A DNA stretch of 64,000 nucleotides, from positions 32,001-96,000 of the forward strand of contig CAVXTM010000012.1 in NCBI GenBank assembly GCA_963764725.1, in the 5' to 3' direction. The stretch is from an uncultured Gammaproteobacteria bacterium (GTDB taxonomy: Bacteria; Pseudomonadota; Gammaproteobacteria; JACCXJ01). The number at the start of each line of letters is the position of its first letter. Position 1 is the first letter of the stretch. The notes beneath the pieces are model-generated. The model was not told where the DNA came from and searched no databases. It saw only the letters and a program-made list of their open reading frames with translations. The translations under genes and the position numbers were made by a program. Below, one piece after another: positions 1 through 64,000 of the stretch.

Positions 1-276
1 GATAATCCACCGATGAGAAAGTGAGAAAGTCCCCTTTCCACGGGCTCGGGCCGCATCGTAGCATGATTCGGTGTCGTGGGGTGTAAGCCCTTCGATACTT
101 TCATGACCATTGGTTCAGGGACGAACCGCCTTTTCCCACACCCAAACTGTCTTAGCGGTGCGACGCCGCCTCCAGCGTGCGCCCCGCAACCTTGCGGCCC
201 GTAGCGGTTGTCGCCGCCCTATCAGACGCGGTGCGCCCCGCGTGCGGTCCCGTATTTCTCCTCAACGTTGAGCCCG

Positions 277-390
277 GGAAGTCATCCCACACCTGTGGGA
301 GATCTGCCCCGATCGCATGTGGAGTTATCGCCCGTGAATTGCGGGCAAGGGACTCTATCGAAAGCGCGGCTTCGCACTTAAGATTGTGCG
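277..390 (+). promoter_or_regulatory. Conserved promoter element, copy A, upstream of the methanol dehydrogenase pseudogene
   Basis: Colinear with 1294-1407 (GGAAGT..TCCCACAC..GTGGGA..CATGTG.AGTTATC..GAATTGC..AGGGACTCTATCGAAA..TTCGC..AGATT.TGCG). Confidence 0.8.
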
Positions 391-523
391 CTACCGCGGT
401 TGCGCGGCACGGATCGGACCGCTGCCAGCAAGCATCGCCTTTTGACCATCCGGAGGAGCAACGATGCAACGGTTTTCGTCAGAGCGGCGCCCCGAAAAAA
501 AATACCAGGAGGAATAAGTCACA

Positions 524-1275
524 ATGTCTCCAACAATCAGAGCCAGAAATCTTGCTATTATCGTGACCGCCACGGCTCTATCCGTGACGGCGCCAACCGC
601 GTCTTCGAATGAGGAGCTCATCCGCTTGTCTCCAAGCGATGAGAATTGGGTGATGCAAGTGCAAGGATTACGTGCGCGCACTACAGCAAAATGACGGATA
701 TAAAAGCGGACAATGTCGAGCGGCTCCGGCCCGCATGGAGCTTTTCGACTGGCGTGTTGCACGGTCACGAGGGTGGGCCGCTCGTCGTGAACGGCATCAT
801 GTATATCCACACGCCATTCCCCAATAATACTTTTGCTTTCGACCTCGAGAGACCGGGAGAGATCCTATGGGAGCACAAGCCCAAGCAAGACCCAGCGGCG
901 CGCGCGGTGGCCTGCTGCGACGTCGTCAACCGCGGTCTGGCCTACGCCGACGGCAAGATTTTCAAAACCCTATTGGACGGCCACATCGTGGCGCTGGACG
1001 CCAAGACGGGGAAAGAGATCTGGAAGATGGAGAACTCCGATATCAGGGTAGGCTCGACGCTTACCGTTGCACCCTTTGTGGTGAAGGATAAGGTTCTAGT
1101 TGGATCGTCAGGCGCTGAGCTCGGGGTGCGCGGGTATGTCACCGCCTACGACCTCGACAGCGGCGAGATGAGATGGCGCTGGTACGCCACCGGCCCCGAT
1201 GAGGAGATGGGCCTGGCCCCAGACTTCAACGGTAAGAACCCGCATTACGGCCAGAAAGGATTGGGCCTCAAGACA
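524..1275 (+). pseudogene. PQQ-dependent methanol dehydrogenase large subunit (MxaF/XoxF-type), frameshifted and 3'-truncated
   Basis: AGGAGG RBS, ATG 524, signal peptide, [17 protein letters not shown]; frameshift near 660; then [46 protein letters not shown]; similarity stops at ~1275. Confidence 0.92.
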
Positions 1276-1293
1276 CTGAGACTATCTGCTACA

Positions 1294-1407
1294 GGAAGTT
1301 TTCCCACACAGGTGGGAATATGTACCCGGATAACATGTGAAGTTATCACACGCGAATTGCTGCTGAGGGACTCTATCGAAAAGGGGCTTTCGCTTGTAGA
1401 TTATGCG
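1294..1407 (+). promoter_or_regulatory. Conserved promoter element, copy B, upstream of the TonB receptor
   Basis: Paralog of 277-390; TTCCCAC-acag-GTGGGAA dyad; TAGATT -10-like hexamer. Confidence 0.8.
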
Positions 1408-1477
1408 GCACAGAGCAAGCCGCCAAAGCCGCGAACAACAATGGCCTTCTGAGCATCGGCACCAATAATAACGTGAC

Positions 1478-3823
1478 ATGATGAGTCCAAGCCCCGTTTC
1501 ACGGAACCCACGTGCATTGATGCGTGCGGCCTATCTGGCGTCGATCCTGCCTCTTGTCTGGAGTTCCTCTCCCGGTATGGCGGAGGAGGGCGACGGGGAG
1601 GGCGAGAGAACGCGCGGTCCCGCCGGCGCGATCGAGCTGCCGGACATCGAGGTGATCGCGACCACGCCCTTGCCGGCGCTCGGCACGCCGATCGATAAGG
1701 TCCCGGCCAACGTGCAGTCGCTGACTGCCGAAGACATCGAGGAGCAGAACCCACTCGATCTTTCCGAGATGCTGTTCGACAACATCGGCAGCGTGAACAT
1801 CAACGCGGCCCAGAACAACCCCTTCCAGAACGATCTGGAATACCGCGGGTTCCTGGCTTCGCCGCTGGTCGGCAGCGCCATCGGCTTATCGATTTATATG
1901 GATGGCGTGCGCATCAACGAAGGATTCGGCGACACGGTCAACTGGGACCTGATCCCGCAGTCGGCCATCTCCAGCGTAGATCTCATCCCGGGCTCAAATC
2001 CGCTTTTCGGCTTGAACACGCTGGGCGGGGCGATCGCGTTACGTACCAAGAGCGGTTTCGCCTATCAGGGTACGGAGGTCGAAGCGAGCGGCGGCTCGTT
2101 CGCGCGCTGGGCAGTAGAGGCCGAGCACGGCGGCAATCATGACGGTTTCGACTGGTATCTCACCTTCAACGCGCTCGATGCGGACGGCTGGCGGGACGAG
2201 TCCCCTAGCGAAATCCGGCAGCTCTTCGGAAAGATCGGGTGGGAGGATGACCAAACCGATCTCGATCTCAGCTACATCTTCGCGGACAACGACTTGACGG
2301 GTAACGGCTTTGCTCCCGAGAGCCTGCTCGCCCAGGATCGCGCAGCGGTGCATACCTTTCCCGACGACACCGACAACAACCTGAACTTCCTGAATCTCAG
2401 GGCAAGCCACGTCTTCACCGATGCGTTGCTGCTGGCGGGCAATGCCTATTATCGAGGGTACCAACGCGATACCTTGAACGGCGATGCCGAGGTCCAGTGC
2501 GTGGATGAGGACGACAGCGCGATAGCGCTCGCGCTCGGGTTATGCGAAGGATCGGCCGCGCCCTTCGGCGGCGTCGGTGAGCTCGGGCTCGAGGTCGAAG
2601 GCGAGGACCGTACCACCCAGACCGACACCGACGGCTACGGCGGGACCCTGCAGTTGAGCCACCAAGCGACGTTCTTCGGGCGCGCGAACAGCTTGACTTT
2701 CGGTTTCGCCTATGACGGAAACGACACGGACTTCACCCAGAGCGAGGCCGAGTCGGAGATATTTCAGCAGGGCCTGGCCCGCGGCACCCGACGGATCGGT
2801 GAGCTTGAGACCGAGGTGGATGTCGCCACCCGCCAGGACAACTGGGGTATCTATCTGACCGACACCTTCGATATCACGGATGCCCTCGCGGCTACCTTTT
2901 CGGGTCGCTATCAGATCACCGAGGTCGAGATCCGCGATCAGACCGGCGATCCGGAAAACGCCGATCTCGACGGTGATCACCACTTCGATCGTTTCAACCC
3001 GGCCGGGGGTCTCACCTATTCGATCTTCGAGGATCTGAACCTCTTCGGCGGCTACAGCGAGAGCTTCCGGGCTCCCACTCCGGCAGAATTGACCTGTGCC
3101 GATCCGGAGGACCCTTGTAATCTGCCCAACGCCTTCGTGGCCGATCCGCCGCTCGATCCCGTGATCGGCAGGACCTGGGAGGTCGGCGCGCGCGGGCGCC
3201 TGCCGCTCGGCGAGGACCTGCGCTGGCGCGTGGCGTTCTATCGCACGACGCTCGAAGACGACCTCATCTTCGCCGTGACCGAAACGGGCGGCGCCGGGTT
3301 TTTCACCAATATCGACGAGACGCGCCGCCAGGGCGTGGAGCTCGGTTTGAATGGGCAGTGGGAGTCCGTGCATTGGTCGGTCAATTACGGGTTCGTGGAT
3401 GCGACTTATGAATCCGCCGAAACGCTGGCGAGCGTGGTCGAGCCCGACGGCATCCAGGTACAGGAAGGCGACCGCATCCCCGGTATTCCCGAACAAAACC
3501 TCAAGGTCAACGCCGACTGGGCTATCCTCCCGAAGTGGTCGGTCGGCGGCACGCTCATCTACGCCTCCGACCAGTTCCTGCGCGGCGATGACAGCAACGA
3601 GTTCGATACGGTGGATGATTACGCCATCGTCAACCTCCGCACCCGCTTTCATCCCTGGGAGCATATAGAGATTTGGGCGCGCATCGACAACCTCTTCGAC
3701 AGCGACTACGAGACCGGTGGGACCCGCAACTTCAATGCCTTCGCCGATCCGATCGCCGAGGAGCGCTTCCTGGCACCCGGGGGCCCGCGCGCCGGCTGGG
3801 TGGGCGTGAAGCTCCGGTTCTAG
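1478..3823 (+). CDS. TonB-dependent outer-membrane receptor
   Basis: Signal peptide, TonB-box-like IEVIA, plug motif DGVRIN, NLFD..Y near the C-terminus, terminal Phe; start may be 1519. Confidence 0.93.
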   Translation: MMSPSPVSRNPRALMRAAYLASILPLVWSSSPGMAEEGDGEGERTRGPAGAIELPDIEVIATTPLPALGTPIDKVPANVQSLTAEDIEEQNPLDLSEMLFDNIGSVNINAAQNNPFQNDLEYRGFLASPLVGSAIGLSIYMDGVRINEGFGDTVNWDLIPQSAISSVDLIPGSNPLFGLNTLGGAIALRTKSGFAYQGTEVEASGGSFARWAVEAEHGGNHDGFDWYLTFNALDADGWRDESPSEIRQLFGKIGWEDDQTDLDLSYIFADNDLTGNGFAPESLLAQDRAAVHTFPDDTDNNLNFLNLRASHVFTDALLLAGNAYYRGYQRDTLNGDAEVQCVDEDDSAIALALGLCEGSAAPFGGVGELGLEVEGEDRTTQTDTDGYGGTLQLSHQATFFGRANSLTFGFAYDGNDTDFTQSEAESEIFQQGLARGTRRIGELETEVDVATRQDNWGIYLTDTFDITDALAATFSGRYQITEVEIRDQTGDPENADLDGDHHFDRFNPAGGLTYSIFEDLNLFGGYSESFRAPTPAELTCADPEDPCNLPNAFVADPPLDPVIGRTWEVGARGRLPLGEDLRWRVAFYRTTLEDDLIFAVTETGGAGFFTNIDETRRQGVELGLNGQWESVHWSVNYGFVDATYESAETLASVVEPDGIQVQEGDRIPGIPEQNLKVNADWAILPKWSVGGTLIYASDQFLRGDDSNEFDTVDDYAIVNLRTRFHPWEHIEIWARIDNLFDSDYETGGTRNFNAFADPIAEERFLAPGGPRAGWVGVKLRF

Positions 3824-3840
3824 GGCGATCTGAAGGAAGG

Positions 3841-3975
3841 ATGACAACCGTGATTCGACATCGTAAGTCGCTGGCTATCGCGTTGGGGTTTGTGTTCAGC
3901 GCGACAGCATTGGCGGATGATCCGAAGCTCGTGGCGTACGTGAGCAACAAGAGGGCGGCGTCACCGCCATCGATC
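3841..3975 (+). pseudogene. N-terminal stub of a YVTN/PQQ-catabolism-associated beta-propeller protein
   Basis: RBS, signal peptide, then VAYVSN motif; similarity lost afterwards. Confidence 0.5.
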
Positions 3976-4229
3976 TCGAACCCATGGTTTCAAGCTGCCT
4001 TGGGGGTGGTGGTGCCCCAAGACCTCCGGCAGCCTCAATGCACCCTGACCGGATACAGGCGATCATAGAAGCGGCGGGTTTCCTGACCACGCTTACCGCA
4101 CGCTGCGTCTATACCGAGTGTGCTGCTGCTCGGGTGATGCCGGCTGCTGGTACGCCCGGTCGCCACGAGTTGTCCCGGAGGGCAATGATCGTTACCATCG
4201 CGACTCCCGTGTGACCTCGGGCCTCTCAG

Positions 4230-5630
4230 GTGTCCCTCAAGATCCGACTCGTCTTGATCCTAAGCGCGGCGCTCTCGGTCGGTATCGCCCTGAGCGCTGT
4301 CTTTCTGTGGCTGCACGCTCGTGCGGCGATGCGGTCGGAGATGGACACCACCCTGCGTTCCGCCGAACGTTTGATCTCCGCAGTGCGGTCGCAGCCAGGG
4401 CTCGCCAGTCTCAGCCTTGCAAGCTTGACGGAGTCGCTGGATCGGCTCAGGCATGTCCGGGTGATTAAAACGGACCGAGGCCTGCTCCCGTCCCAGAACA
4501 CGGATGTCGCCGGGGTGCCGCGATGGTTTTCCCGGCTCATCGCCCCAGATAGAGAGAGTTTCAGATCGATCAATCTGACGGTGGGCGACCTCGCGGTCGG
4601 TGGTGCGCATGAGCAGATGATCCTGCAAGCCGATCCCAGCGACGAGATCCGCGAGGTGTGGCAGGACGTTCGGCTGCTCATGGTGATCGCCGCGGCGATG
4701 TGCCTGTGTGTCGGCGGTCTCGTCTACTTTGGCCTTGCACGCGGTCTTCGGCCGCTTGCGGATCTCCATGCGGCGTTTGAACGCTTAGAAGCAGGGAATT
4801 TCGAGACCCGAATGCAGGAACGAGCGGTGATGGAGCTCAAGCGCATCCACCAAAAGTTCAACCGGATGGCCGAGGTGTTGCGTTCGACCAGGGAGCGCGA
4901 GCGCGCACTCGCGAGCCACCTCGTCGATCTCCAGGAGGCGGAGCGACGCAGTCTCGCCCAAGAGCTACACGATGATATGGCGCCCCTTCTCTTTACCATT
5001 TCCGTTCATCTCACGACCATCCATAGTTTTCTTCAAGGCCGGCAATACGCCGCTATTCCTGAAGCGCTCCGGGCCAGCGAGATGACCGTGGTCCAGCTTC
5101 AGGAGCGCATCCGCGCGATGCTCCGGCGACTGCGCCCCCAGGGTCTTGATGAGCTGGGTCTGGATCAGGCGCTGCATGATCTGGTTGAAACCTGGCGATC
5201 CCGACAGCGCCAAACCGAATGGGCGATCGAGACATCCGGACTGATGGATCAACTGGACGACACGCTGCGTGTCACGATCTACCGGATCGTGCAAGAATGC
5301 CTGACGAACGTGGCCCGCCATGCCGGGGCCCGCCGGACCTCGGTGCGCGTTACGGTCGCGCCGGCGCACGGAGGCACCGGAAAGCCAGCGGGTAAAGGTC
5401 AGGTCGTGGACATTCGGGTCGAAGATGACGGGAAAGGAATGCAGCCAGAAACCCCATTCGGCCTAGGTCTCATGGGAATTGAAGAGCGCGTCCAGGCTTT
5501 GGGCGGTGCAATGGCGCTCTCGGAGCAGCACCTCGGTGGCCTCTCCGTGCGTATCTGCGTACCGATCCATGCCAATCACTCCGATCTGGCAGCGGATGCT
5601 TCCCGCATCGCGGTGTCTTCCCGACCTTGA
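4230..5630 (+). CDS. Membrane sensor histidine kinase (HAMP, HisKA_3, HATPase), MoxY/MxcQ-like
   Basis: Two TM segments, VPRWF, ERRSLAQELHDD, YRIVQECLTN, DDGKG, GLGLMG; methanol-module context. Confidence 0.88.
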   Translation: MSLKIRLVLILSAALSVGIALSAVFLWLHARAAMRSEMDTTLRSAERLISAVRSQPGLASLSLASLTESLDRLRHVRVIKTDRGLLPSQNTDVAGVPRWFSRLIAPDRESFRSINLTVGDLAVGGAHEQMILQADPSDEIREVWQDVRLLMVIAAAMCLCVGGLVYFGLARGLRPLADLHAAFERLEAGNFETRMQERAVMELKRIHQKFNRMAEVLRSTRERERALASHLVDLQEAERRSLAQELHDDMAPLLFTISVHLTTIHSFLQGRQYAAIPEALRASEMTVVQLQERIRAMLRRLRPQGLDELGLDQALHDLVETWRSRQRQTEWAIETSGLMDQLDDTLRVTIYRIVQECLTNVARHAGARRTSVRVTVAPAHGGTGKPAGKGQVVDIRVEDDGKGMQPETPFGLGLMGIEERVQALGGAMALSEQHLGGLSVRICVPIHANHSDLAADASRIAVSSRP

Positions 5631-5735
5631 CTCCCGCCCGATGTTCAAGAGCTGCTGGCGCGCCGAGCCCTCGATCTCGTCGGTATAGACCTTGACCGGG
5701 ACGCGGCTCTCGGTGAGGACTTGCTAGACCGGCAT
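5627..5735 (-). pseudogene. RtcB-family RNA ligase N-terminal remnant
   Basis: MPV*QVLTESRVPVKVYTDEIEGSARQQLLNI resembles the RtcB N-terminus; internal stop. Confidence 0.55.
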
Positions 5736-5822
5736 GATCCTGATTGTAGCTCACAAAAAACGAAGGAAAACGGTCTTGAACCCACCTGGCGCCGGCGACG
5801 GCCATCGCGATACCCCCCTCAC

Positions 5823-7022
5823 TCATTCCACGAAATGCAGGCTGCCGAACAGGCCATCGGCCTCGCCGTTCGGCCCGGCGGTGAAGTACAGGTAATTCGC
5901 ACGGCCGAGGCTCGCGCCGTTGCCGAAGGCGAGGCCCCAGAGTCCGCTGATCTGGACGGCCTGCCGACCGCTGCCGCGCAGATAGCCTCTCTGCCGCCCG
6001 CTCTTCAAGCCGAAAGCCACCAGGGTGCCGTCGCCGAAGTTGCCGACGAGGAGCCGCTTGGAGAACGGCCCGAAACCCTCTGGTGCAATCGCCAATCCCC
6101 AGGGAGCGTTGAGCCTCCGGGTGTGGCCGAGCGTTCGCAGGTGTTGGCCGTCGAGATCGAACTCCGCGATGTACCCGAGGCCCGGCCCCTGTTCCTCCTC
6201 GACCGGATCCGCCGTGGTTCTGGCGTAGGCGACGAACAGACCCTGCCTCACACTACCGTCGATCTCGTATTCCAGGTACTGGATGTTGAAGGGCGCGAAA
6301 TCCTCGGGCACGTCAGCGGGCAGCGCGAAGGCGCCGGTCAGGATCGGCTGGTAGGCGCCGTCGAAGCTGTCGATCCGCCGCAGGCCGAAGTTTGCGGCGT
6401 AGAGGCGGTTGCCCAAGCTGAAGGGGGTGATCGCGAGGCCCTTGTACACCGATCCGGCCTCTCCATTTGCGGCGAGGGTAAAGGAGCGCATGCGCTCCGT
6501 CTGGCTCGATCCGGTCTCGGCCCAGCACTGGAGATTGCCGTCCTCGGTCACGACGAGGAACCGGCTCGGGGCCGCGATATGGATACCGGTGAAGCTCGTG
6601 CCCGAGCATGGGAACTCGTCCGAACCGCTGAAGACCTGGCCGGTCGGCGTCGGTGATTGTTCGGGCGTCGCCGGCGCCGGCTCGACTAGAACGGTCTTGA
6701 GTGCGTCCTGGAAGAGCGGCGTCGTATCGGTGTCGCCGACGTAGGTCGTGACGGTTCCCGAATCGGTGTTGGCGATCCACCAATGCCCGCCCGCCCCGGC
6801 CGGACGTAAGGCCAGACCCCAAGCGTTCAAGACGAGCTCGTTTCGGAGCGTCTCCCGACCGGGCTCGAGCCGCGTGCGGTACTTGTCGCGGAAGTTGGTG
6901 ATGAGGTTGCGTTGCGCGTAATAACCCTCCGCGGCTACCGCGGTCTTCGGTGCGACCGCGACTGACGCGATGAAGGTGAGAGCAACGGCAAGCTGCGCGA
7001 TGTGTTTTGTCATGCGTGTCAT
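5823..7022 (-). CDS. TIGR03118-family secreted protein
   Basis: LVLNAWGLA, PTGQVF, YKGLA, APFNIQ, LNAPWGLA, LLVGNFGDG, GLWGLAFGNG, LYFTAGP. Confidence 0.88.
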   Translation of the reverse strand: MTRMTKHIAQLAVALTFIASVAVAPKTAVAAEGYYAQRNLITNFRDKYRTRLEPGRETLRNELVLNAWGLALRPAGAGGHWWIANTDSGTVTTYVGDTDTTPLFQDALKTVLVEPAPATPEQSPTPTGQVFSGSDEFPCSGTSFTGIHIAAPSRFLVVTEDGNLQCWAETGSSQTERMRSFTLAANGEAGSVYKGLAITPFSLGNRLYAANFGLRRIDSFDGAYQPILTGAFALPADVPEDFAPFNIQYLEYEIDGSVRQGLFVAYARTTADPVEEEQGPGLGYIAEFDLDGQHLRTLGHTRRLNAPWGLAIAPEGFGPFSKRLLVGNFGDGTLVAFGLKSGRQRGYLRGSGRQAVQISGLWGLAFGNGASLGRANYLYFTAGPNGEADGLFGSLHFVE

Positions 7023-7094
7023 GGCGGCCTCCTGGCTTCAGGCTGCGACCAGCAAGCCATCGCCGGGTGCCATTCGCAGGCGGTGAGCCGCCGC

Positions 7095-7189
7095 CTGAAG
7101 GCCTGGACGAGCCGCAGGTGCTCGAAGCGGCCATCCGGCATGAGCGCCTCGACCTCCAAGTCCGGTGTCGAGTTTCCGATCATCAACAT
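7095..7189 (-). pseudogene. Peroxiredoxin (AhpC-like) N-terminal remnant
   Basis: GGAG RBS; MLMIGNSTPDLEVEALMPDGRFEHLRL, then no further similarity. Confidence 0.5.
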
Positions 7190-7220
7190 AGTCGTGTCTC
7201 CTTGGGGTTTTTGGTTCGGT

Positions 7221-7454
7221 TCAATGACGAATGTCCTGGCAGCTCCGGTCCGACGCCTCGCAGGGCACATGCGCCGGTAGTTTTTCGACGGCTTGCTGCA
7301 TCGCTCCGCACAAGGCCCGGAAGACGTGTGGCGCGAGCTTCAGACTCAGCGGCCCGATGCGCAGGTGGAGGACCTGACATTGCGGGCACAGCGAGATGCC
7401 GCAGAATTCGTTGGTGGCGAGGTCCAGAAGTTGACAGGCTGGGTGCGTATCCAT
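7221..7454 (-). CDS. Small Cys/His protein (CPQCQVLH) of the hemP cluster
   Basis: AGAGG RBS; co-oriented downstream of hemP. Confidence 0.7.
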   Translation of the reverse strand: MDTHPACQLLDLATNEFCGISLCPQCQVLHLRIGPLSLKLAPHVFRALCGAMQQAVEKLPAHVPCEASDRSCQDIRH

Positions 7455-7499
7455 AGTAGAGATTCCTCTTTAAGTGGGTGGTGGTGTGTACGGGATGGC

Positions 7500-7775
7500 T
7501 CAGAGTTTGTGAAAGAATCGTCGCGAGTGCAGTAGATCCTCACGCAACCAATGTTCGAGGGATGTCCGGCGCGCCATACGCTGCCATTGTTGCGAGAGGT
7601 GTGCGGAAGCCCTGGCGAGGGGCGAGCGCGCGCATTCCGGGTGCTCGGCTATCCACTGGAGGTGTTGGGCCAGCGCCACCGCCGTATCTGCACGCCGTTC
7701 CTCGGCGTAACGCGTCATGAGATAGAGGCTCGCGGCCATCAACACATTGAGCGGGGGCGTCGTATCGAGATTCAT
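7500..7775 (-). CDS. Hypothetical protein of the hemP cluster
   Basis: GGAG RBS; co-oriented; LMAASLYLMTRYA..HLQWIAEHP. Confidence 0.7.
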   Translation of the reverse strand: MNLDTTPPLNVLMAASLYLMTRYAEERRADTAVALAQHLQWIAEHPECARSPLARASAHLSQQWQRMARRTSLEHWLREDLLHSRRFFHKL

Positions 7776-7974
7776 ACGGACCGATCTCCCACCAGGGCCA
7801 GAGCGGTGCGTAGACAGAAGAGCAACGGTGGCTCCTCCGCGCCTGAGGCGGATATCAAGACCGGCAAAGCGATTCGACGCAACATGTGACAGCCTCCCAC
7901 AGGTTTCGGGCTGGCTGCCTCGTGCCGTCGGGCACGCGGTGGCTCGCGTCTCGTTGAATTAGTTGATCAGATGA

Positions 7975-8169
7975 CTACTTGGTCAGGATCAGTTTTCCCG
8001 CCCGTGTGTGGTGCAGGTGGTACTCCTGCCCGGCGTGCTCGATGATGACCTCGTCACGGCCGGCCAGGAGATCCCGGCTCGCCAGCCGCCGCTTCGGGAG
8101 CGCTGGGCCACAGACTTCTCGGCGATCAGAGCTACTTCGCCCCCGTTCAGGTTTGTCAGACGTGCTCAT
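7975..8169 (-). CDS. hemP: Hemin uptake protein HemP
   Basis: SRDLLAGRDEVIIEHAGQEYHLHHTRAGKLILTK signature. Confidence 0.92.
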   Translation of the reverse strand: MSTSDKPERGRSSSDRREVCGPALPKRRLASRDLLAGRDEVIIEHAGQEYHLHHTRAGKLILTK

Positions 8170-8176
8170 GTGCATA

Positions 8177-8195
8177 AATGATAATGCTTCTCATT
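8177..8195. promoter_or_regulatory. Fur box
   Basis: AATGATAATGCTTCTCATT immediately upstream of hemP. Confidence 0.8.
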
Positions 8196-8339
8196 CGCAT
8201 GTCAAGAGGTCCTTGCCCTGAACCAGGGTCCGGCGGCTCAAGGAGCACCGGTGCCGCGACTGTCACCGGCTCGCCATCACCGACGGAATGAGAAGTGCTG
8301 TGGACTCGACGATCAATCGAGCTGCCACGATCGACTCGA

Positions 8340-8465
8340 TCGACACCGAACCAACTGACGTCGGAGGAACTGCGTGCCATTCGTACGATGGTGGAGTCCG
8401 AAGAGTACAATTATGTCCCCACGAGTCGGCTTGTCGTGCTCGCTCAGAGACTGGGGACGGCGCCG
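8340..8465 (+). pseudogene. Transposase/integrase fragment
   Basis: PNQLTSEELRAIRTMVESEEYNYVPTSRLVVLAQRLG resembles an IS transposase segment. Confidence 0.45.
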
Positions 8466-8530
8466 CTCCGGCCATCGGGTGCAGACTCGTGTAGATCCAC
8501 CGAAGTTGATACTCCAATCGTGTTTATGTG

Positions 8531-8953
8531 TTAATCCGTTTTTCCAGGCAAAGTGATGAAACCCATGCGTTGGATGCCGGCATTCTGGGCGGTGGACATC
8601 ACCTTAGCGAGCCGTTCATACAAAGTTGCTTTATCGGCCCGTAAATGCAATTCGGGTTGCGGGTTGCGGTTCGCTGCAGCCGTCAGTTCCACCGTCAACT
8701 CCTCCTCCGAGACGGTCCGATCGTTCCAGTAGAGCGTTCCTCCTCCGTCGATGGCCAAGGTAACGATGTTCGGTTGCTCGGGATTCTGCTGGCTGCTCGC
8801 TTCAGGGAGATCGATCTTAACGGCATGAGTCAGTAACGGGGCCGTGATGATAAAGATGATCAGCAGCACCAGCATGACATCGACTAAGGGTGTAGTGTTG
8901 ATTTCCGCCATCGGCAGCTTGCGGGCAGAGGAATCGAAACTGCCGAAACTCAT
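8531..8953 (-). CDS. exbD: Biopolymer transport protein ExbD
   Basis: EINTTPLVDVMLVLLIIFII, LRADK. Confidence 0.95.
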   Translation of the reverse strand: MSFGSFDSSARKLPMAEINTTPLVDVMLVLLIIFIITAPLLTHAVKIDLPEASSQQNPEQPNIVTLAIDGGGTLYWNDRTVSEEELTVELTAAANRNPQPELHLRADKATLYERLAKVMSTAQNAGIQRMGFITLPGKTD

Positions 8954-9882
8954 GCCTTCCCCCGTGGCACGTGCACTACCTTGGCATGGTCGGTTGCTTC
9001 GGTCTCAATCCACCCGATACTGGGATCGACCCGTGCACCGGTGGTCAAGAAGGCGTGCAGATCGTGAGCCAGCGCATCGAGTTGTGCCAGTAGCACCCGG
9101 TTCGCGCGAACGAAGGCGTTGTAGGCGAGCACCGCGGGAATGGCCACCCCCAAACCCACCGCGGTCATGATCAAGGCTTCACCCACCGGGCCGGCGATCT
9201 GTGCCAGCGAGGCTTGCCCGGTGATCCCAATCCGCACTAAGGCATGGTAGATCCCCCACACGGTCCCGAATAAGCCAATGAATGGTGCCGTGCTGCCCAC
9301 CGAGGCCAGTAAGGTAAGACCCGATTCCAAGCGCGCCGTCGCGTAGTCGATGCTTTGACGTAGCGCACGGGTAATGAAATCACTGTGCGTGCAGGCCTCG
9401 CCGAGCGTCTGCGCTTGATGCTTACGGTAATGCATGTCAGACCCGGTCCCCTGGCGCAAGAGCTCCGCAAATATATCGCGCCAGCGCCGGCTCTCCAGAT
9501 CGGCCGCCGCCTGCGCCAGCGACGGCGCTGCCCAGAAGTGACGAACCACCTTGGAGGCCCGATGCCGCAATATCCACGTGCGCGCGCCCTTGTTGATGAT
9601 CAGATACCAAGTCGCCACCGACATCAACAGTAGGATCCCGAGCAGCGAAAGAATCACTACGTCGGCTTGCGCGAAAAAAGACTCTACACCAAACTCAGGC
9701 ACCAGCGCCGTTGCACCAGTCGCTAGCGAATCGACCAGATCCCCCGGATTGCCCCCCGCCAGCGGCGGCGCATGGGGCGGCTGTATGATCTCCGCCGGCA
9801 TCGCCGGTGGATTCGGCACTAACAACGCCGCCGCTTGCTCAACCGGATCAGCCGGTAACGCTGTCTCTGCGTGTTGTGCCAT
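8950..9882 (-). CDS. exbB: MotA/TolQ/ExbB proton-channel protein
   Basis: STAPFIGLFGTVWGI, EALIMTAVGLGVAIPA. Confidence 0.95.
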   Translation of the reverse strand: MAQHAETALPADPVEQAAALLVPNPPAMPAEIIQPPHAPPLAGGNPGDLVDSLATGATALVPEFGVESFFAQADVVILSLLGILLLMSVATWYLIINKGARTWILRHRASKVVRHFWAAPSLAQAAADLESRRWRDIFAELLRQGTGSDMHYRKHQAQTLGEACTHSDFITRALRQSIDYATARLESGLTLLASVGSTAPFIGLFGTVWGIYHALVRIGITGQASLAQIAGPVGEALIMTAVGLGVAIPAVLAYNAFVRANRVLLAQLDALAHDLHAFLTTGARVDPSIGWIETEATDHAKVVHVPRGKA

Positions 9883-9887
9883 GAGCT

Positions 9888-10511
9888 TTATCCTCTCAGT
9901 GTGAAAACGATGGGAACGATAACCCATGCCCGAACCGAACGATCCCCAAGCTTCGCCGGTACAAATGTCCATTGCGAAACCGCCTCTCGCGCCGCCGAAT
10001 CAAGGCGCGCAAAACCACTGCTGCTGGTTACCTGAATATCCTCCGGATGACCTTCTACACTGACTAAAACCCGCAGCAGCACCCTACCCTTCTCCCCCAA
10101 ACGACGCGAAAGCGCCGGGTAACGCGGCGCCGGGTTGTTTAAGTAATTAGCAGAAAAACGCGGCGGCAGCGGCTCCGGTGGTACCTCGGTCTTCGGACCC
10201 CTCAGCGCCGGGGCTGCCTCGGCCACCGGCCCAGGCTCCGGCACAGACTCCTCCCAAGGGTGTATATGGATCGCGTTTGGTAAGAGACTCTTCTCGACCA
10301 CCTTCTTCGGCTTGGGTTTGGGTTTAGGCTTGGGCTGCGGAACCACCTCGACTTTCGGCGGCGCCGGCGACTCTATTAGGGTAACCATCAGCGGATGCGG
10401 CGCTTGCAACAGTACCGCCCTCCCCGGCTTGTAGTGCGCAGCGCACACCAACGCAACCACGTGTAAGCCTATCGCTAGCAATAAACTAACAAACGAATGA
10501 TCCTCCCTCAA
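9888..10511 (-). CDS. tonB: Energy transducer TonB
   Basis: N-terminal TM, PK repeats, PRYPALSRRLGEKGRV, SSG..LD. Confidence 0.93.
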   Translation of the reverse strand: MREDHSFVSLLLAIGLHVVALVCAAHYKPGRAVLLQAPHPLMVTLIESPAPPKVEVVPQPKPKPKPKPKKVVEKSLLPNAIHIHPWEESVPEPGPVAEAAPALRGPKTEVPPEPLPPRFSANYLNNPAPRYPALSRRLGEKGRVLLRVLVSVEGHPEDIQVTSSSGFARLDSAAREAVSQWTFVPAKLGDRSVRAWVIVPIVFTLRG

Positions 10512-10533
10512 ACCTTGGCGACCCCCGCGCCCG

Positions 10534-11550
10534 CTACTTTTTGGCCCAGATGACGATCCCGGTGACCGATAAGATACACACCATGAGACCTGTTATAGAG
10601 ATCATAATTCGTCCGGGAAGGCCCGCGATCTGGCCGCTATGCATCGGATACTGCAGCTGGGCGAAGACATCACCTGCCGTGCCCTCTCCAGGCCGATGCG
10701 CGCCGGTCGGCAAACCGGTTACTCCATCGAAATAGAGCCAGCGGTTTCCGAGTCCAGGGGCACGGTCTAGCCCAAAACCCACACCAAACACTCCATAAAG
10801 AGGATCGTAGAAAATACCGTTTGCCGAATCCTGCCAGCCGAATGATTCCGCTTCACGGAGCGCCGCGTTCAGGATCTCGCGAAATGATACGCGAGCCTCG
10901 ATCGGTTGTTCGGGCGAGTGCTCTTCTCGTACATCGAACGGCGAGGGAGTCAGCGGTGAGAAAATTTCAACGACCGGCTCGAAAACCTCGTCATGGAGAT
11001 TAAAGGAAATGCTGCTTACGGCCATTACCAAGAGCAGGAACCAGAACCACAGACCACCGGCGCGATGGAGATCGAAATTGAACCGATAGCGGCTTCCGGT
11101 ACGCTTAATGCGCCAGGAGATTTTCCAGCGCTGCCAGAAGGTTTTCGTAACGTTGAGATGTTTGTTCGCCGCTGTGCGCGGATGCTCTTTGAGGCGCGCG
11201 GGCAAGGTCAAATAAAAGCCAAAAAAACAATCGAATACCCATACCAGGCCGATGATACCCATCAACCAAACTCCCCAGTTTCCAGGTAGATATAAGGAAT
11301 AGTGAACAGAGTAGAGGAAGGGAAGTAGATGTTTACGCTCCAAACAACATGCGCCCCATAGCCGTTTACCCAATATCTGTCCAGTCGCAGGATCAACAAA
11401 TATCTCGTCGAAACCAAGTGCAGGTGACTTACCCGTAGCGGCATCCCGTCGCGGCGCGACGCGAACGACCCTACTGTGGTTTGGCTCGGTGCGTAGCGGC
11501 AGGGCCTTCGAGGGACCCGTCAAGAACTCAAAGCCAACCCGTTGCTTCAA
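10534..11550 (-). pseudogene. PepSY-associated TM-helix protein, apparently N-terminally truncated
   Basis: VDPATGQILG, LHYSL-like, FDLHRAGG, MHSG motifs; first TM/His motif missing. Confidence 0.7.
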
Positions 11551-11576
11551 CTTGCGCCGCCCTGCCGACCAATGGC

Positions 11577-11762
11577 TTAGCTAGGATTGCAGTGCAATAC
11601 AATGCTATTCATGAAGCCCCTCGGGACATAGGCGGAATCCTCGGGCGACAAAGCCACGCCCACGCATTGGCAGGGCAGAGGCGATCTCGCACTGCATTCG
11701 AACAGCGTGCCACATCGGGGACAGAGCTGGAGACGGAAGAGAAATGTGCTATCCGCGGTCAC
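11577..11762 (-). CDS. Small cysteine-rich (CWC-like) protein, possibly degenerate
   Basis: CPRCGTLFEC..PCQC; overlaps the stop of the TIR gene. Confidence 0.5.
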   Translation of the reverse strand: MTADSTFLFRLQLCPRCGTLFECSARSPLPCQCVGVALSPEDSAYVPRGFMNSIVLHCNPS

Positions 11763-12643
11763 TCGCGTTTGAATGCGAGAATCATCGCCAAATCATGTTC
11801 GGCCGCGGCGTAGTCGATTTCATCTTGTTTGGCCAAAGCAATGGCCCGGTGGATGAAGAACTCCGCCGCATCAAGATCCCGTTCAAAGATCAGGATGCTG
11901 CCCAGACCGTTAAGTGCCGAATAATCGTTCGGGTTGACGAAGAGCGCCTCGAAGAAAAAGCGTTCGGCCCGCTCGATCAATCGATCTATGGGCGGACGGC
12001 CCGCCTGGATCGCTGCCCAGTGCTTCAGCATGTAGGCGTTCTTGTGGTGATACCCTGCGAGGTTGAGCACCATCTGTTCCAGGGGCCATGCCTTTTCGGC
12101 ATCGACCGTGACGCCGTCCACGAGCTGCTGCTTCTCCTTGGCACCCTGAAGATCCCGATTCGCCAGGCGATCCGTTACCTCTCTTTGACCCTGGACGATT
12201 CGCTGGATAGTCTGCTGGAGTTCCCGGCTCTGACTGCTCATCATGGTCGGGATCTCGTTCGCCGCATCCGGGGACTCGCGAACGGCACGGCGGAGGCGCT
12301 CGACCCAATCGGTCTTGCGGCCCTGCAGATTCAGATAGATGGTGTTCTGAAGGAAGTACGGCAATCGCGTGTTATCGCGCACACAGGCCACGATAAACCG
12401 GTTCAGATGAAAGGCGGTCAGCACTTCGGCGGCAACCCAGCGGGACTTTGCCGCTGCCTTCGACCAGAGAAGGATCAAGACGCGGCTGTTCTTGATGGCA
12501 GTCTGCAGTTCCTTGCGCAACAAGACCCCTAGACGGATTTCCGAATGGTCCAACCACACCTTCGAGCCGTCCTCCTCAAGAAGTTCTTCTAGCCGTGCGG
12601 CCGGCGCGGCGTCTTTCGATGCATGGCTAATGAACGCGTTCAT
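11759..12643 (-). CDS. TIR-domain protein with TPR-like C-terminus
   Basis: AFISHASKD, VWLD, LLWSKAAAKSRWVAAEV; ALFVNPNDYSALNGLG. Confidence 0.88.
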   Translation of the reverse strand: MNAFISHASKDAAPAARLEELLEEDGSKVWLDHSEIRLGVLLRKELQTAIKNSRVLILLWSKAAAKSRWVAAEVLTAFHLNRFIVACVRDNTRLPYFLQNTIYLNLQGRKTDWVERLRRAVRESPDAANEIPTMMSSQSRELQQTIQRIVQGQREVTDRLANRDLQGAKEKQQLVDGVTVDAEKAWPLEQMVLNLAGYHHKNAYMLKHWAAIQAGRPPIDRLIERAERFFFEALFVNPNDYSALNGLGSILIFERDLDAAEFFIHRAIALAKQDEIDYAAAEHDLAMILAFKRE

Positions 12644-13475
12644 CTCTTATCACCACTGATGGCTGTCTCCTTGCCGCCCAACGAGAAAAAGATAAGCTAC
12701 TGCGGAGCACGGCTGTCATGATCAAAATCGGGGCTGAGTCCGGCCATTTCTCCCTAACTCGTTTCCTCTAGCCGCCACCCTTGCTCCCAGACATCGCTCC
12801 TATCGGTGCCTCCGAGTTCCGACAGCTGGCGAAACTCTTGATCCATTCATTTACTCTCGACCGGTGTTTCATTTTGCCGCGATGACGGCGTTGCCCCAGA
12901 GTTAAGAGGATCAGGTCGCGTAGGAGGTGCGAACCAACTCATAACGATGATAAATACGGTTATAATGGCCCAGATCCACATAAAAATATTCAAGCCCTTT
13001 GACTGGGCAATTCGAGAAACCCATTGCCTGAAACTCATAGTAATAAACCTCTTCCCTAAACTCGATTTCAACAACAGCTAGGTCTTTCAGATTAGCATGT
13101 GCGACGAAGGTGAAACAACGAGTGAGTAAGATAGGACTCTTGCCCATAGTAAGCGCGTCCAATTCAAAGAATACATCGGGAGAAGCGCATGACCACGAAA
13201 GCCGAGGACATCAGAGCCGTATCGCAACCAGGCTTCTTTGCGGGAGAAAAGCGCTGCCGATGATCTGCTCAACGAACTCGCCAAGCTCGCGGTCGGCTGA
13301 GCAGTACCGCTGACGGGCCATGGGATACTCGACCGGCAAGTGCAGTTTCTTCTACATCGTCCCCGCAAGCTTATTTTGCGACTATAAATAGTGATGTCTA
13401 TAATTTGTGTGCTCCTCGCAACGCTTATATTCCTCAGCTCTCTTAGGCCCACTTGAACCCTGAATAGCAGTTCTA

Positions 13476-14573
13476 GTGGCCTGTAACATATAAGTTAGCA
13501 GTATAATCGCGGTCATGAAAACCGCGATAAAATTGATGGAAACCGAACGTGTGGAATTGACCAAGCGAGCCATAAGTCGGACGGGCCGTGCGGAGGATGC
13601 GCGCCGCGCACGGTTGATTTTGTTGCTTGAGCAAGGCCACACATGGGCTGAGATTCGAAGCAAGCTCGCATGCAATGATGGGTTTATCAATAGCTGGAGC
13701 AAACGTTTTAGTGACGAGCGGCTTGCCGGTTTGTACAGTCGGCACAGGGGACAGCCGGCGAACAAACTCGATGTGCGAGGCGAAGCGAAGATCTTGGCCT
13801 GGACCACCAAGAAGAAACCGCCCGATGGCTCCACGCATTGGAGCACCCGCAAGCTTGCGCGCGAGCTTGGGCTTTCTCATATGATGGTAGCGCGGGTATG
13901 GGCTAAGCATGGGTTGAAACCCCATCGGGTGGAGCGCTATATGGCTTCCAACGACCCGGACTTCGAGGCTAAGGCGGCTGACATCATTGGGTTGTATCTG
14001 AACCCCCCGCAACACGCCGCGGTCTTCTGCGTGGACGAGAAGACCGCCATCCAAGCCTTGAACCGTAAAGACCCGCTGCTGCCGCTCTCCCCGGGACGCG
14101 CCGAGCGGCACGGCTTTGAGTATTACCGGCACGGCACCTTGAGTCTGTACGCCGCCTTCAACACCAAAACCGGAGGGATTCTGGGTAAGACCGCCGATCG
14201 CCATACCTCCGCGGAGTTTGTCGCGTTTTTGACCGACATCGTGGCGAGCCAACCCAAGAACAAGGAGATCCATGTCATCGCGGATAACCTCTCGGCTCAC
14301 AAGACCAAGCGGGTAGAAGAGTTCCTTGACCAGCATCCGAACGTGCGTCTTCATTTCATCCCCACTTACTCCTCTTGGCTAAACCAAGTGGAGCTGTGGT
14401 TCGCCAAGATCGAGCGCGATGTCATCGCCCGCGGCATCTTCACTTCGGTCAATGATCTTAAAAGAAAACTCATGCGCTATATCCGTCACTACAACAAGAA
14501 ACCTAAAACCGTGAAGTGGAAATACTTTGATCCCTCACGCCGCATCACTACTAAAGTGCCTGTTACAGGTCAC
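13476..14573 (+). mobile_element. IS630-family insertion sequence
   Basis: TIRs GTGGCCTGTAACA / TGTTACAGGTCAC; TA duplicated in CTAG context at 13474-5 and 14574-5. Confidence 0.93.
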
Positions 14574-14576
14574 TAG
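13515..14576 (+). CDS. IS630 transposase
   Basis: THWSTRKLA, CVDEKT, YYRHGT, IADN, SSWLNQVE. Confidence 0.95.
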   Translation: MKTAIKLMETERVELTKRAISRTGRAEDARRARLILLLEQGHTWAEIRSKLACNDGFINSWSKRFSDERLAGLYSRHRGQPANKLDVRGEAKILAWTTKKKPPDGSTHWSTRKLARELGLSHMMVARVWAKHGLKPHRVERYMASNDPDFEAKAADIIGLYLNPPQHAAVFCVDEKTAIQALNRKDPLLPLSPGRAERHGFEYYRHGTLSLYAAFNTKTGGILGKTADRHTSAEFVAFLTDIVASQPKNKEIHVIADNLSAHKTKRVEEFLDQHPNVRLHFIPTYSSWLNQVELWFAKIERDVIARGIFTSVNDLKRKLMRYIRHYNKKPKTVKWKYFDPSRRITTKVPVTGH

Positions 14577-14700
14577 CAATTAGGTTGGCCACCCAGTACC
14601 AAGACCTTTTGCGATGCGGCCTATCATGCACTTGCTATCGTACAAGGTGGAGTATTGGTCACTGCCGACCGAAAGTATCTGCCATCATTCACGCATTTGG
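14577..14700 (+). pseudogene. PIN/VapC toxin C-terminal remnant next to IS630
   Basis: FCDAAYHALAIVQGGVLVTADRKYL. Confidence 0.65.
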
Positions 14701-14715
14701 ACAGCTGAGAGCACC

Positions 14716-14976
14716 ATGGCGAAATTGAAACACGAGACAGAGTTGGTGAAGGCGGCAATTGCGGCAGGAGTGAAGTATGCTGAGGATCGCGGCGCCGCCA
14801 TATTTGAGCCTACGGATTCGGCCAGTGAGAAGATTCTGTATATCTACCGTCTGCTGGTGCACGACAAGGTGATTCAACCTTTGCCAGAAGACAAGGTCTC
14901 GCAACAAAGCATGCGACACAAGCTGGCCATATGGTACTCGAAGCGTTTGCCGAAAGATGATCCGCTGATGAAATAA
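14716..14976 (+). CDS. DUF5062-like protein
   Basis: YIYRLLVHDKVIQPLP..MRHKLAIW. Confidence 0.75.
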   Translation: MAKLKHETELVKAAIAAGVKYAEDRGAAIFEPTDSASEKILYIYRLLVHDKVIQPLPEDKVSQQSMRHKLAIWYSKRLPKDDPLMK

Positions 14977-15090
14977 TCGGGGCTTTTAATACTGACATTT
15001 TGCACAAGTGGAGCAATCACCCGCTCGGCTTTGCGCGGGGTCGGCATAGCACTCAATGTACCGCTCGCGGATCCGGGCGACGGTTATGTG

Positions 15091-16728
15091 TTAAGGCTGC
15101 AGTCGTTCCTCCTGTCCGCCAGTAACGCAGGTATTGGGGGTATGTGACCTTGGAAGTGGCCTTCCCGGTTGTGGACGGAACACGTGATCAAATACTGGCT
15201 GCCCGACCCGTTCTTCGATACCCCGGAGGGTACCTAGTTCGGTAACGGCCGCAGCCCGCAAGAACTCTTCCGCCCACCAGAAGACATCGTGCTTGCGGAT
15301 GGATCGCTGCAACCCGTGCATCCTCCTCCGGCGTTCTTCTCCCGTCATGCCGTATGCCCGGTAGATCGCCTCGGCCATGCCTTCGGTGTCGCAGGGATCG
15401 ATCAGCAAAGCGCCTCTTCCCAATTGCTCCGCGGCGCCGGCGAATTTGCTCAGGATCAGCACCCCTGCATCGTCGGTGCTGCATGCACAATACTCCTTCG
15501 CCACCAGATTCATGCCGTCCTTAAGCGGCGTTACCAAGGAGATATCCGCGGCGCGGTAGTAGGTGAGGAGATCTGACCGGCTGAGGCAACCAAACACATA
15601 CCAGACCGGCAGCCAGTCACCGGGCCTAGCCCATTCGCCGTTGATCCCGCGCACGAGCTGCTCGATCGTCATCTTGAGCTTCGCGTATTCGGGAATCTTG
15701 ACCCGGCTTGGCACAACCACCTGAAGCAACGAGATCCGCCCGCGGAGCTCCGGATAGCGGGCCAGCGCGCTCCTGAAAGCCTGCAAACGGTATGGAATAC
15801 CCTTGGTATAATCGAGACGATCCACACTGAAGATAAGCTTGCGCTCGGAGAGGCGATCGCGAAGCGCTTTGACCTTGTTCGCCACCAACGGCTTCGCGGC
15901 CTGTGTGTGAAAGGCTCGGTAGTCGATGCTGATGGGAAAATGACCGATTTTCACTTCCCGATCGCGGGTCGCGGCCTTAACAACCTCACCCTTACCCTTT
16001 ACCTGGATCTCATTACAGAGGCACTGCAGGCACTGCACCAAATTGCGCTGATCCCGCAAGGTCTGGAGACCGATCAGATCGCATTCCAGCAATCCCTGCA
16101 GCAGGGACATACGCCACGGCAACTTCAAGAAGGTATCGAGCGGCGGAAACGGAACGTGCAGAAAAAACCCGATCTTCGATGTCACGCCGAGGCGGCGCAA
16201 CCCAGCGGCCACTGCCATGAGGTGGTAATCGTGGATCCAAATGAAATCGCCGGCTTGCGCCGTCTCACGGATCACCTCGGCGAATCGCCGGTTGACCTCG
16301 CGGTAGGCTTGCCAGTACCGCAGTTCATAATTGCAGAGCGTTTCCAGATCGTGGAACAACGGCCAGAGGATTTCGTTGGCAAATCCATGGTAGAAATTCT
16401 GGATTTCCGCGGCGCTCAAGATCACCGGCTTGAGCGCATAGCCTAGCTGCTCGCTCGCGTCCGCCACTGCGCGATTGATGTCCTCTCGGCCCGCCGTGGC
16501 TCCCGGCCAGCCGATCCAGATCCCGCCGCGATCGCGCAATACGGGAGCCAGCGCCGTCACCAAACCGCCTGAACCGGGCTCCGGCCGCAAGTGGCCATCA
16601 TCGCCCGTGCGAAACACGACGGGTAACCGATTCGAGACCACGATTAGCCGGTTTCTGCGCTTACGCAGGCTCAATGCTTGGGGTCGCAGCCACGAGCGGC
16701 GCGTTTGGGAATGTACGCGGATTGCCAT
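15091..16728 (-). CDS. otsA: Trehalose-6-phosphate synthase (GT20)
   Basis: VSNRLP, GGLVTAL, WIHDYH, FLHVPFP, DRLDYTKG, DGMNLVAKEY; start uncertain. Confidence 0.92.
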   Translation of the reverse strand: MAIRVHSQTRRSWLRPQALSLRKRRNRLIVVSNRLPVVFRTGDDGHLRPEPGSGGLVTALAPVLRDRGGIWIGWPGATAGREDINRAVADASEQLGYALKPVILSAAEIQNFYHGFANEILWPLFHDLETLCNYELRYWQAYREVNRRFAEVIRETAQAGDFIWIHDYHLMAVAAGLRRLGVTSKIGFFLHVPFPPLDTFLKLPWRMSLLQGLLECDLIGLQTLRDQRNLVQCLQCLCNEIQVKGKGEVVKAATRDREVKIGHFPISIDYRAFHTQAAKPLVANKVKALRDRLSERKLIFSVDRLDYTKGIPYRLQAFRSALARYPELRGRISLLQVVVPSRVKIPEYAKLKMTIEQLVRGINGEWARPGDWLPVWYVFGCLSRSDLLTYYRAADISLVTPLKDGMNLVAKEYCACSTDDAGVLILSKFAGAAEQLGRGALLIDPCDTEGMAEAIYRAYGMTGEERRRRMHGLQRSIRKHDVFWWAEEFLRAAAVTELGTLRGIEERVGQPVFDHVFRPQPGRPLPRSHTPNTCVTGGQEERLQP

Positions 16729-17020
16729 CGCAAATCATGGGGCCGCGGGAAGAACATGCCGGCTGGCGATTCGCTCATGGCGGTGGACGATTTTTGCAGC
16801 CGGATGAGGAACCGTCTCCAGTTGCGTCTTAGGATCTCTCGTTGCATGGTTGAACCCCTTTGTTACAATTCCAGCGACCTCGCCGGAAATCGCCCGGCGA
16901 GGCCCTCACAGGGCAAAGCCGCAAAGCGCCGTGGTTACCGCTCTCGCCCGAAGACATTTTATAAGCCGGGCCGCAAATCCTTAGCCGCGGTTTGGCTCGC
17001 CAAACTCGCATAGATCCTGG

Positions 17021-17155
17021 GCAACGCCTATGCCATTGCGTTGTATTGATATTCCGATTAATAACATCAACGGGTTAGCGCTATACGCGCCGTAGTTAGC
17101 CAGGCTCCTTTCGATCCGGGTCGGTCAGGTTTACCGTTTGCGCCGTAAGCCTTAC
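17021..17155 (-). promoter_or_regulatory. sigma54 promoter, IHF site and tandem UAS for the otsA locus
   Basis: TGGCATAGGCGTTGC (17035-17021); ATCAACGGGTTA ~17066; GTCA-GGT-TTAC 17124 and GTAA-GCC-TTAC 17145. Confidence 0.82.
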
Positions 17156-17253
17156 AATCGGGGCACGCAGTGCCATGGCTGATGAAGACCGAGCGGCGCC
17201 AGCGTAAACCACGCCATCAGCGAGTTACTCGCTCCAATAGAAGAGGCTGCATC

Positions 17254-18597
17254 ATGTCCCATGTGCTGATAGTCGATGACGATGTCGATGCCGCAGCGGG
17301 TCTGACCGAGTTGGTCGCTCGCGAGGGGTTTACCACGGCCACCGCGCACAACTTGAAGGAGGCGTTCGAGCAGATGGCGCGGCAGCGCCCTGACGCGGTG
17401 CTGCTTGACATTAAATTGCCCGACGGCAGCGGCATGGAGTTGTTCGAGAACATCGAATATCGCAACACCACGGAGATCGTCCTCATCACCGGCTACGCCA
17501 GCCTGGAGACCTCGGTGGAGGCGCTGCGCCTCGGCGCGGCCGATTACCTGACCAAGCCGGTGAATTTTAGACAGGTAAAGAAGATCCTGGCGCGCATCGC
17601 CCGGCCCCCCGAACTCAAGGCCGAGATCGGCCGGCTGCGCGGGGAGCTCCGCAGCCTCGGGCGCTTCGGCCCGCTAGTCGGCCAGTCCGCCGCCATGCAA
17701 AGCGTCTACGATCAAATCGCCCGCGTCGCGCCGACCGCGGCGACCGTGCTGATCACAGGGGAGAGCGGTACCGGCAAGGAACTGGTCGCGCAGACCGTGC
17801 ATGAGCTTAGCCGGCGGCGGAAACAACTCTTTCTGCCGGTCAATTGCAGCGCGATCTCGCCCGAACTGCTGGAAAGCGAGGTCTTCGGTCACGAAAAAGG
17901 GAGCTTTACGGGAGCGACGCGCGAGCACAAAGGCTATTTCCAGCGCGCGGACGGCGGGACTTTGTTCTTAGATGAGATCACGGAGATGCCGATCGAGCTG
18001 CAGGCCAAGCTGCTCCGGGTGCTGGAAACCGGGAGCTTCTTGCGGGTGGGCGCCGAACAGCCCATCGAGACCGACGTGCGGGTGATCGCCGCGACCAACC
18101 GAGAGCCCGCGGAGGCAGTGACGCAGGGCAAGCTCCGCGAAGACTTGCTCTATCGCCTTCAGGTCTTCCCGCTGCACCTGCCGCCCCTGCGCGAGCGAGA
18201 GAAGGACATCGAGCTCCTGGTGAACCATTCTCTGGCCGAATTGAATCAAGCCGAGGGCATGGCGAAGACCTTGTCCCGAGAGGCCCTCGCGCAGTTCCGC
18301 AGCCATTCTTGGCGGGGCAACGTGCGCGAGCTTAAGAATGTCCTCCAGCGCGCGTTTATCATGGCCGGCGAGATCATCGATAGCGACTGCCTGCCACCGG
18401 ATTTTGGCTCGGGGAAGGCCCAGTGCGACTTTTCTTCTAAGGATATACCCGTCGGTCTCAGCATCGCCGAGGCGGAGCGGCGCTTAATCCTCGCGACCTT
18501 GGCGCATTGCGGTGGCAATAAGGAAAATACCGCACAGATGCTCGGGATCAGTCTCAAGACTCTGTATAATCGGTTGCGCGATTACGGGTCGGATTAA
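17254..18597 (+). CDS. sigma54-dependent response regulator (REC, AAA+, Fis-HTH)
   Basis: VLIVDDD, LLDIKLP, GESGTGKE, GSFTGA, FLDEI, GNVREL, LGISLKTLYNRL. Confidence 0.96.
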   Translation: MSHVLIVDDDVDAAAGLTELVAREGFTTATAHNLKEAFEQMARQRPDAVLLDIKLPDGSGMELFENIEYRNTTEIVLITGYASLETSVEALRLGAADYLTKPVNFRQVKKILARIARPPELKAEIGRLRGELRSLGRFGPLVGQSAAMQSVYDQIARVAPTAATVLITGESGTGKELVAQTVHELSRRRKQLFLPVNCSAISPELLESEVFGHEKGSFTGATREHKGYFQRADGGTLFLDEITEMPIELQAKLLRVLETGSFLRVGAEQPIETDVRVIAATNREPAEAVTQGKLREDLLYRLQVFPLHLPPLREREKDIELLVNHSLAELNQAEGMAKTLSREALAQFRSHSWRGNVRELKNVLQRAFIMAGEIIDSDCLPPDFGSGKAQCDFSSKDIPVGLSIAEAERRLILATLAHCGGNKENTAQMLGISLKTLYNRLRDYGSD

Positions 18598-18917
18598 CGC
18601 CTGCGCTCCTGTTCTGCGGGGTCTAGAAACCGCGGCGAAGCTTTTTGCAGACCAGCATACTGTACATAAAATCAACTGTAACACCAGCAGTTGTCCGCTG
18701 CCCGCCGCGTTCCGCGCAGTCACTGATGTTGCTGCCTGGTCCTTTGTATTTACGACACCGAAACCGGCGATTCTTACCGATGGATCCACACTCGCAGGCG
18801 CTGAGCCGTTCGCCGAAGGTCGGAGCTTGCCGGACTATCACGCGGCTGCGGGGACTGACCGGCTTCCACCCGGCCGAGGGCTTTAAATGCCGATCGAGGC
18901 TGCCGAGGGGGCGGCGG

Positions 18918-19053
18918 GTAAGGTTTACAGAGGCGCGGGTAACCCTTACCGATCCTCCCAGCCCAATCGCTTTCCAGGCGCCGCATCGATCGCGACAATG
19001 CCGTGTGCTTCAATTAGATGCATACCTTGGCCACGCCGTGGCATAGGCATTGC
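18918..19053 (+). promoter_or_regulatory. Tandem UAS and sigma54 promoter for the rlpA-like gene
   Basis: GTAA-GGT-TTAC 18918, GTAA-CCC-TTAC 18939; TGGCATAGGCATTGC 19039-19053. Confidence 0.85.
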
Positions 19054-19094
19054 CGGATCCGCATTCAGGAGGGTTATTAACAGGAGGATTGAAT

Positions 19095-19568
19095 ATGTTA
19101 TCTGTGAAATCGTACTCATGGACCGTGGCGGTACCGGTCGCGTTTGTGTTGTCTGGATGCAGCGATGGCAGCGCCAAAACCGATAGAGCCAAGATCCATA
19201 AAGAACCAGCTTTCGAACAGACGGGGAAGGCATCGTGGTACGGACCCGGGTTCCATGGCAAGAAGACTGCGAACGGTGAGATCTATAACCAGAACGAGCT
19301 GACGGCAGCGCACCGAACCTTGCCCTTAGGGACCGAGGTGGAAGTCACCAATGTCAAGAATGGCAAATCGGTTGAGGTCGAGATCAACGATCGCGGGCCT
19401 TATGTAAGGGGGCGCGTCATCGACCTCTCGCGTGCCGCGGCCATCGAGCTTGGGATGAAAGAAAGAGGTCTGGCCGTGGTCCAGATCGAGGCCGAGTCCC
19501 TCCCCAAAGGAAAGGGCCGTAGCGCTGCCCAAGGTGCCGACGGGAGCGGAAAAATCGCCCACAACTAG
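19095..19568 (+). CDS. RlpA-family lipoprotein (DPBB domain)
   Basis: AGGAGG RBS, LSGC lipobox, GKASWYG, TAAHRTLP, INDRGP, IDLS. Confidence 0.92.
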   Translation: MLSVKSYSWTVAVPVAFVLSGCSDGSAKTDRAKIHKEPAFEQTGKASWYGPGFHGKKTANGEIYNQNELTAAHRTLPLGTEVEVTNVKNGKSVEVEINDRGPYVRGRVIDLSRAAAIELGMKERGLAVVQIEAESLPKGKGRSAAQGADGSGKIAHN

Positions 19569-19698
19569 GTCAAAAGCTCGTTCTGCCGCGATGGTACGAC
19601 AGGATCGTATGTCCAAACGCCGCGCGGCGATCCGACGCGCAGTGGCCCACATTGAAGCCTTTTAGCAACGGGTTGCGTGGCGCTCAGGGGATCGAGTA

Positions 19699-19899
19699 AT
19701 GAACGTTCAGACCACGGTAACGGCAAGCGAGATGGCGCTCGCCAAGATACTCGCACACCACTACGGCGACGGTACCGTTTACCTACCCACGGGCACGCCG
19801 CAGGTCCTATACATATCCTGCTTGCACCGAGGCTTGGTCAGTGTCGATGGCTGTGTCACGCGCAAAGGGCGCGAGCTGCTAGCACGCTATTCTTTGTAA
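19699..19899 (+). CDS. Small hypothetical protein
   Basis: Co-oriented ORF; GLVSVDGCVTRKGRELLA. Confidence 0.5.
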   Translation: MNVQTTVTASEMALAKILAHHYGDGTVYLPTGTPQVLYISCLHRGLVSVDGCVTRKGRELLARYSL

Positions 19900-19952
19900 C
19901 TGCTCTTAAACGGCCTCGTCGTAAATAACGCAGGTTAGTTTGCCAGAATGCC

Positions 19953-20608
19953 ATGCGTATTATGGACAGATCACTTCCACAACAGCGCGTGCCAGGCGAC
20001 CCGTGCGACTATGATTATACTCAGAACATAATAAGCCGCCGTCGATTCCTGACGTGGTGTGGCATGGCTGCGGCGCTGTGCATCGCGCCCGAACCTTTGA
20101 TGGCCGCTGCATCGAGATTAAAGAACAAGGCACGGCGTTTATGCTTCTATCATACGCACACCGGTGAGCGCTTGCAGATCGTGTACTGGGACAATCATGG
20201 GTACGTGAAAGAAGCGCTCGGCGAGATCGATCATCTCCTACGCGATCATCATACCAATGCAGTACACCGGATCGATCGGGGTTTGCTCGATCTCCTGCAC
20301 GGTATCAGCGTGTCACTGGGAAGGACCACCCCGTTGCATGTCCTCTCCGCTTATCGCTCGCCTGCTACGAATGCGAAGCTGCGCACACGCGGTACGCAGC
20401 GGCTGGGCATAGTCTGCACATGAAGGGGCGGGCAATCGACATCTACGTGCCTGGCGGTAGCCTCGCTGCTTTGCGCCGAACGGCCTTAGCGCTCAAAAGG
20501 GGCGGGGTAGGTTATTACCCGCGCAACGGTTTCGTGCACCTCGACGTCGGCCCGATCCGCTACTGGGAGAGGGCGGGTTCGAAGCGCTCCCGTCGGCGTG
20601 CGGCGTAG
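19953..20608 (+). pseudogene. YcbK/DUF882 (peptidase M15) Tat-exported protein, frameshifted near 20400
   Basis: SRRRFL, HTHTGE, LSAYRSPATN; second frame HMKGRAID, GGVGYYP..FVHLDVG. Confidence 0.88.
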
Positions 20609-21688
20609 GCGGAGATCCGCCAATCGAGGGACCGCCCAGAAAGATGCCCCCATGATGAATGGTCTCCGGCGTTTGCGATGCTCAAGGAGAGCTTCGATTA
20701 CTTTCAGGAGTTGCTCGCTGGGCGAGCACGATCTTCGCCGCGGGCCGTGCGCGAAAGTCACCCCGGTTGCCTTCCCGCTGACTCGCGGGCAGAGGCCGGA
20801 AAAATTCAAATCCAACGTCACTTCATGACTATGCTATAAGGGGACATGCTATGACCCGGAATATGATTACCCTGCTGCTCGCGCTGGGAGCGCTGTTATT
20901 GGCAGGATGCGAGGAGTGGAGCGGCGCTTCGAACGCAAGACCTCGCACCCAGGGTGAGTTTGAAAGCGCCCTTAGCGCGGAAGAGCCTCGTCAGTGACGC
21001 CGTCAGGGGTCGACGGACCTATGCGCTCATCGGACTACTCGGCGGGGGAGATGGGCTGCTCGCCGAGCGCTTCGGCGCGGTCGTTCGAGGATCGCTTTCG
21101 ACGTTATGCTCCGGCTCGAGCACCACCGGTTCGGTCGGATGCATCTCGCGCAACATTGAAGTGACCTTCTCACGTACCGGTTCGAACCTTAGGCACCATA
21201 GAAATACGATGCCATATTGCCTCAGCGCGGATATCGCCCCGACGATGACGAGCACCATACCAGGCACGAACGCCAGAAACAATACGCCAAGTTCTCTGTC
21301 CATAATCATACCCCCTGTTCAACCGCCCACCATCGCGGTGGCCTGCCCGGAGTTATGATCTGGCCCTTAAATACCGTAAGCCGGTTTTCACTTGGTTCTG
21401 CGCGAAAGACAGGACTGATCGAATGCCCGCCAGACCAGGAGCCAAAGGCGGTAGCATGGCAACCCGGTTCCGTCAGCGGAGGGCTTTCCTGGCGTCTTCG
21501 AACCTCTACAGGCCCCACCTTCCCGGACCCCCGACGGCACCATTGCCCGGGGCCGGCTTCGCGTGCCGGGCTCCATCTAGCCCTCGCCTCGCACCATGCC
21601 TTTCGGTGACGTTGCCTCAACTTCTCGTCAATTTGATGCCGGTTCATGATCATCTCCTCTCATAAAGATGTTACCTGGTCGCTAATCA

Positions 21689-21827
21689 TCAAACTCTGCG
21701 CCATCGCCAGCGCCGTAGTCAATAATCTCTTAGTAACAATGAGATAAGCGGTGTGACTAGACGTAGATGCAGGTGTTGGAATGTCCTCTGCTCCGTAAGA
21801 ATTGCAGTCTCCCGATGTAAATCTTGC
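21689..21827 (-). promoter_or_regulatory. sigma54-like promoter (-12 TTGA) and tandem UAS
   Basis: TGGCGCAGAGTTTGA (21703-21689); GTAA-GAA-TTGC 21795, GTAA-ATC-TTGC 21817; downstream AGAGGA RBS and ATG 21653. Confidence 0.65.
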
Positions 21828-21936
21828 CCGATCGCATGATAGGATGGCGACAGGGTGATCGTGCCATTGGAGTGCAGATAAGAGACCTTAGGCTAGACTC
21901 CCGTTTGCGCACGAAATCGCCGCGCGGAGACTGCTT

Positions 21937-23061
21937 ATGAAGGCTTTCACCTGCCACGTCTGTCAGCAGCTGATCTTCTTTGAAAACGTCCAGTGCCTGC
22001 GCTGCCAAAGCGCCCTCGGTTACCTGCCCGATGTGGGCGTGCTGAGCGCACTCGAACCAGCCGCAGACGGGGAGTGGAGGCCGCACGCGCCGGAGGCCGG
22101 GACTAGGCGCTACAAGATGTGCCTGAATTACAGCCAGGAGCGGGTCTGCAACTGGCTGCTAGCCTCTGAGGATGACGCGAACCTATGCCTGGCCTGCCGC
22201 TTCAACCAGACCATCCCGGACCTCTCGTTACCGGAGAATCGCGGCTTGTGGCAGCGGATCGAAACGGCGAAGCGGCGGTTGGTCTATGGACTGCTGGCGC
22301 TGGGCCTGCCGCTCGTGAGCAAACAGGACGACCCGGAGCGCGGGCTTGCTTTCGCCTTTCTCGCCGGCCCGGACGCGGGGTTTCGAGAAACCAACGCAGT
22401 GATGACCGGGCACGCACAGGGCTTGATCACCCTTAACATCGCCGAGGCCGACGACGCGGTGCGGGAGCGATTGCGGCTTGCGATGAATGAGCGTTACCGT
22501 ACGCTGCTCGGGCATCTTCGGCATGAGAGCGGGCATTATTTCTGGGAGCGGCTGCTCCGCGCTGCTGAGCAGCTCGATTCCTTCCGCGCTCTCTTCGGTG
22601 ACGAGCAGGCTGACTATGAACAGGCGCTCCAAAACCACTACAACAACGGCCCGCCCGCAGACTGGCAAACCTATTTCGTTAGCGCCTACGCGAGCGCCCA
22701 CCCCTGGGAGGACTGGGCGGAGACCTGGGCGCACTACCTGCATATCGTCGATACCTTGGAGACCGCCCGCAACTTCTCGCTGCGGGTCGTGATCCCAGAG
22801 CGTGCCGCGGGTGCATCGATAGCGACGCCGGGCGGCGTTACGGCCTACCGGCCGCAGTCCATCGATACGATGGTGGCGAGCTGGTTGCCGCTGACTTATG
22901 CGATCAACAGCATCAACCGCAGTATGGGTCAGCCGGATATGTATCCGTTCGTGCTCTCGCCGATAGCGGTCGAAAAACTAGGCTTTGTCCACCAGGTCGT
23001 CAGCGGTGCGGCCAAGACCGCGTCCGGAACCCTTCCGCGACGCGATGTCCTCGCTCCCTAA
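21937..23061 (+). CDS. Zinc-ribbon putative zinc metallopeptidase (DUF2248-like)
   Basis: CxxC pairs, YRTLLGHLRHESGHY, HPWEDWAETWAHYLH. Confidence 0.88.
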   Translation: MKAFTCHVCQQLIFFENVQCLRCQSALGYLPDVGVLSALEPAADGEWRPHAPEAGTRRYKMCLNYSQERVCNWLLASEDDANLCLACRFNQTIPDLSLPENRGLWQRIETAKRRLVYGLLALGLPLVSKQDDPERGLAFAFLAGPDAGFRETNAVMTGHAQGLITLNIAEADDAVRERLRLAMNERYRTLLGHLRHESGHYFWERLLRAAEQLDSFRALFGDEQADYEQALQNHYNNGPPADWQTYFVSAYASAHPWEDWAETWAHYLHIVDTLETARNFSLRVVIPERAAGASIATPGGVTAYRPQSIDTMVASWLPLTYAINSINRSMGQPDMYPFVLSPIAVEKLGFVHQVVSGAAKTASGTLPRRDVLAP

Positions 23062-23107
23062 GCTGGCCAAGGGCTACGAGGGAGACCTCTGTACTTGGGC
23101 GAGCGAC

Positions 23108-24211
23108 TCAGAAGAAAAACTGCAATCCCGGGCCAAAGTATTCGATGTCGCGGTCATAGAATTGCCCGTTCGGCGAGCGGCCGTTGAAATACTCCATCAC
23201 CAGCTGTAAACGCCGGGTGGCGAGCCATCCGCTACGAAACTCAACACCGGCGCGCGCGGAATAGTTGACCCCCCAATCCGATTCCTCAAACGACTGAACA
23301 TCGAGCGCCACGATCGGATAGAGGAGATTAGAGTAGATCGGATCCGGGCTCGTGACCTCGACCCCGCCTTGCACCATCCAGGGATCGAGATCCGGTTCGG
23401 AGCGAAAGATCCCACCGCCCCCCGCATAGAGCCGAAGCCAGTTCCACGGTTTCACAGACAGCCTGAGGTCGGCGCCCTCGTAGGAGAGATTGATCCGGTC
23501 AACGGGTTCGGGTTTCCGCAGCAGGAATTCATCTCCCAGATGCGAGCTTTGGTGGAATACCCGAACCTGTGCCGAGAGCGGCCCATAGCGCGTACTGATC
23601 GGCAGCCCCACGAAGAAGTCGGAATTGATCAGATCGGAGGAGTCCGCGTTGAGATCAAATATCGAGAACACTCCCGCTTGGAGCCCGGCCTGCCAATCGA
23701 TCCCTAAGCCACGCCAGCCATAAAGCGGTATGGCGGCGCCGAAAGTCGGGGCGCCTACGGTCCCGAGCTCCTCGTCACCCTGGTAGAACTGAAGGCTCGC
23801 CGAAAAACGCGGCCAGCGCGGATCGGCGATCAAGGGGTCGAAGAGCGCCGCCCGCGGGAGCCATCCCCTGGTTTCCGACGGGGTAGCCCTCGGCGGCGGT
23901 GTAGCCGAAGAGGATACGCTGCGCGCTTCCGTGGGTGCTCCGACCAGCTCGACCTCTAACCCATCGATGGCCCCCAACGAGGCCAGCACCTCCTCTGCAT
24001 CTTGTCCCTCGAGATCGACGCTACGCAATCGTAGCTTTCCGTTTTCGACCTGAAGATCACGGGGCGGCAAACCGAAGCGGGTCTCGAGAATGGCCGCCGC
24101 GTAACCCGCAAGATAGCGGTCATCGGCAGTAGCCCTCGCCGTCAGCGAGATCACCGATAGAATCACGGCGGCAATCGCAAGGATGACGGTGTTAATTTGT
24201 GTAGTAGTCAT
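23108..24211 (-). CDS. DUF1207-like outer-membrane protein
   Basis: LFDPLIADPRWP, DLINSDF, HQSSHLGDEF, GRSPNGQF. Confidence 0.8.
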   Translation of the reverse strand: MTTTQINTVILAIAAVILSVISLTARATADDRYLAGYAAAILETRFGLPPRDLQVENGKLRLRSVDLEGQDAEEVLASLGAIDGLEVELVGAPTEARSVSSSATPPPRATPSETRGWLPRAALFDPLIADPRWPRFSASLQFYQGDEELGTVGAPTFGAAIPLYGWRGLGIDWQAGLQAGVFSIFDLNADSSDLINSDFFVGLPISTRYGPLSAQVRVFHQSSHLGDEFLLRKPEPVDRINLSYEGADLRLSVKPWNWLRLYAGGGGIFRSEPDLDPWMVQGGVEVTSPDPIYSNLLYPIVALDVQSFEESDWGVNYSARAGVEFRSGWLATRRLQLVMEYFNGRSPNGQFYDRDIEYFGPGLQFFF

Positions 24212-24424
24212 GCGCTGGACTGCGAAAGCGTGCTACTGACTTCGTACTAGCGTCTTCGCGCTCACCTCGCGCACCTCCGCGGTCTTATCTGCCCCTCCAG
24301 TGATCGAGCCCGCCGTCGAGATTGCGCTCATCGGCGATCCCTTGATGATTTTGGTGCTGATGGCCATTTAACAAGGTGTTGTGCTTCTCATCGTAGAGCT
24401 GCCTGTTCCTGGGCTTTCTCCTTG

Positions 24425-24510
24425 TTGATCGATCAACTCATCGTGCTTCCCTGCAATCGTATCGAGCTCATCGTCCGTCAGGTCGCCCCACATCTGCTTC
24501 GCCTTGCGAT
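24425..24510 (-). pseudogene. CsbD remnant
   Basis: KAKQMWGDLTDDELDTIAGKHDELI, nearly identical to the intact CsbD at 43350. Confidence 0.8.
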
Positions 24511-24583
24511 GAACGTCAAATTGAATGCCAGCATCGTCGGCCGAGCTGATTGGCATCAACTATCACTACGATGGTGCGATCAG

Positions 24584-24598
24584 TCACGGCATATGCCA
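24584..24598 (-). promoter_or_regulatory. sigma54-like promoter
   Basis: TGGCATATGCCGTGA upstream of the CsbD remnant. Confidence 0.5.
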
Positions 24599-24624
24599 GG
24601 CTGCGGATCACGCCCTATCGGCAA

Positions 24625-26065
24625 TTAATTGCGGATCTTTAAACCTATTGAATTATAAGTGGAACTATAAGATGTTTCACTCGATCCCATCGAGCAATCG
24701 ACGAAGATTAGCTCAAGAAAGGAGAGACCCGAGTGAAACGTACGAACGCTGAACACGGCGGAGGAATGATCAAGAGAGAGAGTATTCTCCGGAGCGGGAG
24801 TTCGAACCGACTGGGCAAAGAGGTGAGGTATTGCCAGCGTGAACGGGTAGTGACGCCGTTTCGGCTGGTGATGGCGAGTGCTCTCGACGCGATCGAGAGT
24901 CGAAAGGTCGAGACATTGGCAGATCTCCAACGCGGTTTCAATGCGTTGTTTCGGGGAGAGCTTGGCCTACAAGCCCTTCACAATCAGCTTTCGAAGCGTG
25001 GGTTTGGGGAGTTCATGCGGGCGAGCGTCGAGCGCTTGGTGGAGAAGCTCGTTCTCAATGTCTTGAAGATCAAAGAAGGTCACGCCTTTCGGAATTTCGG
25101 CGCATTGTGATCCAGGACGGAAGTTCCTTTGCGGTCAAGGACAGCTTGCGTGATGTTTTCCCCGGTCGCTTCAAGCGAGTGAGCCCCGCGGCGGTGGAAT
25201 TACACGTCAGCATGGATCTCTTGAGCGAGGCGCTGGAGCACATCACCCTGACCCCCGACACCTTCGGTGAGCGGGCCGAGCTTCCCGACCCTGGGAGTTT
25301 ATCCGGTTGCCTATTGCTCGCCGACCGCGGTTACTTCAGCTTGCCCTATGTGGGGGAGATGATAAAGGCGGGGGCGAGCTTTGTGCTGCGGACCAAGACA
25401 AACCGTCAATCCGTCGGTTGTCAACGCCTATGGGAAAGCGGGTAAGCGCCTGACGCCGGTTGTGTGGGAAGCTGTTGCGGGAAGTGGTCGAACGATTTCC
25501 CGAAAAAGACCCCGGTAGACCTCGATGTATGCTGGCGGAATGCACAGCACGCAACTCTCCTGTCGCCTGGCGGTGAGCTTCAATCCGAAGACCCGTGAAT
25601 TCCGCTACCTCCTCACCAACCTCTGCCGCACCCGCTATGCCGCCGAGCAGGTCGGTTTGGCCTACAAGCTCCGCTGGCAGATCGAGCTCCTGTTTAAAGA
25701 GTGGAAATCCTACGCGAACCTGCACGCCTTCGACACCGGCAAATCCGAGATCGCCGAAGGTCTCGATCTGGGCCGCCATCGCCGCCGCGACGGTGAAACG
25801 TTATCTCGCGCATCTCACCCGGCAGCTTGCCCAAGTGGACATCTCGACCGGCAAGGTCGCCATGTGTGCGCACCATGTGATGAGCGGCATTGTAGAGGCT
25901 CTCCTCGATGGTCGCCTCTCGCGAATTCGTAAGGCAATCAACAACGCCGTCGCCTTTCTTGCAGCCAATGCCCGCCGGGCCACCCTGAACGGCGCACAGG
26001 CGAAGCGGACGCCTCGAACTGAACTTGGAACCAGTTTTCAACGCGGCTAGAGGACCTGGCCTGTG
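24625..26065 (+). mobile_element. Degenerate IS4-family element with a multiply frameshifted transposase; ends approximate
   Basis: IQDGSSF, LLADRGYF, LLTNL..YKLRWQIELLFKEWKS spread across frames. Confidence 0.85.
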
Positions 26066-26223
26066 ATCAGATTAATGCCTATTCTTTTGCAAACTTCGGT
26101 ATCTGTGAGGGCTCGAGGGCCGATCGTTCAGGTACGCAGGGTCCGTGGATGAGTCTGCCACGGACGACGCAGGAAGTATAGGGGCCGGCCAGGTGTTGTG
26201 CAGATCACCGTTAATTATTCAGT

Positions 26224-26412
26224 CTACCTCTTAGCCCCTTCCACTGTTTCATCGAGCTTCTCGCCGGCACGTTCCGCCGGACCTTGGGGATCCAGGGCCT
26301 CCTTAGCCTCGTCCATCGCCTTATCGACCTGCGCACCGGCACGCTCGGCTGGGCCTTGCCGCTCGCACGCACCGAGTCCAAGGATCGCCCGAAGTCCAGT
26401 CGTGCCTCGCAA
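26224..26412 (-). CDS. Small lipoprotein with two GPAERAG repeats; 5' end uncertain or degenerate
   Basis: LGAC lipobox; paralogous to 44116-44271. Confidence 0.65.
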   Translation of the reverse strand: MRGTTGLRAILGLGACERQGPAERAGAQVDKAMDEAKEALDPQGPAERAGEKLDETVEGAKR

Positions 26413-26537
26413 GTATCACCGGCGTGCGGTGCGGCCGTGCAGCTTGAGCGCCAGGACGGAGGCGAGCGGGGCTCACACCCCCTCATGCTCAAACCGATGC
26501 CCAACGATCTAACTCACACGGCCGCACATGACCAGGG

Positions 26538-26778
26538 GCATTAGCCGTGCCACCCTCGTCCATACCGAACGCTGTCGAAGTCAATCAAAGGCTTAGCAAT
26601 TTACTAGATACGCTTCCAGCACATGGGTTCACAGGCCGATCGGTAATAATTGCAAGGGAAATAGCAACTCTTACAGGCGGTTGCTGGTAGACGGCTTGTC
26701 AAATATCGCTGATGTAGTGCTAACCGCTTGAATGTATTGATCCGGGTGTGCAACTTAGAACGGTGGCATAGGCGTTGC
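26538..26778. promoter_or_regulatory. Divergent sigma54 promoters sharing one central tandem UAS
   Basis: TGGCACGGCTAATGC (-, 26552-26538); IHF AATCAAAGGCTTA 26583; GTAA-TAA-TTGC 26643, GCAA-CTC-TTAC 26664; TGGCATAGGCGTTGC (+, 26764). Confidence 0.87.
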
Positions 26779-26865
26779 GCACACGGTCACTAGGCGCGAA
26801 TCGGACGCCCATCTCACGACCCTACAACGATGGTGTTCGAAAACCATTACTTTAAGGAGAAAAAA

Positions 26866-27138
26866 ATGTCAGCAAAAAAGATAAGCACAAAAGCATCTGC
26901 GAGTAAGCAGACGAGTAAGAGTCGCGGTACTACGAAGGGCAGCTCTAAAATGAGTTCAGTTGCTAAAACGCAAATAAAACAGACGGCGGCCAAAGTGCTG
27001 GCCGGAGCGGCTGCGGGCGCAGTTCGCGCGATCATAGGTCCGCTCGAAGAGGCTGCGGGTACGAGCGAAGAGGCTGCGGGTCTCAATAAGCAAGGCGCAA
27101 ACAAGGGCGGGAAGTCTGACGGCAAATCTAGCAAGTAA
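26866..27138 (+). CDS. Small Lys/Ser/Ala-rich protein
   Basis: AAGGAG RBS; first gene of a sigma54-driven operon. Confidence 0.7.
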   Translation: MSAKKISTKASASKQTSKSRGTTKGSSKMSSVAKTQIKQTAAKVLAGAAAGAVRAIIGPLEEAAGTSEEAAGLNKQGANKGGKSDGKSSK

Positions 27139-27148
27139 GCCTTCGGTC

Positions 27149-27595
27149 GTGAGCGATACTGAAAAGAGTGCAACCGGCGCGAAACCGGATGCGGGCGGCG
27201 CAAACTTGCCCTCGCTGATCGGTCGCCTGGGCCACGATATAGTCACTCTCCTCGACACCAAACTCGGCCTACTGAAGCTCGAGATCAAAGAAGACGTAAA
27301 CGCATATGTGCGCGGGCGCGTCTCTATCGGCGTGGGCGGTGTAATCGCAGCCGTCGGGTTCTCGCTGCTCAACGTGGCTATAGCCTTCCTGGTTTCCGCG
27401 CTATTTGAAAAGACTCTGCTCAGCCAACCGGTCAAGTACGCGCTCGGCTTCATAATTACGGGCGTGATCTCCTTGGTCATCGGGGGAGCCGTTATGATAA
27501 GAGCTAAAGACCGATTAGCGAAACAGAACCTCGCGCCCGAAAGGAGCATCGAAGAGCTCGAAAAGGACAAGCGGTGGTTGAAGCGAGAGTCATAA
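27149..27595 (+). CDS. YqjE/phage-holin-like membrane protein
   Basis: LLDTKLGLLKLEIKE, two TM segments, PERSIEELEKDKRWLK. Confidence 0.8.
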   Translation: MSDTEKSATGAKPDAGGANLPSLIGRLGHDIVTLLDTKLGLLKLEIKEDVNAYVRGRVSIGVGGVIAAVGFSLLNVAIAFLVSALFEKTLLSQPVKYALGFIITGVISLVIGGAVMIRAKDRLAKQNLAPERSIEELEKDKRWLKRES

Positions 27596-27646
27596 ACCGA
27601 CTCGGCCTGTTAGCGACAAACGATTTACAGACAAAAGGAGAAAGCA

Positions 27647-28117
27647 ATGGCTAAAAAAAGAGTGCCTGGCAAAGCGCAACTCCAACGCAAAATGGAGGCG
27701 GCGCGCGAGTCCATTTCACAAACCGTCGAGGACATCAAGGACACTGTCGAAGACCAATACGAGTCAGTAAAGGAGACTGTCAGTGGGGCGCTCGACTTCC
27801 GGGAGCCGTTTCAAAAAGACCCCATTGTCTGGAGCATGGGCGCGCTCTCCGCTGGCTTCGCTCTAGGCTACACTCTCGGCTACGCACACAAGAATATAAA
27901 GCCGTCCGGGCGCAAGCGCTCTAAGGTAGCCGCTTTTGCTGACAGCTTCGTTGAGGAACTCTCCACGGTGGGCAATAGCCTCGTCATGCCTGCGCTCAAC
28001 GCGAAGATCAAGCAGCTGTTCGGCTTCGACTTCTCCGACATGTTAGAAGAGATCGGCGGCGTTAAAAAGACACTCGGAAAGAAGAAGTCATCTCGGAAAG
28101 CCGGCGCGAAGTCGTAA
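27647..28117 (+). CDS. DUF3618/ElaB-like protein
   Basis: ARESISQTVEDI, P..W..GA..AGFALG. Confidence 0.65.
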   Translation: MAKKRVPGKAQLQRKMEAARESISQTVEDIKDTVEDQYESVKETVSGALDFREPFQKDPIVWSMGALSAGFALGYTLGYAHKNIKPSGRKRSKVAAFADSFVEELSTVGNSLVMPALNAKIKQLFGFDFSDMLEEIGGVKKTLGKKKSSRKAGAKS

Positions 28118-28158
28118 GGCGCACGACGAAGGATTAAAGTTCCCACTGCGCTATCCTG

Positions 28159-29511
28159 ATGCGCCACGCTGTCACTCTCCCTCTGCTCGCCAGCTTTTCG
28201 ATGCTGGGTTTCGCCGCCTGCGGAGAACGCGCGACATTGCCGGTGCAGGCGGGTATCGGTCGGCAGCCGACGTTGCCGCCGCCGAATCCCACGCTAATCC
28301 CCACCGTCAACATCGCTCCAGCGAAGGGCTGGCCCGCCGGTACAACCCCGATCGCCGCCGCCGGCCTGGCCGTGAGCGCTTTCGCAACCGGCCTGGATCA
28401 CCCGCGCTGGCTCTATGTGCTTCCCAACGGCGATGTACTCGTCGCCGAAACCAACGCCCCACCGAAGCCCGAGGACGGCAATGGCATCCGGGGCTGGGTC
28501 ATGACGCGGGTCATGAAGCGCGCGGGTGCGGGCGTTCCAAGCGCTAACCGCATCAGGTTGCTGCGCGACGCCGACGGGGACGGCATGGCGGAAACGCGAA
28601 GCGTCTTTCTGCAAGGGTTGAATTCGCCCTTCGGTATGACGCTCGTCGGCAGCGACCTCTATGTCGCAAACACCGATGCGATCGTGCGCTTCCCGTATCG
28701 CGACGGCGAAACGCAGATCACCGCGCCTGGAGTAAAGATCGTCGATCTTCCCGCAGGCCCGCTCAACCATCACTGGACCAAGAATGTCATCGCAAGCCGC
28801 GATGGTTCACGCCTTTATGCGACGGTCGGCTCGAACAGCAATGTGGGCGAGAACGGGTTGGAAAAGGAGGTCAACCGCGCCGCAATTCTCGAAGTCGATC
28901 CTGCCACAGGCCGCTCGCGGGTCTTTGCCTCGGGCTTGCGCAACCCGAACGGTCTGGCTTGGCAGCCCCGGAGTGGGGCGCTCTGGACCACGGTCAACGA
29001 ACGTGATGAGATCGGCAGTGACCTCGTCCCCGACTACATGACGTCGGTGAAGGACGGCGGCTTCTACGGGTGGCCCTACAGCTACTACGGCCGGCATGTC
29101 GACGAGCGGGTGAAGCCGCCACGGCCGGATCTGGTCGCGAATGCGATTGCTCCCGACTACGCCCTCGGCCCGCACACCGCGTGCCTCGGGCTTGCCTTCT
29201 ACGAGGGAACCCTCTTGCCCGCGCGGTATGCGGGCGGGGCGTTCGTCGGTCAGCACGGCTCATGGAACCGCAAGCCGCGGAGCGGTTATAAGGTGATTTT
29301 TGTGCCGTTCGTCGATGGTTGACCAGCCGGCACACCCGAGGATGTGCTGACCGGCTTTGTCAATGCGGACGGCGACGCGTTGGGTCGTCCGGTTGGCGTG
29401 GCGGTCGACCGAGCGAGCGCGCTGCTGGTCGCCGACGACGTTGGCAACATCGTATGGAGGGTGACGCCCGCCGCGGAAAAAGGCAGTCGTCCAAAGACGC
29501 CCGGGTGCTAA
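28159..29511 (+). pseudogene. L-sorbosone dehydrogenase-family lipoprotein with in-frame TGA at 29320
   Basis: GLDHPRW, NHHWTKN, GLRNPNG, HGSWNR; same frame continues [15 protein letters not shown] to TAA 29511. Confidence 0.88.
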
Positions 29512-31100
29512 CGAGGCGGCCGATCCTTTTTTATCTCATTACCGAGCCTTTCTACGGCTTTTGCCGCCAGGCGCGCACCGGCATCGAGGAGGATACGGCC
29601 GGCCCTCCAGGACTGCTGGCGCAGGCGGTTCCAATGATCCTCCCGCTTGAGCTCCCGCAGGCAGCGAAGGTATTTCACCCGTTGCGCCTGATCGAGCTTC
29701 GCCAGGATCGCCGGGATCACCCCTTCTTCGATATTGTACATCTGTCGAAGCTGTAGGTTGACCGCGATCACATCGCCCACATCGATCCGCAGGTCCTCCG
29801 CCGTTGCCTCCATGGCCGCTCGGATCGCCTGCTCCTTGGGCCGCTTGGGTTGGGCGATATTGTAGGGCGGGTCCCATTCACGCAGGGGACGGAGCTGATC
29901 GACATGAGTCAGGACGACCAGGAGTGGGGGCGCGATCAGGTCGGTACGGCGCTGAAACAGGGCATTGATATTATCAAGTAGCTGCCGGTCCGCCTGCCGC
30001 GCGGCGTTGGTGGCCGAGCACACGAGTAGGATCAGGTCGCTGCGCAAGAGCTCGGCTTCTGCTTCATCGAGTCCCTGATCTGCCGTCGGCCCTGCATAAC
30101 CCGCGTTATCGAGGACGATCATCCTTCCGGCTTCATCCCGTTCCAATACGTAGGGGGTGATCCCGGAGGTCAGCGGTAGCACATCGGTCATGGCCCGAAG
30201 CTCGCCGAAGAGGGCATTAATGAGACTGGATTTACCGGCTTTGACCTGGCCCAGCACGAGCAGCCGCAAGGGTTCCTCAGCAGGCAGCGCCCGGCGCTCA
30301 AGATCTGTGCGGGAGTATCTCGTTATATATTCAGAAGTATTCCGATCGCTCAAGGTCAAGGCCCCACTGTAGAGCTCGATCGCGTAGTAGGCGACCTGCT
30401 TTACATAGCTCTGCAATAACCACATCTTGATCTCATCGGCGGGGTATCTCAGGGCCTGGTGCGCGCTCAGGTCGCGGAGCTCGCGCAACACCGCCCCCAC
30501 GGGATTGATGGCCAGGGCACCCAGCCGGTATACGTCGTAGCACTTGCCCGCGAAGCTCGCTAGACTGTGCCCCCGCATGAGATCGTGAATGGTCAGCATA
30601 TGACTGAAGGGGATGTTATCAAGGAGTGTTCTCAGATCCTTGCTGACCAGCTCGATGATCATGAGTAAATAGGGGATCGCGATCTCGAGCGGTGCGTTTT
30701 TCGATTCCGGGTGATAATGCCGCGCGACGGTCGTGATCGTCTCTCGGCCCAGCTCGACGAGTCTGGCGGGGTCGTCGAGCGGGTAGTTCGCGAGCGTGAG
30801 CTTCTCCGTGATTGCGGTGGCCTTATCCCAGGCGGCGCGGCTGCGGTCCGGCCAGTGGGAGTCCGGCTGCACCTCGGGTTTGTCCGTGAGCGCAATCGTG
30901 TGCTTGCGGTTCAGCCCCACAAGCGTCAGCCAGGCGGCTACACCCAGGCACGCCAGTACCAGCAACCACTCCAGGATGAGCCCCTGTTGCCATAACCACA
31001 CGAGTCCCAGCGGCAGCAGAGTGACGGTAGGCAGCACGATCACCGCAATGGCCACGAGCCAGCGGAGCGAGAACTTCACCGATGATGTCCGGGTGGTCAT
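29508..31100 (-). CDS. Membrane-anchored P-loop GTPase (HSR1/MMR1-like)
   Basis: Two N-terminal TM segments; [16 protein letters not shown]. Confidence 0.85.
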
Positions 31101-31119
31101 GACGGTGCAAGGCCCTGAT

Positions 31120-32421
31120 TCAAGACCGTAGCGCCTGCACGTAGCGCGCTAACAATTCCCGCCCTGCCCGCAATTCCTCGGCGTAGATCCGCTCGAACAC
31201 CGCCCTGTCAGGCACGTGTCCCTTCTTTATCGAGCTGAAATACGCGCACAGGGTTTTGCCCAGGGCATAGGTCACGCCGGCGGTGTAGACCGAGGCGACG
31301 GCGGGTCCATACGCCGGGATGAACTTAATCAGCTCCCTGCCGCCCCAGCGCAAGAGATAGCCCAGGCCCAGGGCGCTCACGATCTCTGCGTAACGCTGGT
31401 GCGTGAGCTCCTGATTATAGATAGAGGCAATGGCCTGCAGCATCTTCGCCTGCAGGGACAATACGAACGGGACGCTGACCATGGGGACCGGGATCGCTTC
31501 CAGACCTCCGGCGAGGAAGGCATAGGTGAGGATGTGGGGGTGGGCAGTCCGGGCATAGATGTCGCGGAGCTGTTCCACGTGTTCAGTGCTCTGGAACAGC
31601 GCCCGTAACCCCAAAGGCAGGGCAGCCTCGATCGCCGCCCATAGCGCGTCGAGCCCATAATGGACCGGCGCGTAGCCGTCTTCGGGCAAGGTGAAATCTA
31701 GCGCCACCAAAGCCGCGTCGATACCGGCAAACCACTCCCGCTGCTTACGGAGCGAGCGTGCAAGATCCTTGGGCACGGTCGGCGGCCAAGGAGCACGGGC
31801 ATAGGGATAGGGATCGAGATGTGGCGTAGCACGGTTGGGATAGCCTTCATGCAGAGTGGTCTGAACCACGATCACCGGCCACCCCGGGTGTTCCTTCAAA
31901 ATCGCCCGCAGGGCCCGTAACACCTCTTGTTGCGAGTGATCCATCGCTCTCATCACGACCATCAAGAGATGCGCCTGCTGCCCGAATAAACGCATGTCCT
32001 CGGTCGGGTCGTAATCGATCTCGCCCAGACCCCGGGTGTCCAGGAAGCGGACGAAACAGTGCGTTGTGTCTGGAAAGTCGTACAGACGCGCGGTACGCGT
32101 GCAGGGTTGAAAGCCGTTGCCGATGGCGGCATCGTCGCGGCCCGTGAGCGCCCGGATCAGGGCGCTCTTGCCCGCCTGGGCTTTGCCGAGCACCCAGATC
32201 ACCGGGACCGGCAGCGTCTGTTTGATCGCGTCGAGTTTTTCCGCTAGCTTTCTCTCGCTGATCTTGGGCGTGAAGATCGCCCTGCCCAGGGCATCGCGGA
32301 ACTCTTTGGCTCTCGCCATTGGCTGTTTCGTCGAATGTGCCTCGATGCGCGCCAGGGTGGCGCTGCCGATCCGCTTTGCGCTCAGGGCAGCCAAGATACG
32401 ACTGGACCTGTTAGCTGTCAA
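31120..32421 (-). CDS. P-loop GTPase with DUF697/YcjF-like C-terminus
   Basis: GKAQAGKS, GNGFQPCT, DTRG; IPVP..QAKML..IY; start uncertain. Confidence 0.85.
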   Translation of the reverse strand: MTANRSSRILAALSAKRIGSATLARIEAHSTKQPMARAKEFRDALGRAIFTPKISERKLAEKLDAIKQTLPVPVIWVLGKAQAGKSALIRALTGRDDAAIGNGFQPCTRTARLYDFPDTTHCFVRFLDTRGLGEIDYDPTEDMRLFGQQAHLLMVVMRAMDHSQQEVLRALRAILKEHPGWPVIVVQTTLHEGYPNRATPHLDPYPYARAPWPPTVPKDLARSLRKQREWFAGIDAALVALDFTLPEDGYAPVHYGLDALWAAIEAALPLGLRALFQSTEHVEQLRDIYARTAHPHILTYAFLAGGLEAIPVPMVSVPFVLSLQAKMLQAIASIYNQELTHQRYAEIVSALGLGYLLRWGGRELIKFIPAYGPAVASVYTAGVTYALGKTLCAYFSSIKKGHVPDRAVFERIYAEELRAGRELLARYVQALRS

Positions 32422-32497
32422 ACACGCGGCCCACGCCCAAGAAAGTCTGTTGCTCGTCGTCCATTGGCCTTGGCCTCGGCTGTCTCGAGCTCGCTTC

Positions 32498-32760
32498 TAA
32501 CCAATCTGTTCGTCCTCGCGCTTAGTCCGTTCCATCGCCTCGGGCTCCATCGTGGCATGCATGTTAAACCAGATAAAGAGGCCTCATCCCGCTAACAACA
32601 CAGTGACGGCGATGCCGATCGCCGAGGCTGCGGGTAGCTGCGCCGGGTCATCATGGACGAGCCCAAATACCGCAACCAAGAGCTCGATGATCAACGATCA
32701 TGAAGCGCGAGAGGAAGCGGCGCAATCGCGTGGGCGTGCTCGTGTGGGTCTTCTATGGAC
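32498..32760 (-). pseudogene. Membrane-protein remnant
   Basis: RLRRFLSRF..IIELLVAVF..LLAG*GLFIWFN with stop and frameshift. Confidence 0.4.
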
Positions 32761-32959
32761 ACTTTCGACCAAAGCCTAGGTGTGCGCCGCCGTTTGGCGG
32801 CATCCGGTGGTGCAGCTATCAGTAGACTCTCCTGTGGTAACTCGCGGGCGTCGACACCGGGCGCAACGTCGATGGTAGCAGTAAAACGCATGCGCGATCC
32901 CTGCGCCGATCTTGTCGAAACCGCATTTTGGAGGCTAACATCCGTGGTCGTTAGGAACG

Positions 32960-33426
32960 TCTCCTAGCCTCACCAGCCATCAGCGAAAGGACCAGCGCGC
33001 CGAATCCCACAAGATGAAAGACAAAATGGGCCGCGTGCCCGTACTCCCACCGGTCCCGCCAGCGTCCAATCGCTCGGGGGGACCGCGAGTGTCCATCCCC
33101 TTCATCTCGACGTTGGCGGGCTCGACAAACGCGAAATACGCGGCGAGGCCCGCAGCTAGAAACAATATGCCCAGCAGCGTCAGCCAGAAGGCGGGCCGGT
33201 GCTTGCGGACCAGAAACACGAGCACGCCGGGCAGCGAGGATTGCTCCGATCTCGATGAAAGGGCCGGGAAGGGCCCAAAAGCCGCATAAAGCGTGCGATG
33301 GAGGGTCAGGTACAGCGATGCGGGATACTCCATCTTGGCCGGCAGCTCCAACACATGGCAAAATGTCATCCTCACAAGGAGAGCAGTGAGAAGGCTCGTA
33401 ATGAACTGCCAGGCCTTCACAAGCAT
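32960..33426 (-). pseudogene. DUF1772-like membrane protein, frameshifted
   Basis: FCHVLELPAK, FVEPAN; other frame WRDRWEYGHAA. Confidence 0.7.
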
Positions 33427-33621
33427 ACCGACCCTCCGCAGCGTAACTCAAGCCCGATCCGCGCACCGAACTTCAAAGGCCTTGTCGAATCATTGCCGCA
33501 CATATCGCACCGCCCGAGACATCGAGCTAGGCGAGGTGTCTTGAGTTCAAAGCGTCGATGAGGCATCGGGCGCGAGCATGCCCTGGAACGAATGAGTGCG
33601 GGCTTTTATAAGCCTGTCAAA

Positions 33622-33657
33622 TAAACGATCTCCGCCGCGAGCGGCGGAGATCGTTTA
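33622..33657 (-). terminator. 17-bp perfect hairpin terminator
   Basis: TAAACGATCTCCGCCGC-ga-GCGGCGGAGATCGTTTA just after the 24-aa ORF. Confidence 0.8.
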
Positions 33658-33671
33658 CTACGCGCGAGGCT

Positions 33672-33746
33672 CTAGAAGACGCCTAGCAACGCCAGAATGA
33701 TAATGACGGTAAGTGGTACACCCAGAAGCCACAATATAATAGGCAT
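33672..33746 (-). CDS. 24-aa membrane peptide MPIILWLLGVPLTVIIILALLGVF
   Basis: GAGGAGG RBS, own promoter and terminator; paralog at 43130. Confidence 0.8.
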   Translation of the reverse strand: MPIILWLLGVPLTVIIILALLGVF

Positions 33747-33818
33747 TTTATCCTCCTCTTATGATAAACGATAGCTGCGCTTGTGCCTTCGGCCAAGCCG
33801 AGACAGAGTTAAGTTAGG

Positions 33819-33933
33819 TCATGTTGTGTGCCAAGAGCGACACCATGAAGGAGACAGCCAATTGTCTCGGGTGCCGGGCCGTGCGAAGGAGACTTGATCG
33901 GTAATAGTTGCCGCTTCGCGCGGAAAGTCTTGC
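33819..33933 (-). promoter_or_regulatory. sigma54-like promoter and tandem UAS
   Basis: TGGCACACAACATGA (33833-33819); GTAA-TAG-TTGC 33901, GAAA-GTC-TTGC 33923. Confidence 0.7.
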
Positions 33934-34104
33934 AAAAGGGCTATCTGTCCAGCTCCTGTCTCACGGGCTTGCGTGTAGAAATTCTCGAGACGGGCCCCTT
34001 CGGTTCATGCGGCCGACCCGTACGACCATGCCACCGGATAACTGCCGGCCGAAGGCCGGACATGAGCAACGTTGGTGCGAAACTGTAGGAGGTAGCCTCC
34101 ATAG

Positions 34105-34213
34105 GTAATTTTTACAGACTGGCCCGTCGAAATTTCCCGCTCTATGGGTTGTAGTAACCCTTTGATAACGCTTTGCTATCCTTTGCGGGCGATGTATCTG
34201 GTACGGTCGATGC
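34105..34213 (+). promoter_or_regulatory. UAS, IHF site and sigma54 promoter
   Basis: GTAA-TTT-TTAC 34105 with a weak second site at 34126; IHF TATCAAAGGGTTA (-, 34155-34167); TGGTACGGTCGATGC 34199. Confidence 0.78.
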
Positions 34214-34260
34214 TGAGCCCAGGTACGTTAGTTCGATTGACCTTAGTAGGAGGGTAGCAA

Positions 34261-34491
34261 ATGAACCGTACCAGAGCCGAAGAACGCGCCGAACGCAATC
34301 TCATAGAGTCCTTATGGTGGGCCCTGGCATTAGGGCTAACTGTTATTCTAGGCGCACAGATTTACAATAGCGTTTCCTGGGAAATCTACAAGGAGGCACA
34401 GGGATGTGAAGTTACGGAGTATCTAAGCGAATCGGATTGGAGAGACGCCTCAGCATGGTCATGCGCAGATGGCAGCACGCATTTTCGATAG
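34261..34491 (+). CDS. Small single-TM protein with two Cys
   Basis: AGGAGG RBS, downstream of a sigma54 promoter. Confidence 0.7.
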   Translation: MNRTRAEERAERNLIESLWWALALGLTVILGAQIYNSVSWEIYKEAQGCEVTEYLSESDWRDASAWSCADGSTHFR

Positions 34492-34599
34492 ATCGCGTTC
34501 CTACCGGGCGCGGGAGACTCTCCATGAGACCTGGTGCAATTTCCTGTATCGCCGAGTCCAAGACGCGAAGGGTTCCGTAGGAAGACCAGGTTCCACGGA

Positions 34600-36339
34600 A
34601 TGCGATACCTCGCTCTGGCGTGTGACTACGACGGCACCCTGGCTACAAACGGGCAAGTCGATGCAACAACGATAACGGCTTTAGAGCGCCTCCTTGCCTC
34701 AGGGCGGCGGTTGCTTCTGGTGACCGGCCGCGAGCTTGAGGATCTTGTGTCCGTGTTCCCTCGCCTCGATCTGTTCGATTGGGTGATCGCCGAGAACGGC
34801 GCTTTGCTATATCGACCTTCCACGCGTGAGGAGAAGCTTCTCGCGGGTAAACCGCCACAAGAGTTTGTCGGCGCACTTCATGAACGAGATGTGCCGTTGT
34901 CCGTCGGACGGGTGATCGTCGCCACGTTCGAACCGCACGAGACTACGGTACTTGAAGTGATTCGAGATCTCGGGCTCGATCTTCAGGTGATCTTCAACAA
35001 GGGCGCGGTGATGGTTTTGCCTTCGGGCGTGAACAAGGCTACCGGACTTGCCGCGGCGCTCGAGGAGCTGAAGATTTCACCGCATAACGTAGTGGGCGTG
35101 GGAGATGCCGAGAACGATCATGCGTTTTTGCGGCTCTGTGAGTGCTCGGCAGCCGTAGCAAACGCGTTACCGGCGGTTATGGATCACGCGGACTTCGTCA
35201 CCCGAGCGGATCGCAGTGCGGGTGCGCGCGAGCTGATCGATGAGATGTTGAAAGACGATTTGCGTAGCCTCGCAGGCAAGCTCACACGTCACTATTTCTA
35301 TCTTGGTTCGCGTCCCTCGGGCGAGGAGGTTCGTATCCCTCCATACGGCATAAATCTACTGGTGGCCGGATCGTCGGGAGGAGGAAAATCCACGCTGGCG
35401 ACCAGTTTACTGGAACGCTTCAGCGAAGGGGGCTATCAGTTCTGTGTCATCGATCCGGAGGGCGACTACGAGGATCCGGACCATGCACTCGTGCTAGGTA
35501 ATCGCCATGACGCACCGAGCGTCCATGAGGTGTTGCAGGTATTGGATGACCCGGCACGCAATGTCGCAGTCAAGTTAGTAGGCTTGCCGCTCGAAGAGCG
35601 ACCTCGGTTCTTCGGTGCATTGATTTCGCGCCTGCAGGATCTGCGCGCCCGCACCGGGCGGCCGCATTGGATCGTGGTGGACGAGACCCATCATGTACTG
35701 TCGGCGGGCTGGGAACCGGGCGAGATCACGCTGGCCAAGGGCTTTACCAGCATCGTGTTTATTACCGTCCATCCGAAATCGGTGACTCCCGCGGTGTTGA
35801 AATCGGTGGATCTCGTAATCGCGCTCGGTAAGGATCCGGCCGCGATGCTCAATGAGTTTGCGGAATGCGTCGGGGAAAGCCTGTCTGCCTCCGATTCCTT
35901 GGAGAGCGGCTCGGGACAGGCGTTGCTATGGCAACGGTATACAAGCGATGCGCCATTTCCGTTCCTCCCCGAGGAGAGCCGCGGCGAACGGCAACGGCAT
36001 CGCCGTAAATACGCCGAAGGTGACCTAGGGGAGCGTAGTTTCTATTTTCGAGGTGCACAAGGCGAGTTGAATCTACGCGCGCAGAATCTCATTCTCTTTA
36101 GTCAAGTCGCCGAGGGAGTCGATGACGCCACGTGGGTCTATCATCTGCGCAACGGCGATTACTCGCGCTGGTTTCGGGAAGTGCTCAAAAATCAAGATCT
36201 CGCCGCCGAGGTCGCACGTATCGAGCAGTCCGAGAAGTTGTCTCCCGGCGAGAGCCGCGCACAAATAAAGGGCATTATCGAGCAACATTACACCCTGCCT
36301 AGCTCGGCCGGCGCATCGGGCTCCGATAACACACCCTAA
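34600..36339 (+). CDS. HAD-IIB phosphatase fused to a P-loop ATPase domain
   Basis: DYDGT, VTGR, GDAEND; GSSGGGKS, IDPEGDY, VVDETH. Confidence 0.88.
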   Translation: MRYLALACDYDGTLATNGQVDATTITALERLLASGRRLLLVTGRELEDLVSVFPRLDLFDWVIAENGALLYRPSTREEKLLAGKPPQEFVGALHERDVPLSVGRVIVATFEPHETTVLEVIRDLGLDLQVIFNKGAVMVLPSGVNKATGLAAALEELKISPHNVVGVGDAENDHAFLRLCECSAAVANALPAVMDHADFVTRADRSAGARELIDEMLKDDLRSLAGKLTRHYFYLGSRPSGEEVRIPPYGINLLVAGSSGGGKSTLATSLLERFSEGGYQFCVIDPEGDYEDPDHALVLGNRHDAPSVHEVLQVLDDPARNVAVKLVGLPLEERPRFFGALISRLQDLRARTGRPHWIVVDETHHVLSAGWEPGEITLAKGFTSIVFITVHPKSVTPAVLKSVDLVIALGKDPAAMLNEFAECVGESLSASDSLESGSGQALLWQRYTSDAPFPFLPEESRGERQRHRRKYAEGDLGERSFYFRGAQGELNLRAQNLILFSQVAEGVDDATWVYHLRNGDYSRWFREVLKNQDLAAEVARIEQSEKLSPGESRAQIKGIIEQHYTLPSSAGASGSDNTP

Positions 36340-36554
36340 GTGGCGCTCGATCCGGATTCGGCTGGCGCTTCGCTAGGGGTGGTGTTTGCAGGGCTCGGGC
36401 CGCGAACCAGTAAAGCAGCGCCCACACCAGATCCGCCGATCATCGGCCAATACATCGCCGGATCGTGCATATCAAGATAGGTCCGGCTCAGTCCGATGAT
36501 ACCGGTCAACGCCAGCACAACACCAGGAAGTATAGCGCCGAGACCGTACCTCAC
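36336..36554 (-). pseudogene. PAP2 phosphatase C-terminal remnant
   Basis: IGLSRTYLDMH resembles SRxYLGxH. Confidence 0.45.
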
Positions 36555-36558
36555 CGCG

Positions 36559-36807
36559 GTAAAGATTACAAAGAAGTTGGTAAAACGTGCGTGGGGATAC
36601 CCGTGCCTCGCTGACTGTTCTTCACTAGTAACTCTTAGAGCAGCGTTTCCAAAATCGATAATCCCATCCTTCCAAGCTTAGACGAGGAAGGTACAAAATC
36701 ATAGACTTGTAGCTCTCACCTCAATCCACTTACAAGGGGAAGAAAATCCGCGGAGCGCCGATCGCCCAAGATGAGTGACCGCTGATGTAATATGGCATAT
36801 TGAGTGC
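36559..36807 (+). promoter_or_regulatory. Tandem UAS and sigma54 promoter for the GT4/glucosidase operon
   Basis: GTAA-AGA-TTAC 36559, GTAA-AAC-GTGC 36580; TGGCATATTGAGTGC 36793; spacing ~200 bp is atypical. Confidence 0.6.
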
Positions 36808-36940
36808 CCATACGCTTAGGGTGGAAGCCCGGACCGCCGACTCGGGATGACACGTTGACTTCCGTCACCCGCGAGATTGCGGCAAATCACTTTAAGTTAA
36901 TGTACCGGTACGGCATGCCCCGGCAGCTTAGGGAGGAAAC

Positions 36941-37991
36941 ATGAGGATAGCTCAAGTTGCACCGCTTTATGAGAGTGTCCCGCCGCAACTCTACGGGGGC
37001 ACGGAACGGGTAGTCGCATATTTGACCGATGAGTTAGTGCGGCAGGGACACGATGTTACACTGTTTGCGAGTGGTGACTCACAGACGCAAGCACGACTGC
37101 ATCCGATATGCAGGCGCGCGCTGCGTTTGACAGACTGCCGGGACGCGCTGGCTTATCACATGTTGCTGCTGGATCGGGTGGCTCGCGAGGCGACCAACTT
37201 CAACATTGTTCATTTCCATATCGACTACCTGCATTTTCCGCAGACGCGCCTGATGGACCTCCCCAACGTCACCACCTTACACGGTCGTTTGGACCTGCCG
37301 GATCTAGCCCCGATTTATCATGAGTTCAATGAGATGCCAGTGGTATCCATATCTAATGATCAACGCACGCCGCTGCCCTTTGCGAATTGGCAGGCGACCG
37401 TGTATCACGGGTTGCCCGCCGATTCTTACCGCTTGCATCCCGAGCCGGGCAAATACCTAGCTTTTCTAGGGCGTATCTCTCCGGAGAAGCGTGTTCGACC
37501 GGGCGATACGGATCGCACAGCGCGTTGGGATGGAGCTACGTATCGCGGCCAAGGTGGACAAAGTCGATGAAGCCTATTTCAAAGAATGCATTCAGCCCCT
37601 GCTTTCCGACCCTCTCGTCCAGTTTATCGGGGAGATAGGGGAAAAGGAGAAGAACGATTTCCTCGGCAACGCATACGCTTTATTGTTCCCCATCGACTGG
37701 CCGGAGCCTTTCGGCTTGGTGATGATCGAGGCGATGGCCTGCGGTACGCCGGTTATTGCGTACCGGCGCGGCTCCGTCAGCGAGATCGTGCGTCCCGGTG
37801 AGAGCGGGTACGTCGTCGATAATCTGGACGAAGCCGTGGCCGCGGTAGCAAGAGTCGATGCCGTGAATCGTCGACGCTGTCGCCAGGCATTCGAAGCACG
37901 TTTTTGCGCTTCTCGCATGGCCCGCGATTATCTTGCTGTCTACCGCGCTATAATTGACGCCGGCGTCCAGACACAACAACCGGCAGCATAA
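36941..37991 (+). pseudogene. GT4 glycosyltransferase, frameshifted near 37490
   Basis: MRIAQVAPL..YGGTERVV, FLGRISPEK; then EPFGLVMIEAMACGTPVIA in another frame. Confidence 0.9.
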
Positions 37992-38019
37992 AGCCGCCGC
38001 CGGGCACGGGTAGAAAACA

Positions 38020-40185
38020 GTGCCGGAACTAATTCAAGTCGAAGACAACTGGTACGTGCGTGCGACCTCCGCGCGCGCCGACGACCGCCCCCGCGTTCTC
38101 AAGAAGGGGGAAACCTTCGGGATCTTCGACCGGTCCGGCGATATTAGCGCGAACGGCCTCGGCGAGGAGGGGCTTTACCATCAAGGGACGCGTTTTCTGT
38201 CAGCCATGGAGCTGAAGATCAACGGCGCCCGGACTCTGGTGCTCAATTCGGCGGTGCGGGAGGACAATAGCCTTCTAATGGTCGACCTCACTACACCGGA
38301 TCTCTACGAAGCCGCGAAGCTTAGTATTCGCAAGGACACGCTGCACATTTTCCGGGCCAAGCTCTTGTGGGAGGGAGCGCAGTACGAACACATACGTCTG
38401 GTGAATTATGGCGATCAACCGATGAGTCTTAGGATAAGCGTCTTGTGCGAGGCGGACTACGCGGATATCTTCGAGGTTCGAGGTATTCGCCGAGCAGTCC
38501 GAGGAAGCTGCCTTCCTGCACGCCGGCTAGGCCGTGAGTTGCTGCTTGCATACCGCGGTTTGGACCATGTGTCGCGTCATACTCGGATCATCGCCAGCGT
38601 CGATCCAGATCCGGGCACCGGCGCTCGGCTGTATTTTTCGCTAGTGCTCGGCCCACGCGATGAACACGAGCTGTCTTTGACCGCGGTCTGCGAAATCGGC
38701 GAGCGAATCCAAAGTGCCCCGAGCTACGAGCGAATGATGGAGCGATGGAACGTGGCAGTGACGGCGAATACCGAGGCTATCGCCAAAGTTCTTACGTCGA
38801 ACGAGCCGTTGAATCAGTGGTTACAGCGCTCCTCGGCGGATCTGCACATGCTCACAACCGAGACACGGCATGGCCTTTATCCGCACGCGGGCGTACCGTG
38901 GTTCTGCACCGAGTTCGGACGCGACGGGATCATAACGGCATTACAATTCCTTTGGATGCAGCCCGAGCTCGCTCGCGGGGTCTTGAATTTTCTCGCTGCC
39001 GAGCAAGCCGATACCGAGGCGCCCGCCCAAGATGCCGAGCCCGGGAAGATCTTGCATGAAGCCCGGCGTGGCGAGATGGCTGCGCTCGATGAAATCCCGT
39101 TTCGCCGCTACTACGGCAGCGTAGATGCGACGCCCTTGTTCATTCTGCTGGCAGGAGCCTATTTCGACTTGACCGGCGATCGAACCTTCATAGAGAGTAT
39201 TTGGGCCAATATCGAATACGCCCTCGATTGGATTGACCATTACGGTGATACGGATCGCGACGGCTTCGTGGAGTATGCGCGCGAGAGCGTGAATGGTCTC
39301 GAGCACCAGGGTTGGAAGGACTCGGCGGATGCGGTGTTCCATGCGAACGGTCAGCCGGCGCGGCCGCCGATCGCTTTGTGCGAGGTGCAAGGATACGTGT
39401 TCGCGGCAAAGCAGGCGGCCGCCAAGCTGGCAGCGCTTCTCGGCGATCATCGGCGTGCGGAGATCCTTAGCGAGCAGGCCGAGCAGTTGAAGACACGCTT
39501 CAACGAGGTGTTTTGGTGCGCGGACATCCAGGACTTTGCCTTGGCATTGGACGGGGAGAAGCGTCCTTGTTGCGTACCGGCATCGAATGCCGGGCATGCG
39601 CTGTTCACCGGCATCGCTAGTACCGAACACGCCCAGAGCGTAGCGGAAATCCTGCTCGGTGAAGACTCGTTCAGCGGCTGGGGTGTGCGCACCATCGCCC
39701 AAAGTGCAGCGCGCTTCAATCCGATGTCCTATCACAACGGCTCGGTGTGGCCGCATGACAACGGCATCATCGCCATGGGGCTCGCCCGTTACGGATTCAA
39801 GGACCAGGCGCTCGCGATCTTCACCGGGCTGTTCCAAGCAAGTACTACCATGGATCTTTACCGTCTGCCCGAGCTTTTCTGCGGTTTTCCTCGTCGCCCC
39901 GGACAAGGCCCAACGCAATACCCGGTGGCGTGCTCTCCCCAGGCCTGGGCGAGCGGGGCTCCCTTCCATCTGCTACAGGCATTGCTGGGATTGACTTTCC
40001 ATGGGGAGAAGCCGCAATTGCGTATCTATCGTCCCTTGCTGCCCGACTATTTGGACTGGCTGCAAATTAAGAATATGCGAGTGGGAGATGCCGTCCTCGA
40101 TCTCGGTTTTAGCCGTCACGACCAGGATGTAGCCGTCAACGTATTGCGCAAGGAAGGCGACGTGGACGTGGCGGTCCTCGTTTAA
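38020..40185 (+). CDS. Amylo-alpha-1,6-glucosidase (glycogen-debranching-like)
   Basis: AGVPWF..FGRD, EPGKILHE, QGWKDS, SYHNGSVWPHD, ACSPQAWA. Confidence 0.93.
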   Translation: MPELIQVEDNWYVRATSARADDRPRVLKKGETFGIFDRSGDISANGLGEEGLYHQGTRFLSAMELKINGARTLVLNSAVREDNSLLMVDLTTPDLYEAAKLSIRKDTLHIFRAKLLWEGAQYEHIRLVNYGDQPMSLRISVLCEADYADIFEVRGIRRAVRGSCLPARRLGRELLLAYRGLDHVSRHTRIIASVDPDPGTGARLYFSLVLGPRDEHELSLTAVCEIGERIQSAPSYERMMERWNVAVTANTEAIAKVLTSNEPLNQWLQRSSADLHMLTTETRHGLYPHAGVPWFCTEFGRDGIITALQFLWMQPELARGVLNFLAAEQADTEAPAQDAEPGKILHEARRGEMAALDEIPFRRYYGSVDATPLFILLAGAYFDLTGDRTFIESIWANIEYALDWIDHYGDTDRDGFVEYARESVNGLEHQGWKDSADAVFHANGQPARPPIALCEVQGYVFAAKQAAAKLAALLGDHRRAEILSEQAEQLKTRFNEVFWCADIQDFALALDGEKRPCCVPASNAGHALFTGIASTEHAQSVAEILLGEDSFSGWGVRTIAQSAARFNPMSYHNGSVWPHDNGIIAMGLARYGFKDQALAIFTGLFQASTTMDLYRLPELFCGFPRRPGQGPTQYPVACSPQAWASGAPFHLLQALLGLTFHGEKPQLRIYRPLLPDYLDWLQIKNMRVGDAVLDLGFSRHDQDVAVNVLRKEGDVDVAVLV

Positions 40186-40278
40186 ACAGAAGGAGGTTCG
40201 GGTGACGGCCCGCCGTCCATCGTGGCCCGGACATTCACCGATATGCAAACCCTCAACTCCTCGAGATGTACCAAGCGT

Positions 40279-40391
40279 GTAAGAATTTCTGATCGACGGT
40301 AACAAATACCGATGGGCAGGGGTCGCCGAGGGGGCTCCACCCATTCCCTTTCAAGCAGCGGCGCCGGATCGCGCAATGGTACAAAGGTTGC
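40279..40391 (+). promoter_or_regulatory. Tandem UAS and sigma54 promoter
   Basis: GTAA-GAA-TTTC 40279, GTAA-CAA-ATAC 40299; TGGTACAAAGGTTGC 40377. Confidence 0.78.
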
Positions 40392-40437
40392 CCCGCCTCC
40401 AAACGACCAATTACATTCTTCTTCTATGGAGGCATCT

Positions 40438-40773
40438 ATGAATGAGACATTGCACCAATGTATCCAGGAATGCGTTAACTGCCACGGCATTTGTCTGAAT
40501 ACTATTACCTATTGTTTAGAGCAAGGCGGCCGGCACGCCGAGGGCGGCCATATCCGGCTGTTAACCGATTGCGCCGAGATCTGTCAGACCAGCGCGAACT
40601 TCATGCTTCGCGGCTCTTCCCTGCATGCCCGCACCTGCGCTGTGTGCGCCGAAATCTGCGCTCAGTGCGCCGCAGATTGCGGGCAGTTCAAGGACGATGC
40701 CCATATGCAGCGCTGTGCGGAAGCATGCCGACGCTGCGCCGAATCCTGCCGAGAAATGGCGGCGCATGGCTAA
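40438..40773 (+). CDS. Four-helix-bundle copper storage protein (Csp3/DUF326-like)
   Basis: GGAGG RBS; 16 Cys in CxxxCxxC repeats; no signal peptide. Confidence 0.9.
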   Translation: MNETLHQCIQECVNCHGICLNTITYCLEQGGRHAEGGHIRLLTDCAEICQTSANFMLRGSSLHARTCAVCAEICAQCAADCGQFKDDAHMQRCAEACRRCAESCREMAAHG

Positions 40774-40885
40774 TATTTTACACTTCGGTGGACGTTCAGC
40801 GTATAGGCGCGGATCGTGCCTGCGAGAGCGGTCCCCACTCAACGGATTAGATTATAGGTCCACCCTCCGCGATCCGGTTTAGTCG

Positions 40886-41434
40886 ATGAGCTGGGATACA
40901 GCAGTGAGTGTTTTCATGCAAGAACTGACTGTCGGACTACCGGACCCGGCCCAAACGATACGTGTAACGATGCGTCTCGGTGCTGCCATGCTCCTCGGTG
41001 CGATCGTCGGGATTCAACGCGAGCAGATAGGCAAAGCAGCAGGGCTGCGCACGCATATGCTGGTGGCCGTGGGCACAGCTCTATTCGTGATTGCCGCCCT
41101 GGAGGTCGGTATGTCCATGCGCGATTTATCACGGGTGATCCAAGGCATCGCCGCGGGCATCGGATTCATCGGGGCAGGAGCGATTCTTAAGCTTGCCGAA
41201 GAGCGCCAGATCCAAGGGCTGACGACGGCTGCCAGCATTTGGATGACGGCAGCGGTAGGGGTAGCGGCGGGCCTGGGCCGCGTGGGACTGGCGCTACTTA
41301 GTGCTGTTCTCGCCTGGACGATCCTCGCGGTTGTCGGAGCAATCGAACATCGAATCGAAAGGCGCGCAGCGAAAGCCGAAACCATGAACCGAACTGTATC
41401 GATAATAACTTGCTCCGGTGAGGCGAAACGGTGA
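40886..41434 (+). CDS. MgtC/SapB-family membrane protein
   Basis: AAGLRTHMLV, GIGFIGAG, GLTTAASIW. Confidence 0.93.
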   Translation: MSWDTAVSVFMQELTVGLPDPAQTIRVTMRLGAAMLLGAIVGIQREQIGKAAGLRTHMLVAVGTALFVIAALEVGMSMRDLSRVIQGIAAGIGFIGAGAILKLAEERQIQGLTTAASIWMTAAVGVAAGLGRVGLALLSAVLAWTILAVVGAIEHRIERRAAKAETMNRTVSIITCSGEAKR

Positions 41435-41494
41435 GCACGGAGCGTCTAATGCGGGTAGAATCAGCTTCATTGCGTATCCAACCATTGGATTACG

Positions 41495-41641
41495 ACCTCG
41501 ACCGTCGGTACCATGACAACGCGTACAGCTTTCCGTGACTGCGATAGGCGTTGATTCCGGATCGGGGGAACCCTCCGTCAGCGCAGCCTTGTTCTGAGCT
41601 CGAAGCTCATAAACTCCACGCCCACCACCGCCACTATCCAC
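41495..41641 (-). pseudogene. Cytochrome c remnant
   Basis: CTRCHGTDGRG heme-binding motif in a degenerate ORF. Confidence 0.5.
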
Positions 41642-41830
41642 CCGTAGCGACTATGGGCCGCTGAGCGAAAGTCAGCGCGACCGAGGGAAGGAATGTTGAG
41701 TAAATCACCGCCCCGAGCCGCCAACTATTATTACTAAGTCGCACAATCCATATGGCAGGCACGGCAGCGCGAGTGATGAGTATTAGTTGTCAATCAGTGC
41801 CTCTTAGCGCGGCGCACCGTGGTACGGTTT

Positions 41831-41970
41831 CCAACCCTTACAGCCTCGACCGGAAAGTGTTACCGATTCGGGTCCCTATTGCACACCCGTACCTTGTCCC
41901 TCGCACACCCCTAACTGCCTGACTGCGCGCGTTTATGGCCGGACACGCCAAAGCCGGGCATGAAGAATGC
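41831..41970 (+). promoter_or_regulatory. Tandem UAS and sigma54 promoter (repeat copy 1)
   Basis: CCAA-CCC-TTAC 41831, GAAA-GTG-TTAC 41853; GGGCATGAAGAATGC 41956. Confidence 0.8.
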
Positions 41971-41981
41971 TCTCCAGTCAG

Positions 41982-42107
41982 TCATGGCTCACCAGAAGAA
42001 CTAAGATCGCGGCTACGGCGCATGCTGACTACCCCATTTGCCTCCCCCATTTGCCCGCCCTCGGGTGCCCTCTCCCCTAACCGGCATCACGGGCGGGATT
42101 CTTTTTT
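41982..42107 (+). ncRNA. Candidate C-rich small RNA, copy 1
   Basis: Paralog of 49333-49432; CATG..CATG stem, CCCC/CTCCCC motifs, CCCGCCC/GGGCGGG stem plus T-run; no conserved ORF. Confidence 0.65.
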
Positions 42108-42179
42108 ACCTGGGGTGGGGTTGTTGGCGAAGCGGTGTACTACTGACGACCAGGGAAGAAACCCGGCCGGGGGCAACCT

Positions 42180-42644
42180 ATGAGAAATTTGAGACCAGCT
42201 CGTTCGCGTATCCTCGCGCGAAGTAAGGCAGATACCTTGACGGTCAGGATAACCGGAAACTTAGGCCTCAGCCTCAGCTTCGATCTCTGGCATATCTGCC
42301 GTTTGGAGCAAAGCCGCTACCGTCGCTATATCTTCGATCTGGAGAAGATCGTCGTGCTCCATGACTCTGGTTTAGCGTGGCTCCTGATGTTCCAGCGGCA
42401 CGCACTGCGGGCCGGGGCACGGGTCCTGATCGTTAAATGCCGCAACGCAATCGCTCGCCGCTGCGCGGCGATCGGTCTTGAGGTGATAGCCGCCGAGCCA
42501 TGGATTCGACAGCCGATGCTTCGCCAAGGCATGCCTTACCGCGCACCAGTTTGGGGATCTGCAATCGGGCCGAGCGGTGGAAGTCGGGTGCCACACCTCA
42601 GCCTCTGTAAGAATAACGAGCACAATGCACGCGTAATTCACTGA
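42180..42644 (+). CDS. STAS-domain (anti-sigma antagonist-like) protein
   Basis: LTVRITG..FD..YIFDLEKIVVLHDSGLAWLL. Confidence 0.7.
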   Translation: MRNLRPARSRILARSKADTLTVRITGNLGLSLSFDLWHICRLEQSRYRRYIFDLEKIVVLHDSGLAWLLMFQRHALRAGARVLIVKCRNAIARRCAAIGLEVIAAEPWIRQPMLRQGMPYRAPVWGSAIGPSGGSRVPHLSLCKNNEHNARVIH

Positions 42645-42902
42645 TTCTTTATTCGGTTGGGGCCGAGACGCTGCAGTGCTTACTTGGTTCTATCTCCTAT
42701 ACGTATTCACAGTAGTTTGGGGCGGTCATTCTCCTCCTGCGTCGCTAGAGTTGGCATTACCTCCAGAGCAGGAGAAGATATAATGGGGGAATATTGATCG
42801 AACCCGGAATGTCCGCATTCGAAGGCGCCTCACCGGCGCCCTCACCGAGCACGTTGATCTACATCGCGATGTAATTACGCGCGAGCGCGATCGCGCAAGT
42901 TC

Positions 42903-43061
42903 CTAGATTCTCCCCAAGAGCAACAAAATCAGTACCACCAGCAACACCGTGCCAAGGATACTGCTTGGACCGTAGCCCCATCCGCTGCTGTACGGCCAGG
43001 ACGGTATGGCACCGATCAAAAGCACGATCAGTACGATCAATAATATGGTTCCTAATGACAT
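42903..43061 (-). CDS. DUF3309 small membrane protein (52 aa)
   Basis: MSLGTILLIVLIVLLIGAIPSWPYSSGWGYGPS..LLGRI; AGGAG RBS; not in the ORF track. Confidence 0.92.
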   Translation of the reverse strand: MSLGTILLIVLIVLLIGAIPSWPYSSGWGYGPSSILGTVLLVVLILLLLGRI

Positions 43062-43129
43062 CGCTTTCTCCTATCTCATAAATCGTATGTCTACTCTCGG
43101 TTCAGGACTATTACCGCAATTATCAGCAC

Positions 43130-43273
43130 TCAGGTGCACCCTCGCATGAGGAAAATGACCAGTAGAATGGGTATGGGCACGCCTAAAAGCCACAATAGGA
43201 TGTAACCCGCCTTACCTGCTTGCGACTTCAGGGTCGCAGGACGCTTAAAGATGCGCCGCAACTCATTTTTCAT
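43130..43273 (-). CDS. 47-aa membrane peptide ending GKAGYILLWLLGVPIPILLVIFLMRGCT
   Basis: Lies between csbD and DUF3309; LWLLGVP motif. Confidence 0.8.
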   Translation of the reverse strand: MKNELRRIFKRPATLKSQAGKAGYILLWLLGVPIPILLVIFLMRGCT

Positions 43274-43349
43274 TCCCGTGCCACTCTCCTCACGTTCGTT
43301 GGGTTTGCTCCGCGGCCACCAGAGCCGCGGAGCGCAATATCCGGATTTA

Positions 43350-43547
43350 CTATAGGTTCCTCACCCACCCATCGGCTTCTTCCTGCGCTTTTTCCTTGGT
43401 ATAACCATACTTGGCCTGTAACCGACCGACCAGCTCTTCGCGCTTCCCTTCTATGACATCCAACTCGTCATCGGTAAGATCACCCCACATCTGCTGCGCC
43501 TTACCTCTGACCTGCTTCCAACTACCCTTGACTTGATCCCAGTTCAT
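43350..43547 (-). CDS. csbD: CsbD-family general stress protein
   Basis: MNWDQVKGSWKQVRGKAQQMWGDLTDDEL..YG. Confidence 0.95.
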   Translation of the reverse strand: MNWDQVKGSWKQVRGKAQQMWGDLTDDELDVIEGKREELVGRLQAKYGYTKEKAQEEADGWVRNL

Positions 43548-43623
43548 GTTTTCCTCCTCTATCTCTATGTATTGCGGTTTGTGCTTTAAACCCGCGACTC
43601 AGCCGCGGATGTTCAAATCGACT

Positions 43624-43758
43624 TCAAGTACCGTGCCGCTAAACGGCATAACGCAATTTACCTTTCGGTTTAGTGGGATAGCACAGTCGCTTTGGCGAAC
43701 GGTGAAGTCGCACATTAAGATTGGCAGCAAGAATTTCCGGTTGATTTGTAAGGCTTAC
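43624..43758 (-). promoter_or_regulatory. sigma54-like promoter and tandem UAS for the csbD operon
   Basis: CGGCACGGTACTTGA (43638-43624); GCAA-GAA-TTTC 43727, GTAA-GGC-TTAC 43748. Confidence 0.75.
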
Positions 43759-43899
43759 GCGGAGCGGCGTTCACCTCCCAAGGTTACGCGGGCAGTCATT
43801 ATAGAGCGCGCTGGCCGTACCTCGAGACAAACAACTGGATCTTCTCCCAGAGGCTATAGTCGACCGTATCGCCGCACAACAATGAGCCCGCTGGCGCAT

Positions 43900-44046
43900 G
43901 TAAGATTTGCAACGACGCAAGGTAATATTTACACGAATTAAACACAGCGTTTCTTTCTAGGGAACCATTTCTGGATCATTACGAGCGCAAACTGACCGCG
44001 ATTGTTCATCTCGGATGCACCAGCCAATAGCGGGCATAAAAGGTGC
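43900..44046 (+). promoter_or_regulatory. Tandem UAS and sigma54 promoter
   Basis: GTAA-GAT-TTGC 43900, GTAA-TAT-TTAC 43922; GGGCATAAAAGGTGC 44032. Confidence 0.78.
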
Positions 44047-44115
44047 TCAGTGGCATGTGATAGTAAACCTCTGGGCGAAGAGCCTCCGACTAATTCGCGA
44101 AAGCGGGAGAATCAA

Positions 44116-44271
44116 ATGAACAAGTTAACATCTATAATACTTGGTGGTCTTGTACTCGGTTCGCTGGCCGGTTGCGGGAACCAAGGCCCTGCGGAACGAG
44201 CTGGGGAGAATGTGGACGAGGCCGTCGAAGAAATGAAGGATGAAGTCGATGACGCGACCGACGCGCGTTGA
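44116..44271 (+). CDS. Small lipoprotein (GPAERAG motif)
   Basis: GGAG RBS, LAGC lipobox. Confidence 0.85.
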   Translation: MNKLTSIILGGLVLGSLAGCGNQGPAERAGENVDEAVEEMKDEVDDATDAR

Positions 44272-44314
44272 TATCCCACTAACTTGCCTGTGCTGAGGGT
44301 ACCTTTCGCATCCG

Positions 44315-44692
44315 TTGCAGTATTCAACATTTTCTGAACAAGGATCTAGCGAACCGAAACCCGTGAACAAAACACCGGCTCCAACTCCCGTCTCTCCTAC
44401 CCCGCTGATAAGCGGGATGGAGGCGTACGACGCGGACTTTCGGAATAACTTCCAAGCCACGTTCGGGATTCGCGGCTATAGCTACAACCAGTGTGCGCCA
44501 GCCTATGAATTCGGTTATACGATTGCTGTCGACCCACGTTACCACGGCCAGGAATGGATGACGATAGAAACCGAGGCCCGCCGCGAGTGGGAGCTTCGCC
44601 ATGAGGATGCATGGGAGGAATTCAAAGGCGCTGTGCATTACGCGTGGGATCGCGTTCATGGGCTCGATCATCGAACGCAGCTCACCGTTTAG
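44315..44692 (+). CDS. Hypothetical stress-type protein; start uncertain, possibly truncated
   Basis: APAYEFG..W..E..ARREWE..WEEFKGAVHYAWDRV. Confidence 0.6.
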   Translation: MQYSTFSEQGSSEPKPVNKTPAPTPVSPTPLISGMEAYDADFRNNFQATFGIRGYSYNQCAPAYEFGYTIAVDPRYHGQEWMTIETEARREWELRHEDAWEEFKGAVHYAWDRVHGLDHRTQLTV

Positions 44693-44942
44693 ATACAATC
44701 TCGGAGGAGCGAGGGCTCCGATGCCGGTGCGCGCGGACGCTGTAGCAACGGATCGTATCGGTAGTCCTACAATCGATCGCTACGGTAGATTATGCTCAGT
44801 ACGCGACCTCGTTGCTAGTGCTTATCGTCGCGCCACGGCCTAAAACGCGCACAGCAAGCATTGGACGAGGCGATGAGATCAACGGGTCCAATCGGCGCGC
44901 CACCGGGCGATTTTTGTATAATGCTTCCAGAAGAATCAGGCA

Positions 44943-45509
44943 ATGCATAAGAATTTATCACTCATTCTGGGACTCTTCCTGATCACGGCACCATTCGTCC
45001 AGCCTTGGGCCGACGAATACGACGATACGATCGAGGTCTTCAAGGAGGCCGGTCAGAGCGGCAATTTTTTCAACAACGCTTACGGCTATGCGGTGTTCCC
45101 CACCATCGGCAAGGGGGGAATCGGTGTGGGCGCCGCCTACGGGAAAGGTCGCGTGTATGCTAAGGGTAAGCACGTGGGGGACACGTCCATGACCCAGCTC
45201 ACCCTGGGTTTCCAGCTGGGCGGAGAGGCCCATAGTCAGATCATCTTCTTTGAGGATCAGCACGCCTTCAAGCAGTTCACAAACGGTAACTTCGAATTCG
45301 GTGCCCAGGCCAGTGCCGTGGCGATCACCGCTGGCGTGTCCGCGGCTGCCACCACCACCGGCAGCTCGGCCGCTGCGAGCGGCGGGAAGCACGACGCCAA
45401 GACCGCCGGCGCATATCGCAAAGGAATGGGCGTGTTTACGGTGGCCAAGGGCGGTCTGATGTACGAAGCGAGTATCGGCGGCCAGAAGTACAGCTACACG
45501 CCGCTTTGA
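44943..45509 (+). CDS. Ysc84/SYLF-like lipid-binding protein
   Basis: AVFPTIGKGG, GFQLGG, KGGLMYEASIGGQK. Confidence 0.88.
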   Translation: MHKNLSLILGLFLITAPFVQPWADEYDDTIEVFKEAGQSGNFFNNAYGYAVFPTIGKGGIGVGAAYGKGRVYAKGKHVGDTSMTQLTLGFQLGGEAHSQIIFFEDQHAFKQFTNGNFEFGAQASAVAITAGVSAAATTTGSSAAASGGKHDAKTAGAYRKGMGVFTVAKGGLMYEASIGGQKYSYTPL

Positions 45510-45544
45510 ACTGCTGACGAAGGCAGGGAGGGTACCCCACAGCG

Positions 45545-45836
45545 CTCTCTGCTTCGCTTTTGTTCAGAGCGACTCATCCCGCTTCCCAACCCCGAGCGCT
45601 TGCTCAACCCAGGCCTCACCTTCGAGCAACTCGATGCACTGGCCATGCAAATGAGCGACAATGAAAATGCTGCCCAGTTACACAAGGCACGACAACAACT
45701 CTTTAAACAGATCCATGAACAGTGGTCGCACAGCCCAGGCTCCCGACGCCCTCTCCCCGCAGGCCAGTACTCTTTCGCCCTAGGAGGCCGGGGCTTTTAC
45801 TACCTTCTTTCACACTCGTCTGAAATTAGAAAATAC
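45545..45836 (+). mobile_element. IS 3'-end remnant (transposase C-terminus and probable end)
   Basis: LLNPGLTFEQLDALAMQMSDNE..ARQQLFKQI followed by an IS-end-like sequence. Confidence 0.55.
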
Positions 45837-45859
45837 TTGGACGGCACCGCAAAGTTCGT

Positions 45860-46625
45860 CAACCAGATCGTGTTAGTTGGCGCCAGCAATCTAACGCGAG
45901 CACTCGCAACCGCGGTGGAGGCCGCGGAGCACATCTGCGGCAGGCCGAACAGGCTCCTCATCGCCGCCGGTCATGGCCGGTCATACGGCGTCTATAGCCG
46001 GGTTCTGTTCCGCGGCCTACCGGCGATCACCCAGTGCGGCCTCTGGGATAAGCTGGCGACGGGACCGACGCTGCCTACCTTCGCCCTGCTCACCGATCTA
46101 GGCAATGACATCGCCTATGGCGTTTCCACTCGCGAACTCATCGGATGGGTGCGCTGGTGCGTCGAGCGTCTTACAGAACACCGGGCCCGGATCATCATCA
46201 CCACTCTACCGGTGCATCGCCTCGAACGTCTATCGCCAAGAAGATACAGGATCTTGCGAGCGGTGCTGTTCCCAGGACAGCGCCTCGGCTTGCCAGAAGC
46301 GCTTGAGCGGGCGCGAGCAATGAATCTGAAGCTGCGCGAGCTTGCACTTGAGCGACGGATTACGCTGGTCAGTCAGCGGCCGGAATGGTATGGCTTTGAC
46401 TCAATCCATATCCGCCGGCGCTGCTTCGCGACAGCCTATGGTGGGATCCTCAAGCACTGGCTTGCCTGCGCTCCGGATGAGCGGCCGCTCGGCAGCACCA
46501 GCATCCGCCGCTGGCTGCGATTACTGCTCCTGGCGCCGCAATACCAACGCGTCTTCGGATTCGACCGATACCGCGAGCAGCCCGCGGCTGTCCTCCCGCA
46601 CGGTTCTACCGTTTCGCTGTATTAA
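45860..46625 (+). CDS. SGNH/GDSL-like hydrolase; 5' end abuts the IS remnant
   Basis: VLVGASN, GHGRSYG, TDLGND, DSIH. Confidence 0.7.
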
Positions 46626-46845
46626 CGATGCGCATAAAAGCGAAATTGGCTGTGATACAGTATGTCTGGGAGTATGAGAGCGACTTCGACTTTAGCCAAG
46701 TAACGCATTTAAGCTGCAGGTGGTATGCGTGCGAAAGCTATAGTTAGTGTGCGTCCTTACTGATTGCCTGTCTGTGTGTCCGCACAGGGAGGCAGACCAT
46801 AAGCTCAACCGAAATCTACCATCCGGAAAGCCGAGGGACGACACC

Positions 46846-47151
46846 ATGTCAAACTGGCGAGTAGAACTGACTGCAAATAGTGATAACCAACAGGCCATTA
46901 TTGATGTAATGGACACAGTGGGACCGCTCAACAAGTGGCGGTGCGTTACTGATGATGCCTTTATTCCCGATGAGGGTGAATTCACCAATCAAGCTAGAAG
47001 AGTTGTACCGCTTATCCCCAACTTTTGGCAGCTCGACGATTTCGATATCGACGAGGTGCAAGTTGGATCGACTGGTCCCGGAGAAGTATTCGAAAGCGGA
47101 AGTTCCTTTCCGAATGGACCAGTTAGTTGGAGGGTTGTTAAAGCCTTATGA
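46846..47151 (+). CDS. Hypothetical protein, lower GC
   Basis: GAGG RBS, 101-aa ORF. Confidence 0.6.
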   Translation: MSNWRVELTANSDNQQAIIDVMDTVGPLNKWRCVTDDAFIPDEGEFTNQARRVVPLIPNFWQLDDFDIDEVQVGSTGPGEVFESGSSFPNGPVSWRVVKAL

Positions 47152-47434
47152 GAGATTTCATGGGCCAATCCTGTCGTCTATTCGCTCAGCGCGTTCCGGT
47201 GGAGCATCTACCAGATCTCCGACGTGAGCGTCGGCACAAGCGCGGCGACAACACTGGGGTTCCCTTGCCTTGTGTCTGAGCGCGGTGTGGTGGATGTTTA
47301 AGACCGGATACCGGCTCAAGGCGTGAGGCCCTGGATCTCGCCAAGGCAACGGCGCCCACCACTATTTGACTCGGACTTGTTGACCGCCGATTAGCTCCTG
47401 CGAACCGGGCAGACTGGCATTGCGGGTGAGCGCC

Positions 47435-48046
47435 TCAGGCTCCCGGCCAGGATCGCAGCGCCAGCTGGATCGCACGTCGCAATTCAGCACGGCTTGCGCC
47501 GCCCGCTGCCTGGACTGCCAACCCATACATGACCGTTGCGACGTAGCGGGCGAGATCGGCGGCATTGACGTCGGCCGGGAGGTCACCCTTTGCTATCGCG
47601 CGCTTGAAACGCTGCCGTATCGCCGCCTCGCCCGTCTTGCGACGGGCGGCCACTTCCTTGCGGATGGTTTCGGATGCCTCCCTGCATGACAGTGCGCTTT
47701 GCACCATGAGGCAGCCCGGTGGATTCCGTGGATCGGTCTGCAGGTCCACAGCCCCCTGCAACAATCGCTCGACGACTGCGCGCGCGGTCGGCTCCTTGAG
47801 GGCTTCGTCTACGTAGGCTGCCGGCCCCTCGGCGTAGCGATCGAGTGCCTTGCGGAACAGCGCTTCTTTGTTGCCGAAGGCGGCATAGAGGCTCGGACGG
47901 TTGATGCCCATCGCTTCGGTCAGATCCGGAAGCGAAGCACCCTCGTAGCCTTTCTGCCAAAACACGTGCAACGCCCGGTCCAGGGCCTCATCGATGTCGA
48001 AGGCGCGGGGACGGCCCATTCGCGCGGGTGATTTTCTCACTTTCAT
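47435..48046 (-). CDS. TetR/AcrR-family regulator
   Basis: GRPRAFD, FWQKGYEG, GINRPSLYAAFGNKE. Confidence 0.95.
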   Translation of the reverse strand: MKVRKSPARMGRPRAFDIDEALDRALHVFWQKGYEGASLPDLTEAMGINRPSLYAAFGNKEALFRKALDRYAEGPAAYVDEALKEPTARAVVERLLQGAVDLQTDPRNPPGCLMVQSALSCREASETIRKEVAARRKTGEAAIRQRFKRAIAKGDLPADVNAADLARYVATVMYGLAVQAAGGASRAELRRAIQLALRSWPGA

Positions 48047-48066
48047 ACCGCGCGATACTAAACTCA

Positions 48067-48113
48067 TTGACAATCTTTGTCCATGCGCGTATGTTATGTA
48101 CCAGTCGATATAT
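48067..48113 (+). promoter_or_regulatory. sigma70 promoter and probable TetR operator for the SDR gene
   Basis: TTGACA-N17-TATGTT, then imperfect dyad TGTACCAGTCGATATA. Confidence 0.6.
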
Positions 48114-48148
48114 AAGTATCACTCCACTTCCCCAACAGGAGCAAATCT

Positions 48149-48901
48149 ATGACAAAGACACTTACGGGCAAGGTCGCGTTGGTCACCGGCGCGTCCAAGG
48201 GCATCGGTGCTTCCATCGCCAAACATCTGGCGGCCGAAGGCGCGGCTGTGGTCGTCAACTACGCACTGAGTAAAGAAGGTGCCGACGAAGTCGTCGCCGA
48301 GATCGCAGGCAGGGGCGGAAGAGCCATTGCGGTGCAGGCCGATGTCTCAAAAAAGGCAGAGATCGAGCGTCTCTTTTCGGAGACGAGGATGGCATTTGGC
48401 AGGCTGGATATTCTGGTGAACAACGCAGGCATATACGAGTTCTCCCCGCTCGAAGACGTCACGGAAGATCACTTCCACCGGCAGTTTAACCTCAATGTAC
48501 TTGGTTTGCTCCTGGTGTCCCAGGAGGGGATCAAGTACTTCGGTGATGAGGGCGGCAACATTATCAATATCAGCTCAATCGCCAGCACCTACGCGCCGCC
48601 GAATACCTCGGTCTACAGTGCTACGAAAGGGGCAGTGGACAGCATCACGAGGTCGCTGTCCAAGGAACTCGGACCGCGCGGGATCCGCGTCAACGCCATC
48701 AATCCCGGTATGGTGGAAACCGAGGGCGTGCGCGCCGCGGGGATTACCGAGAGCGACATGCGCACGCAGATTGAAGCGCAAACCCCGCTGGGACGGATCG
48801 GACAACCGCCGGACATCGCAACGGCAGCCATCTTTCTTGCTTCCCCGGCCTCCTCCTGGATCACCGGGGAAACGCTCACCATAGCTGGCGGCCTGCACTG
48901 A
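48149..48901 (+). CDS. SDR oxidoreductase
   Basis: TGASKGIG, NNAG, YSATK. Confidence 0.95.
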   Translation: MTKTLTGKVALVTGASKGIGASIAKHLAAEGAAVVVNYALSKEGADEVVAEIAGRGGRAIAVQADVSKKAEIERLFSETRMAFGRLDILVNNAGIYEFSPLEDVTEDHFHRQFNLNVLGLLLVSQEGIKYFGDEGGNIINISSIASTYAPPNTSVYSATKGAVDSITRSLSKELGPRGIRVNAINPGMVETEGVRAAGITESDMRTQIEAQTPLGRIGQPPDIATAAIFLASPASSWITGETLTIAGGLH

Positions 48902-49185
48902 AGTGCCCAGAGGCGTGAAGCCTGACGTGCTACTGAGTGCGACCAACCACAGGTAGTCAATCATCATCACTACGGCGCACTCCGGGATTGCCCTGTCCGT
49001 GCTCGGATTCTTTTTCTTTCGCACCTCATCGGAACGAACCCGCATTGGCATGTTTGTACTCCTGTTTGTCGGCGTGGTGTCTTTTCTCGATTTCCAGGCG
49101 CTCATATCGGTTCTATGCCCGCGTTCTTACGACGCGGGTGTTCGCGGTAGCCCTGCGCCCGCTGGCTTTCGACAGGCTCGCTATT

Positions 49186-49321
49186 GCAACCCTTACAGCC
49201 TCGACTGGAAAGCATTACCGATTCGCCTCTCTGGCACGCCCATTCCCTCTCGCTCGCATATCCTAACTCTCTGACTGGGCGGGGTTATGTCGGGACACGC
49301 CAAGCCGGGCATAAAGAATGC
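49186..49321 (+). promoter_or_regulatory. Tandem UAS and sigma54 promoter (repeat copy 2)
   Basis: GCAA-CCC-TTAC 49186, GAAA-GCA-TTAC 49208; GGGCATAAAGAATGC 49307. Confidence 0.8.
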
Positions 49322-49332
49322 TGTCTAGCCAG

Positions 49333-49432
49333 GCATGGCTCAGGTGCATGCTGACTGTCCCCGTTTGCCTCCCCATTTGCCCGCCCCTGGGGTCCCCCTC
49401 CCCTATCGCGCATCACGGGCGGGATTCTTTTT
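49333..49432 (+). ncRNA. Candidate C-rich small RNA, copy 2
   Basis: GCATG..CATGC stem at the predicted +1, C-rich motifs, terminator; paralog of 41982-42107. Confidence 0.65.
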
Positions 49433-49544
49433 GACCTCGCGATGGGTTGGCAAAGTGATGGGTGGCCGAGTGCGGATCGGGTGGCTTGATTGAAGCACCC
49501 TGAGTTATTTACCTTTTGACCTCCATCCATTAAGAGGAGTGACC

Positions 49545-49751
49545 ATGACTATGCTAAAGGTTGTCGAAATATTGGCGCAGTCCGAGAAGAGCTGGGAGGA
49601 CGCCGCGCAGCTCGCGGTTCAGGAGGCTGCCAAGACGGTGCGCAACATCAAATCGATCTATGTCAAGGAGATGGAAGCAACTGTGGAAAACGATCGGATC
49701 ACCTACTACCGGCTCAACGTCAAGATTTCCTTCGCGATAGAGGGACGATAG
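49545..49751 (+). CDS. Dodecin-family protein
   Basis: KVVEILAQSEKSWEDAA..YRLNVKISF. Confidence 0.92.
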   Translation: MTMLKVVEILAQSEKSWEDAAQLAVQEAAKTVRNIKSIYVKEMEATVENDRITYYRLNVKISFAIEGR

Positions 49752-49860
49752 TCCCGAGGTGGGTCGGCGTCGCTCGCACGCCGCCACGCTTAACAGGCGC
49801 ACCCGTTCTGTTGCGCTGAGCACGAGAGTTCAAGGCAAGCCGTTTTAGAGGAGGAGCGCG

Positions 49861-50496
49861 ATGAGTAACCAACTGCCCTATACCCCCAAACAGTTCGCCC
49901 TCAATGGGCTCAACGGCATCTCCGATCGCACGCTCGAGATGCACTTCAAGCTCTACGAGGGCTACGTCAAAGAGACCAACAACTTGAGCGAGCAGATTGC
50001 ACGGTTCCTGGCCGACGGCAAGGTCGATCAAGAGGAGATGCCGGCCTACTCGGAGCTTACACGCCGGGTGGGCTTTGAGTATAACGGCATGGTGTTGCAT
50101 GAATATTATTTCGGTAACCTCAAGCGCGGTGGCTCTGGTAACCCTGACCGCGACTCGGCCTTCTATCAAGCAGCGGAGGCGAGTTTTGGCCGCTACGAGA
50201 TCTGGCGCGCGGACTTCACCAGCGTTGGCAAGATGCGAGGGGTGGGCTGGGCGATCTGTTACCAGGACCCGGTCAGAAAGCGCTTGTCCAATCACTGGGT
50301 TACCCTGCACGAGGTCGGCAATGTCGCTGGCTTTACCCCAATTCTGGTGATGGACGTCTGGGAACACGCTTTCTTGCTCGACTATAAGCCGTCGGAGCGG
50401 CCCAAGTACATCGAGGCCTTTTTCTCCAACATCGACTGGGACGCGGTCGAGATGCGCTTGCAGGAGGGCGCAGCGGCCCGTCCTGTCGGCGCCTGA
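49861..50496 (+). CDS. Fe/Mn superoxide dismutase family protein
   Basis: H..LYEGYV, LHEYYF, DVWEHAF. Confidence 0.9.
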   Translation: MSNQLPYTPKQFALNGLNGISDRTLEMHFKLYEGYVKETNNLSEQIARFLADGKVDQEEMPAYSELTRRVGFEYNGMVLHEYYFGNLKRGGSGNPDRDSAFYQAAEASFGRYEIWRADFTSVGKMRGVGWAICYQDPVRKRLSNHWVTLHEVGNVAGFTPILVMDVWEHAFLLDYKPSERPKYIEAFFSNIDWDAVEMRLQEGAAARPVGA

Positions 50497-51307
50497 GATC
50501 GGGGATGGCCAGACCGCCGCGAGGGCGAGAGTTCGGTTGCTTGGGCCTCGCGAACACCTTCCCGCTGCCTGACCGCGCACCTGCATGATTTGGTTTTGCG
50601 CATGCTGCTGTCTTTTACATCCGAGCCTAGGCGATAGGAACCTAACCGTCGCACCTCGATTGTTTGGTGTGCCGCGGCGGTAATCTGCGACCGGAAAGAG
50701 GTAAGTCGCGGCAGCACGAGTAAGGCCGAGCAATGATGATTTCGAACGACGAGTTGCCCGCCTTGGCAGAGCATCGGAAAGAGGGACCGCATGTGTCGCT
50801 ATTCCTGCCGAGCGCGCGCGGCTGCCGAGATCCAACAGGGCTCCGATTCGCTTCAAGAACCTGATAAGCGAGGTTGAATCTCAACTCAAGGAACAAGAGA
50901 TGAGAAACCGGAGATCGAAGCCCTGTTGAATCCCGCGCAAGAGCGTCTTCAGGATGATGACTTTTGGCAGCACCAATACGACGGACTCGCCTTTTTCCTT
51001 GCCCGGGACTTCGCGCAATCATTTTCCCTGGCGGAGCGTTCGAAGAATTGGCCGTGGTCGAGCACCGCTTTCACTTGAAGCCGCTGTTTCCTCTGATCAG
51101 CGAAGATGGGACTTTTTACCTGCTTGCCCTTAGCCAAGAAATCCTGAGACCCTTAGTAGTGAAGCGCTGCACGAGCAAGCTTGGGAGCTCGTCGGCCCTA
51201 CTTTAATGCTAGACGAGAGAGGTTCTATGCCATGGCGAGCCAGGAAAAGAGCTCCAACCGACTCACCGAGGTCTTAACTTGCCGCTGTCGATGGTCGGAT
51301 CGAGATC

Positions 51308-52686
51308 GAGCTTCCGTCAAGAGGTGTGTAAATAAGTTCAGGCGGCCTTTCTGATGGTGTCATTATTTGTTCGTATTCCATCGGCGAATGCGACGCCGTT
51401 ATAGATGTCTTTCAGTAGCTCGGTGGCGTTGAGCCGGCGGAAAGTCGTTTCAGCGACCATCATGATTTTCCAGATCAGGGCGGTGGCGTTATCGACTTTC
51501 TTGAACCGCTTGGCCGCATTGGTACGTAGCCGCACAGCGGCGAAGGGCGATTCGATCGGATTGGTGGTTCGCAAGTGGATCCAGTGTTCTTTGGGATAGC
51601 GGTAGAACGCCACCATGCGCTCCCAGTCGTGATCGAGAAGCTCAGCGGCGGCTTGGAAGCCTTGTTGACGGCACCAGCGTTGGAAGGTCGCTTTGGCCTT
51701 CTCCGCTTCTTGGCGGGTAGGGGCATAGGGGATCGGACAGAGCAGCGCTTTCGCTTCGGCCTGGCGTTTCTTCGGAAGCTTATCCAAGAGGTTTAAAATG
51801 CGATGATTCCAACAGCGCTGTTCCTCGGCCTCGGGATACACCTCGGCCAGTCCACCCCAAATCCCCAGATGTCCATCACCGACCACCAGGCGCGGTGCAC
51901 GTAGGCCACGTTTCTTCAAATCCCGTAACACCGCCGACCAACTCTCGGTGGATTCCCGAAACCCGGGGGTGATGGCTAAAAAGGCCTTGCGCCCATCGCT
52001 CAGGCCCGCCACGACCACTAAGAGCGCGGCCTTCTCCTTCTCCAATCCCGCCTTGACATACACCCCGTCTACCCACAAATAAACGACCCCCAACTCCGCG
52101 AGAGGCCGTTGATTCCAAAGCGCATATTCCCCCGCCCACTTCGCTTTCAGCCGCGCCACCGAACCCCCCGAAAGCGGCGCCCCATCCCCGAGCAGCCCCC
52201 GCAGCGCAAGCTCAAAGTCGCCCAGGGATAACCCATGGAGATACAACGTGGGAAGTAACTCCGCCACCGTCTCCGTGCGGCGGACAAATAAAGGCAACAA
52301 CCTGCTCTCAAAGCGCTCCTCCACCCCTCGCACCCGCGGCCTCGCAAGCTCCACCGTCCCACAGCTGAGGCCCAACTTCCGTACCTTCCCATACCCATTG
52401 CGGTACCCGCCCGGGCCGTCTATCTCCGCCCGACGCTCCGATTTCTCTCGCCCTAAGAACACGGTGACTTCCTCTTCGAGCAGATCTTGCAAATACCCTT
52501 GAATCCGCCCACGGACCCATTCCTCGAGATTCTCCCATACCACACTTGACCTACCCACTCCTTCGGTGCTTTGCTTCTTCATGGCGGTGTGCTCCTTTCT
52601 CTCGGGCCTGCCAGCCCGTTCTTTGTTAATTACTACAGAAAGGGTACATCGCCTTCACCTTTTTACACACCCTTTGATGGTACCTC
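51308..52686 (-). mobile_element. IS256-family element, copy 1
   Basis: Imperfect TIRs GAGCTTCCGTCAAGAGGTGTGTAAA / GAGGTACCATCAAAGGGTGTGTAAA; 8-bp TSD TCGAGATC. Confidence 0.95.
51338..52582 (-). CDS. IS256 transposase
   Basis: YRNGY, WVDG, VGDG, QRCWNH, RTTNPIES. Confidence 0.96.
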   Translation of the reverse strand: MKKQSTEGVGRSSVVWENLEEWVRGRIQGYLQDLLEEEVTVFLGREKSERRAEIDGPGGYRNGYGKVRKLGLSCGTVELARPRVRGVEERFESRLLPLFVRRTETVAELLPTLYLHGLSLGDFELALRGLLGDGAPLSGGSVARLKAKWAGEYALWNQRPLAELGVVYLWVDGVYVKAGLEKEKAALLVVVAGLSDGRKAFLAITPGFRESTESWSAVLRDLKKRGLRAPRLVVGDGHLGIWGGLAEVYPEAEEQRCWNHRILNLLDKLPKKRQAEAKALLCPIPYAPTRQEAEKAKATFQRWCRQQGFQAAAELLDHDWERMVAFYRYPKEHWIHLRTTNPIESPFAAVRLRTNAAKRFKKVDNATALIWKIMMVAETTFRRLNATELLKDIYNGVAFADGIRTNNDTIRKAA

Positions 52687-53181
52687 TCGAGATCTTGTTT
52701 CTCGCCAACGGCGTTTGCCAATGGGGCACCTTTGATACAGAGAAGCGTTTGATCGATCTGCATGACGCCGCGCATCTCGATCGCTCGCGCAAACCCCCCA
52801 TCTGGTCGGAATCATAGCACGTTGAGATCGCTCAATAGGAAAACGCCGCAACCGCACAGTTACTCACAAAGATTTCGTGTCATTGACTACCCGTCAAGCT
52901 AAGCCATATAGTCCCACCACAACAAAAAGGCCATTTCAATTTCCTAGTCGCCCTTCAGCGACGATCCGAAAAAAGACCATACGGGCTACATCCTTTTCCT
53001 TCCCGCGAAGGAGTACGCCCTGGTGCGCGACTGTCTCGGAGTCAAAAAACCCGACCCAACAAAGAAACCTCCGAAGACAACCTCCGTCTAGTGTTGCTCC
53101 CCGGCTCTGTGCCGGGAATGTTTCTTGACAGAGAGAATATTCCGTTGTAGTTCCAAGAGAGTTGTCGACGAGGAGGTCAAG

Positions 53182-53751
53182 ATGAAGCGATTACTTGCCG
53201 TACTTCTATTGTGTCTCGCGTTTCCCCCGATGGCCGCACTGAGTGTCGAAGAACATCGTGAACTTTGCGACTCGGCAGTCGGAACGGAGAAACGGATGGT
53301 GCCGTTCGAGGACGCGCGGCTCAAAGGGTACGTTGCGGAGTTCCTGCGTCGGACGCACCTCAGCGGAGCGCCGGTACTCCTCTGTGTGACCGACCATCCT
53401 GGCGCAGGGGCATGGAACGATGTCGTCGAGACGCCGAGAGGGCCGGTCTTCGTCGTCGGCGTCGGACGGCGTTTTGCAGAAGCGATGGGAACGCACATGC
53501 GCGCTGTCATGGCGCATGAGGTGGGACACGTGGTCCAGGGGGACCACTGCATCCGCCGGCGCGGTTCCCTCGAATTGTGCGAGCTTGACGTCGACCGGAT
53601 CGCGATCGGATGGGTGGGAAAACCCGCCGCGCTCGCCGCTATGAGAGCGATCATCCGCTGGGGCGACGAAGAAAGCGCGCGTCATCCGATCTCCTACGCC
53701 GGTTCCGGCGAGTTGCGGGAGAGGCTCCGCGTGCTCGAAGCGACACCATAA
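53182..53751 (+). CDS. Secreted HExxH metallopeptidase (M48-like)
   Basis: AGGAGG RBS, signal peptide, AHEVGH, ELDVDR. Confidence 0.75.
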   Translation: MKRLLAVLLLCLAFPPMAALSVEEHRELCDSAVGTEKRMVPFEDARLKGYVAEFLRRTHLSGAPVLLCVTDHPGAGAWNDVVETPRGPVFVVGVGRRFAEAMGTHMRAVMAHEVGHVVQGDHCIRRRGSLELCELDVDRIAIGWVGKPAALAAMRAIIRWGDEESARHPISYAGSGELRERLRVLEATP

Positions 53752-53764
53752 GACAACACGTACA

Positions 53765-53792
53765 GAGCCCCGGCATCCGGGGCTTTTTCTTT
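53765..53792 (+). terminator. Rho-independent terminator
   Basis: AGCCCCGG-cat-CCGGGGCT TTTTCTTT. Confidence 0.85.
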
Positions 53793-54189
53793 GGGCGTTG
53801 ATATTGACGCGGGGAGGTTGCCGCCCTAGTCTCTGGAGAGATGTTGCGGAGATCTCGTTGTTTTACTTTTCGCCCTTATTACGTTTTCTGCCCACGCGCA
53901 ATCGGTCACACCCCCACCTCGAGACGAAGAACTCTGCGCCGCCGGAGGGCGTTCCCACGGATGGGCGCCTTCGGACGACGCCGCTGACCCACGTGCTACA
54001 TTCACGCCGAAACCGTCACGACCCGAGCAAGTTCTTCTCTATTGAAATCGTCTGCTTCTACCAACCCTCAGCAAACGTGAAAAATCACGCGAGAGCCGGG
54101 ATACTACGTACGCCAGAACCAGGTCTGGTATCCACCAAATGACCGCTTCTGGCCGCTCAGCGATTTCCATCCGAAGGAACAATACCAAC

Positions 54190-54964
54190 CTACAGGCTGG
54201 CGGCCAAATCTCGCGTACGTTGTGCGGCCGGCACCTCCCTGCATCCACTGGCATTCTGGCCCGACCAAAGCGGAGAAAAGTCACCGCTGCCGTAACCTTC
54301 AGCTTTTGCACGCAAGGGAGCAATTGCGGAGGTGGCCAAAGGAAAGGCAGGCAGAGCGGCGCTCATCGGCCCGAGTTCCTTTATCACACGGTTCATGATT
54401 GAACGCGCGGGTCGGCCGGTGAACACGTTTGTCAGCGCGGTGTGGTGGGCCGTCTCGCTTTTCAGCGCAGCACGATGCACCACGCTCGTGGTTGCTTCGG
54501 GGCAGAGCAAATAGGCCGTTCCGATCTGTACGCCGGCCGCTCCCAGCGTCAGTGCGGCGGCAACGCCTTTCGCGTCAGCGATGCCCCCGGCCGCAATGAC
54601 CGGTGTCTTCACGGCCCTCACGATCTGCGGTACCAGCGCGAACGTGCTCACTTGGCGGGTCAGATCTTCCGACAGAAATGTGCTGCGATGTCCCCCCGCC
54701 TCTAGACCCTGCGCGATGATGGCATCGACACCGTGCGATTCCAGCCCACGTGCCTCTTCAACGGTGGTTGCCGAGGACAAGATCTTCGCTCCCCACGTTC
54801 GCACGCGTGCAAGCAGCTCGGGCGATGGCAAACCGAAATGAAAGCTGACGACTGCGGGTCTGATCTCGCTCAGCATATCGGCGGCTTCGTGACTGAAGGG
54901 GCCCCGCCCAGGGCCCACTGGCACCGTGCTCACGTCCAGACCATACTCTTGGTAGTACGGCGAC
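54190..54964 (-). pseudogene. Nitronate monooxygenase, 5'-truncated by IS256
   Basis: VSFHFGLP, AQGLEAGGH, AAGGIAD, FTGRPAR, LWSGQ. Confidence 0.9.
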
Positions 54965-56343
54965 GAGCTTCCGTCAAGAGGTGTGTAAATAAGTTCAGGC
55001 GGCCTTTCTGATGGTGTCATTATTTGTTCGTATTCCATCGGCGAATGCGACGCCGTTATAGATGTCTTTCAGTAGCTCGGTGGCGTTGAGCCGGCGGAAA
55101 GTCGTTTCAGCGACCATCATGATTTTCCAGATCAGGGCGGTGGCGTTATCGACTTTCTTGAACCGCTTGGCCGCATTGGTACGTAGCCGCACAGCGGCGA
55201 AGGGCGATTCGATCGGATTGGTGGTTCGCAAGTGGATCCAGTGTTCTTTGGGATAGCGGTAGAACGCCACCATGCGCTCCCAGTCGTGATCGAGAAGCTC
55301 AGCGGCGGCTTGGAAGCCTTGTTGACGGCACCAGCGTTGGAAGGTCGCTTTGGCCTTCTCCGCTTCTTGGCGGGTAGGGGCATAGGGGATCGGACAGAGC
55401 AGCGCTTTCGCTTCGGCCTGGCGTTTCTTCGGAAGCTTATCCAAGAGGTTTAAAATGCGATGATTCCAACAGCGCTGTTCCTCGGCCTCGGGATACACCT
55501 CGGCCAGTCCACCCCAAATCCCCAGATGTCCATCACCGACCACCAGGCGCGGTGCACGTAGGCCACGTTTCTTCAAATCCCGTAACACCGCCGACCAACT
55601 CTCGGTGGATTCCCGAAACCCGGGGGTGATGGCTAAAAAGGCCTTGCGCCCATCGCTCAGGCCCGCCACGACCACTAAGAGCGCGGCCTTCTCCTTCTCC
55701 AATCCCGCCTTGACATACACCCCGTCTACCCACAAATAAACGACCCCCAACTCCGCGAGAGGCCGTTGATTCCAAAGCGCATATTCCCCCGCCCACTTCG
55801 CTTTCAGCCGCGCCACCGAACCCCCCGAAAGCGGCGCCCCATCCCCGAGCAGCCCCCGCAGCGCAAGCTCAAAGTCGCCCAGGGATAACCCATGGAGATA
55901 CAACGTGGGAAGTAACTCCGCCACCGTCTCCGTGCGGCGGACAAATAAAGGCAACAACCTGCTCTCAAAGCGCTCCTCCACCCCTCGCACCCGCGGCCTC
56001 GCAAGCTCCACCGTCCCACAGCTGAGGCCCAACTTCCGTACCTTCCCATACCCATTGCGGTACCCGCCCGGGCCGTCTATCTCCGCCCGACGCTCCGATT
56101 TCTCTCGCCCTAAGAACACGGTGACTTCCTCTTCGAGCAGATCTTGCAAATACCCTTGAATCCGCCCACGGACCCATTCCTCGAGATTCTCCCATACCAC
56201 ACTTGACCTACCCACTCCTTCGGTGCTTTGCTTCTTCATGGCGGTGTGCTCCTTTCTCTCGGGCCTGCCAGCCCGTTCTTTGTTAATTACTACAGAAAGG
56301 GTACATCGCCTTCACCTTTTTACACACCCTTTGATGGTACCTC
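54965..56343 (-). mobile_element. IS256-family element, copy 2 (no TSD)
   Basis: Same sequence as copy 1; flanks ACGGCGAC and TTGGCAGA differ. Confidence 0.95.
54995..56239 (-). CDS. IS256 transposase
   Basis: Translation identical to copy 1. Confidence 0.96.
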   Translation of the reverse strand: MKKQSTEGVGRSSVVWENLEEWVRGRIQGYLQDLLEEEVTVFLGREKSERRAEIDGPGGYRNGYGKVRKLGLSCGTVELARPRVRGVEERFESRLLPLFVRRTETVAELLPTLYLHGLSLGDFELALRGLLGDGAPLSGGSVARLKAKWAGEYALWNQRPLAELGVVYLWVDGVYVKAGLEKEKAALLVVVAGLSDGRKAFLAITPGFRESTESWSAVLRDLKKRGLRAPRLVVGDGHLGIWGGLAEVYPEAEEQRCWNHRILNLLDKLPKKRQAEAKALLCPIPYAPTRQEAEKAKATFQRWCRQQGFQAAAELLDHDWERMVAFYRYPKEHWIHLRTTNPIESPFAAVRLRTNAAKRFKKVDNATALIWKIMMVAETTFRRLNATELLKDIYNGVAFADGIRTNNDTIRKAA

Positions 56344-56640
56344 TTGGCAGAGAAGGAAGGACTCAAAGGCAAGGTGCAGACCATCTACCTCGACCCGCGT
56401 TAAGGCATCAAGTTCGGCTCCAACTGGCAGGTGAGCACCCGCAAGCGTGAGGTGAAGGATGGCAAAGGCCGAGGACACCACGCGCCAGCGCGAACAGGTG
56501 CGCACCTTCCGGGATAGGTGGAAGCTGGAGTGCATTCTTACCTGGCCTACCTGCGCGACCGCCTCGTGACCGGTAGTGTGTTTGTGGCAGATCAACTCTG
56601 AAAACTCGCACTTGATGCGGAATGCTTGGAGGGGGGTTTG
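56344..56640 (+). pseudogene. Type III Mod-like DNA methyltransferase fragment
   Basis: EGLKGKVQTIYLDP, GIKFGSNWQVSTRKR, YLRDRL across frames. Confidence 0.75.
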
Positions 56641-56798
56641 GGGGCCGCCGCTAATCCCACCGCGCCGCCGACGGCCATGGATTTCTCCAGCAGTAACGAG
56701 CCCTGACGACGGCTCGGCGGCCTCTCTTAGGCCGCGGTCGCCTGGGCCGATACTGTGGTGATGCGATCACACGAGAGGGTGCAGCAGCGCTCCGCCTG

Positions 56799-58838
56799 AT
56801 GCCCAACAAGAAGACGTATCCGCATGCGCTGCAGCCCGGCCATGAGCTGCTATGGTACCGGATCAGGGAAGTGCTGGGACAGGGTTCTTTCGGTATCACC
56901 TACCTATGCCAGGATCTGAACCATCATCGTCTCGTGGTGATAAAGGAATACGCACCCGAGTATTTCGCGCGACGGGAGGATGGTCATAGGATGGTGCCCG
57001 GGTCCGACACGGATGCCGATTTCGTCCGAGGACTGGAACGATTCGTCCATCAGGCGGAAACCCTCGATCGATTCCAGCACCCGAACATCGTCCGGGTCAT
57101 GGACGTGTTCGAGACCAATAACACGGCCTACATGATCATGGATTACGAGCGGGGCGAGAGTCTGGGTTCGGTGCTCACGCGTCAGAAGACCTTGAGTGAT
57201 CTGGAGCTGTGCGGTCTCCTTCTTCCCGTACTCGACGGGCTGGAAGCGATCCATCGGGCGGGGATGCTCCATGGCAATCTTAAGCCCAGCAACATTTATA
57301 TCCGGACGGACGGAAGCCCGGTTTTGCTCGACTTCGGCTGTACGCGGCAGGCACCCGGTACCCAAAGCAACGTCACCCCCCTAGCATCGCCCGGCTATGC
57401 CCCGATTGAGCAGTACACTCAGGGAAAACCAGGCCCTTGGACGGATCTCTACGGGCTTGGGGCGACCGGCTATCGGGCGGTCGTGGGCTCCGCTCCGATC
57501 GACGCACTGGCCAGGGCCGAGGCCATGCAAGCGGAGGCACCTGATCCATACGAGCCGCTGGGCGGACGAACAAAGGCACCCTATTCCCAAGCCCTGCTCA
57601 AGGGCATTGACCACGCGCTCGCGTTCGAATCGACGCACCGTCCACAAACCGTGAGCGAATGGCGCGAAGATCTCAAACTACATGCCACGCATACCTGGGC
57701 TATCAAGGTGAAGGACAGCTTCCGGACTTCGGTGGACCTGGAGGATATGCCCACCCTGCCCTCGACCCGCCGGCGCGGATCGGTAGTCAATCTGGGTCAG
57801 GACCGCGGCGGTGACGCGGTTTCGAGTCCACACTCCTCTCGCGCCACGGAGGAGATCGCCCCCGCGACGGCAGGGCACGTCAGCCGGTGGTTCGACCGCG
57901 GCAGAAACGTCGCGCTCGGCATAGTGACCGCCTTCGCTGGCGTTGGGTTGATGTTCGTGCTAGTGACAGACAATTCCGACCCCGCAACGCGAACTGATCG
58001 TGACATTGCCTACACGCCGCCGACACAGCAACCCGCGGTGGCTTCAAGTAACAAGCTGCGGCACACCCGACCCGGTCAGCCATCATCGGCCATCCAAGTA
58101 CCCAAGCCTCAGCTCCTCGCCGGAGGTCAACCCGTGGCCAATGCGATCCCGATCCCGGTATCGACGGACACCCCGTCGTCGGCGGTCGACGCCAAGGAAT
58201 CGGTGGCGGACATCCGAGATCGAAGCGAGGGGGGGCCGCCGCGAGTGCGCGAGTTGCCGAACGCTCTATCATCGGCAGTCCAGGGACAGGCCGATCCACC
58301 GGCGGTCGTGGATCCGCCCGGTGCTGGACAGCCGCGAAGCCAGGTGTCGCAGGATGGTCGATTGCCGCGGGTGTCAGATCTCCAGGCAACGGACGGCGCG
58401 TCGGCGTCATCCGAAACAAACGTCAGGACGTTCAACACCTCGACAACGACCAAACCACCCGTCGTAGCAACGGACGAAACCAAGCCATTGGGCCAGCGTG
58501 CGGCCCAAATCGCACAACTCCTCGCACAAGCCGGGCGAGATGTCGCGGCCCTGCGGCTCACGGTCCCTGCAAGCCGAAATGCATTTGCCAAGTACCAGGA
58601 AGTACTGGTGTTGGATCCCAAGAGCTCCCAAGCGCTAGACGGGATTGCATCCATTGTCGATAAGTATGTTCAACTTATCGACCGCGCCATTGAGACGCAC
58701 AGATTCGGGCTCGCGGATCTCTATCTGCGTCGAGCAGTCACGGTTTCGCCGGAGGATCGGAACCTCCGCCGGGCCCGGGAAACCATGGTGGCTAAACGCT
58801 ATCCACGAGGGGCAAAGGCAGCTTCACGTAGGCACTGA
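56799..58838 (+). CDS. Hanks-type Ser/Thr kinase-fold membrane protein with HGN in place of HRD
   Basis: GQGSFG, VIKEY, HGNLKPSN, DFG, GYAPIEQ; TM; Pro-rich linker; LTVP..NA..YQEVL.LDP. Confidence 0.9.
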   Translation: MPNKKTYPHALQPGHELLWYRIREVLGQGSFGITYLCQDLNHHRLVVIKEYAPEYFARREDGHRMVPGSDTDADFVRGLERFVHQAETLDRFQHPNIVRVMDVFETNNTAYMIMDYERGESLGSVLTRQKTLSDLELCGLLLPVLDGLEAIHRAGMLHGNLKPSNIYIRTDGSPVLLDFGCTRQAPGTQSNVTPLASPGYAPIEQYTQGKPGPWTDLYGLGATGYRAVVGSAPIDALARAEAMQAEAPDPYEPLGGRTKAPYSQALLKGIDHALAFESTHRPQTVSEWREDLKLHATHTWAIKVKDSFRTSVDLEDMPTLPSTRRRGSVVNLGQDRGGDAVSSPHSSRATEEIAPATAGHVSRWFDRGRNVALGIVTAFAGVGLMFVLVTDNSDPATRTDRDIAYTPPTQQPAVASSNKLRHTRPGQPSSAIQVPKPQLLAGGQPVANAIPIPVSTDTPSSAVDAKESVADIRDRSEGGPPRVRELPNALSSAVQGQADPPAVVDPPGAGQPRSQVSQDGRLPRVSDLQATDGASASSETNVRTFNTSTTTKPPVVATDETKPLGQRAAQIAQLLAQAGRDVAALRLTVPASRNAFAKYQEVLVLDPKSSQALDGIASIVDKYVQLIDRAIETHRFGLADLYLRRAVTVSPEDRNLRRARETMVAKRYPRGAKAASRRH

Positions 58839-58859
58839 CGCGGGGGAAGTGCGCCGATG

Positions 58860-59096
58860 AGCACGGTTTTCTCCTCACTTCCGCTGGTGAAAACAAACTT
58901 CTTGTAAGAATTCATCATGCGCGCCATGCCTTAACATTTCCTTCTACGTGACCCAGCCGACCAACACCGTGTCAAAAGTCCGGTACGCACGGTTGAGTTC
59001 TGCGTATATGTCGTCACCGACGCTAGTCACCCAGGCGCCGGGATCGTCCACTCGTCCGTTCAGGGTGGTCATCATTGCTAGTACTATTTTTCGCAT
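58860..59096 (-). pseudogene. Dihydrofolate reductase/RibD-C family remnant
   Basis: MRKIVLAMMTTLNG..DTVLVGWVT*; later K.VF motif. Confidence 0.7.
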
Positions 59097-59512
59097 GTGT
59101 TACTCTTTCCAGTTGAGTAAGAACCCATGCGTGAAGTGCGCTGCTTTCCCACACTGTGCGGGTTCCTGGTTAGGGCCGGCTCCGTATACATACACGTCGA
59201 GGTAAATTGAAAAGCTCTGGAGGCGGAGCTTGGTCATATCCTAAACGCCGTTACCATCTTCTCTGAAAGACAATCCTTCGGACTGCAAAACTCTCTTCAC
59301 CTTTGGAATAGACGCCAATGTCGTCGAAGCGCCATTCGCCGTCGCAGGTGTATGCTTGCTTGGGGGATGGTGGCGTAGCTAAACCTAAACCGCAGTGACC
59401 GATCCGGACAACGGCCGAGCGACCAACGGCAGGAGGCGTTGCGATGCAGAATTCAACTTTGAACCTGCGATGGAAGCGACCCGCGGGAAGGTAGGGGCGC
59501 GTTAGCGCCCGA

Positions 59513-60313
59513 GTGACGAACCTCATGGTCCCGATGCTGCGCAACGCCGTCGCCGTCTCTATTTTGGTTGCTGGGATCACCGTGTTTCAAGATCGTCTGC
59601 TGTACTTCCCTGCGCGGTCCGCGCTCGGCGATATGGTTTCCGCCGGCCTGCGCGGGTGGCCCTCGCCGCGAAGTTTTCGTGGCCTGGTGGCGGAACCAAG
59701 AACTCAGGCCCGGGCCACGACCATCGTCTTTCACGGCAATGCCGGCCACGCCGGCCATCGGGCGTTTTACGCAGGAGTGCTCGTTCCGCTCGGCCTGCGT
59801 GTGCTCCTGGCGGAATATCCCGGCTACGGCCCCCGCGACGGCGACCTGGGCGAAAGCAGCCTGGTCGCCGATGCCGCGCGGACGATCGCGCTGGCCCACC
59901 GTGAATTCGGTGCACCGTTGCTCCTGATCGGCGAATCGCTTGGAGCCGGAGTAGCGGCCGCGGCCACTGCGCAGGAGCCACACAAGGCGGCGGGCCTGCT
60001 GCTCATCACGCCTTGGGATAGGCTTGAGCAGATCGCCGCTCATCACTATCCGTGGCTGCCCATGCAGTGGCTGCTGCGCGACCGCTACGACAGCGTCACG
60101 CACCTGGCGTCCTTTCGCGGGCCCGTGTTGGTGGCCTTGGCCGAACGGGACAGGATCGTGCCAGCGCGCTTCGGCAAGGCCCTCTTCGACACGCTGGCGG
60201 AGCCCAAACGGCTGATAGTGATTAAGGCGGCCGGTCATAATGATTGGCCCGGCCGTGTTGATGAACGCTGGTGGCGCGAGGCGCTTTCTTTCCTGCTCGG
60301 CGAGGCGTTTTGA
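59513..60313 (+). CDS. Alpha/beta hydrolase
   Basis: LLYFP, FHGNAG, EYPGYG, GESLG, AGHND. Confidence 0.92.
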   Translation: MTNLMVPMLRNAVAVSILVAGITVFQDRLLYFPARSALGDMVSAGLRGWPSPRSFRGLVAEPRTQARATTIVFHGNAGHAGHRAFYAGVLVPLGLRVLLAEYPGYGPRDGDLGESSLVADAARTIALAHREFGAPLLLIGESLGAGVAAAATAQEPHKAAGLLLITPWDRLEQIAAHHYPWLPMQWLLRDRYDSVTHLASFRGPVLVALAERDRIVPARFGKALFDTLAEPKRLIVIKAAGHNDWPGRVDERWWREALSFLLGEAF

Positions 60314-60882
60314 AAAAGGCGCAGAGCGGCTAGACTGCGGAGCGTCGCCCGGCCGCCAAAAGCTGTAGCTCTGACACTGACACATCAATGTACCGTTCGC
60401 TTTGGAAGAGCACGACGTTTTCGGGGATCTCGACGGTGCGTTGTAGGTACCGGATAATAGTTTCCAGGCATGTTCGAAGCGCTCGCTTTGATGCAGGGCC
60501 CGTAGTGTCAAGATAGCGTCTTACAGGCTATCGTTCCCGAAATTCCATACGTGCGAGTTTCGAACCTGATCCGCATGTTCTGACATCAAGCAGCTTGCCA
60601 GAGTAGTGATGATTTAGCCTCCGAGAGTGGCAATCTCGATGACCTCACTTTTACTTACGTCGGGAACTCCTGGTCTGTAGTAGGACTCCGCAAGAGCCAG
60701 TGCTCGCGCTTCCAAACCGATGCATAAGTTGCGGACTGCTCAGCCATATATCCAGCCTATCAATGCGGTCGCTCCACTATTCCGACCCTAACGACCTGCG
60801 GCTAGCGAGGGTCGTAGAGCACCACCCCCGCGCCGCCTGACAGCAACAGCGTTACCCACAAGAAGAGCTTACGGATCATCTT

Positions 60883-61356
60883 CTATCGGGCGACCAGCGC
60901 GGCGATATCGGCGCCGACCCGCATGTCATCGTCACGACCAAAGCTGTGCTGGTGCACCCGTCCCTCGCGGTCGATGAGAATCAAACTAGGTGTGCCGCGC
61001 ATGCCGTAGGCGCGCATGGTCACAGGCGTCTGCCCGGCCTCGTCCGGTTGGTCGACTGCGATGGGAAAGGTATATCGAAACTCGTGGATGAACGCATCCA
61101 GCGCCGTGGGTGTCATGGCCGCATGGTGTTCGAACACCGTATGCAGTCCTACCACCGCCACGTCCTCGGCCGGGAACATAGAGTGGATCTTCTGCGCCTG
61201 CGGCAGACCGTGCAGGACACAGCCCGGACAGAGCATCTGGAAGGCATGGAGCACAACGACTCTCCCGCGCAGATCCGCAAGACACAGTGGCTTGTCCGTG
61301 TTGAACCACGCCTGCACCGTCCATTCCGGTGCCGGCAACCGATCATCCTGTGCCAT
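60883..61356 (-). CDS. Redoxin/TlpA-like thioredoxin-fold protein
   Basis: AFQMLCPGC, HTVFEHH, GTPSLILIDREG. Confidence 0.9.
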   Translation of the reverse strand: MAQDDRLPAPEWTVQAWFNTDKPLCLADLRGRVVVLHAFQMLCPGCVLHGLPQAQKIHSMFPAEDVAVVGLHTVFEHHAAMTPTALDAFIHEFRYTFPIAVDQPDEAGQTPVTMRAYGMRGTPSLILIDREGRVHQHSFGRDDDMRVGADIAALVAR

Positions 61357-61524
61357 ACCTACCTTCGTTCCGACGCGCTTCTGCGACTCGCCCTGGCGGC
61401 GTGCCTTAATCGGCAGCCGCTCGCCCCAAGAGTATAATAAGAAATGTTACCGGATTCTGCGACACCATCGAACTAGCTGTCCACCCGTTCCTTCCACCGA
61501 GTCGATGGGCTGCATCGGTCGAAA

Positions 61525-61599
61525 ACCCTGGTAGCTCAGGGGATAGAGCATCCGCCTCCTAAGCGGGAGGTCGCCGGTCGAGTCCGGCCCAGGGCACTA
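61525..61599 (+). tRNA. tRNA-Arg(CCT), degenerate
   Basis: TAGCTCAGGGGATAGAGCA D-arm, CCGC-CTCCTAA-GCGG anticodon arm; T-loop lacks one T, 1:72 A-C mismatch, CTA instead of CCA. Confidence 0.8.
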
Positions 61600-61789
61600 A
61601 TATAATCAGATAGTTAAATGATTTTATATAAATGCTTACGATCGCAACGATCGCAAAATTATCCTAGCTACGCGCCATGACATTCGGCACTTTTCCGTCC
61701 GAGCGCTCGACACCCCAGGCGAAATCGCAGGAGCCGCGACGGCGATTGCGCAACTGCGCCAGTCGATCACATGATGCGGCAGTGGTACG

Positions 61790-61900
61790 CGGGCACTGGC
61801 GATCCTTCGATTGGCCCATGATGGTTCGATTGCATCTGTTGCCGAGCAAATATCGGCGGCCCGTTCCTCGGTGTATCGATGGCAAGCCACCTATCGAGTG
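61790..61900 (+). pseudogene. IS630-like transposase HTH remnant
   Basis: SIASVAEQISAARSSVYRWQ. Confidence 0.5.
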
Positions 61901-62040
61901 ACCACGCTCGCGGTCAACGAAGGATATCGAGAAGTGTTGAAAGAGAAGGCCGAGCTTACGGACCGTGTCAAGGCGTCATGGCCATTTTCTCGCTCGCATA
62001 CAGCGCACTGTTTGCACGAACGGTCAGTCCAGCAAAGAAG

Positions 62041-62478
62041 TCAGCTACGCATTGATAGCACTGGCACCTCGGAGGTACGAACCACCCGTTCCGCGACGCT
62101 GCCTATCAAGAGGTGGGCAAGGCCTGTTCTACCGTGGGTCCCGATCACGATGAGATCTGCGCCACGCTTTTTAGCTGCACGGGTGATCTCGACATAGGGT
62201 ATGCCTTCATAAAGCGCGGTGGTGATCTTGACAGAGGGATCGGCCGGCTGCCTTATGAACTCATCGAGCTGCCGTTGCAGTCGATTTGACAGCTCGGTTT
62301 CGAAAGCAGGTATGAGCTCATATCCACCCTCGGCCAGTGTATAGGCTGGTAATTGGAAGACATGGATCACATCCAGCTCGGCACCAAGTTGGCCAGCCAG
62401 GGCAAGCCCGTATTCGAAAGCGCGTTTGGAGGTCTCAGAAAAATCTACGGGACAAAGGATGCGACTAATTGTGATCAT
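62041..62478 (-). CDS. Universal stress protein
   Basis: ILCPVDFS, DLIVIGTHGRTG..IGSVAERVVR. Confidence 0.95.
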   Translation of the reverse strand: MITISRILCPVDFSETSKRAFEYGLALAGQLGAELDVIHVFQLPAYTLAEGGYELIPAFETELSNRLQRQLDEFIRQPADPSVKITTALYEGIPYVEITRAAKKRGADLIVIGTHGRTGLAHLLIGSVAERVVRTSEVPVLSMRS

Positions 62479-63353
62479 GGCAACTCTCTCCAACGGTTAT
62501 CGGGAGCATGGGGTGCCGCGCTGCGTATATCTGGCGTGGTATATCAGCACCCGCTCACCTCGCGCGCCCATCCAGGATGGCGATGAGCCGCGCAGACAAA
62601 AGCGCCCGTACCTCGCCATAGCGTAGCCAGCGATACTCATCATGCTCCGGGCGGCTGAGTTCCTCACTGACCGGCAATGTGCCTCCTGCTTCGCCGACCG
62701 CAGCGAGATAGTACCGCGCCACCTTACCGGCACCGTAGGACGGCCAGGAGATTCCATGCCTCTAGGCTACACCCGTATCTCAGTGGATGCCTAGCTGCCC
62801 CCCAGACTGCGAATTGAACGGCGTTCGTTATAAACAGTCCGACGAGCGCAGCGAGTCGAATACACACCGTCCGAGGCGACCAAGAAATTCCATCCGCGTA
62901 GGCTACACCGTAATTGCATTGCGCGGCTAGTCTCACCTTCTATGTCCAGAAAAACCGCGACGAATAGTTTTTGCCGATGACAGTCGTCGAGTTGCTTCGA
63001 CCGTGCACCGCGAGATGATCTTCATCAACGATCGGGCGGCATCAACGTCTTGGCCGGCCCAGTTCCCACCTATCGCTGGCGGGTTGTGCGAATTGATGTG
63101 CGGGAAGTCCCACCCTCGCAGTGACATTCTCGATCCACCGCTCCTCGTATTTCGCCGGTCGAACAAGTACGCTCCAGTAGCCAGAATCACCGCGACAGGT
63201 TCTCCGCGCACGGCGATGCGTTGCGGACCTCAACGGCCGCTTTCTTGATTACTTCGTTCAGATGCCCGTAGGCCTCCTGAAGCTGCCACTCGGTCATTTG
63301 TCACTTACCATGAGACAGCTCCGGTAGCATTAGCTGGACGATCGGCTAATTTC

Positions 63354-64000
63354 TCAGGGCTGCTCCGAATCGGCATCGGTCGTTTCGATAGGGTAGTCCA
63401 TCCGTGCACGACGCGGTGCAGGCGTGGCGCGCCGTCTGTAAATGTTATGCGTGAGATCTGAATCACGCAGCGGTGGTGGTGTGGGCTTGAGCACGACTAG
63501 CCCGTTTGCAACCATGGCTAGCAACGTTTGAAAACCGTGTTCCAAGATAATGATGCCTGGATGCCGGTCCACTTCGGGATAAAGATTGCCGAAACAGGTA
63601 AGGCCCAAGGGGTGACCCTTGCGTAACTCGGCATTGATACCGGCAAACCTCTCAGCCAACGCGGCTCCCTGCCGCTGAAAGGCGAAATGAGCGTAAAGTC
63701 TTGAACGCGGAGTGAGTCGATCGGGATGTTCTAATACACAACCCAGGTCGGTAATGCCTTCACCGATCATAAGGATACTTTGCGGCGCAAGCTCATATTG
63801 TTCGTGCACAGCCCGTAGAGGGCCTGGGTGGGGCTTGGAGTCTTTATACGGACGCAGCAGATTTATGAAGGCGCGCTGATCAGTCGTGGCGTTCGGCCAG
63901 TCAAAGTGTCCTTCCAATTCCTGAACAGAGCTTGAGCGACTCCAGATTTCCTGGATTAGATCGGGATTCTCTCCCGCCCTAATCATACGGTTGACCGCGT
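63354..64000 (-). CDS. Hypothetical protein, probably starting beyond the window (HAD-like C-terminus possible)
   Basis: Open frame; KPHPGPL..ILMIGEGITD resembles HAD motifs III/IV. Confidence 0.5.
   Translation of the reverse strand, partial: AVNRMIRAGENPDLIQEIWSRSSSVQELEGHFDWPNATTDQRAFINLLRPYKDSKPHPGPLRAVHEQYELAPQSILMIGEGITDLGCVLEHPDRLTPRSRLYAHFAFQRQGAALAERFAGINAELRKGHPLGLTCFGNLYPEVDRHPGIIILEHGFQTLLAMVANGLVVLKPTPPPLRDSDLTHNIYRRRATPAPRRARMDYPIETTDADSEQP

Follow-up and report, generated by a model that had tools for sequence, protein, structure and literature searches.

Tandem dyads and sigma-54-type promoters outline a clustered regulon in an uncultured soil bacterium, probably under a single NtrC-family response regulator

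The site bound by NtrC is TGCACC-N5-GGTGCA, and that of the Vibrio regulator LuxO, which switches on several small RNAs, paralogues of one another, at sigma-54 promoters, is the dyad TTGCA-N3-TGCAA. In Escherichia coli, otsBA, yjbJ, yqjCDEK, and elaB are osmotic and stationary-phase genes that depend on RpoS. As far as the available text of the sources goes, QseF (GlrR) with sigma-54 drives envelope or stress functions as well as an sRNA via upstream activating sequences (PMC6075780, PMC3045617), while the orphan BP2158 of Bordetella pertussis and the Burkholderia "Fis family" proteins Bcam2365, Bcam2211, and Bcam2715 are sigma-54 activators with a sigma-54 promoter upstream of their own gene and regulons stated to be unknown (PMC11722255).

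Here we describe a paired DNA signal present in 12 copies over 32 kb of an uncultured soil bacterium. The observation, made in an earlier sequence-only reading of the 64-kb stretch of DNA analyzed here (the window), is real, as all 12 tandem dyad pairs were found where they had been placed. Each enhancer consists of two 11-bp dyads 20 to 22 bp apart, and the element is polar, with TTACA closing the distal dyad (...GTAA-N3-TTACA) and TTACCGAT closing the proximal one (GGTAA-N3-TTACCGAT). Consistent with the CGATC flanks reported as frequent, CGAT follows the promoter-proximal dyad in approximately 7 of the 12 elements. Both the motif and its pair spacing were enriched over shuffled controls: 7 copies of the exact dyad GTAANNNTTAC are present, compared to 0.17 expected, a count reached in 0 of 100 shuffles, and sites with at most one mismatch number 26, compared to 7.8 ± 3.2 in shuffles. 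With a strict pair defined as no more than 2 mismatches per dyad, no more than 3 in total, and a spacing of 20 to 22 bp, 11 pairs were detected, versus 0.05 (maximum, 1) in 100 dinucleotide shuffles; the pair 34105/34126 was excluded by this filter on account of the 3 mismatches in its second dyad. Pairs spaced by 20, 21, and 22 bp numbered 1, 5, and 5, respectively, whereas 5 pairs in total were spread over the rest of the 11- to 59-bp range. The enhancer pairs are confined to 17.1 to 49.2 kb, all intergenic relative to the gene calls, and no additional sites of 14 bits or more were detected across the whole window.

We then determined the association of these enhancers with promoters, counting outward-facing sigma-54-type sequences that scored at least 8 of 12 at a distance of 60 to 115 bp. 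Such a promoter lies 69 to 106 bp away from 11 of the 12 enhancers, compared to 15.2% of 20,000 random positions (binomial, 1e-8). Although 14 promoters had been announced in the title of the sequence-only reading, 13 were recovered, which is also the number in its own list, and the distances given there were all reproduced, each with a constant 6 bp added because our starting point was the dyad centre and our end point the first G of GG. The proposed helical phasing gained modest support (Rayleigh p of ~0.013 at 10.5 bp), mainly from a 95- to 99-bp cluster comprising 8 of the 13 distances. Three IHF sites had also been proposed. Those at 26583-26595 (plus strand; between promoter 26552 and enhancer 4) and 34155-34167 (minus strand; between enhancer 6 and promoter 34199) are the only exact matches to WATCAANNNNTTR in the 64 kb, both inside enhancer-promoter spacers, whereas the one in the enhancer 1 spacer (17065-17077; plus strand) has one mismatch, a 12/13 match. 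Overall, 6 IHF-like sites lie in 1,212 bp of spacer versus 0.62 expected, and IHF-type sites are present in 5 of the 13 spacers.

Enhancer 1 (17124-17155; GTCAGGTTTAC / GTAAGCCTTAC, spacing of 21 bp) lies between otsA and the regulator gene, and its minus-strand promoter (17020-17035; TGGCATAGGCGTTGCC, 95 bp) faces otsA (15091-16728; minus strand), encoding a trehalose-6-phosphate synthase (Pfam GT20, 5e-134; 531 bits against TIGR02400, with a cutoff of 565) behind a predicted leader of ~280 nt. Enhancer 2 (18918-18949; 21 bp), in which both dyads are perfect, is followed by a plus-strand promoter (19039-19054; TGGCATAGGCATTGCC, 96 bp) that faces the gene of an RlpA-family DPBB lipoprotein (19095-19568; plus strand); an M15-like gene (19953-20423) may share this transcription unit. 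From enhancer 3 (21795-21827; 22 bp), the minus-strand promoter at 21688-21703 (TGGCGCAGAGTTTGAT, 98 bp), one of three with GA in place of GC at -12, faces a 113-aa open reading frame (21306-21647; minus strand) of odd Arg-rich composition and doubtful coding status. Enhancer 4 (26643-26674; 21 bp) is common to two divergent promoters. The first (26537-26552; minus strand; TGGCACGGCTAATGCC, 97 bp) precedes a gene for a 62-aa putative lipoprotein with GPAERAGE repeats (26224-26412; minus strand), a paralogue of 44116-44271. The second (26764-26779; plus strand; TGGCATAGGCGTTGCG, 96 bp) precedes a putative plus-strand operon (26866-29322), which would encode a 90-aa Lys/Ser-rich protein, a YqjE-like membrane protein (27149-27595), a membrane-anchored helical protein of 156 aa (27647-28117), and a GSDH-like dehydrogenase (28159-29322). 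Of the YqjE/ElaB-type label given earlier, the YqjE part stands (PF07332, E value of 4e-21) but the ElaB part does not, 27647-28117 yielding only sub-threshold and DUF3618-like leads.

Further along, enhancer 5 (33901-33933; 22 bp) has a minus-strand promoter with GA at -12 (33818-33833; TGGCACACAACATGAC, 74 bp) facing the sequence of a 24-aa hydrophobic peptide (33672-33746; minus strand), after which a hairpin and T-run were read by eye. The degenerate enhancer 6 (34105-34136; 21 bp) is paired with a plus-strand promoter (34199-34214; TGGTACGGTCGATGCT, 69 bp) whose unit (34261-36339; plus strand) begins with a 76-aa membrane protein and continues with a fusion of HAD-IIB phosphatase and P-loop ATPase (34534-36339). 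Enhancer 7 (36559-36590; 21 bp), with 2 mismatches in its second dyad, has the outlying promoter (36793-36808; plus strand; TGGCATATTGAGTGCC, 209 bp), and the plus-strand unit behind it (36941-40185) holds a GT4 glycosyltransferase in two overlapping frames (36941-37570 and 37491-37991) and then a GDE_N/MGH1-like glycoside hydrolase (38020-40185). Enhancer 8 (40279-40309; 20 bp) and its promoter (40377-40392; plus strand; TGGTACAAAGGTTGCC, 74 bp) precede a plus-strand unit (40438-41434) for a Cys-rich four-helix-bundle protein (Csp1-like/DUF326) and an MgtC-family protein (40886-41434). Enhancer 10 (43727-43758; 21 bp) has a minus-strand promoter with GA at -12 (43623-43638; CGGCACGGTACTTGAA, 95 bp) facing a CsbD/YjbJ-family gene (43350-43547; minus strand; Pfam CsbD, 3e-19), while the plus-strand promoter of enhancer 11 (43900-43932; 22 bp), at 44032-44047 (GGGCATAAAAGGTGCT, 106 bp), precedes a 51-aa lipoprotein gene (44116-44271; plus strand), which the open reading frame at 44315-44692 and a SYLF lipoprotein gene (44943-45509) may follow.

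The two remaining enhancers, 9 (41831-41863; 22 bp) and 12 (49186-49218; 22 bp), are paralogous to each other, and their plus-strand promoters (41956-41971; GGGCATGAAGAATGCT, 99 bp; and 49307-49322; GGGCATAAAGAATGCT, 95 bp) appear to drive a pair of paralogous non-coding units rather than genes, a feature missed in the earlier reading. Candidate sRNA 1 (41982-42107; plus strand; ~126 nt), the start of which was placed at -12 plus 12, contains C-rich CCUCCCCC tracts and a 7-bp GC stem with a U-run; candidate sRNA 2 (49333-49432; plus strand; ~100 nt) is 86% identical to it over 88 nt, with no reading frame common to both copies. An Rfam search with the candidates gave no match, Qrr included, their folding was no better than that of shuffles (z = +0.6 and +1.0), and covariation was seen in 0 of 14 pairs between the two copies available. 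A gene for a STAS-domain protein (weak match; 42237-42644; plus strand) begins 130 nt past sRNA 1 and a dodecin gene (49545-49751; plus strand) 113 nt past sRNA 2; promoter 49307 would reach dodecin only with terminator read-through.

The regulator gene (17254-18597; plus strand) encodes a 447-aa NtrC-family response regulator/bEBP, for which Pfam and sequence reading bore out the REC-AAA+-HTH order called earlier: a REC domain (D8, D9, D52, T79, and K101), a sigma-54-interaction AAA+ domain with a Walker A motif (GESGTGKE) and GSFTGA loop, and a Fis-type HTH at the C terminus. Its best solved relatives are the Aquifex "NtrC family" regulators 4l4u_A (1e-96) and 1ny5_A (1e-89), and it scored under every NCBIfam equivalog cutoff; judged by its sequence, it is a member of an unnamed NtrC-family subfamily, throughout which the HTH segment LGISLKTLYNRL is near-invariant. 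It is the sole bEBP in the window, and its start codon lies 99 bp downstream of one enhancer. Neither rpoN nor a cognate kinase is found in the window, where the sole kinase (4230-5627) is of the HisKA_3 type. This protein probably reads the paired dyad signal.

To look for the motif near regulator orthologues, we compared 80 loci with regulator relatives (1.45 Mb). The tandem dyad stands beside relatives in other genera with the same polarity, TTACA...TTACCG towards the target, and in 28 of the 80 loci, mostly from Burkholderiales, no more than 1.5 kb separates it from the regulator gene; at the threshold used, it was absent within this distance in 52. The locus counts are not independent, since many positives are closely related Paraburkholderia and Caballeronia. 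In all, 34 tandem matches were detected versus ~1 expected, as extrapolated by scaling the window shuffles, and 30 of them fell in the 1.5-kb zones around the regulator gene, which make up 17% of the sequence outside that gene (p = 3e-19). Twenty-eight of the 80 loci, a set that largely overlaps the dyad-positive 28, have an otsA gene ~1 kb downstream of the regulator gene; among 23 regulator-otsA loci examined, a dyad pair with at most 3 mismatches lies between both genes in 19, and a sigma-54-type promoter 35 to 90 bp before otsA in 22. In sequence terms, the core of regulator, enhancer, and otsA is kept as far as Burkholderiaceae. Loci L001 and L002 have an enhancer and promoter ahead of a cyclic beta-1,2-glucan-synthase-like gene, and the enhancer-promoter distance in other lineages ranges from 44 to ~450 bp.

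The same relatives raise the possibility that the dyads are read by another activator encoded outside the window, either another bEBP or a REC-less paralogue, with the local regulator having other or only partial targets. A REC-less AAA+-HTH protein, 55 to 60% identical to the regulator's AAA+-HTH, adjoins it upstream in many of the 80 loci and could share or own the motif; moreover, the entire subfamily shares the HTH recognition segment, and the window is 64 kb of a ~406-kb contig. However, the window has the dyads without a second bEBP, the motif tracks the REC-containing regulator with or without the short paralogue nearby (e.g., L001 and L002), and one enhancer sits 99 bp ahead of the regulator's own start codon, and we consider another reader unlikely. 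The idea that the units are copies of a repeated or mobile module of dyads and promoter, their recurrence and fixed spacing stemming from duplication instead of regulatory selection, draws on the paralogy of 41831-42107 and 49186-49432 (80% mean column identity over ~460-nt aligned stretches; spacers, 75%), a near-identical 16-mer in three promoters, and the IS elements flanking the island. Against this, all other spacer pairs are only 50 to 62% alike in global alignment; with only that single pair of spacers related in sequence, plain copying does not account for the architecture. Each unit is also followed by a gene different from the rest, equipped with a ribosome-binding site of its own, and regulator orthologues in further genera have the same architecture next to them amid unrelated flanks, making mere duplication very improbable.

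How far the regulon reaches is a separate matter. Sigma-54 and a bEBP might replace an RpoS-, SigB-, or EcfG-type master switch in the organism's general stress response, as the sequence-only reading held, given that 12 enhancers cluster within 32 kb and the otsA, yjbJ/CsbD, and yqjE-type families, RpoS-dependent in E. coli, lie here behind sigma-54 promoters. Yet "general-stress regulon" and "master regulator" exceed data from 64 kb, a view that covers neither rpoS status nor the rest of the regulon; several genes within the 35 kb lack a promoter of this kind (paired GTPases at 29508-32421, DUF1207, Peptidase_Mx, and TetR/SDR), and the "stress" labels of targets derive from family names, while several of the small ones fall into no family. 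A phosphorylation-type response regulator implies one specific signal via its receiver domain, not the integration of many stresses, and an osmotic or envelope response is the better fit to a conserved core that elsewhere is narrow (otsA, the glucan-synthase-like gene, and small envelope proteins). We therefore regard a general stress switch as improbable, to about the same degree as another reader of the dyads. The target set points to a role in protection from osmotic, desiccation, or envelope stress.

Altogether, the data make it likely that the enhancers and their promoters form a clustered sigma-54 regulon under a single NtrC-family response regulator, namely the bEBP encoded at 17254-18597. 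In the mechanism we propose, a kinase would phosphorylate D52, and regulator dimers would fill both dyads, which share one face of the DNA at a distance of two helical turns, allowing the AAA+ ring to assemble; a DNA loop, aided by IHF at some promoters, would carry this ring to the closed sigma-54 holoenzyme, and ATP hydrolysis would open the promoter via the GSFTGA loop. The output would include trehalose synthesis by otsA and, through GT4, the HAD phosphatase, and the GDE/MGH-like hydrolase, probably a second pathway for a sugar solute or glycoside, together with CsbD, the YqjE-like membrane operon, the RlpA-like lipoprotein, the Csp-like protein with MgtC, the tiny lipoproteins, and the 24-aa membrane peptide. 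The two C-rich sRNAs may form a post-transcriptional arm, which would act by pairing to Shine-Dalgarno regions.

This mechanism is that of textbook bEBP/sigma-54 systems; what is new is the operator, and what is unusual is the stress-protection target set. NtrC/NtrC1-type bEBPs (NtrC at glnAp2; Aquifex NtrC1 and NtrC4) share the REC-AAA+-Fis-type HTH order, paired dyads ~70 to 110 bp upstream of a -24/-12 promoter, and IHF-type sites at some promoters. Unlike NtrC, the window regulator scores 389.5 bits against an equivalog cutoff of 558.6, has GTAA-N3-TTAC as its presumed operator and stress-protection rather than nitrogen genes as presumed targets, and is not adjoined by an NtrB-type kinase. 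LuxO-sigma-54-Qrr is similar in its REC-AAA+-HTH activator, its 5-N3-5 dyad geometry, matched here by (T)GTAA-N3-TTAC(A), and its paralogous sRNAs behind sigma-54 promoters, of which we have two candidates; it differs in that the window regulator scores 349 against a cutoff of 800, most targets here are protein coding, and the sRNAs have no Rfam match. The enterobacterial systems of QseF (GlrR), which controls GlmY and rpoE, and of the envelope-stress regulators ZraSR and PspF likewise employ a sigma-54 bEBP to drive an sRNA and functions in the envelope or in stress, but with other operators and targets; the regulon here would be far larger and clustered, and its regulator scores 276 versus 763 for GlrR and 339 versus 760 for ZraR. 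BP2158 and the three Burkholderia proteins, all betaproteobacterial sigma-54 activators, serve as a lead only, with no claim of orthology for BP2158; a Bordetella parapertussis MAG (L044) has a relative 62% identical to the window regulator, with no tandem dyad there at the threshold used. Finally, the otsA, CsbD/YjbJ, and YqjE families recur among the E. coli genes otsBA, yjbJ, yqjCDEK, and elaB, whereas the promoters here are of the -24/-12 type with enhancers, which would require an ATPase activator, and not of the sigma-S/sigma-70 type.

All twelve tandem pairs of the 11-bp dyad GTAA-N3-TTAC (hereafter enhancers) that the sequence-only reading had listed in the window were recovered at their positions, and their enrichment over shuffled controls, spacing included, was borne out. 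The exact palindrome GTAANNNTTAC is present in 7 copies in 64 kb versus 0.17 expected, with 0 of 100 shuffles reaching 7, and dyads with at most one mismatch number 26 versus 7.8 ± 3.2 in shuffles. When tandem pairs were filtered for no more than two mismatches per dyad, no more than three in total and a spacing of 20-22 bp, 11 were obtained, whereas 100 dinucleotide-preserving shuffles gave 0.05 on average and never more than 1; pairing of the dyads is a stronger signal than the enrichment of single dyads. Spacings of 20, 21, and 22 bp account for 1, 5, and 5 pairs, respectively, and all other spacings between 11 and 59 bp combined for 5. Three mismatches in the second dyad were the sole reason why the twelfth pair (34105/34126) did not pass the filter. 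All 12 elements are intergenic and located within 17.1-49.2 kb, and a position-weight model of them detected no further site scoring 14 bits or more in the window; because the model was derived from these very sites, the scan is circular as support and shows only that the set is closed within the window.

When the units were oriented toward their promoters, the two dyads differed, a polarity that is absent from the earlier description. An A comes directly after the distal dyad (TTACA) in 9 of 12 units. The proximal dyad has a G in front of it and CGAT behind it, with the C present in 7 of the 12 units, the G in 9, and the A in 7. The "CGATC flank" of the sequence-only reading therefore corresponds to the promoter-proximal edge of a ~38-bp composite operator. 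Because the spacers are unrelated among the units, with a global identity of 50-62% for all unit pairs and a single exception at 75%, the shared geometry is not simply copied, and a repeated mobile module as the origin of the units was rejected on this comparison.

Scanning with TGGCACG-N4-TTGCW revealed thirteen sigma-54-type sites pointing away from an enhancer, referred to here by the coordinate of their first G. These are the thirteen promoters that had been listed from the sequence, all of which were confirmed, while the number 14 under which they had been announced did not hold. They score 8-10 of 12 with an exact spacing between GG and GC (TGGCAC-N5-TTGC), and the -12 element is GC in 10 promoters and GA in 3 (21703, 33833, and 43638). 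With the center of the nearer dyad and the first G of GG as end points, which adds a constant 6 to the earlier values, the enhancer-promoter distances are 95, 96, 98, 97 and 96, 74, 69, 209, 74, 99, 95, 106, and 95 bp, with the 97- and 96-bp distances belonging to one enhancer that serves two divergent promoters. Since sites this good occur 1.5 times per kb per strand, it is the position relative to an enhancer, not the match alone, that constitutes the evidence: a promoter lies 60-115 bp from 11 of the 12 enhancers, compared to 15.2% of 20,000 random positions (binomial, 1e-8). The helical phasing proposed earlier received modest support (Rayleigh p ~0.013 at 10.5 bp), mostly from the 95-99-bp class (8 of 13). 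The IHF consensus WATCAANNNNTTR has only two exact matches in the window, at 26583 and 34155, each between an enhancer and its promoter, as had been noted for these putative IHF sites. With one mismatch allowed, 6 IHF-like sites were found in 1,212 bp of spacer versus 0.62 expected, distributed over 5 of the 13 spacers, with eight spacers having none.

The sole bEBP of the 64-kb window is the regulator encoded at 17254-18597 (+), with the first enhancer ending 99 bp 5' of its start codon. Its receiver domain (Response_reg, 1e-26) harbors the acidic pocket residues D8 and D9, the phospho-acceptor D52, T79, and K101, as read from the translation. The AAA+ domain matches Sigma54_activat over the full profile (3e-70), contains GESGTGKE (Walker A) and LFLDEI, and is accompanied by AAA_lid_14; its GAFTGA loop is the variant GSFTGA, and Ser at position 2 of this loop is tolerated. 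The C terminus is a Fis-type HTH (HTH_8, 3e-13) with the segment LGISLKTLYNRL conserved in relatives. This order of REC, sigma-54 AAA+, and HTH domains would place the protein among the group I bEBPs, i.e., NtrC-family response regulators, and its nearest solved relatives are Aquifex NtrC-family proteins. When scored against the NCBIfam equivalogs, the regulator was below every curated cutoff (score/cutoff): AtoC, 419/714; NtrC, 389.5/558.6; PEP-CTERM regulator, 357/503; LuxO, 349/800; NtrX, 341/600; ZraR, 339/760; and GlrR, 276/763. Many relatives at 65-76% identity were found in public protein sets among the best 120 of 8,000 scored hits, and its cluster mates at 90% identity or above are annotated as "Chromatiales bacterium," "Chromatiales bacterium USCg_Taylor," and "Gammaproteobacteria bacterium." Neither an NtrB-type kinase nor rpoN was detected in the window. 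A plasmid origin was considered and rejected, as megablast of 15-24 kb against PLSDB returned one weak 342-bp hit; at ~406 kb, the contig is chromosomal in scale.

The association of this motif with relatives of the regulator was examined in 80 loci from one-genome-per-species contigs, mostly of Burkholderiales, encoding proteins 56-69% identical to the regulator. At the threshold used for the window, 34 tandem dyad matches were found in 1.45 Mb, with approximately 1 expected when the window shuffles are scaled to this length. For 30 of these, the distance to the regulator gene is at most 1.5 kb, and this zone accounts for 17% of the sequence other than the gene itself (p = 3e-19, a value that overstates independence because many positives are related Paraburkholderia or Caballeronia). 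The motif sought near regulator orthologs was thus present in this zone in 28 of the 80 loci, with 52 lacking it at this threshold; the positive loci include two Burkholderiales MAGs (L001 and L002), Herbaspirillum, Noviherbaspirillum, Paraburkholderia, Caballeronia, Trinickia, Mycetohabitans, and one Acidobacteriota MAG.

An otsA homologue is situated ~1 kb downstream of the regulator gene in 28 of the 80 loci. Between the two genes, the dyad pair TGTAc..GTTACAAA ... TTTTACCGG was detected with up to three mismatches in 19 of 23 loci examined, its TTACCG side facing otsA; in 22 of the 23, otsA is preceded by a sigma-54-type promoter at a distance of 35-90 bp. The order in the window, i.e., otsA, promoter, enhancer, and regulator, shows this same link with the genes arranged divergently. 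Genes for GH94 proteins of ~2,850-2,900 aa, of the cyclic beta-1,2-glucan-synthase type, lie a short distance downstream of the regulator gene in L001 (3888-12596) and L002 (11670-20225), directly after a dyad pair and a sigma-54-like promoter. In one locus, L077, the dyad pair and sigma-54-like promoter point into an rpoN homologue (5240-6574), and 28 of the 80 loci have an rpoN homologue no more than 10 kb away from the regulator relative (e.g., L009, 5898-7397; L015, 15597-17069). Many Burkholderiales loci also encode, upstream and on the opposite strand, a REC-less bEBP of ~340-366 aa (AAA+ plus HTH) that is 55-60% identical to the AAA+-HTH part of the regulator (L031, 7643-8701; L009, 8356-9456; L004, 7574-8593; L039, 8591-9643); none is present in the window. 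In Herbaspirillum (L004), a PAS-containing hybrid histidine kinase gene, 11595-14402 (-), is convergent to the regulator relative, and its product is a sensor-class candidate. In Paraburkholderia fungorum (L031, 11464-12133), a second sigma-54-like promoter before an 83-aa Pro-rich ORF is located between regulator and enhancer, and a 70-aa hydrophilic ORF between the enhancer and the otsA promoter.

The protein-coding genes behind the window promoters comprise otsA (promoter 17035); an RlpA-family DPBB lipoprotein, perhaps with an M15-like peptidase (19039); a doubtful Arg-rich ORF (21703); and paralogous tiny lipoproteins with GPAERAGE repeats (26552 and 44032). Promoter 26764 precedes a 90-aa Lys/Ser-rich protein, a YqjE-family membrane protein, a 156-aa membrane-anchored helical protein, and a GSDH-like dehydrogenase; of the "YqjE/ElaB-type" genes named earlier, the YqjE family is upheld (PF07332, 4e-21), while for the ElaB type, Pfam and Atlas give only DUF3618-like leads. 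Promoter 33833 precedes a 24-aa very hydrophobic peptide, MPIILWLLGVPLTVIIILALLGVF (33672-33746 (-)), with a strong ribosome-binding site and, read by eye, a hairpin and T-run thereafter; the peptide matched no family. The remaining promoters lead to a 76-aa membrane protein and a HAD-IIB phosphatase fused to a P-loop ATPase (34199); a GT4 glycosyltransferase in two overlapping frames and a GDE_N/MGH1-like hydrolase (36793); a Csp1-like Cys-rich bundle protein and MgtC (40377); and CsbD/YjbJ (43638). The GT4 ORFs 36941-37570 (N-terminal domain) and 37491-37991 (C-terminal domain) overlap by ~80 nt in different frames, reflecting either a frameshift (pseudogene) or an assembly error. A second compatible solute could be made or turned over by these sugar enzymes, among which matches to sucrose-phosphate synthase and phosphatase are weak and serve as a lead only.

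Not every gene within the 32-kb enhancer-bearing span, termed here the island, has such a promoter. Two adjacent large GTPases at 29508-32421 (-) (MMR_HSR1, weak Dynamin_N, and DUF697), DUF1207, Peptidase_Mx, and a TetR/SDR pair lack an enhancer-linked promoter; therefore, the island is not one regulon end to end. Outside the span, no dyad pair was found by the position-weight scan of the window near a universal stress protein gene (62041-62490 (-)), a Ser/Thr protein kinase gene (56799-58835 (+)), or a tRNA gene (61525-61596 (+)). An IS630-like DDE_3 transposase gene is at 13515-14573. Two transposase genes of the Mutator family (IS256-like), 51338-52582 and 54995-56239, are in direct orientation, have the same Pfam scores, and flank a nitronate-monooxygenase-like gene; the island is thus bracketed by IS elements. 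At 24368-24556 (-) and 25107-25445, a CsbD fragment (KAKQMWGDLTDDELD...) missing its N terminus sits beside a DDE_Tnp_1 transposase remnant; the fragment is probably what remains of a paralogue of the CsbD gene (43350-43547). A TIR-domain protein encoded at 11759-12640 (-) (TIR_2, 2e-20, with a ThsB_TIR match), followed by a small Cys-rich CWC protein, is possibly a defense gene unrelated to the regulon.

Two of the enhancer units differ from the rest in what they appear to express, and their apparent non-coding nature had been omitted from the earlier description. Units 41831-42107 and 49186-49432 are paralogous through enhancer, spacer, promoter, and ~100-126 nt beyond, with a mean column identity of 80% (two aligned stretches of ~460 nt); their RNA parts are 86% identical over 88 nt. 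The two promoters would drive RNA, not protein, and the products, at 41982-42107 and 49333-49432 (+) with starts placed 12 nt after the -12 element, are candidate sRNAs. Each contains C-rich tracts (CCUCCCC and CAUUUGCC) followed by a 7-bp GC stem and U-run. Copy 1 carries a 25-nt insertion, and the frame opening at the start of copy 2 meets a stop after six codons in copy 1. Rfam searches returned only a tRNA for the whole window at gathering thresholds and no match for region 41700-49700 at E values up to 1, and no homologues beyond the two window copies were found in the 80 loci with blastn-short and nhmmer. With two copies only, 0 of 14 pairs in the candidate sRNAs showed covariation; fold stability was no better than that of shuffles (z = +0.6 and +1.0). 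Since their loops are longer than 8 nt, the sRNA terminators were missed by a simple terminator scan, which itself showed no excess over shuffles. On the basis of the C-rich tracts, the candidate sRNAs may pair with Shine-Dalgarno sequences. RNAduplex predictions against 40 translation-initiation regions produced long, implausible duplexes and were discarded.

In bEBP-dependent transcription, dimers bound to two sites that are two turns apart on one face of the DNA nucleate the AAA+ hexamer, and IHF-assisted looping brings the hexamer to the closed sigma-54 holoenzyme, where the energy of ATP hydrolysis is used to open the promoter. Applied to the island, the regulator would be phosphorylated at D52 by a kinase, and the output would be osmotic, desiccation, or envelope protection together with an sRNA arm. 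Conserved synteny of regulator, enhancer, and otsA supports the predicted bEBP/sigma-54 wiring put forward in the sequence-only reading; its labels "general stress" and "master regulator" are not established. The target families in the 64 kb surveyed overlap those of general stress regulons of the RpoS, SigB, or EcfG type. We tentatively propose, as a possibility that we consider rather less than even, that a widely distributed, uncharacterized subfamily of bEBPs acts as the dedicated switch for a program of osmotic/desiccation survival driven by sigma-54. The core of this program would consist of the regulator, otsA, and the polar tandem enhancer with its GTAA-N3-TTAC dyads, and a REC-less paralogue and a copy of rpoN are often close by. 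In this gammaproteobacterium, the program would have expanded to an island of 32 kb with 13 promoters and two Shine-Dalgarno-mimicking sRNAs, and would perform tasks normally assigned to RpoS-type sigma factors. If this were true, the conserved core would provide a first function for the orphan "Fis-family sigma-54 activators" of Burkholderiaceae, and possibly for relatives such as Bordetella BP2158. Sigma-54 promoters are tightly off without their activator, and such an off-state would suit costly protective functions.

No account of a sigma-54 activator that controls otsA, CsbD, or a comparable set emerged from our literature search, with subscription journals mostly outside its reach. In a term search, a comparative survey of sigma-54 functions made no mention of trehalose, otsA, glucan, or CsbD (PMC3162934). 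A Bordetella preprint gives the regulon of the sigma-54 activator BP2158 as unknown and mentions similar Burkholderia activators (PMC11722255). The regulator subfamily may explain such orphan activators. As for a possible link to BP2158, neither a dyad pair nor a sigma-54 promoter was found at the position indicated in the preprint in locus L044 or its relatives L051 and L062. What is new is a precise polar operator, readable from sequence, for a bEBP subfamily without a name above any curated cutoff, and the placement of trehalose synthesis, CsbD, and YqjE-type proteins behind predicted enhancer-dependent promoters. Also new is the retention of the regulator-enhancer-otsA link in Paraburkholderia, Caballeronia, Trinickia, Mycetohabitans, and Herbaspirillum; as these are cultivable, the sharply defined hypothesis can be put to a direct test in such relatives.

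The mechanism itself is textbook, and three known systems offer parallels, with the regulator a member of none of them by curated scores. NtrC-type systems have the mode of working predicted here; the regulator scores below the NtrC cutoff. QseF-GlmY links envelope stress with an sRNA, as the proposed regulon would. Finally, LuxO-Qrr, with the regulator below the LuxO cutoff as well, resembles the island in its short 5-N3-5 dyad and in having paralogous sRNAs, candidates in the island, behind sigma-54-type promoters.

Follow-up and report, generated by a model that had tools for sequence, protein, structure and literature searches.

The question raised by this locus is what two duplicated, C-rich, non-coding blocks are for. 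In the initial annotation, a block of approximately 300 bp was described as duplicated, with its upstream activating region, promoter and unit conserved. Pairwise alignment bears this out: the blocks at 41829-42140 and 49184-49460 share a mean column identity of 79%, and an independent repeat finder pairs 41829-41877 with 49184-49232 (86%) and 42011-42123 with 49337-49449 (79%). The duplication is more than chance. In each block, a conserved region of upstream activator sites is followed by a sigma-54-type promoter with GG-N10-GC spacing and then by a C-rich unit of 126 nts (copy 1) or 100 nts (copy 2), with a hairpin and a T-run at its end (Table 1). The host genome (4,214,073 bp) contains exactly two copies of the block, as counted with nhmmer and BLAST, and 20 more full copies, alignable end to end, were found in relatives and metagenomes. 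Quite probably, the block holds a conserved unit that is non-coding and stands under a promoter of the sigma-54 type. The reading that best explains the whole, to which we give a probability of about 0.5, is a stand-alone, sigma-54-dependent, C-rich small RNA, the transcript being predicted. The host is an uncultured soil methane oxidiser, and the pair sits within an island of stress genes in the window, the whole stretch of 64,000 nts that was analysed.

Table 1. Positions of the predicted RNA units, their promoters and related features in the window
Feature	Positions	Strand	Remarks
otsA sigma-54-type promoter, GGCATAGGCGTTGC	17021..17034	-	upstream TGTAAGGCTTACGG palindrome
Candidate activator, NtrC-type response regulator	17170..18597	+	Pfam: Sigma54_activat (3.3e-70), Response_reg, HTH_8
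Another regulon promoter, CAACTCTTACAG	26665..26778	+	followed by GGCATAGGCGTTGC 100 nts downstream
Small Lys-rich open frame	start 26867		downstream of the 26665..26778 promoter
Upstream activator region, copy 1	41829..41950	+	identity 0.77, 22 homologues
CAACCCTTACAG half-palindrome, copy 1	41832-41843	+	
GTTACCGATTC, copy 1 activator region	41859-41869	+	
IHF-like block CCTAACTGCCTGACTG, copy 1 activator region	41910-41925	+	
Sigma-54-type promoter, copy 1, GGGCATGAAGAATGCT	41956..41971	+	GG 41957-41958, GC 41969-41970
Promoter core, copy 1, GGCATGAAGAATGC	41957-41970	+	
Predicted small RNA, copy 1	41982..42107	+	about 126 nts; ends predicted; covariance model R1 94.5 bits
Variable 5′ hairpin, copy 1	up to 42028	+	from fold and alignments
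Linker, copy 1	42031-42055	+	two tandem YCCCCAUUUGCC units
Terminator outer stem, copy 1	42054-42060/42091-42097	+	CCCGCCC/GGGCGGG
Terminator inner stem, copy 1	42064-42069/42083-42088	+	
Terminator loop, copy 1	42070-42082	+	C-rich, 13 nts
T-run, copy 1	end at 42107	+	
G-rich stretch past terminator, copy 1, ACCTGGGGTGGGGTTGTTGGCGAAG...	42108..42140	+	partly conserved, identity 0.49
Gene downstream of copy 1, 154 aa	42180..42644	+	weak STAS_2, Pfam E = 2.2e-4, under the curated cut-off
Upstream activator region, copy 2	49184..49305	+	CAACCCTTACAG at 49187-49198
Sigma-54-type promoter, copy 2, GGGCATAAAGAATGCT	49307..49322	+	predicted start near 49333
Promoter core, copy 2, GGCATAAAGAATGC	49308-49321	+	
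Predicted small RNA, copy 2	49333..49432	+	about 100 nts; covariance model R1 89.9 bits
Short 5′ hairpin and C-rich linker, copy 2	within 49333..49432	+	linker as in copy 1
Terminator stem, copy 2	49380-49386/49417-49423	+	CCCGCCC/GGGCGGG; T-run ends at 49432
Genes downstream of copy 2	49546..50496	+	Pfam: dodecin to 49751; Fe/Mn superoxide dismutase 49861-50496

The promoter type assigned at first inspection is borne out by the homologues. Both promoters, GGGCATGAAGAATGC and GGGCATAAAGAATGC, show the GG-N10-GC spacing in a TGGCAC-N5-TTGC-like context, and GG-N10-GC is retained in all 23 aligned homologous promoters; the positions of GG and GC in copy 1 place its predicted start near 41982. 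For both window copies, the + strand showed no sigma-70-like site. Allowing up to one mismatch, the genome yields 32 occurrences of GGCATNNAGAATGC and 6 of the reversed control. The genome encodes a single rpoN (Sigma54_DBD match, 229 bits) and 12 activator genes with clear or strong Sigma54_activat matches, one of them within the window (17170-18597). It also contains one hfq gene.

Among the 22 full copies, mean pairwise identity is 0.51 directly upstream of the activator region, 0.77-0.78 across activator region and promoter, and 0.49 in the 5′ hairpin, the least conserved part of the RNA. It reaches 0.78 in the linker, 0.81 in the terminator hairpin and 0.90 in the T-run, past which it falls to 0.49 and, further on, to 0.26. 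Conservation is high from the upstream activator sites through the T-run, directly past which it drops, and the comparison shows a discrete conserved unit with a promoter of constant type. The architecture described in the initial annotation was recovered as well. The CATG..CATG stem, whose loop had been given as about 25 nts longer in copy 1, has an interior of 34 nts in that copy and 9 nts in the other; it is followed by the C-rich linker, and the CCCGCCC/GGGCGGG stem with its C-rich loop and subsequent T-run was located in both copies. A third motif related to YCCCCAUUUGCC lies in the terminator loop, and one homologue (L057) has lost exactly one such unit.

In single-sequence folds, the terminator hairpin is predicted for 22 of 22 copies and the linker is unpaired in most. 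Linker and loop, with identities of 0.78-0.81 against 0.49 for the 5′ domain, offer a candidate seed region that is conserved and, in these folds, accessible. Promoter, hairpin and T-run are all in place and conserved, and the discrete short transcript that they would delimit is predicted. Overall, 94.9% of the stem cells pair; sliding the partners lowers this share to 38-50%. Structural covariation, one of the signs that had been looked for, is not significant: a single outer-stem pair varies on both sides (C-G to U-A in 4 sequences), and 419 of 500 shuffles reach this two-sided count of 1. The sequences compared are close kin. The cell count and the covariation score are each reached by 10-12 of 500 shuffles. 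The single-sequence folding energies of the two copies are no better than those of shuffles (z = -0.10 and +1.26).

Of the 15 genomes compared within one gammaproteobacterial order, to which USCg_Taylor belongs, 11 contain homologues, and each of the 15 carries at most two module copies; 149 genomes of other families contained no homologues apart from one chance-level match. The genes downstream of the 22 full modules belong to three unrelated families. OtsA follows in 9 and dodecin in 5 (3 with an intact SOD, 2 with the SOD lost or the dodecin frame-split), and a contig end cuts one further module. The STAS gene, which begins 73 nts past the T-run in copy 1, is intact in 3 modules and decayed in one (L005, an intact module with no other co-directional gene behind it), and is absent downstream in the other 18. 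Behind the remaining three modules, no gene runs in the same direction: the genes that come next in L004 and L008 point towards the module, and the dodecin gene of L013 has been reduced by deletion to its last 18 codons. These stand-alone modules come from genomes G008, G005 and G001, respectively, all flagged as unpublished; a public collection contains L004 and L008 as well, as the identical loci L085 and L050. In locus L012 of G006, which is identical to L032, the USCg_Taylor record, and in two metagenome contigs, just the C-rich core and terminator survive, 12 nts past the stop of a DUF2383 gene. In G012 (L015), the same promoter drives otsA and the RNA part is degenerate. At the level of comparative genomics, the unit is thus independent of any particular downstream gene.

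The suggestion that the RNA units belong to a local regulon is upheld by the comparison of promoters. The upstream region is conserved and contains a GTAAG-N-CTTAC-type motif; this activator-site motif is shared by the RNA promoters and at least four other sigma-54-type promoters there. The exact sequence CAAC[CT]CTTACAG occurs three times in the genome, always 100-125 nts ahead of a GGCAT-N6-TGC promoter, and related GTAAG-N-CTTAC palindromes are found upstream of the otsA, DPBB and 44033 promoters, all in the window and alongside the activator gene. The copy 1 activator region can also be aligned with the otsA promoter region. Divergent from the sigma-54-type otsA promoter lies the gene of the NtrC-type response regulator, which may act on the RNA promoters. 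An orthologue of it (at least 68% identity) was identified in 10 of 14 relatives, and it shares a contig with the RNA in G001 and G013. None was found in G011 and G014, although both carry the module, and orthologues are present in G002, G007 and G010, all without the module.

For a stand-alone small RNA, we infer the RNA ends, the activator, the action in trans and the targets along the following lines. Each block would be a small self-contained RNA gene. Its enhancer-like upstream region, to which the NtrC-type activator probably binds whose gene lies 24-31 kb away in the island, would drive the sigma-54 promoter together with an IHF-like site. Transcription would start near 41982 and 49333 and stop at the strong intrinsic terminator, yielding RNAs of about 126 and 100 nts, whose functional core would be the unstructured two-unit linker and the C-rich terminator loop. 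The partners of the C-rich stretches would be G-rich segments of other mRNAs, located in the ribosome-binding site or close to it. In this way the RNA could serve a stress regulon, probably one directed at desiccation and oxidative stress, as its post-transcriptional arm; otsA, the gene of the Lys-rich small protein and the genes for glycosyltransferases, STAS and dodecin-SOD are the other members of that regulon. Read-through transcripts probably also supply whichever gene lies downstream. The pairing with ribosome-binding sites, already proposed in the initial annotation, gained nothing from target prediction: a genome-wide duplex scan gave no outstanding mRNA target, and the C-rich core was no more complementary to its own downstream leader than dinucleotide shuffles at 15 of 15 loci tested. 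As a post hoc lead only, GGAGGCAAA is found at the ribosome-binding position in three genes, including pmoA.

An alternative put forward from the beginning makes the unit a leader or attenuator that acts in cis. The stress gene downstream would then be served by the sigma-54 promoter, and the terminator would limit read-through until relieved by a protein on the C-rich repeats, by temperature or by a ligand. Downstream of 18 of the 22 modules, a co-directional gene that is wholly or almost intact begins 70-140 nts past the T-run (about 250 nts in L007, via an otsB-like gene). In both window copies, no sigma-70-like promoter was found between the terminator and STAS or dodecin, hence these genes may depend on read-through, which leaves room for a leader role. 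Furthermore, the STAS- and OtsA-type leaders contain 38-46% G and, when read-through transcripts are folded, can pair with the C-rich stretches, as the G-rich stretch past the copy 1 terminator does with the linker. However, this complementarity in cis does not exceed that of shuffled sequences, in copy 1 as elsewhere. The modules L004, L008 and L013 are intact without a co-directional gene and L005 with a decayed one, the core has survived in G006 at an operon's 3′ end, and in G012 otsA stands under the same promoter with a degenerate RNA part. The 5′ domain, which would be the sensor, is the least conserved part and is 25 nts shorter in copy 2, and in 22 truncated folds the 5′ arm had no consistent upstream partner with which an antiterminator could form. 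A riboswitch or attenuator would be marked by a conserved sensor domain, an antiterminator and a constant downstream gene, none of which was found. The proposal is thus weakened, by the 3 of 22 modules without a co-directional gene, by the core surviving alone in G006 and by the lack of an antiterminator, while the part of it that concerns dependence on read-through may hold; as an account of the whole, a leader is rather unlikely.

Regulatory RNAs can also act as protein sponges, such as CsrB/RsmZ with GGA motifs and the sigma-54-dependent CrcZ with A-rich motifs, and the C-rich units could similarly titrate an RNA-binding protein. The tandem repeat of the linker, the related third motif in the loop and the loss of exactly one unit in L057, as expected of a repeat array, are in keeping with such a role, as is the failure to find a convincing mRNA target. 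However, three motifs are few, and Pfam scans linked no candidate C-rich-binding protein to the locus; a sponge is improbable. Still less probable is a promoter-terminator cassette without an RNA function of its own, which would be conserved only as DNA, in its enhancer, promoter and insulating terminator, with the C-rich stretch as a by-product. The activator region and promoter are conserved as much as the RNA and structural covariation is not significant, as a cassette would allow; yet the linker and the 13-nt loop, which have no role in termination, are conserved like the stems (0.78-0.81) while the 5′ hairpin drifts, and G006 keeps linker and loop after promoter loss. Lastly, there is hardly any chance that the blocks are a mobile element (MITE), as their duplication might suggest, or a small-protein gene, as open frames of 82 and 52 aa overlapping the units and a six-codon frame (ATGGCTCAC...TAA) near the predicted copy 1 start might: a MITE was rejected because the 4.2 Mb genome holds only two copies, with at most two per genome in 15 genomes, and terminal inverted repeats are absent, and in homologues, indels that are not multiples of three break every frame, as the non-conserved frame of the initial annotation had implied, and the second genus lacks the ATG. 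The comparison hence shows no coding frame.

The preferred reading, a stand-alone small RNA, can be set beside known systems. A search of Rfam over 41700-42300 and 49100-49600 gave no match at E<=10, be it to sX13, 6C, CcsR or another family, and a tRNA was the one match in the whole window to reach the gathering score. At the outset, sX13 and CcsR had been named as similar; this similarity is functional and does not extend to a family match. Qrr, GlmY/GlmZ, CrcZ and Pxr are short, terminator-ended regulators, often paralogous, which are driven by an enhancer-binding activator and sigma-54. The present pair resembles them in promoter type, terminator and paralogous copies, but shows no sequence relation and differs in its C-rich seed and its regulon of trehalose and stress-protein genes. 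In Alphaproteobacteria, stress induces the CcsR/cuckoo RNAs, a set of small paralogues that carry anti-Shine-Dalgarno motifs resembling CCUCCUCCC and are processed as tandem hairpin repeats from the transcript of a DUF1127 gene with RpoH-type promoters, whereas every unit described here has its own sigma-54-type promoter and terminator. For sX13 and 6C, pairing of C-rich loops with G-rich sites near start codons has been demonstrated (PMC3771888, PMC6486639). The actinobacterial 6C sRNA pairs directly through its C-rich loops with several mRNAs, G-C-rich pairing being sufficient (PMC6486639); it belongs to another phylum and has another fold, and an hfq gene is present here. Xanthomonas sX13 is an RNA of about 100 nts that accumulates under stress and acts through several C-rich motifs on G-rich motifs near translation starts (PMC3771888). 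The predicted RNAs share with it the gammaproteobacterial origin, the length of about 100 nts and the several C-rich motifs per molecule. They differ in that sX13 exposes its motifs in three apical loops on three stems, while two of the three motifs here lie in a single-stranded linker, and in having a sigma-54-type promoter with an upstream activator region and another genomic context. Taken as a whole, the pair looks like a new, lineage-restricted regulatory RNA.

The duplication described in the initial annotation is present, the two blocks sharing 79% mean column identity over ~300 bp in a pairwise alignment, and a repeat finder pairs two stretches of them. Each block carries a conserved activator region of ~120 bp, a GG-N10-GC element and a predicted C-rich RNA. 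The RNA begins with a hairpin closed by CATG/CATG and, as had been claimed, the interior of this hairpin in copy 1 exceeds that in copy 2 by 25 nt. The C-rich linker that follows is a tandem repeat of YCCCCAUUUGCC and leads into a two-tier hairpin with a CCCGCCC/GGGCGGG outer stem (inner stem GGUGCC/GGCAUC in copy 1); its C-rich loop measures 13 nt, and five to six T follow the hairpin. This hairpin was called from folds and alignment; a simple terminator scanner with a loop limit of 8 nt does not call it. A search for RNA runs that cover 41700-42700 returned none.

Coordinates of the duplicated blocks, the associated promoters and genes, and other repeats in the window
Feature	Position	Strand	Remark
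Block, copy 1	41829-42140
Predicted RNA, copy 1	41982-42107
Island promoter of RNA copy 1 (GG-N10-GC)	41957-41970		GGCATGAAGAATGC
Block, copy 2	49184-49460
Predicted RNA, copy 2	49333-49432
Island promoter of RNA copy 2 (GG-N10-GC)	49308-49321		GGCATAAAGAATGC
Repeat-finder pair	41829-41877 with 49184-49232		86%
Repeat-finder pair	42011-42123 with 49337-49449		79%
Island promoter	17021-17034	minus	ahead of otsA
Island promoter	19040		ahead of DPBB protein
Island promoter	26765		ahead of small Lys-rich open frame
Island promoter	36794		ahead of glycosyltransferase genes
Island promoter	44033		ahead of small lipoprotein-like frame
Candidate activator gene	17170-18597	plus	NtrC-type response regulator
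Small Lys/Ser/Thr-rich frame	26867-about 27000	plus	MSAKKISTKASASKQTSK...
CsbD gene	43350-43547	minus
79-nt direct repeat	24427-24505 and 43424-43502		76% identity
79-nt direct repeat	297-375 and 1315-1393		75% identity
300-nt repeats	51307-51606 and 54964-55263		100% identical
Mutator-family transposase genes	51338-52582 and 54995-56239	both minus

Other repeats occur in the window. The two identical 300-nt repeats belong to two Mutator-family transposase genes, and these IS copies flank about 2.4 kb. The copies of one 79-nt direct repeat are found in the PQQ-propeller and TonB-receptor region and upstream of it, and the second copy of the other falls within the CsbD gene, so that a CsbD-like paralogue is probably encoded near 24.4 kb.

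The window (C12:32001-96000) belongs to a genome of 4.2 Mb in 19 contigs, in which both BLAST and a whole-block nhmmer profile find exactly two copies of the block. A MITE is ruled out because there are only these two copies and no terminal inverted repeats were found beside either of them. Among 60 relatives searched, matches were obtained in 10 of the 14 genomes of the same family and in none of the 46 from other families. R1, a covariance model of the 85-nt RNA core, detects 14 copies in all, spread over 11 of the order's 15 genomes with at most two per genome; its one match in 149 genomes of other families of the class (E = 0.006 per genome) is at chance level for that number of genomes. 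The Rfam/Infernal search named in the initial annotation returned no family match for these blocks, at the gathering score or at E<=10. In a scan of a genome collection, nine of 95 loci were the element, eight of them duplicating loci of the relatives and one, L057, being new; the remaining loci were unrelated terminators. L057 comes from a bin labelled Acidobacteriota, yet has the same gene context as the other loci. All 10 loci from a metagenome collection were the element, and the final set comprises 22 distinct full modules, three core-only copies and one promoter-only copy. The lineage includes USCg_Taylor and the genome of the window has three pmoA/amoA-like genes; it belongs to the uncultured upland-soil methane oxidizers, the regulation of which is, to our knowledge, essentially unknown.

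Averaged over all pairs of the 22 full modules, identity is 0.51 just upstream, 0.77 in the upstream activator region, 0.78 in the promoter, 0.49 in the 5′ hairpin, 0.78 in the C-rich linker, 0.81 in the terminator hairpin including its loop and 0.90 in the T-run, then falls to 0.49 in the next 33 nt and 0.26 further downstream. The module is therefore sharply delimited, with one edge at the activator region and the other at the T-run. Within the RNA, it is the single-stranded C-rich parts that are conserved and not the 5′ structure; the three length classes of the 5′ hairpin gave no consistent alignment. A small-protein reading was rejected, since indels among the copies are not multiples of three and no reading frame is kept. 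Folding of the alignment only partly bore out the structure proposed in the initial annotation: the terminator was recovered (94.9% of cells pair, versus 38-50% in slid controls), but covariation is confined to a double change at one pair, C-G to U-A in four sequences, a count often equalled by shuffles. RNAalifold on the whole RNA recovered nothing but the terminator, and shuffled versions of single sequences reach the same folding energies. Structural support for the RNA is thus modest, and the 24 distinct sequences are too close to one another for the covariation test.

The GG-N10-GC element is intact in all 23 aligned promoters, and a scanner called no sigma-70-like site on the plus strand of either region. 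The genome has single RpoN and Hfq genes and 12 clear genes for enhancer-binding activators. Within 15091-50496, beside one NtrC-type activator gene, there are at least seven GGCAT-N6-TGC promoters; the activator gene is divergent from the adjoining otsA. The exact sequence CAAC[CT]CTTACAG occurs at three sites in the whole genome, those of the two RNA promoters and of the promoter at 26765, each 100-125 nt upstream of the promoter GG. Related GTAAG-N-CTTAC palindromes precede the otsA, DPBB and 44033 promoters; most of the island promoters are preceded by a palindrome of this type, and the otsA promoter region aligns lengthwise with the RNA promoters, including an IHF-like TAAC...TGA block. 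We infer that the NtrC-type activator switches on the whole promoter set. Ten of 14 relatives have an orthologue of the activator (at least 68% identity), and in two of them, G001 and G013, it shares a contig with the RNA genes. Eight genomes have both activator and RNA, two the RNA module alone, three the activator alone and two neither, one of the latter (G006) keeping only a promoterless core; this pattern is not informative, as it neither proves nor disproves the role of the activator. One orthologue of 95% identity (L166, G003:C86:6461-7885) has a single in-frame TGA, which may be a sequencing error or mark a pseudogene.

The island contains otsA, glycosyltransferase and GDE genes, CsbD, DUF3309, dodecin and SOD. 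The annotations of trehalose-6-phosphate synthase, CsbD, DUF3309, DUF2383, Usp, dodecin and SOD suggest a regulon for desiccation and oxidative stress. The small frame that starts at 26867, directly behind a regulon promoter, is hydrophilin/LEA-like in look; a crude ORF picker chose an overlapping minus-strand frame instead.

The initial annotation also considered that the two units could be attenuating leaders of the downstream STAS gene and dodecin-SOD. Among the full modules, the gene behind is STAS-like and intact in three (L001, L003, L114) or decayed in one (L005), dodecin with an intact SOD in three (L002, L014, L115), dodecin with a SOD remnant or itself frame-split in two (L009, L057), and OtsA in eight (L006, L010, L011, L112, L117-L120) or, via an otsB-like gene, in one (L007); one contig ends before the next gene (L116). 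Two modules have only converging genes behind them, a convergent set of DUF2383-remnant, DUF3309 and CsbD (L004, L008), and in L013 dodecin is deleted to its last 18 codons, past which come converging genes. The contig that carries L013 (G001:C83), with its deleted dodecin behind copy 2, also carries the frame-broken STAS-like gene of L005 behind copy 1, and both RNA modules are intact. G006 (L012, identical to the USCg_Taylor record L032) and two metagenome contigs have lost the promoter, activator region and 5′ hairpin but keep linker, hairpin and T-run intact, 12 nt past the DUF2383 stop that ends a CsbD-DUF3309-DUF2383 row. Conversely, in G012 a second promoter copy drives otsA and its RNA part is degenerate (L015). 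A conserved antiterminator, sought in nascent-RNA folds lacking the 3′ arm, was not found. Because the downstream genes vary, the core survives alone, otsA can be driven with a degenerate RNA and no antiterminator was seen, we favor an RNA with its own function, which merely happens to be placed before one stress gene or another. As a secondary effect, read-through transcripts are likely to act as leaders too, since no further promoter can be seen in front of STAS or dodecin. The stand-alone cases come from genomes flagged as unpublished (G008, G005 and G001), identical sequences for two of them being also in the public genome collection (L085, L050); L007 (G014), L009 and L015 (G012) and L010 (G009) are likewise from unpublished genomes.

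As for how an RNA with its own function would act, the conserved C-rich linker and loop, the U-rich stretch on the terminator side and the presence of Hfq fit a base-pairing small RNA, whose unpaired, G-poor linker and loop could pair with G-rich ribosome-binding regions of mRNAs. Such pairing has been demonstrated for the C-rich RNAs sX13 (PMC3771888) and 6C (PMC6486639). The leaders behind STAS- and OtsA-type modules contain 38-46% G, and the duplex energy between the RNA and its own leader was not better than that of dinucleotide shuffles in any of 15 loci. The longest Watson-Crick match to the G-rich repeats past OtsA-type terminators is 10 nt (L120; 19 of 300 shuffles are as good); these repeats were rejected as a specific cis target and only their G-rich composition stands. 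In a genome-wide duplex scan over 4,090 crude start regions, energies were widely spread (mean -23.6, sd 4.8 kcal/mol) and none of the top matches could be interpreted, and a search for G-tract clusters gave no 5′-leader candidates. The G-tract and duplex scans repeatedly met a dispersed repeat of ~70 nt or more with a hairpin, CCAAAGGGGAGAG...CTCTCCCCTTTGG, whose sites outside the window include C7:94190, C10:152801, C11:398046, C12:188338, C12:282192 and C13:68558 of the same genome (G000).

One specific target was considered. The ribosome-binding site of pmoA, GAGGAGGCAAACAUAAUG (L182, G000:C18:232500-236800), is complementary to the linker sequence UUUGCCUCC, and the 9-mer GGAGGCAAA, also complementary to UUUGCCUCC, is in ribosome-binding position in only three genes of this genome, namely pmoA in the main pmoCAB operon, one gene for a DegP-like protease and an unknown gene. 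In this reading, firing of the desiccation regulon would let the linker UUUGCCUCC(CC) base-pair with the pmoA site and so shut down synthesis of the particulate methane monooxygenase. All 15 genomes of the order have the GGAGGCA core in front of pmoA, among them the four without the RNA. Most of the site is simply a Shine-Dalgarno sequence and the lead is post hoc; a switch coupling dormancy to methane oxidation in atmospheric methane oxidizers is very improbable.

Taken as a conserved non-coding unit under predicted sigma-54 control, the RNA is well supported by sequence comparison. It is putatively a new regulator, restricted to the order, and a trans-acting role is a candidate only and unproven. 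The resulting picture is testable: a compact stress island under sigma-54 encodes its own putative activator together with trehalose and stress-protein genes, its promoters have a recognizable palindromic activator site, and one or two copies of a lineage-specific C-rich RNA occur in each carrying genome. R1 and the 22-sequence alignment make the RNA recognizable in soil metatranscriptomes. In a literature search at the level of titles, no account of an RNA of this kind from methanotrophs came up. Should the RNA work in trans, this group of methane oxidizers would gain its first proposed riboregulator. By sequence or structure the unit belongs to none of the known families sX13, 6C, CcsR, Qrr, GlmY/Z and CrcZ. 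In transcriptional wiring it is like Qrr, GlmY/Z and CrcZ, which are sigma-54-dependent sRNAs, and in proposed function it would be nearest to the C-rich sX13, 6C and CcsR. If acting in trans, it would represent another independent C-rich, anti-G-rich solution beside those of Xanthomonas, Actinobacteria and Alphaproteobacteria.
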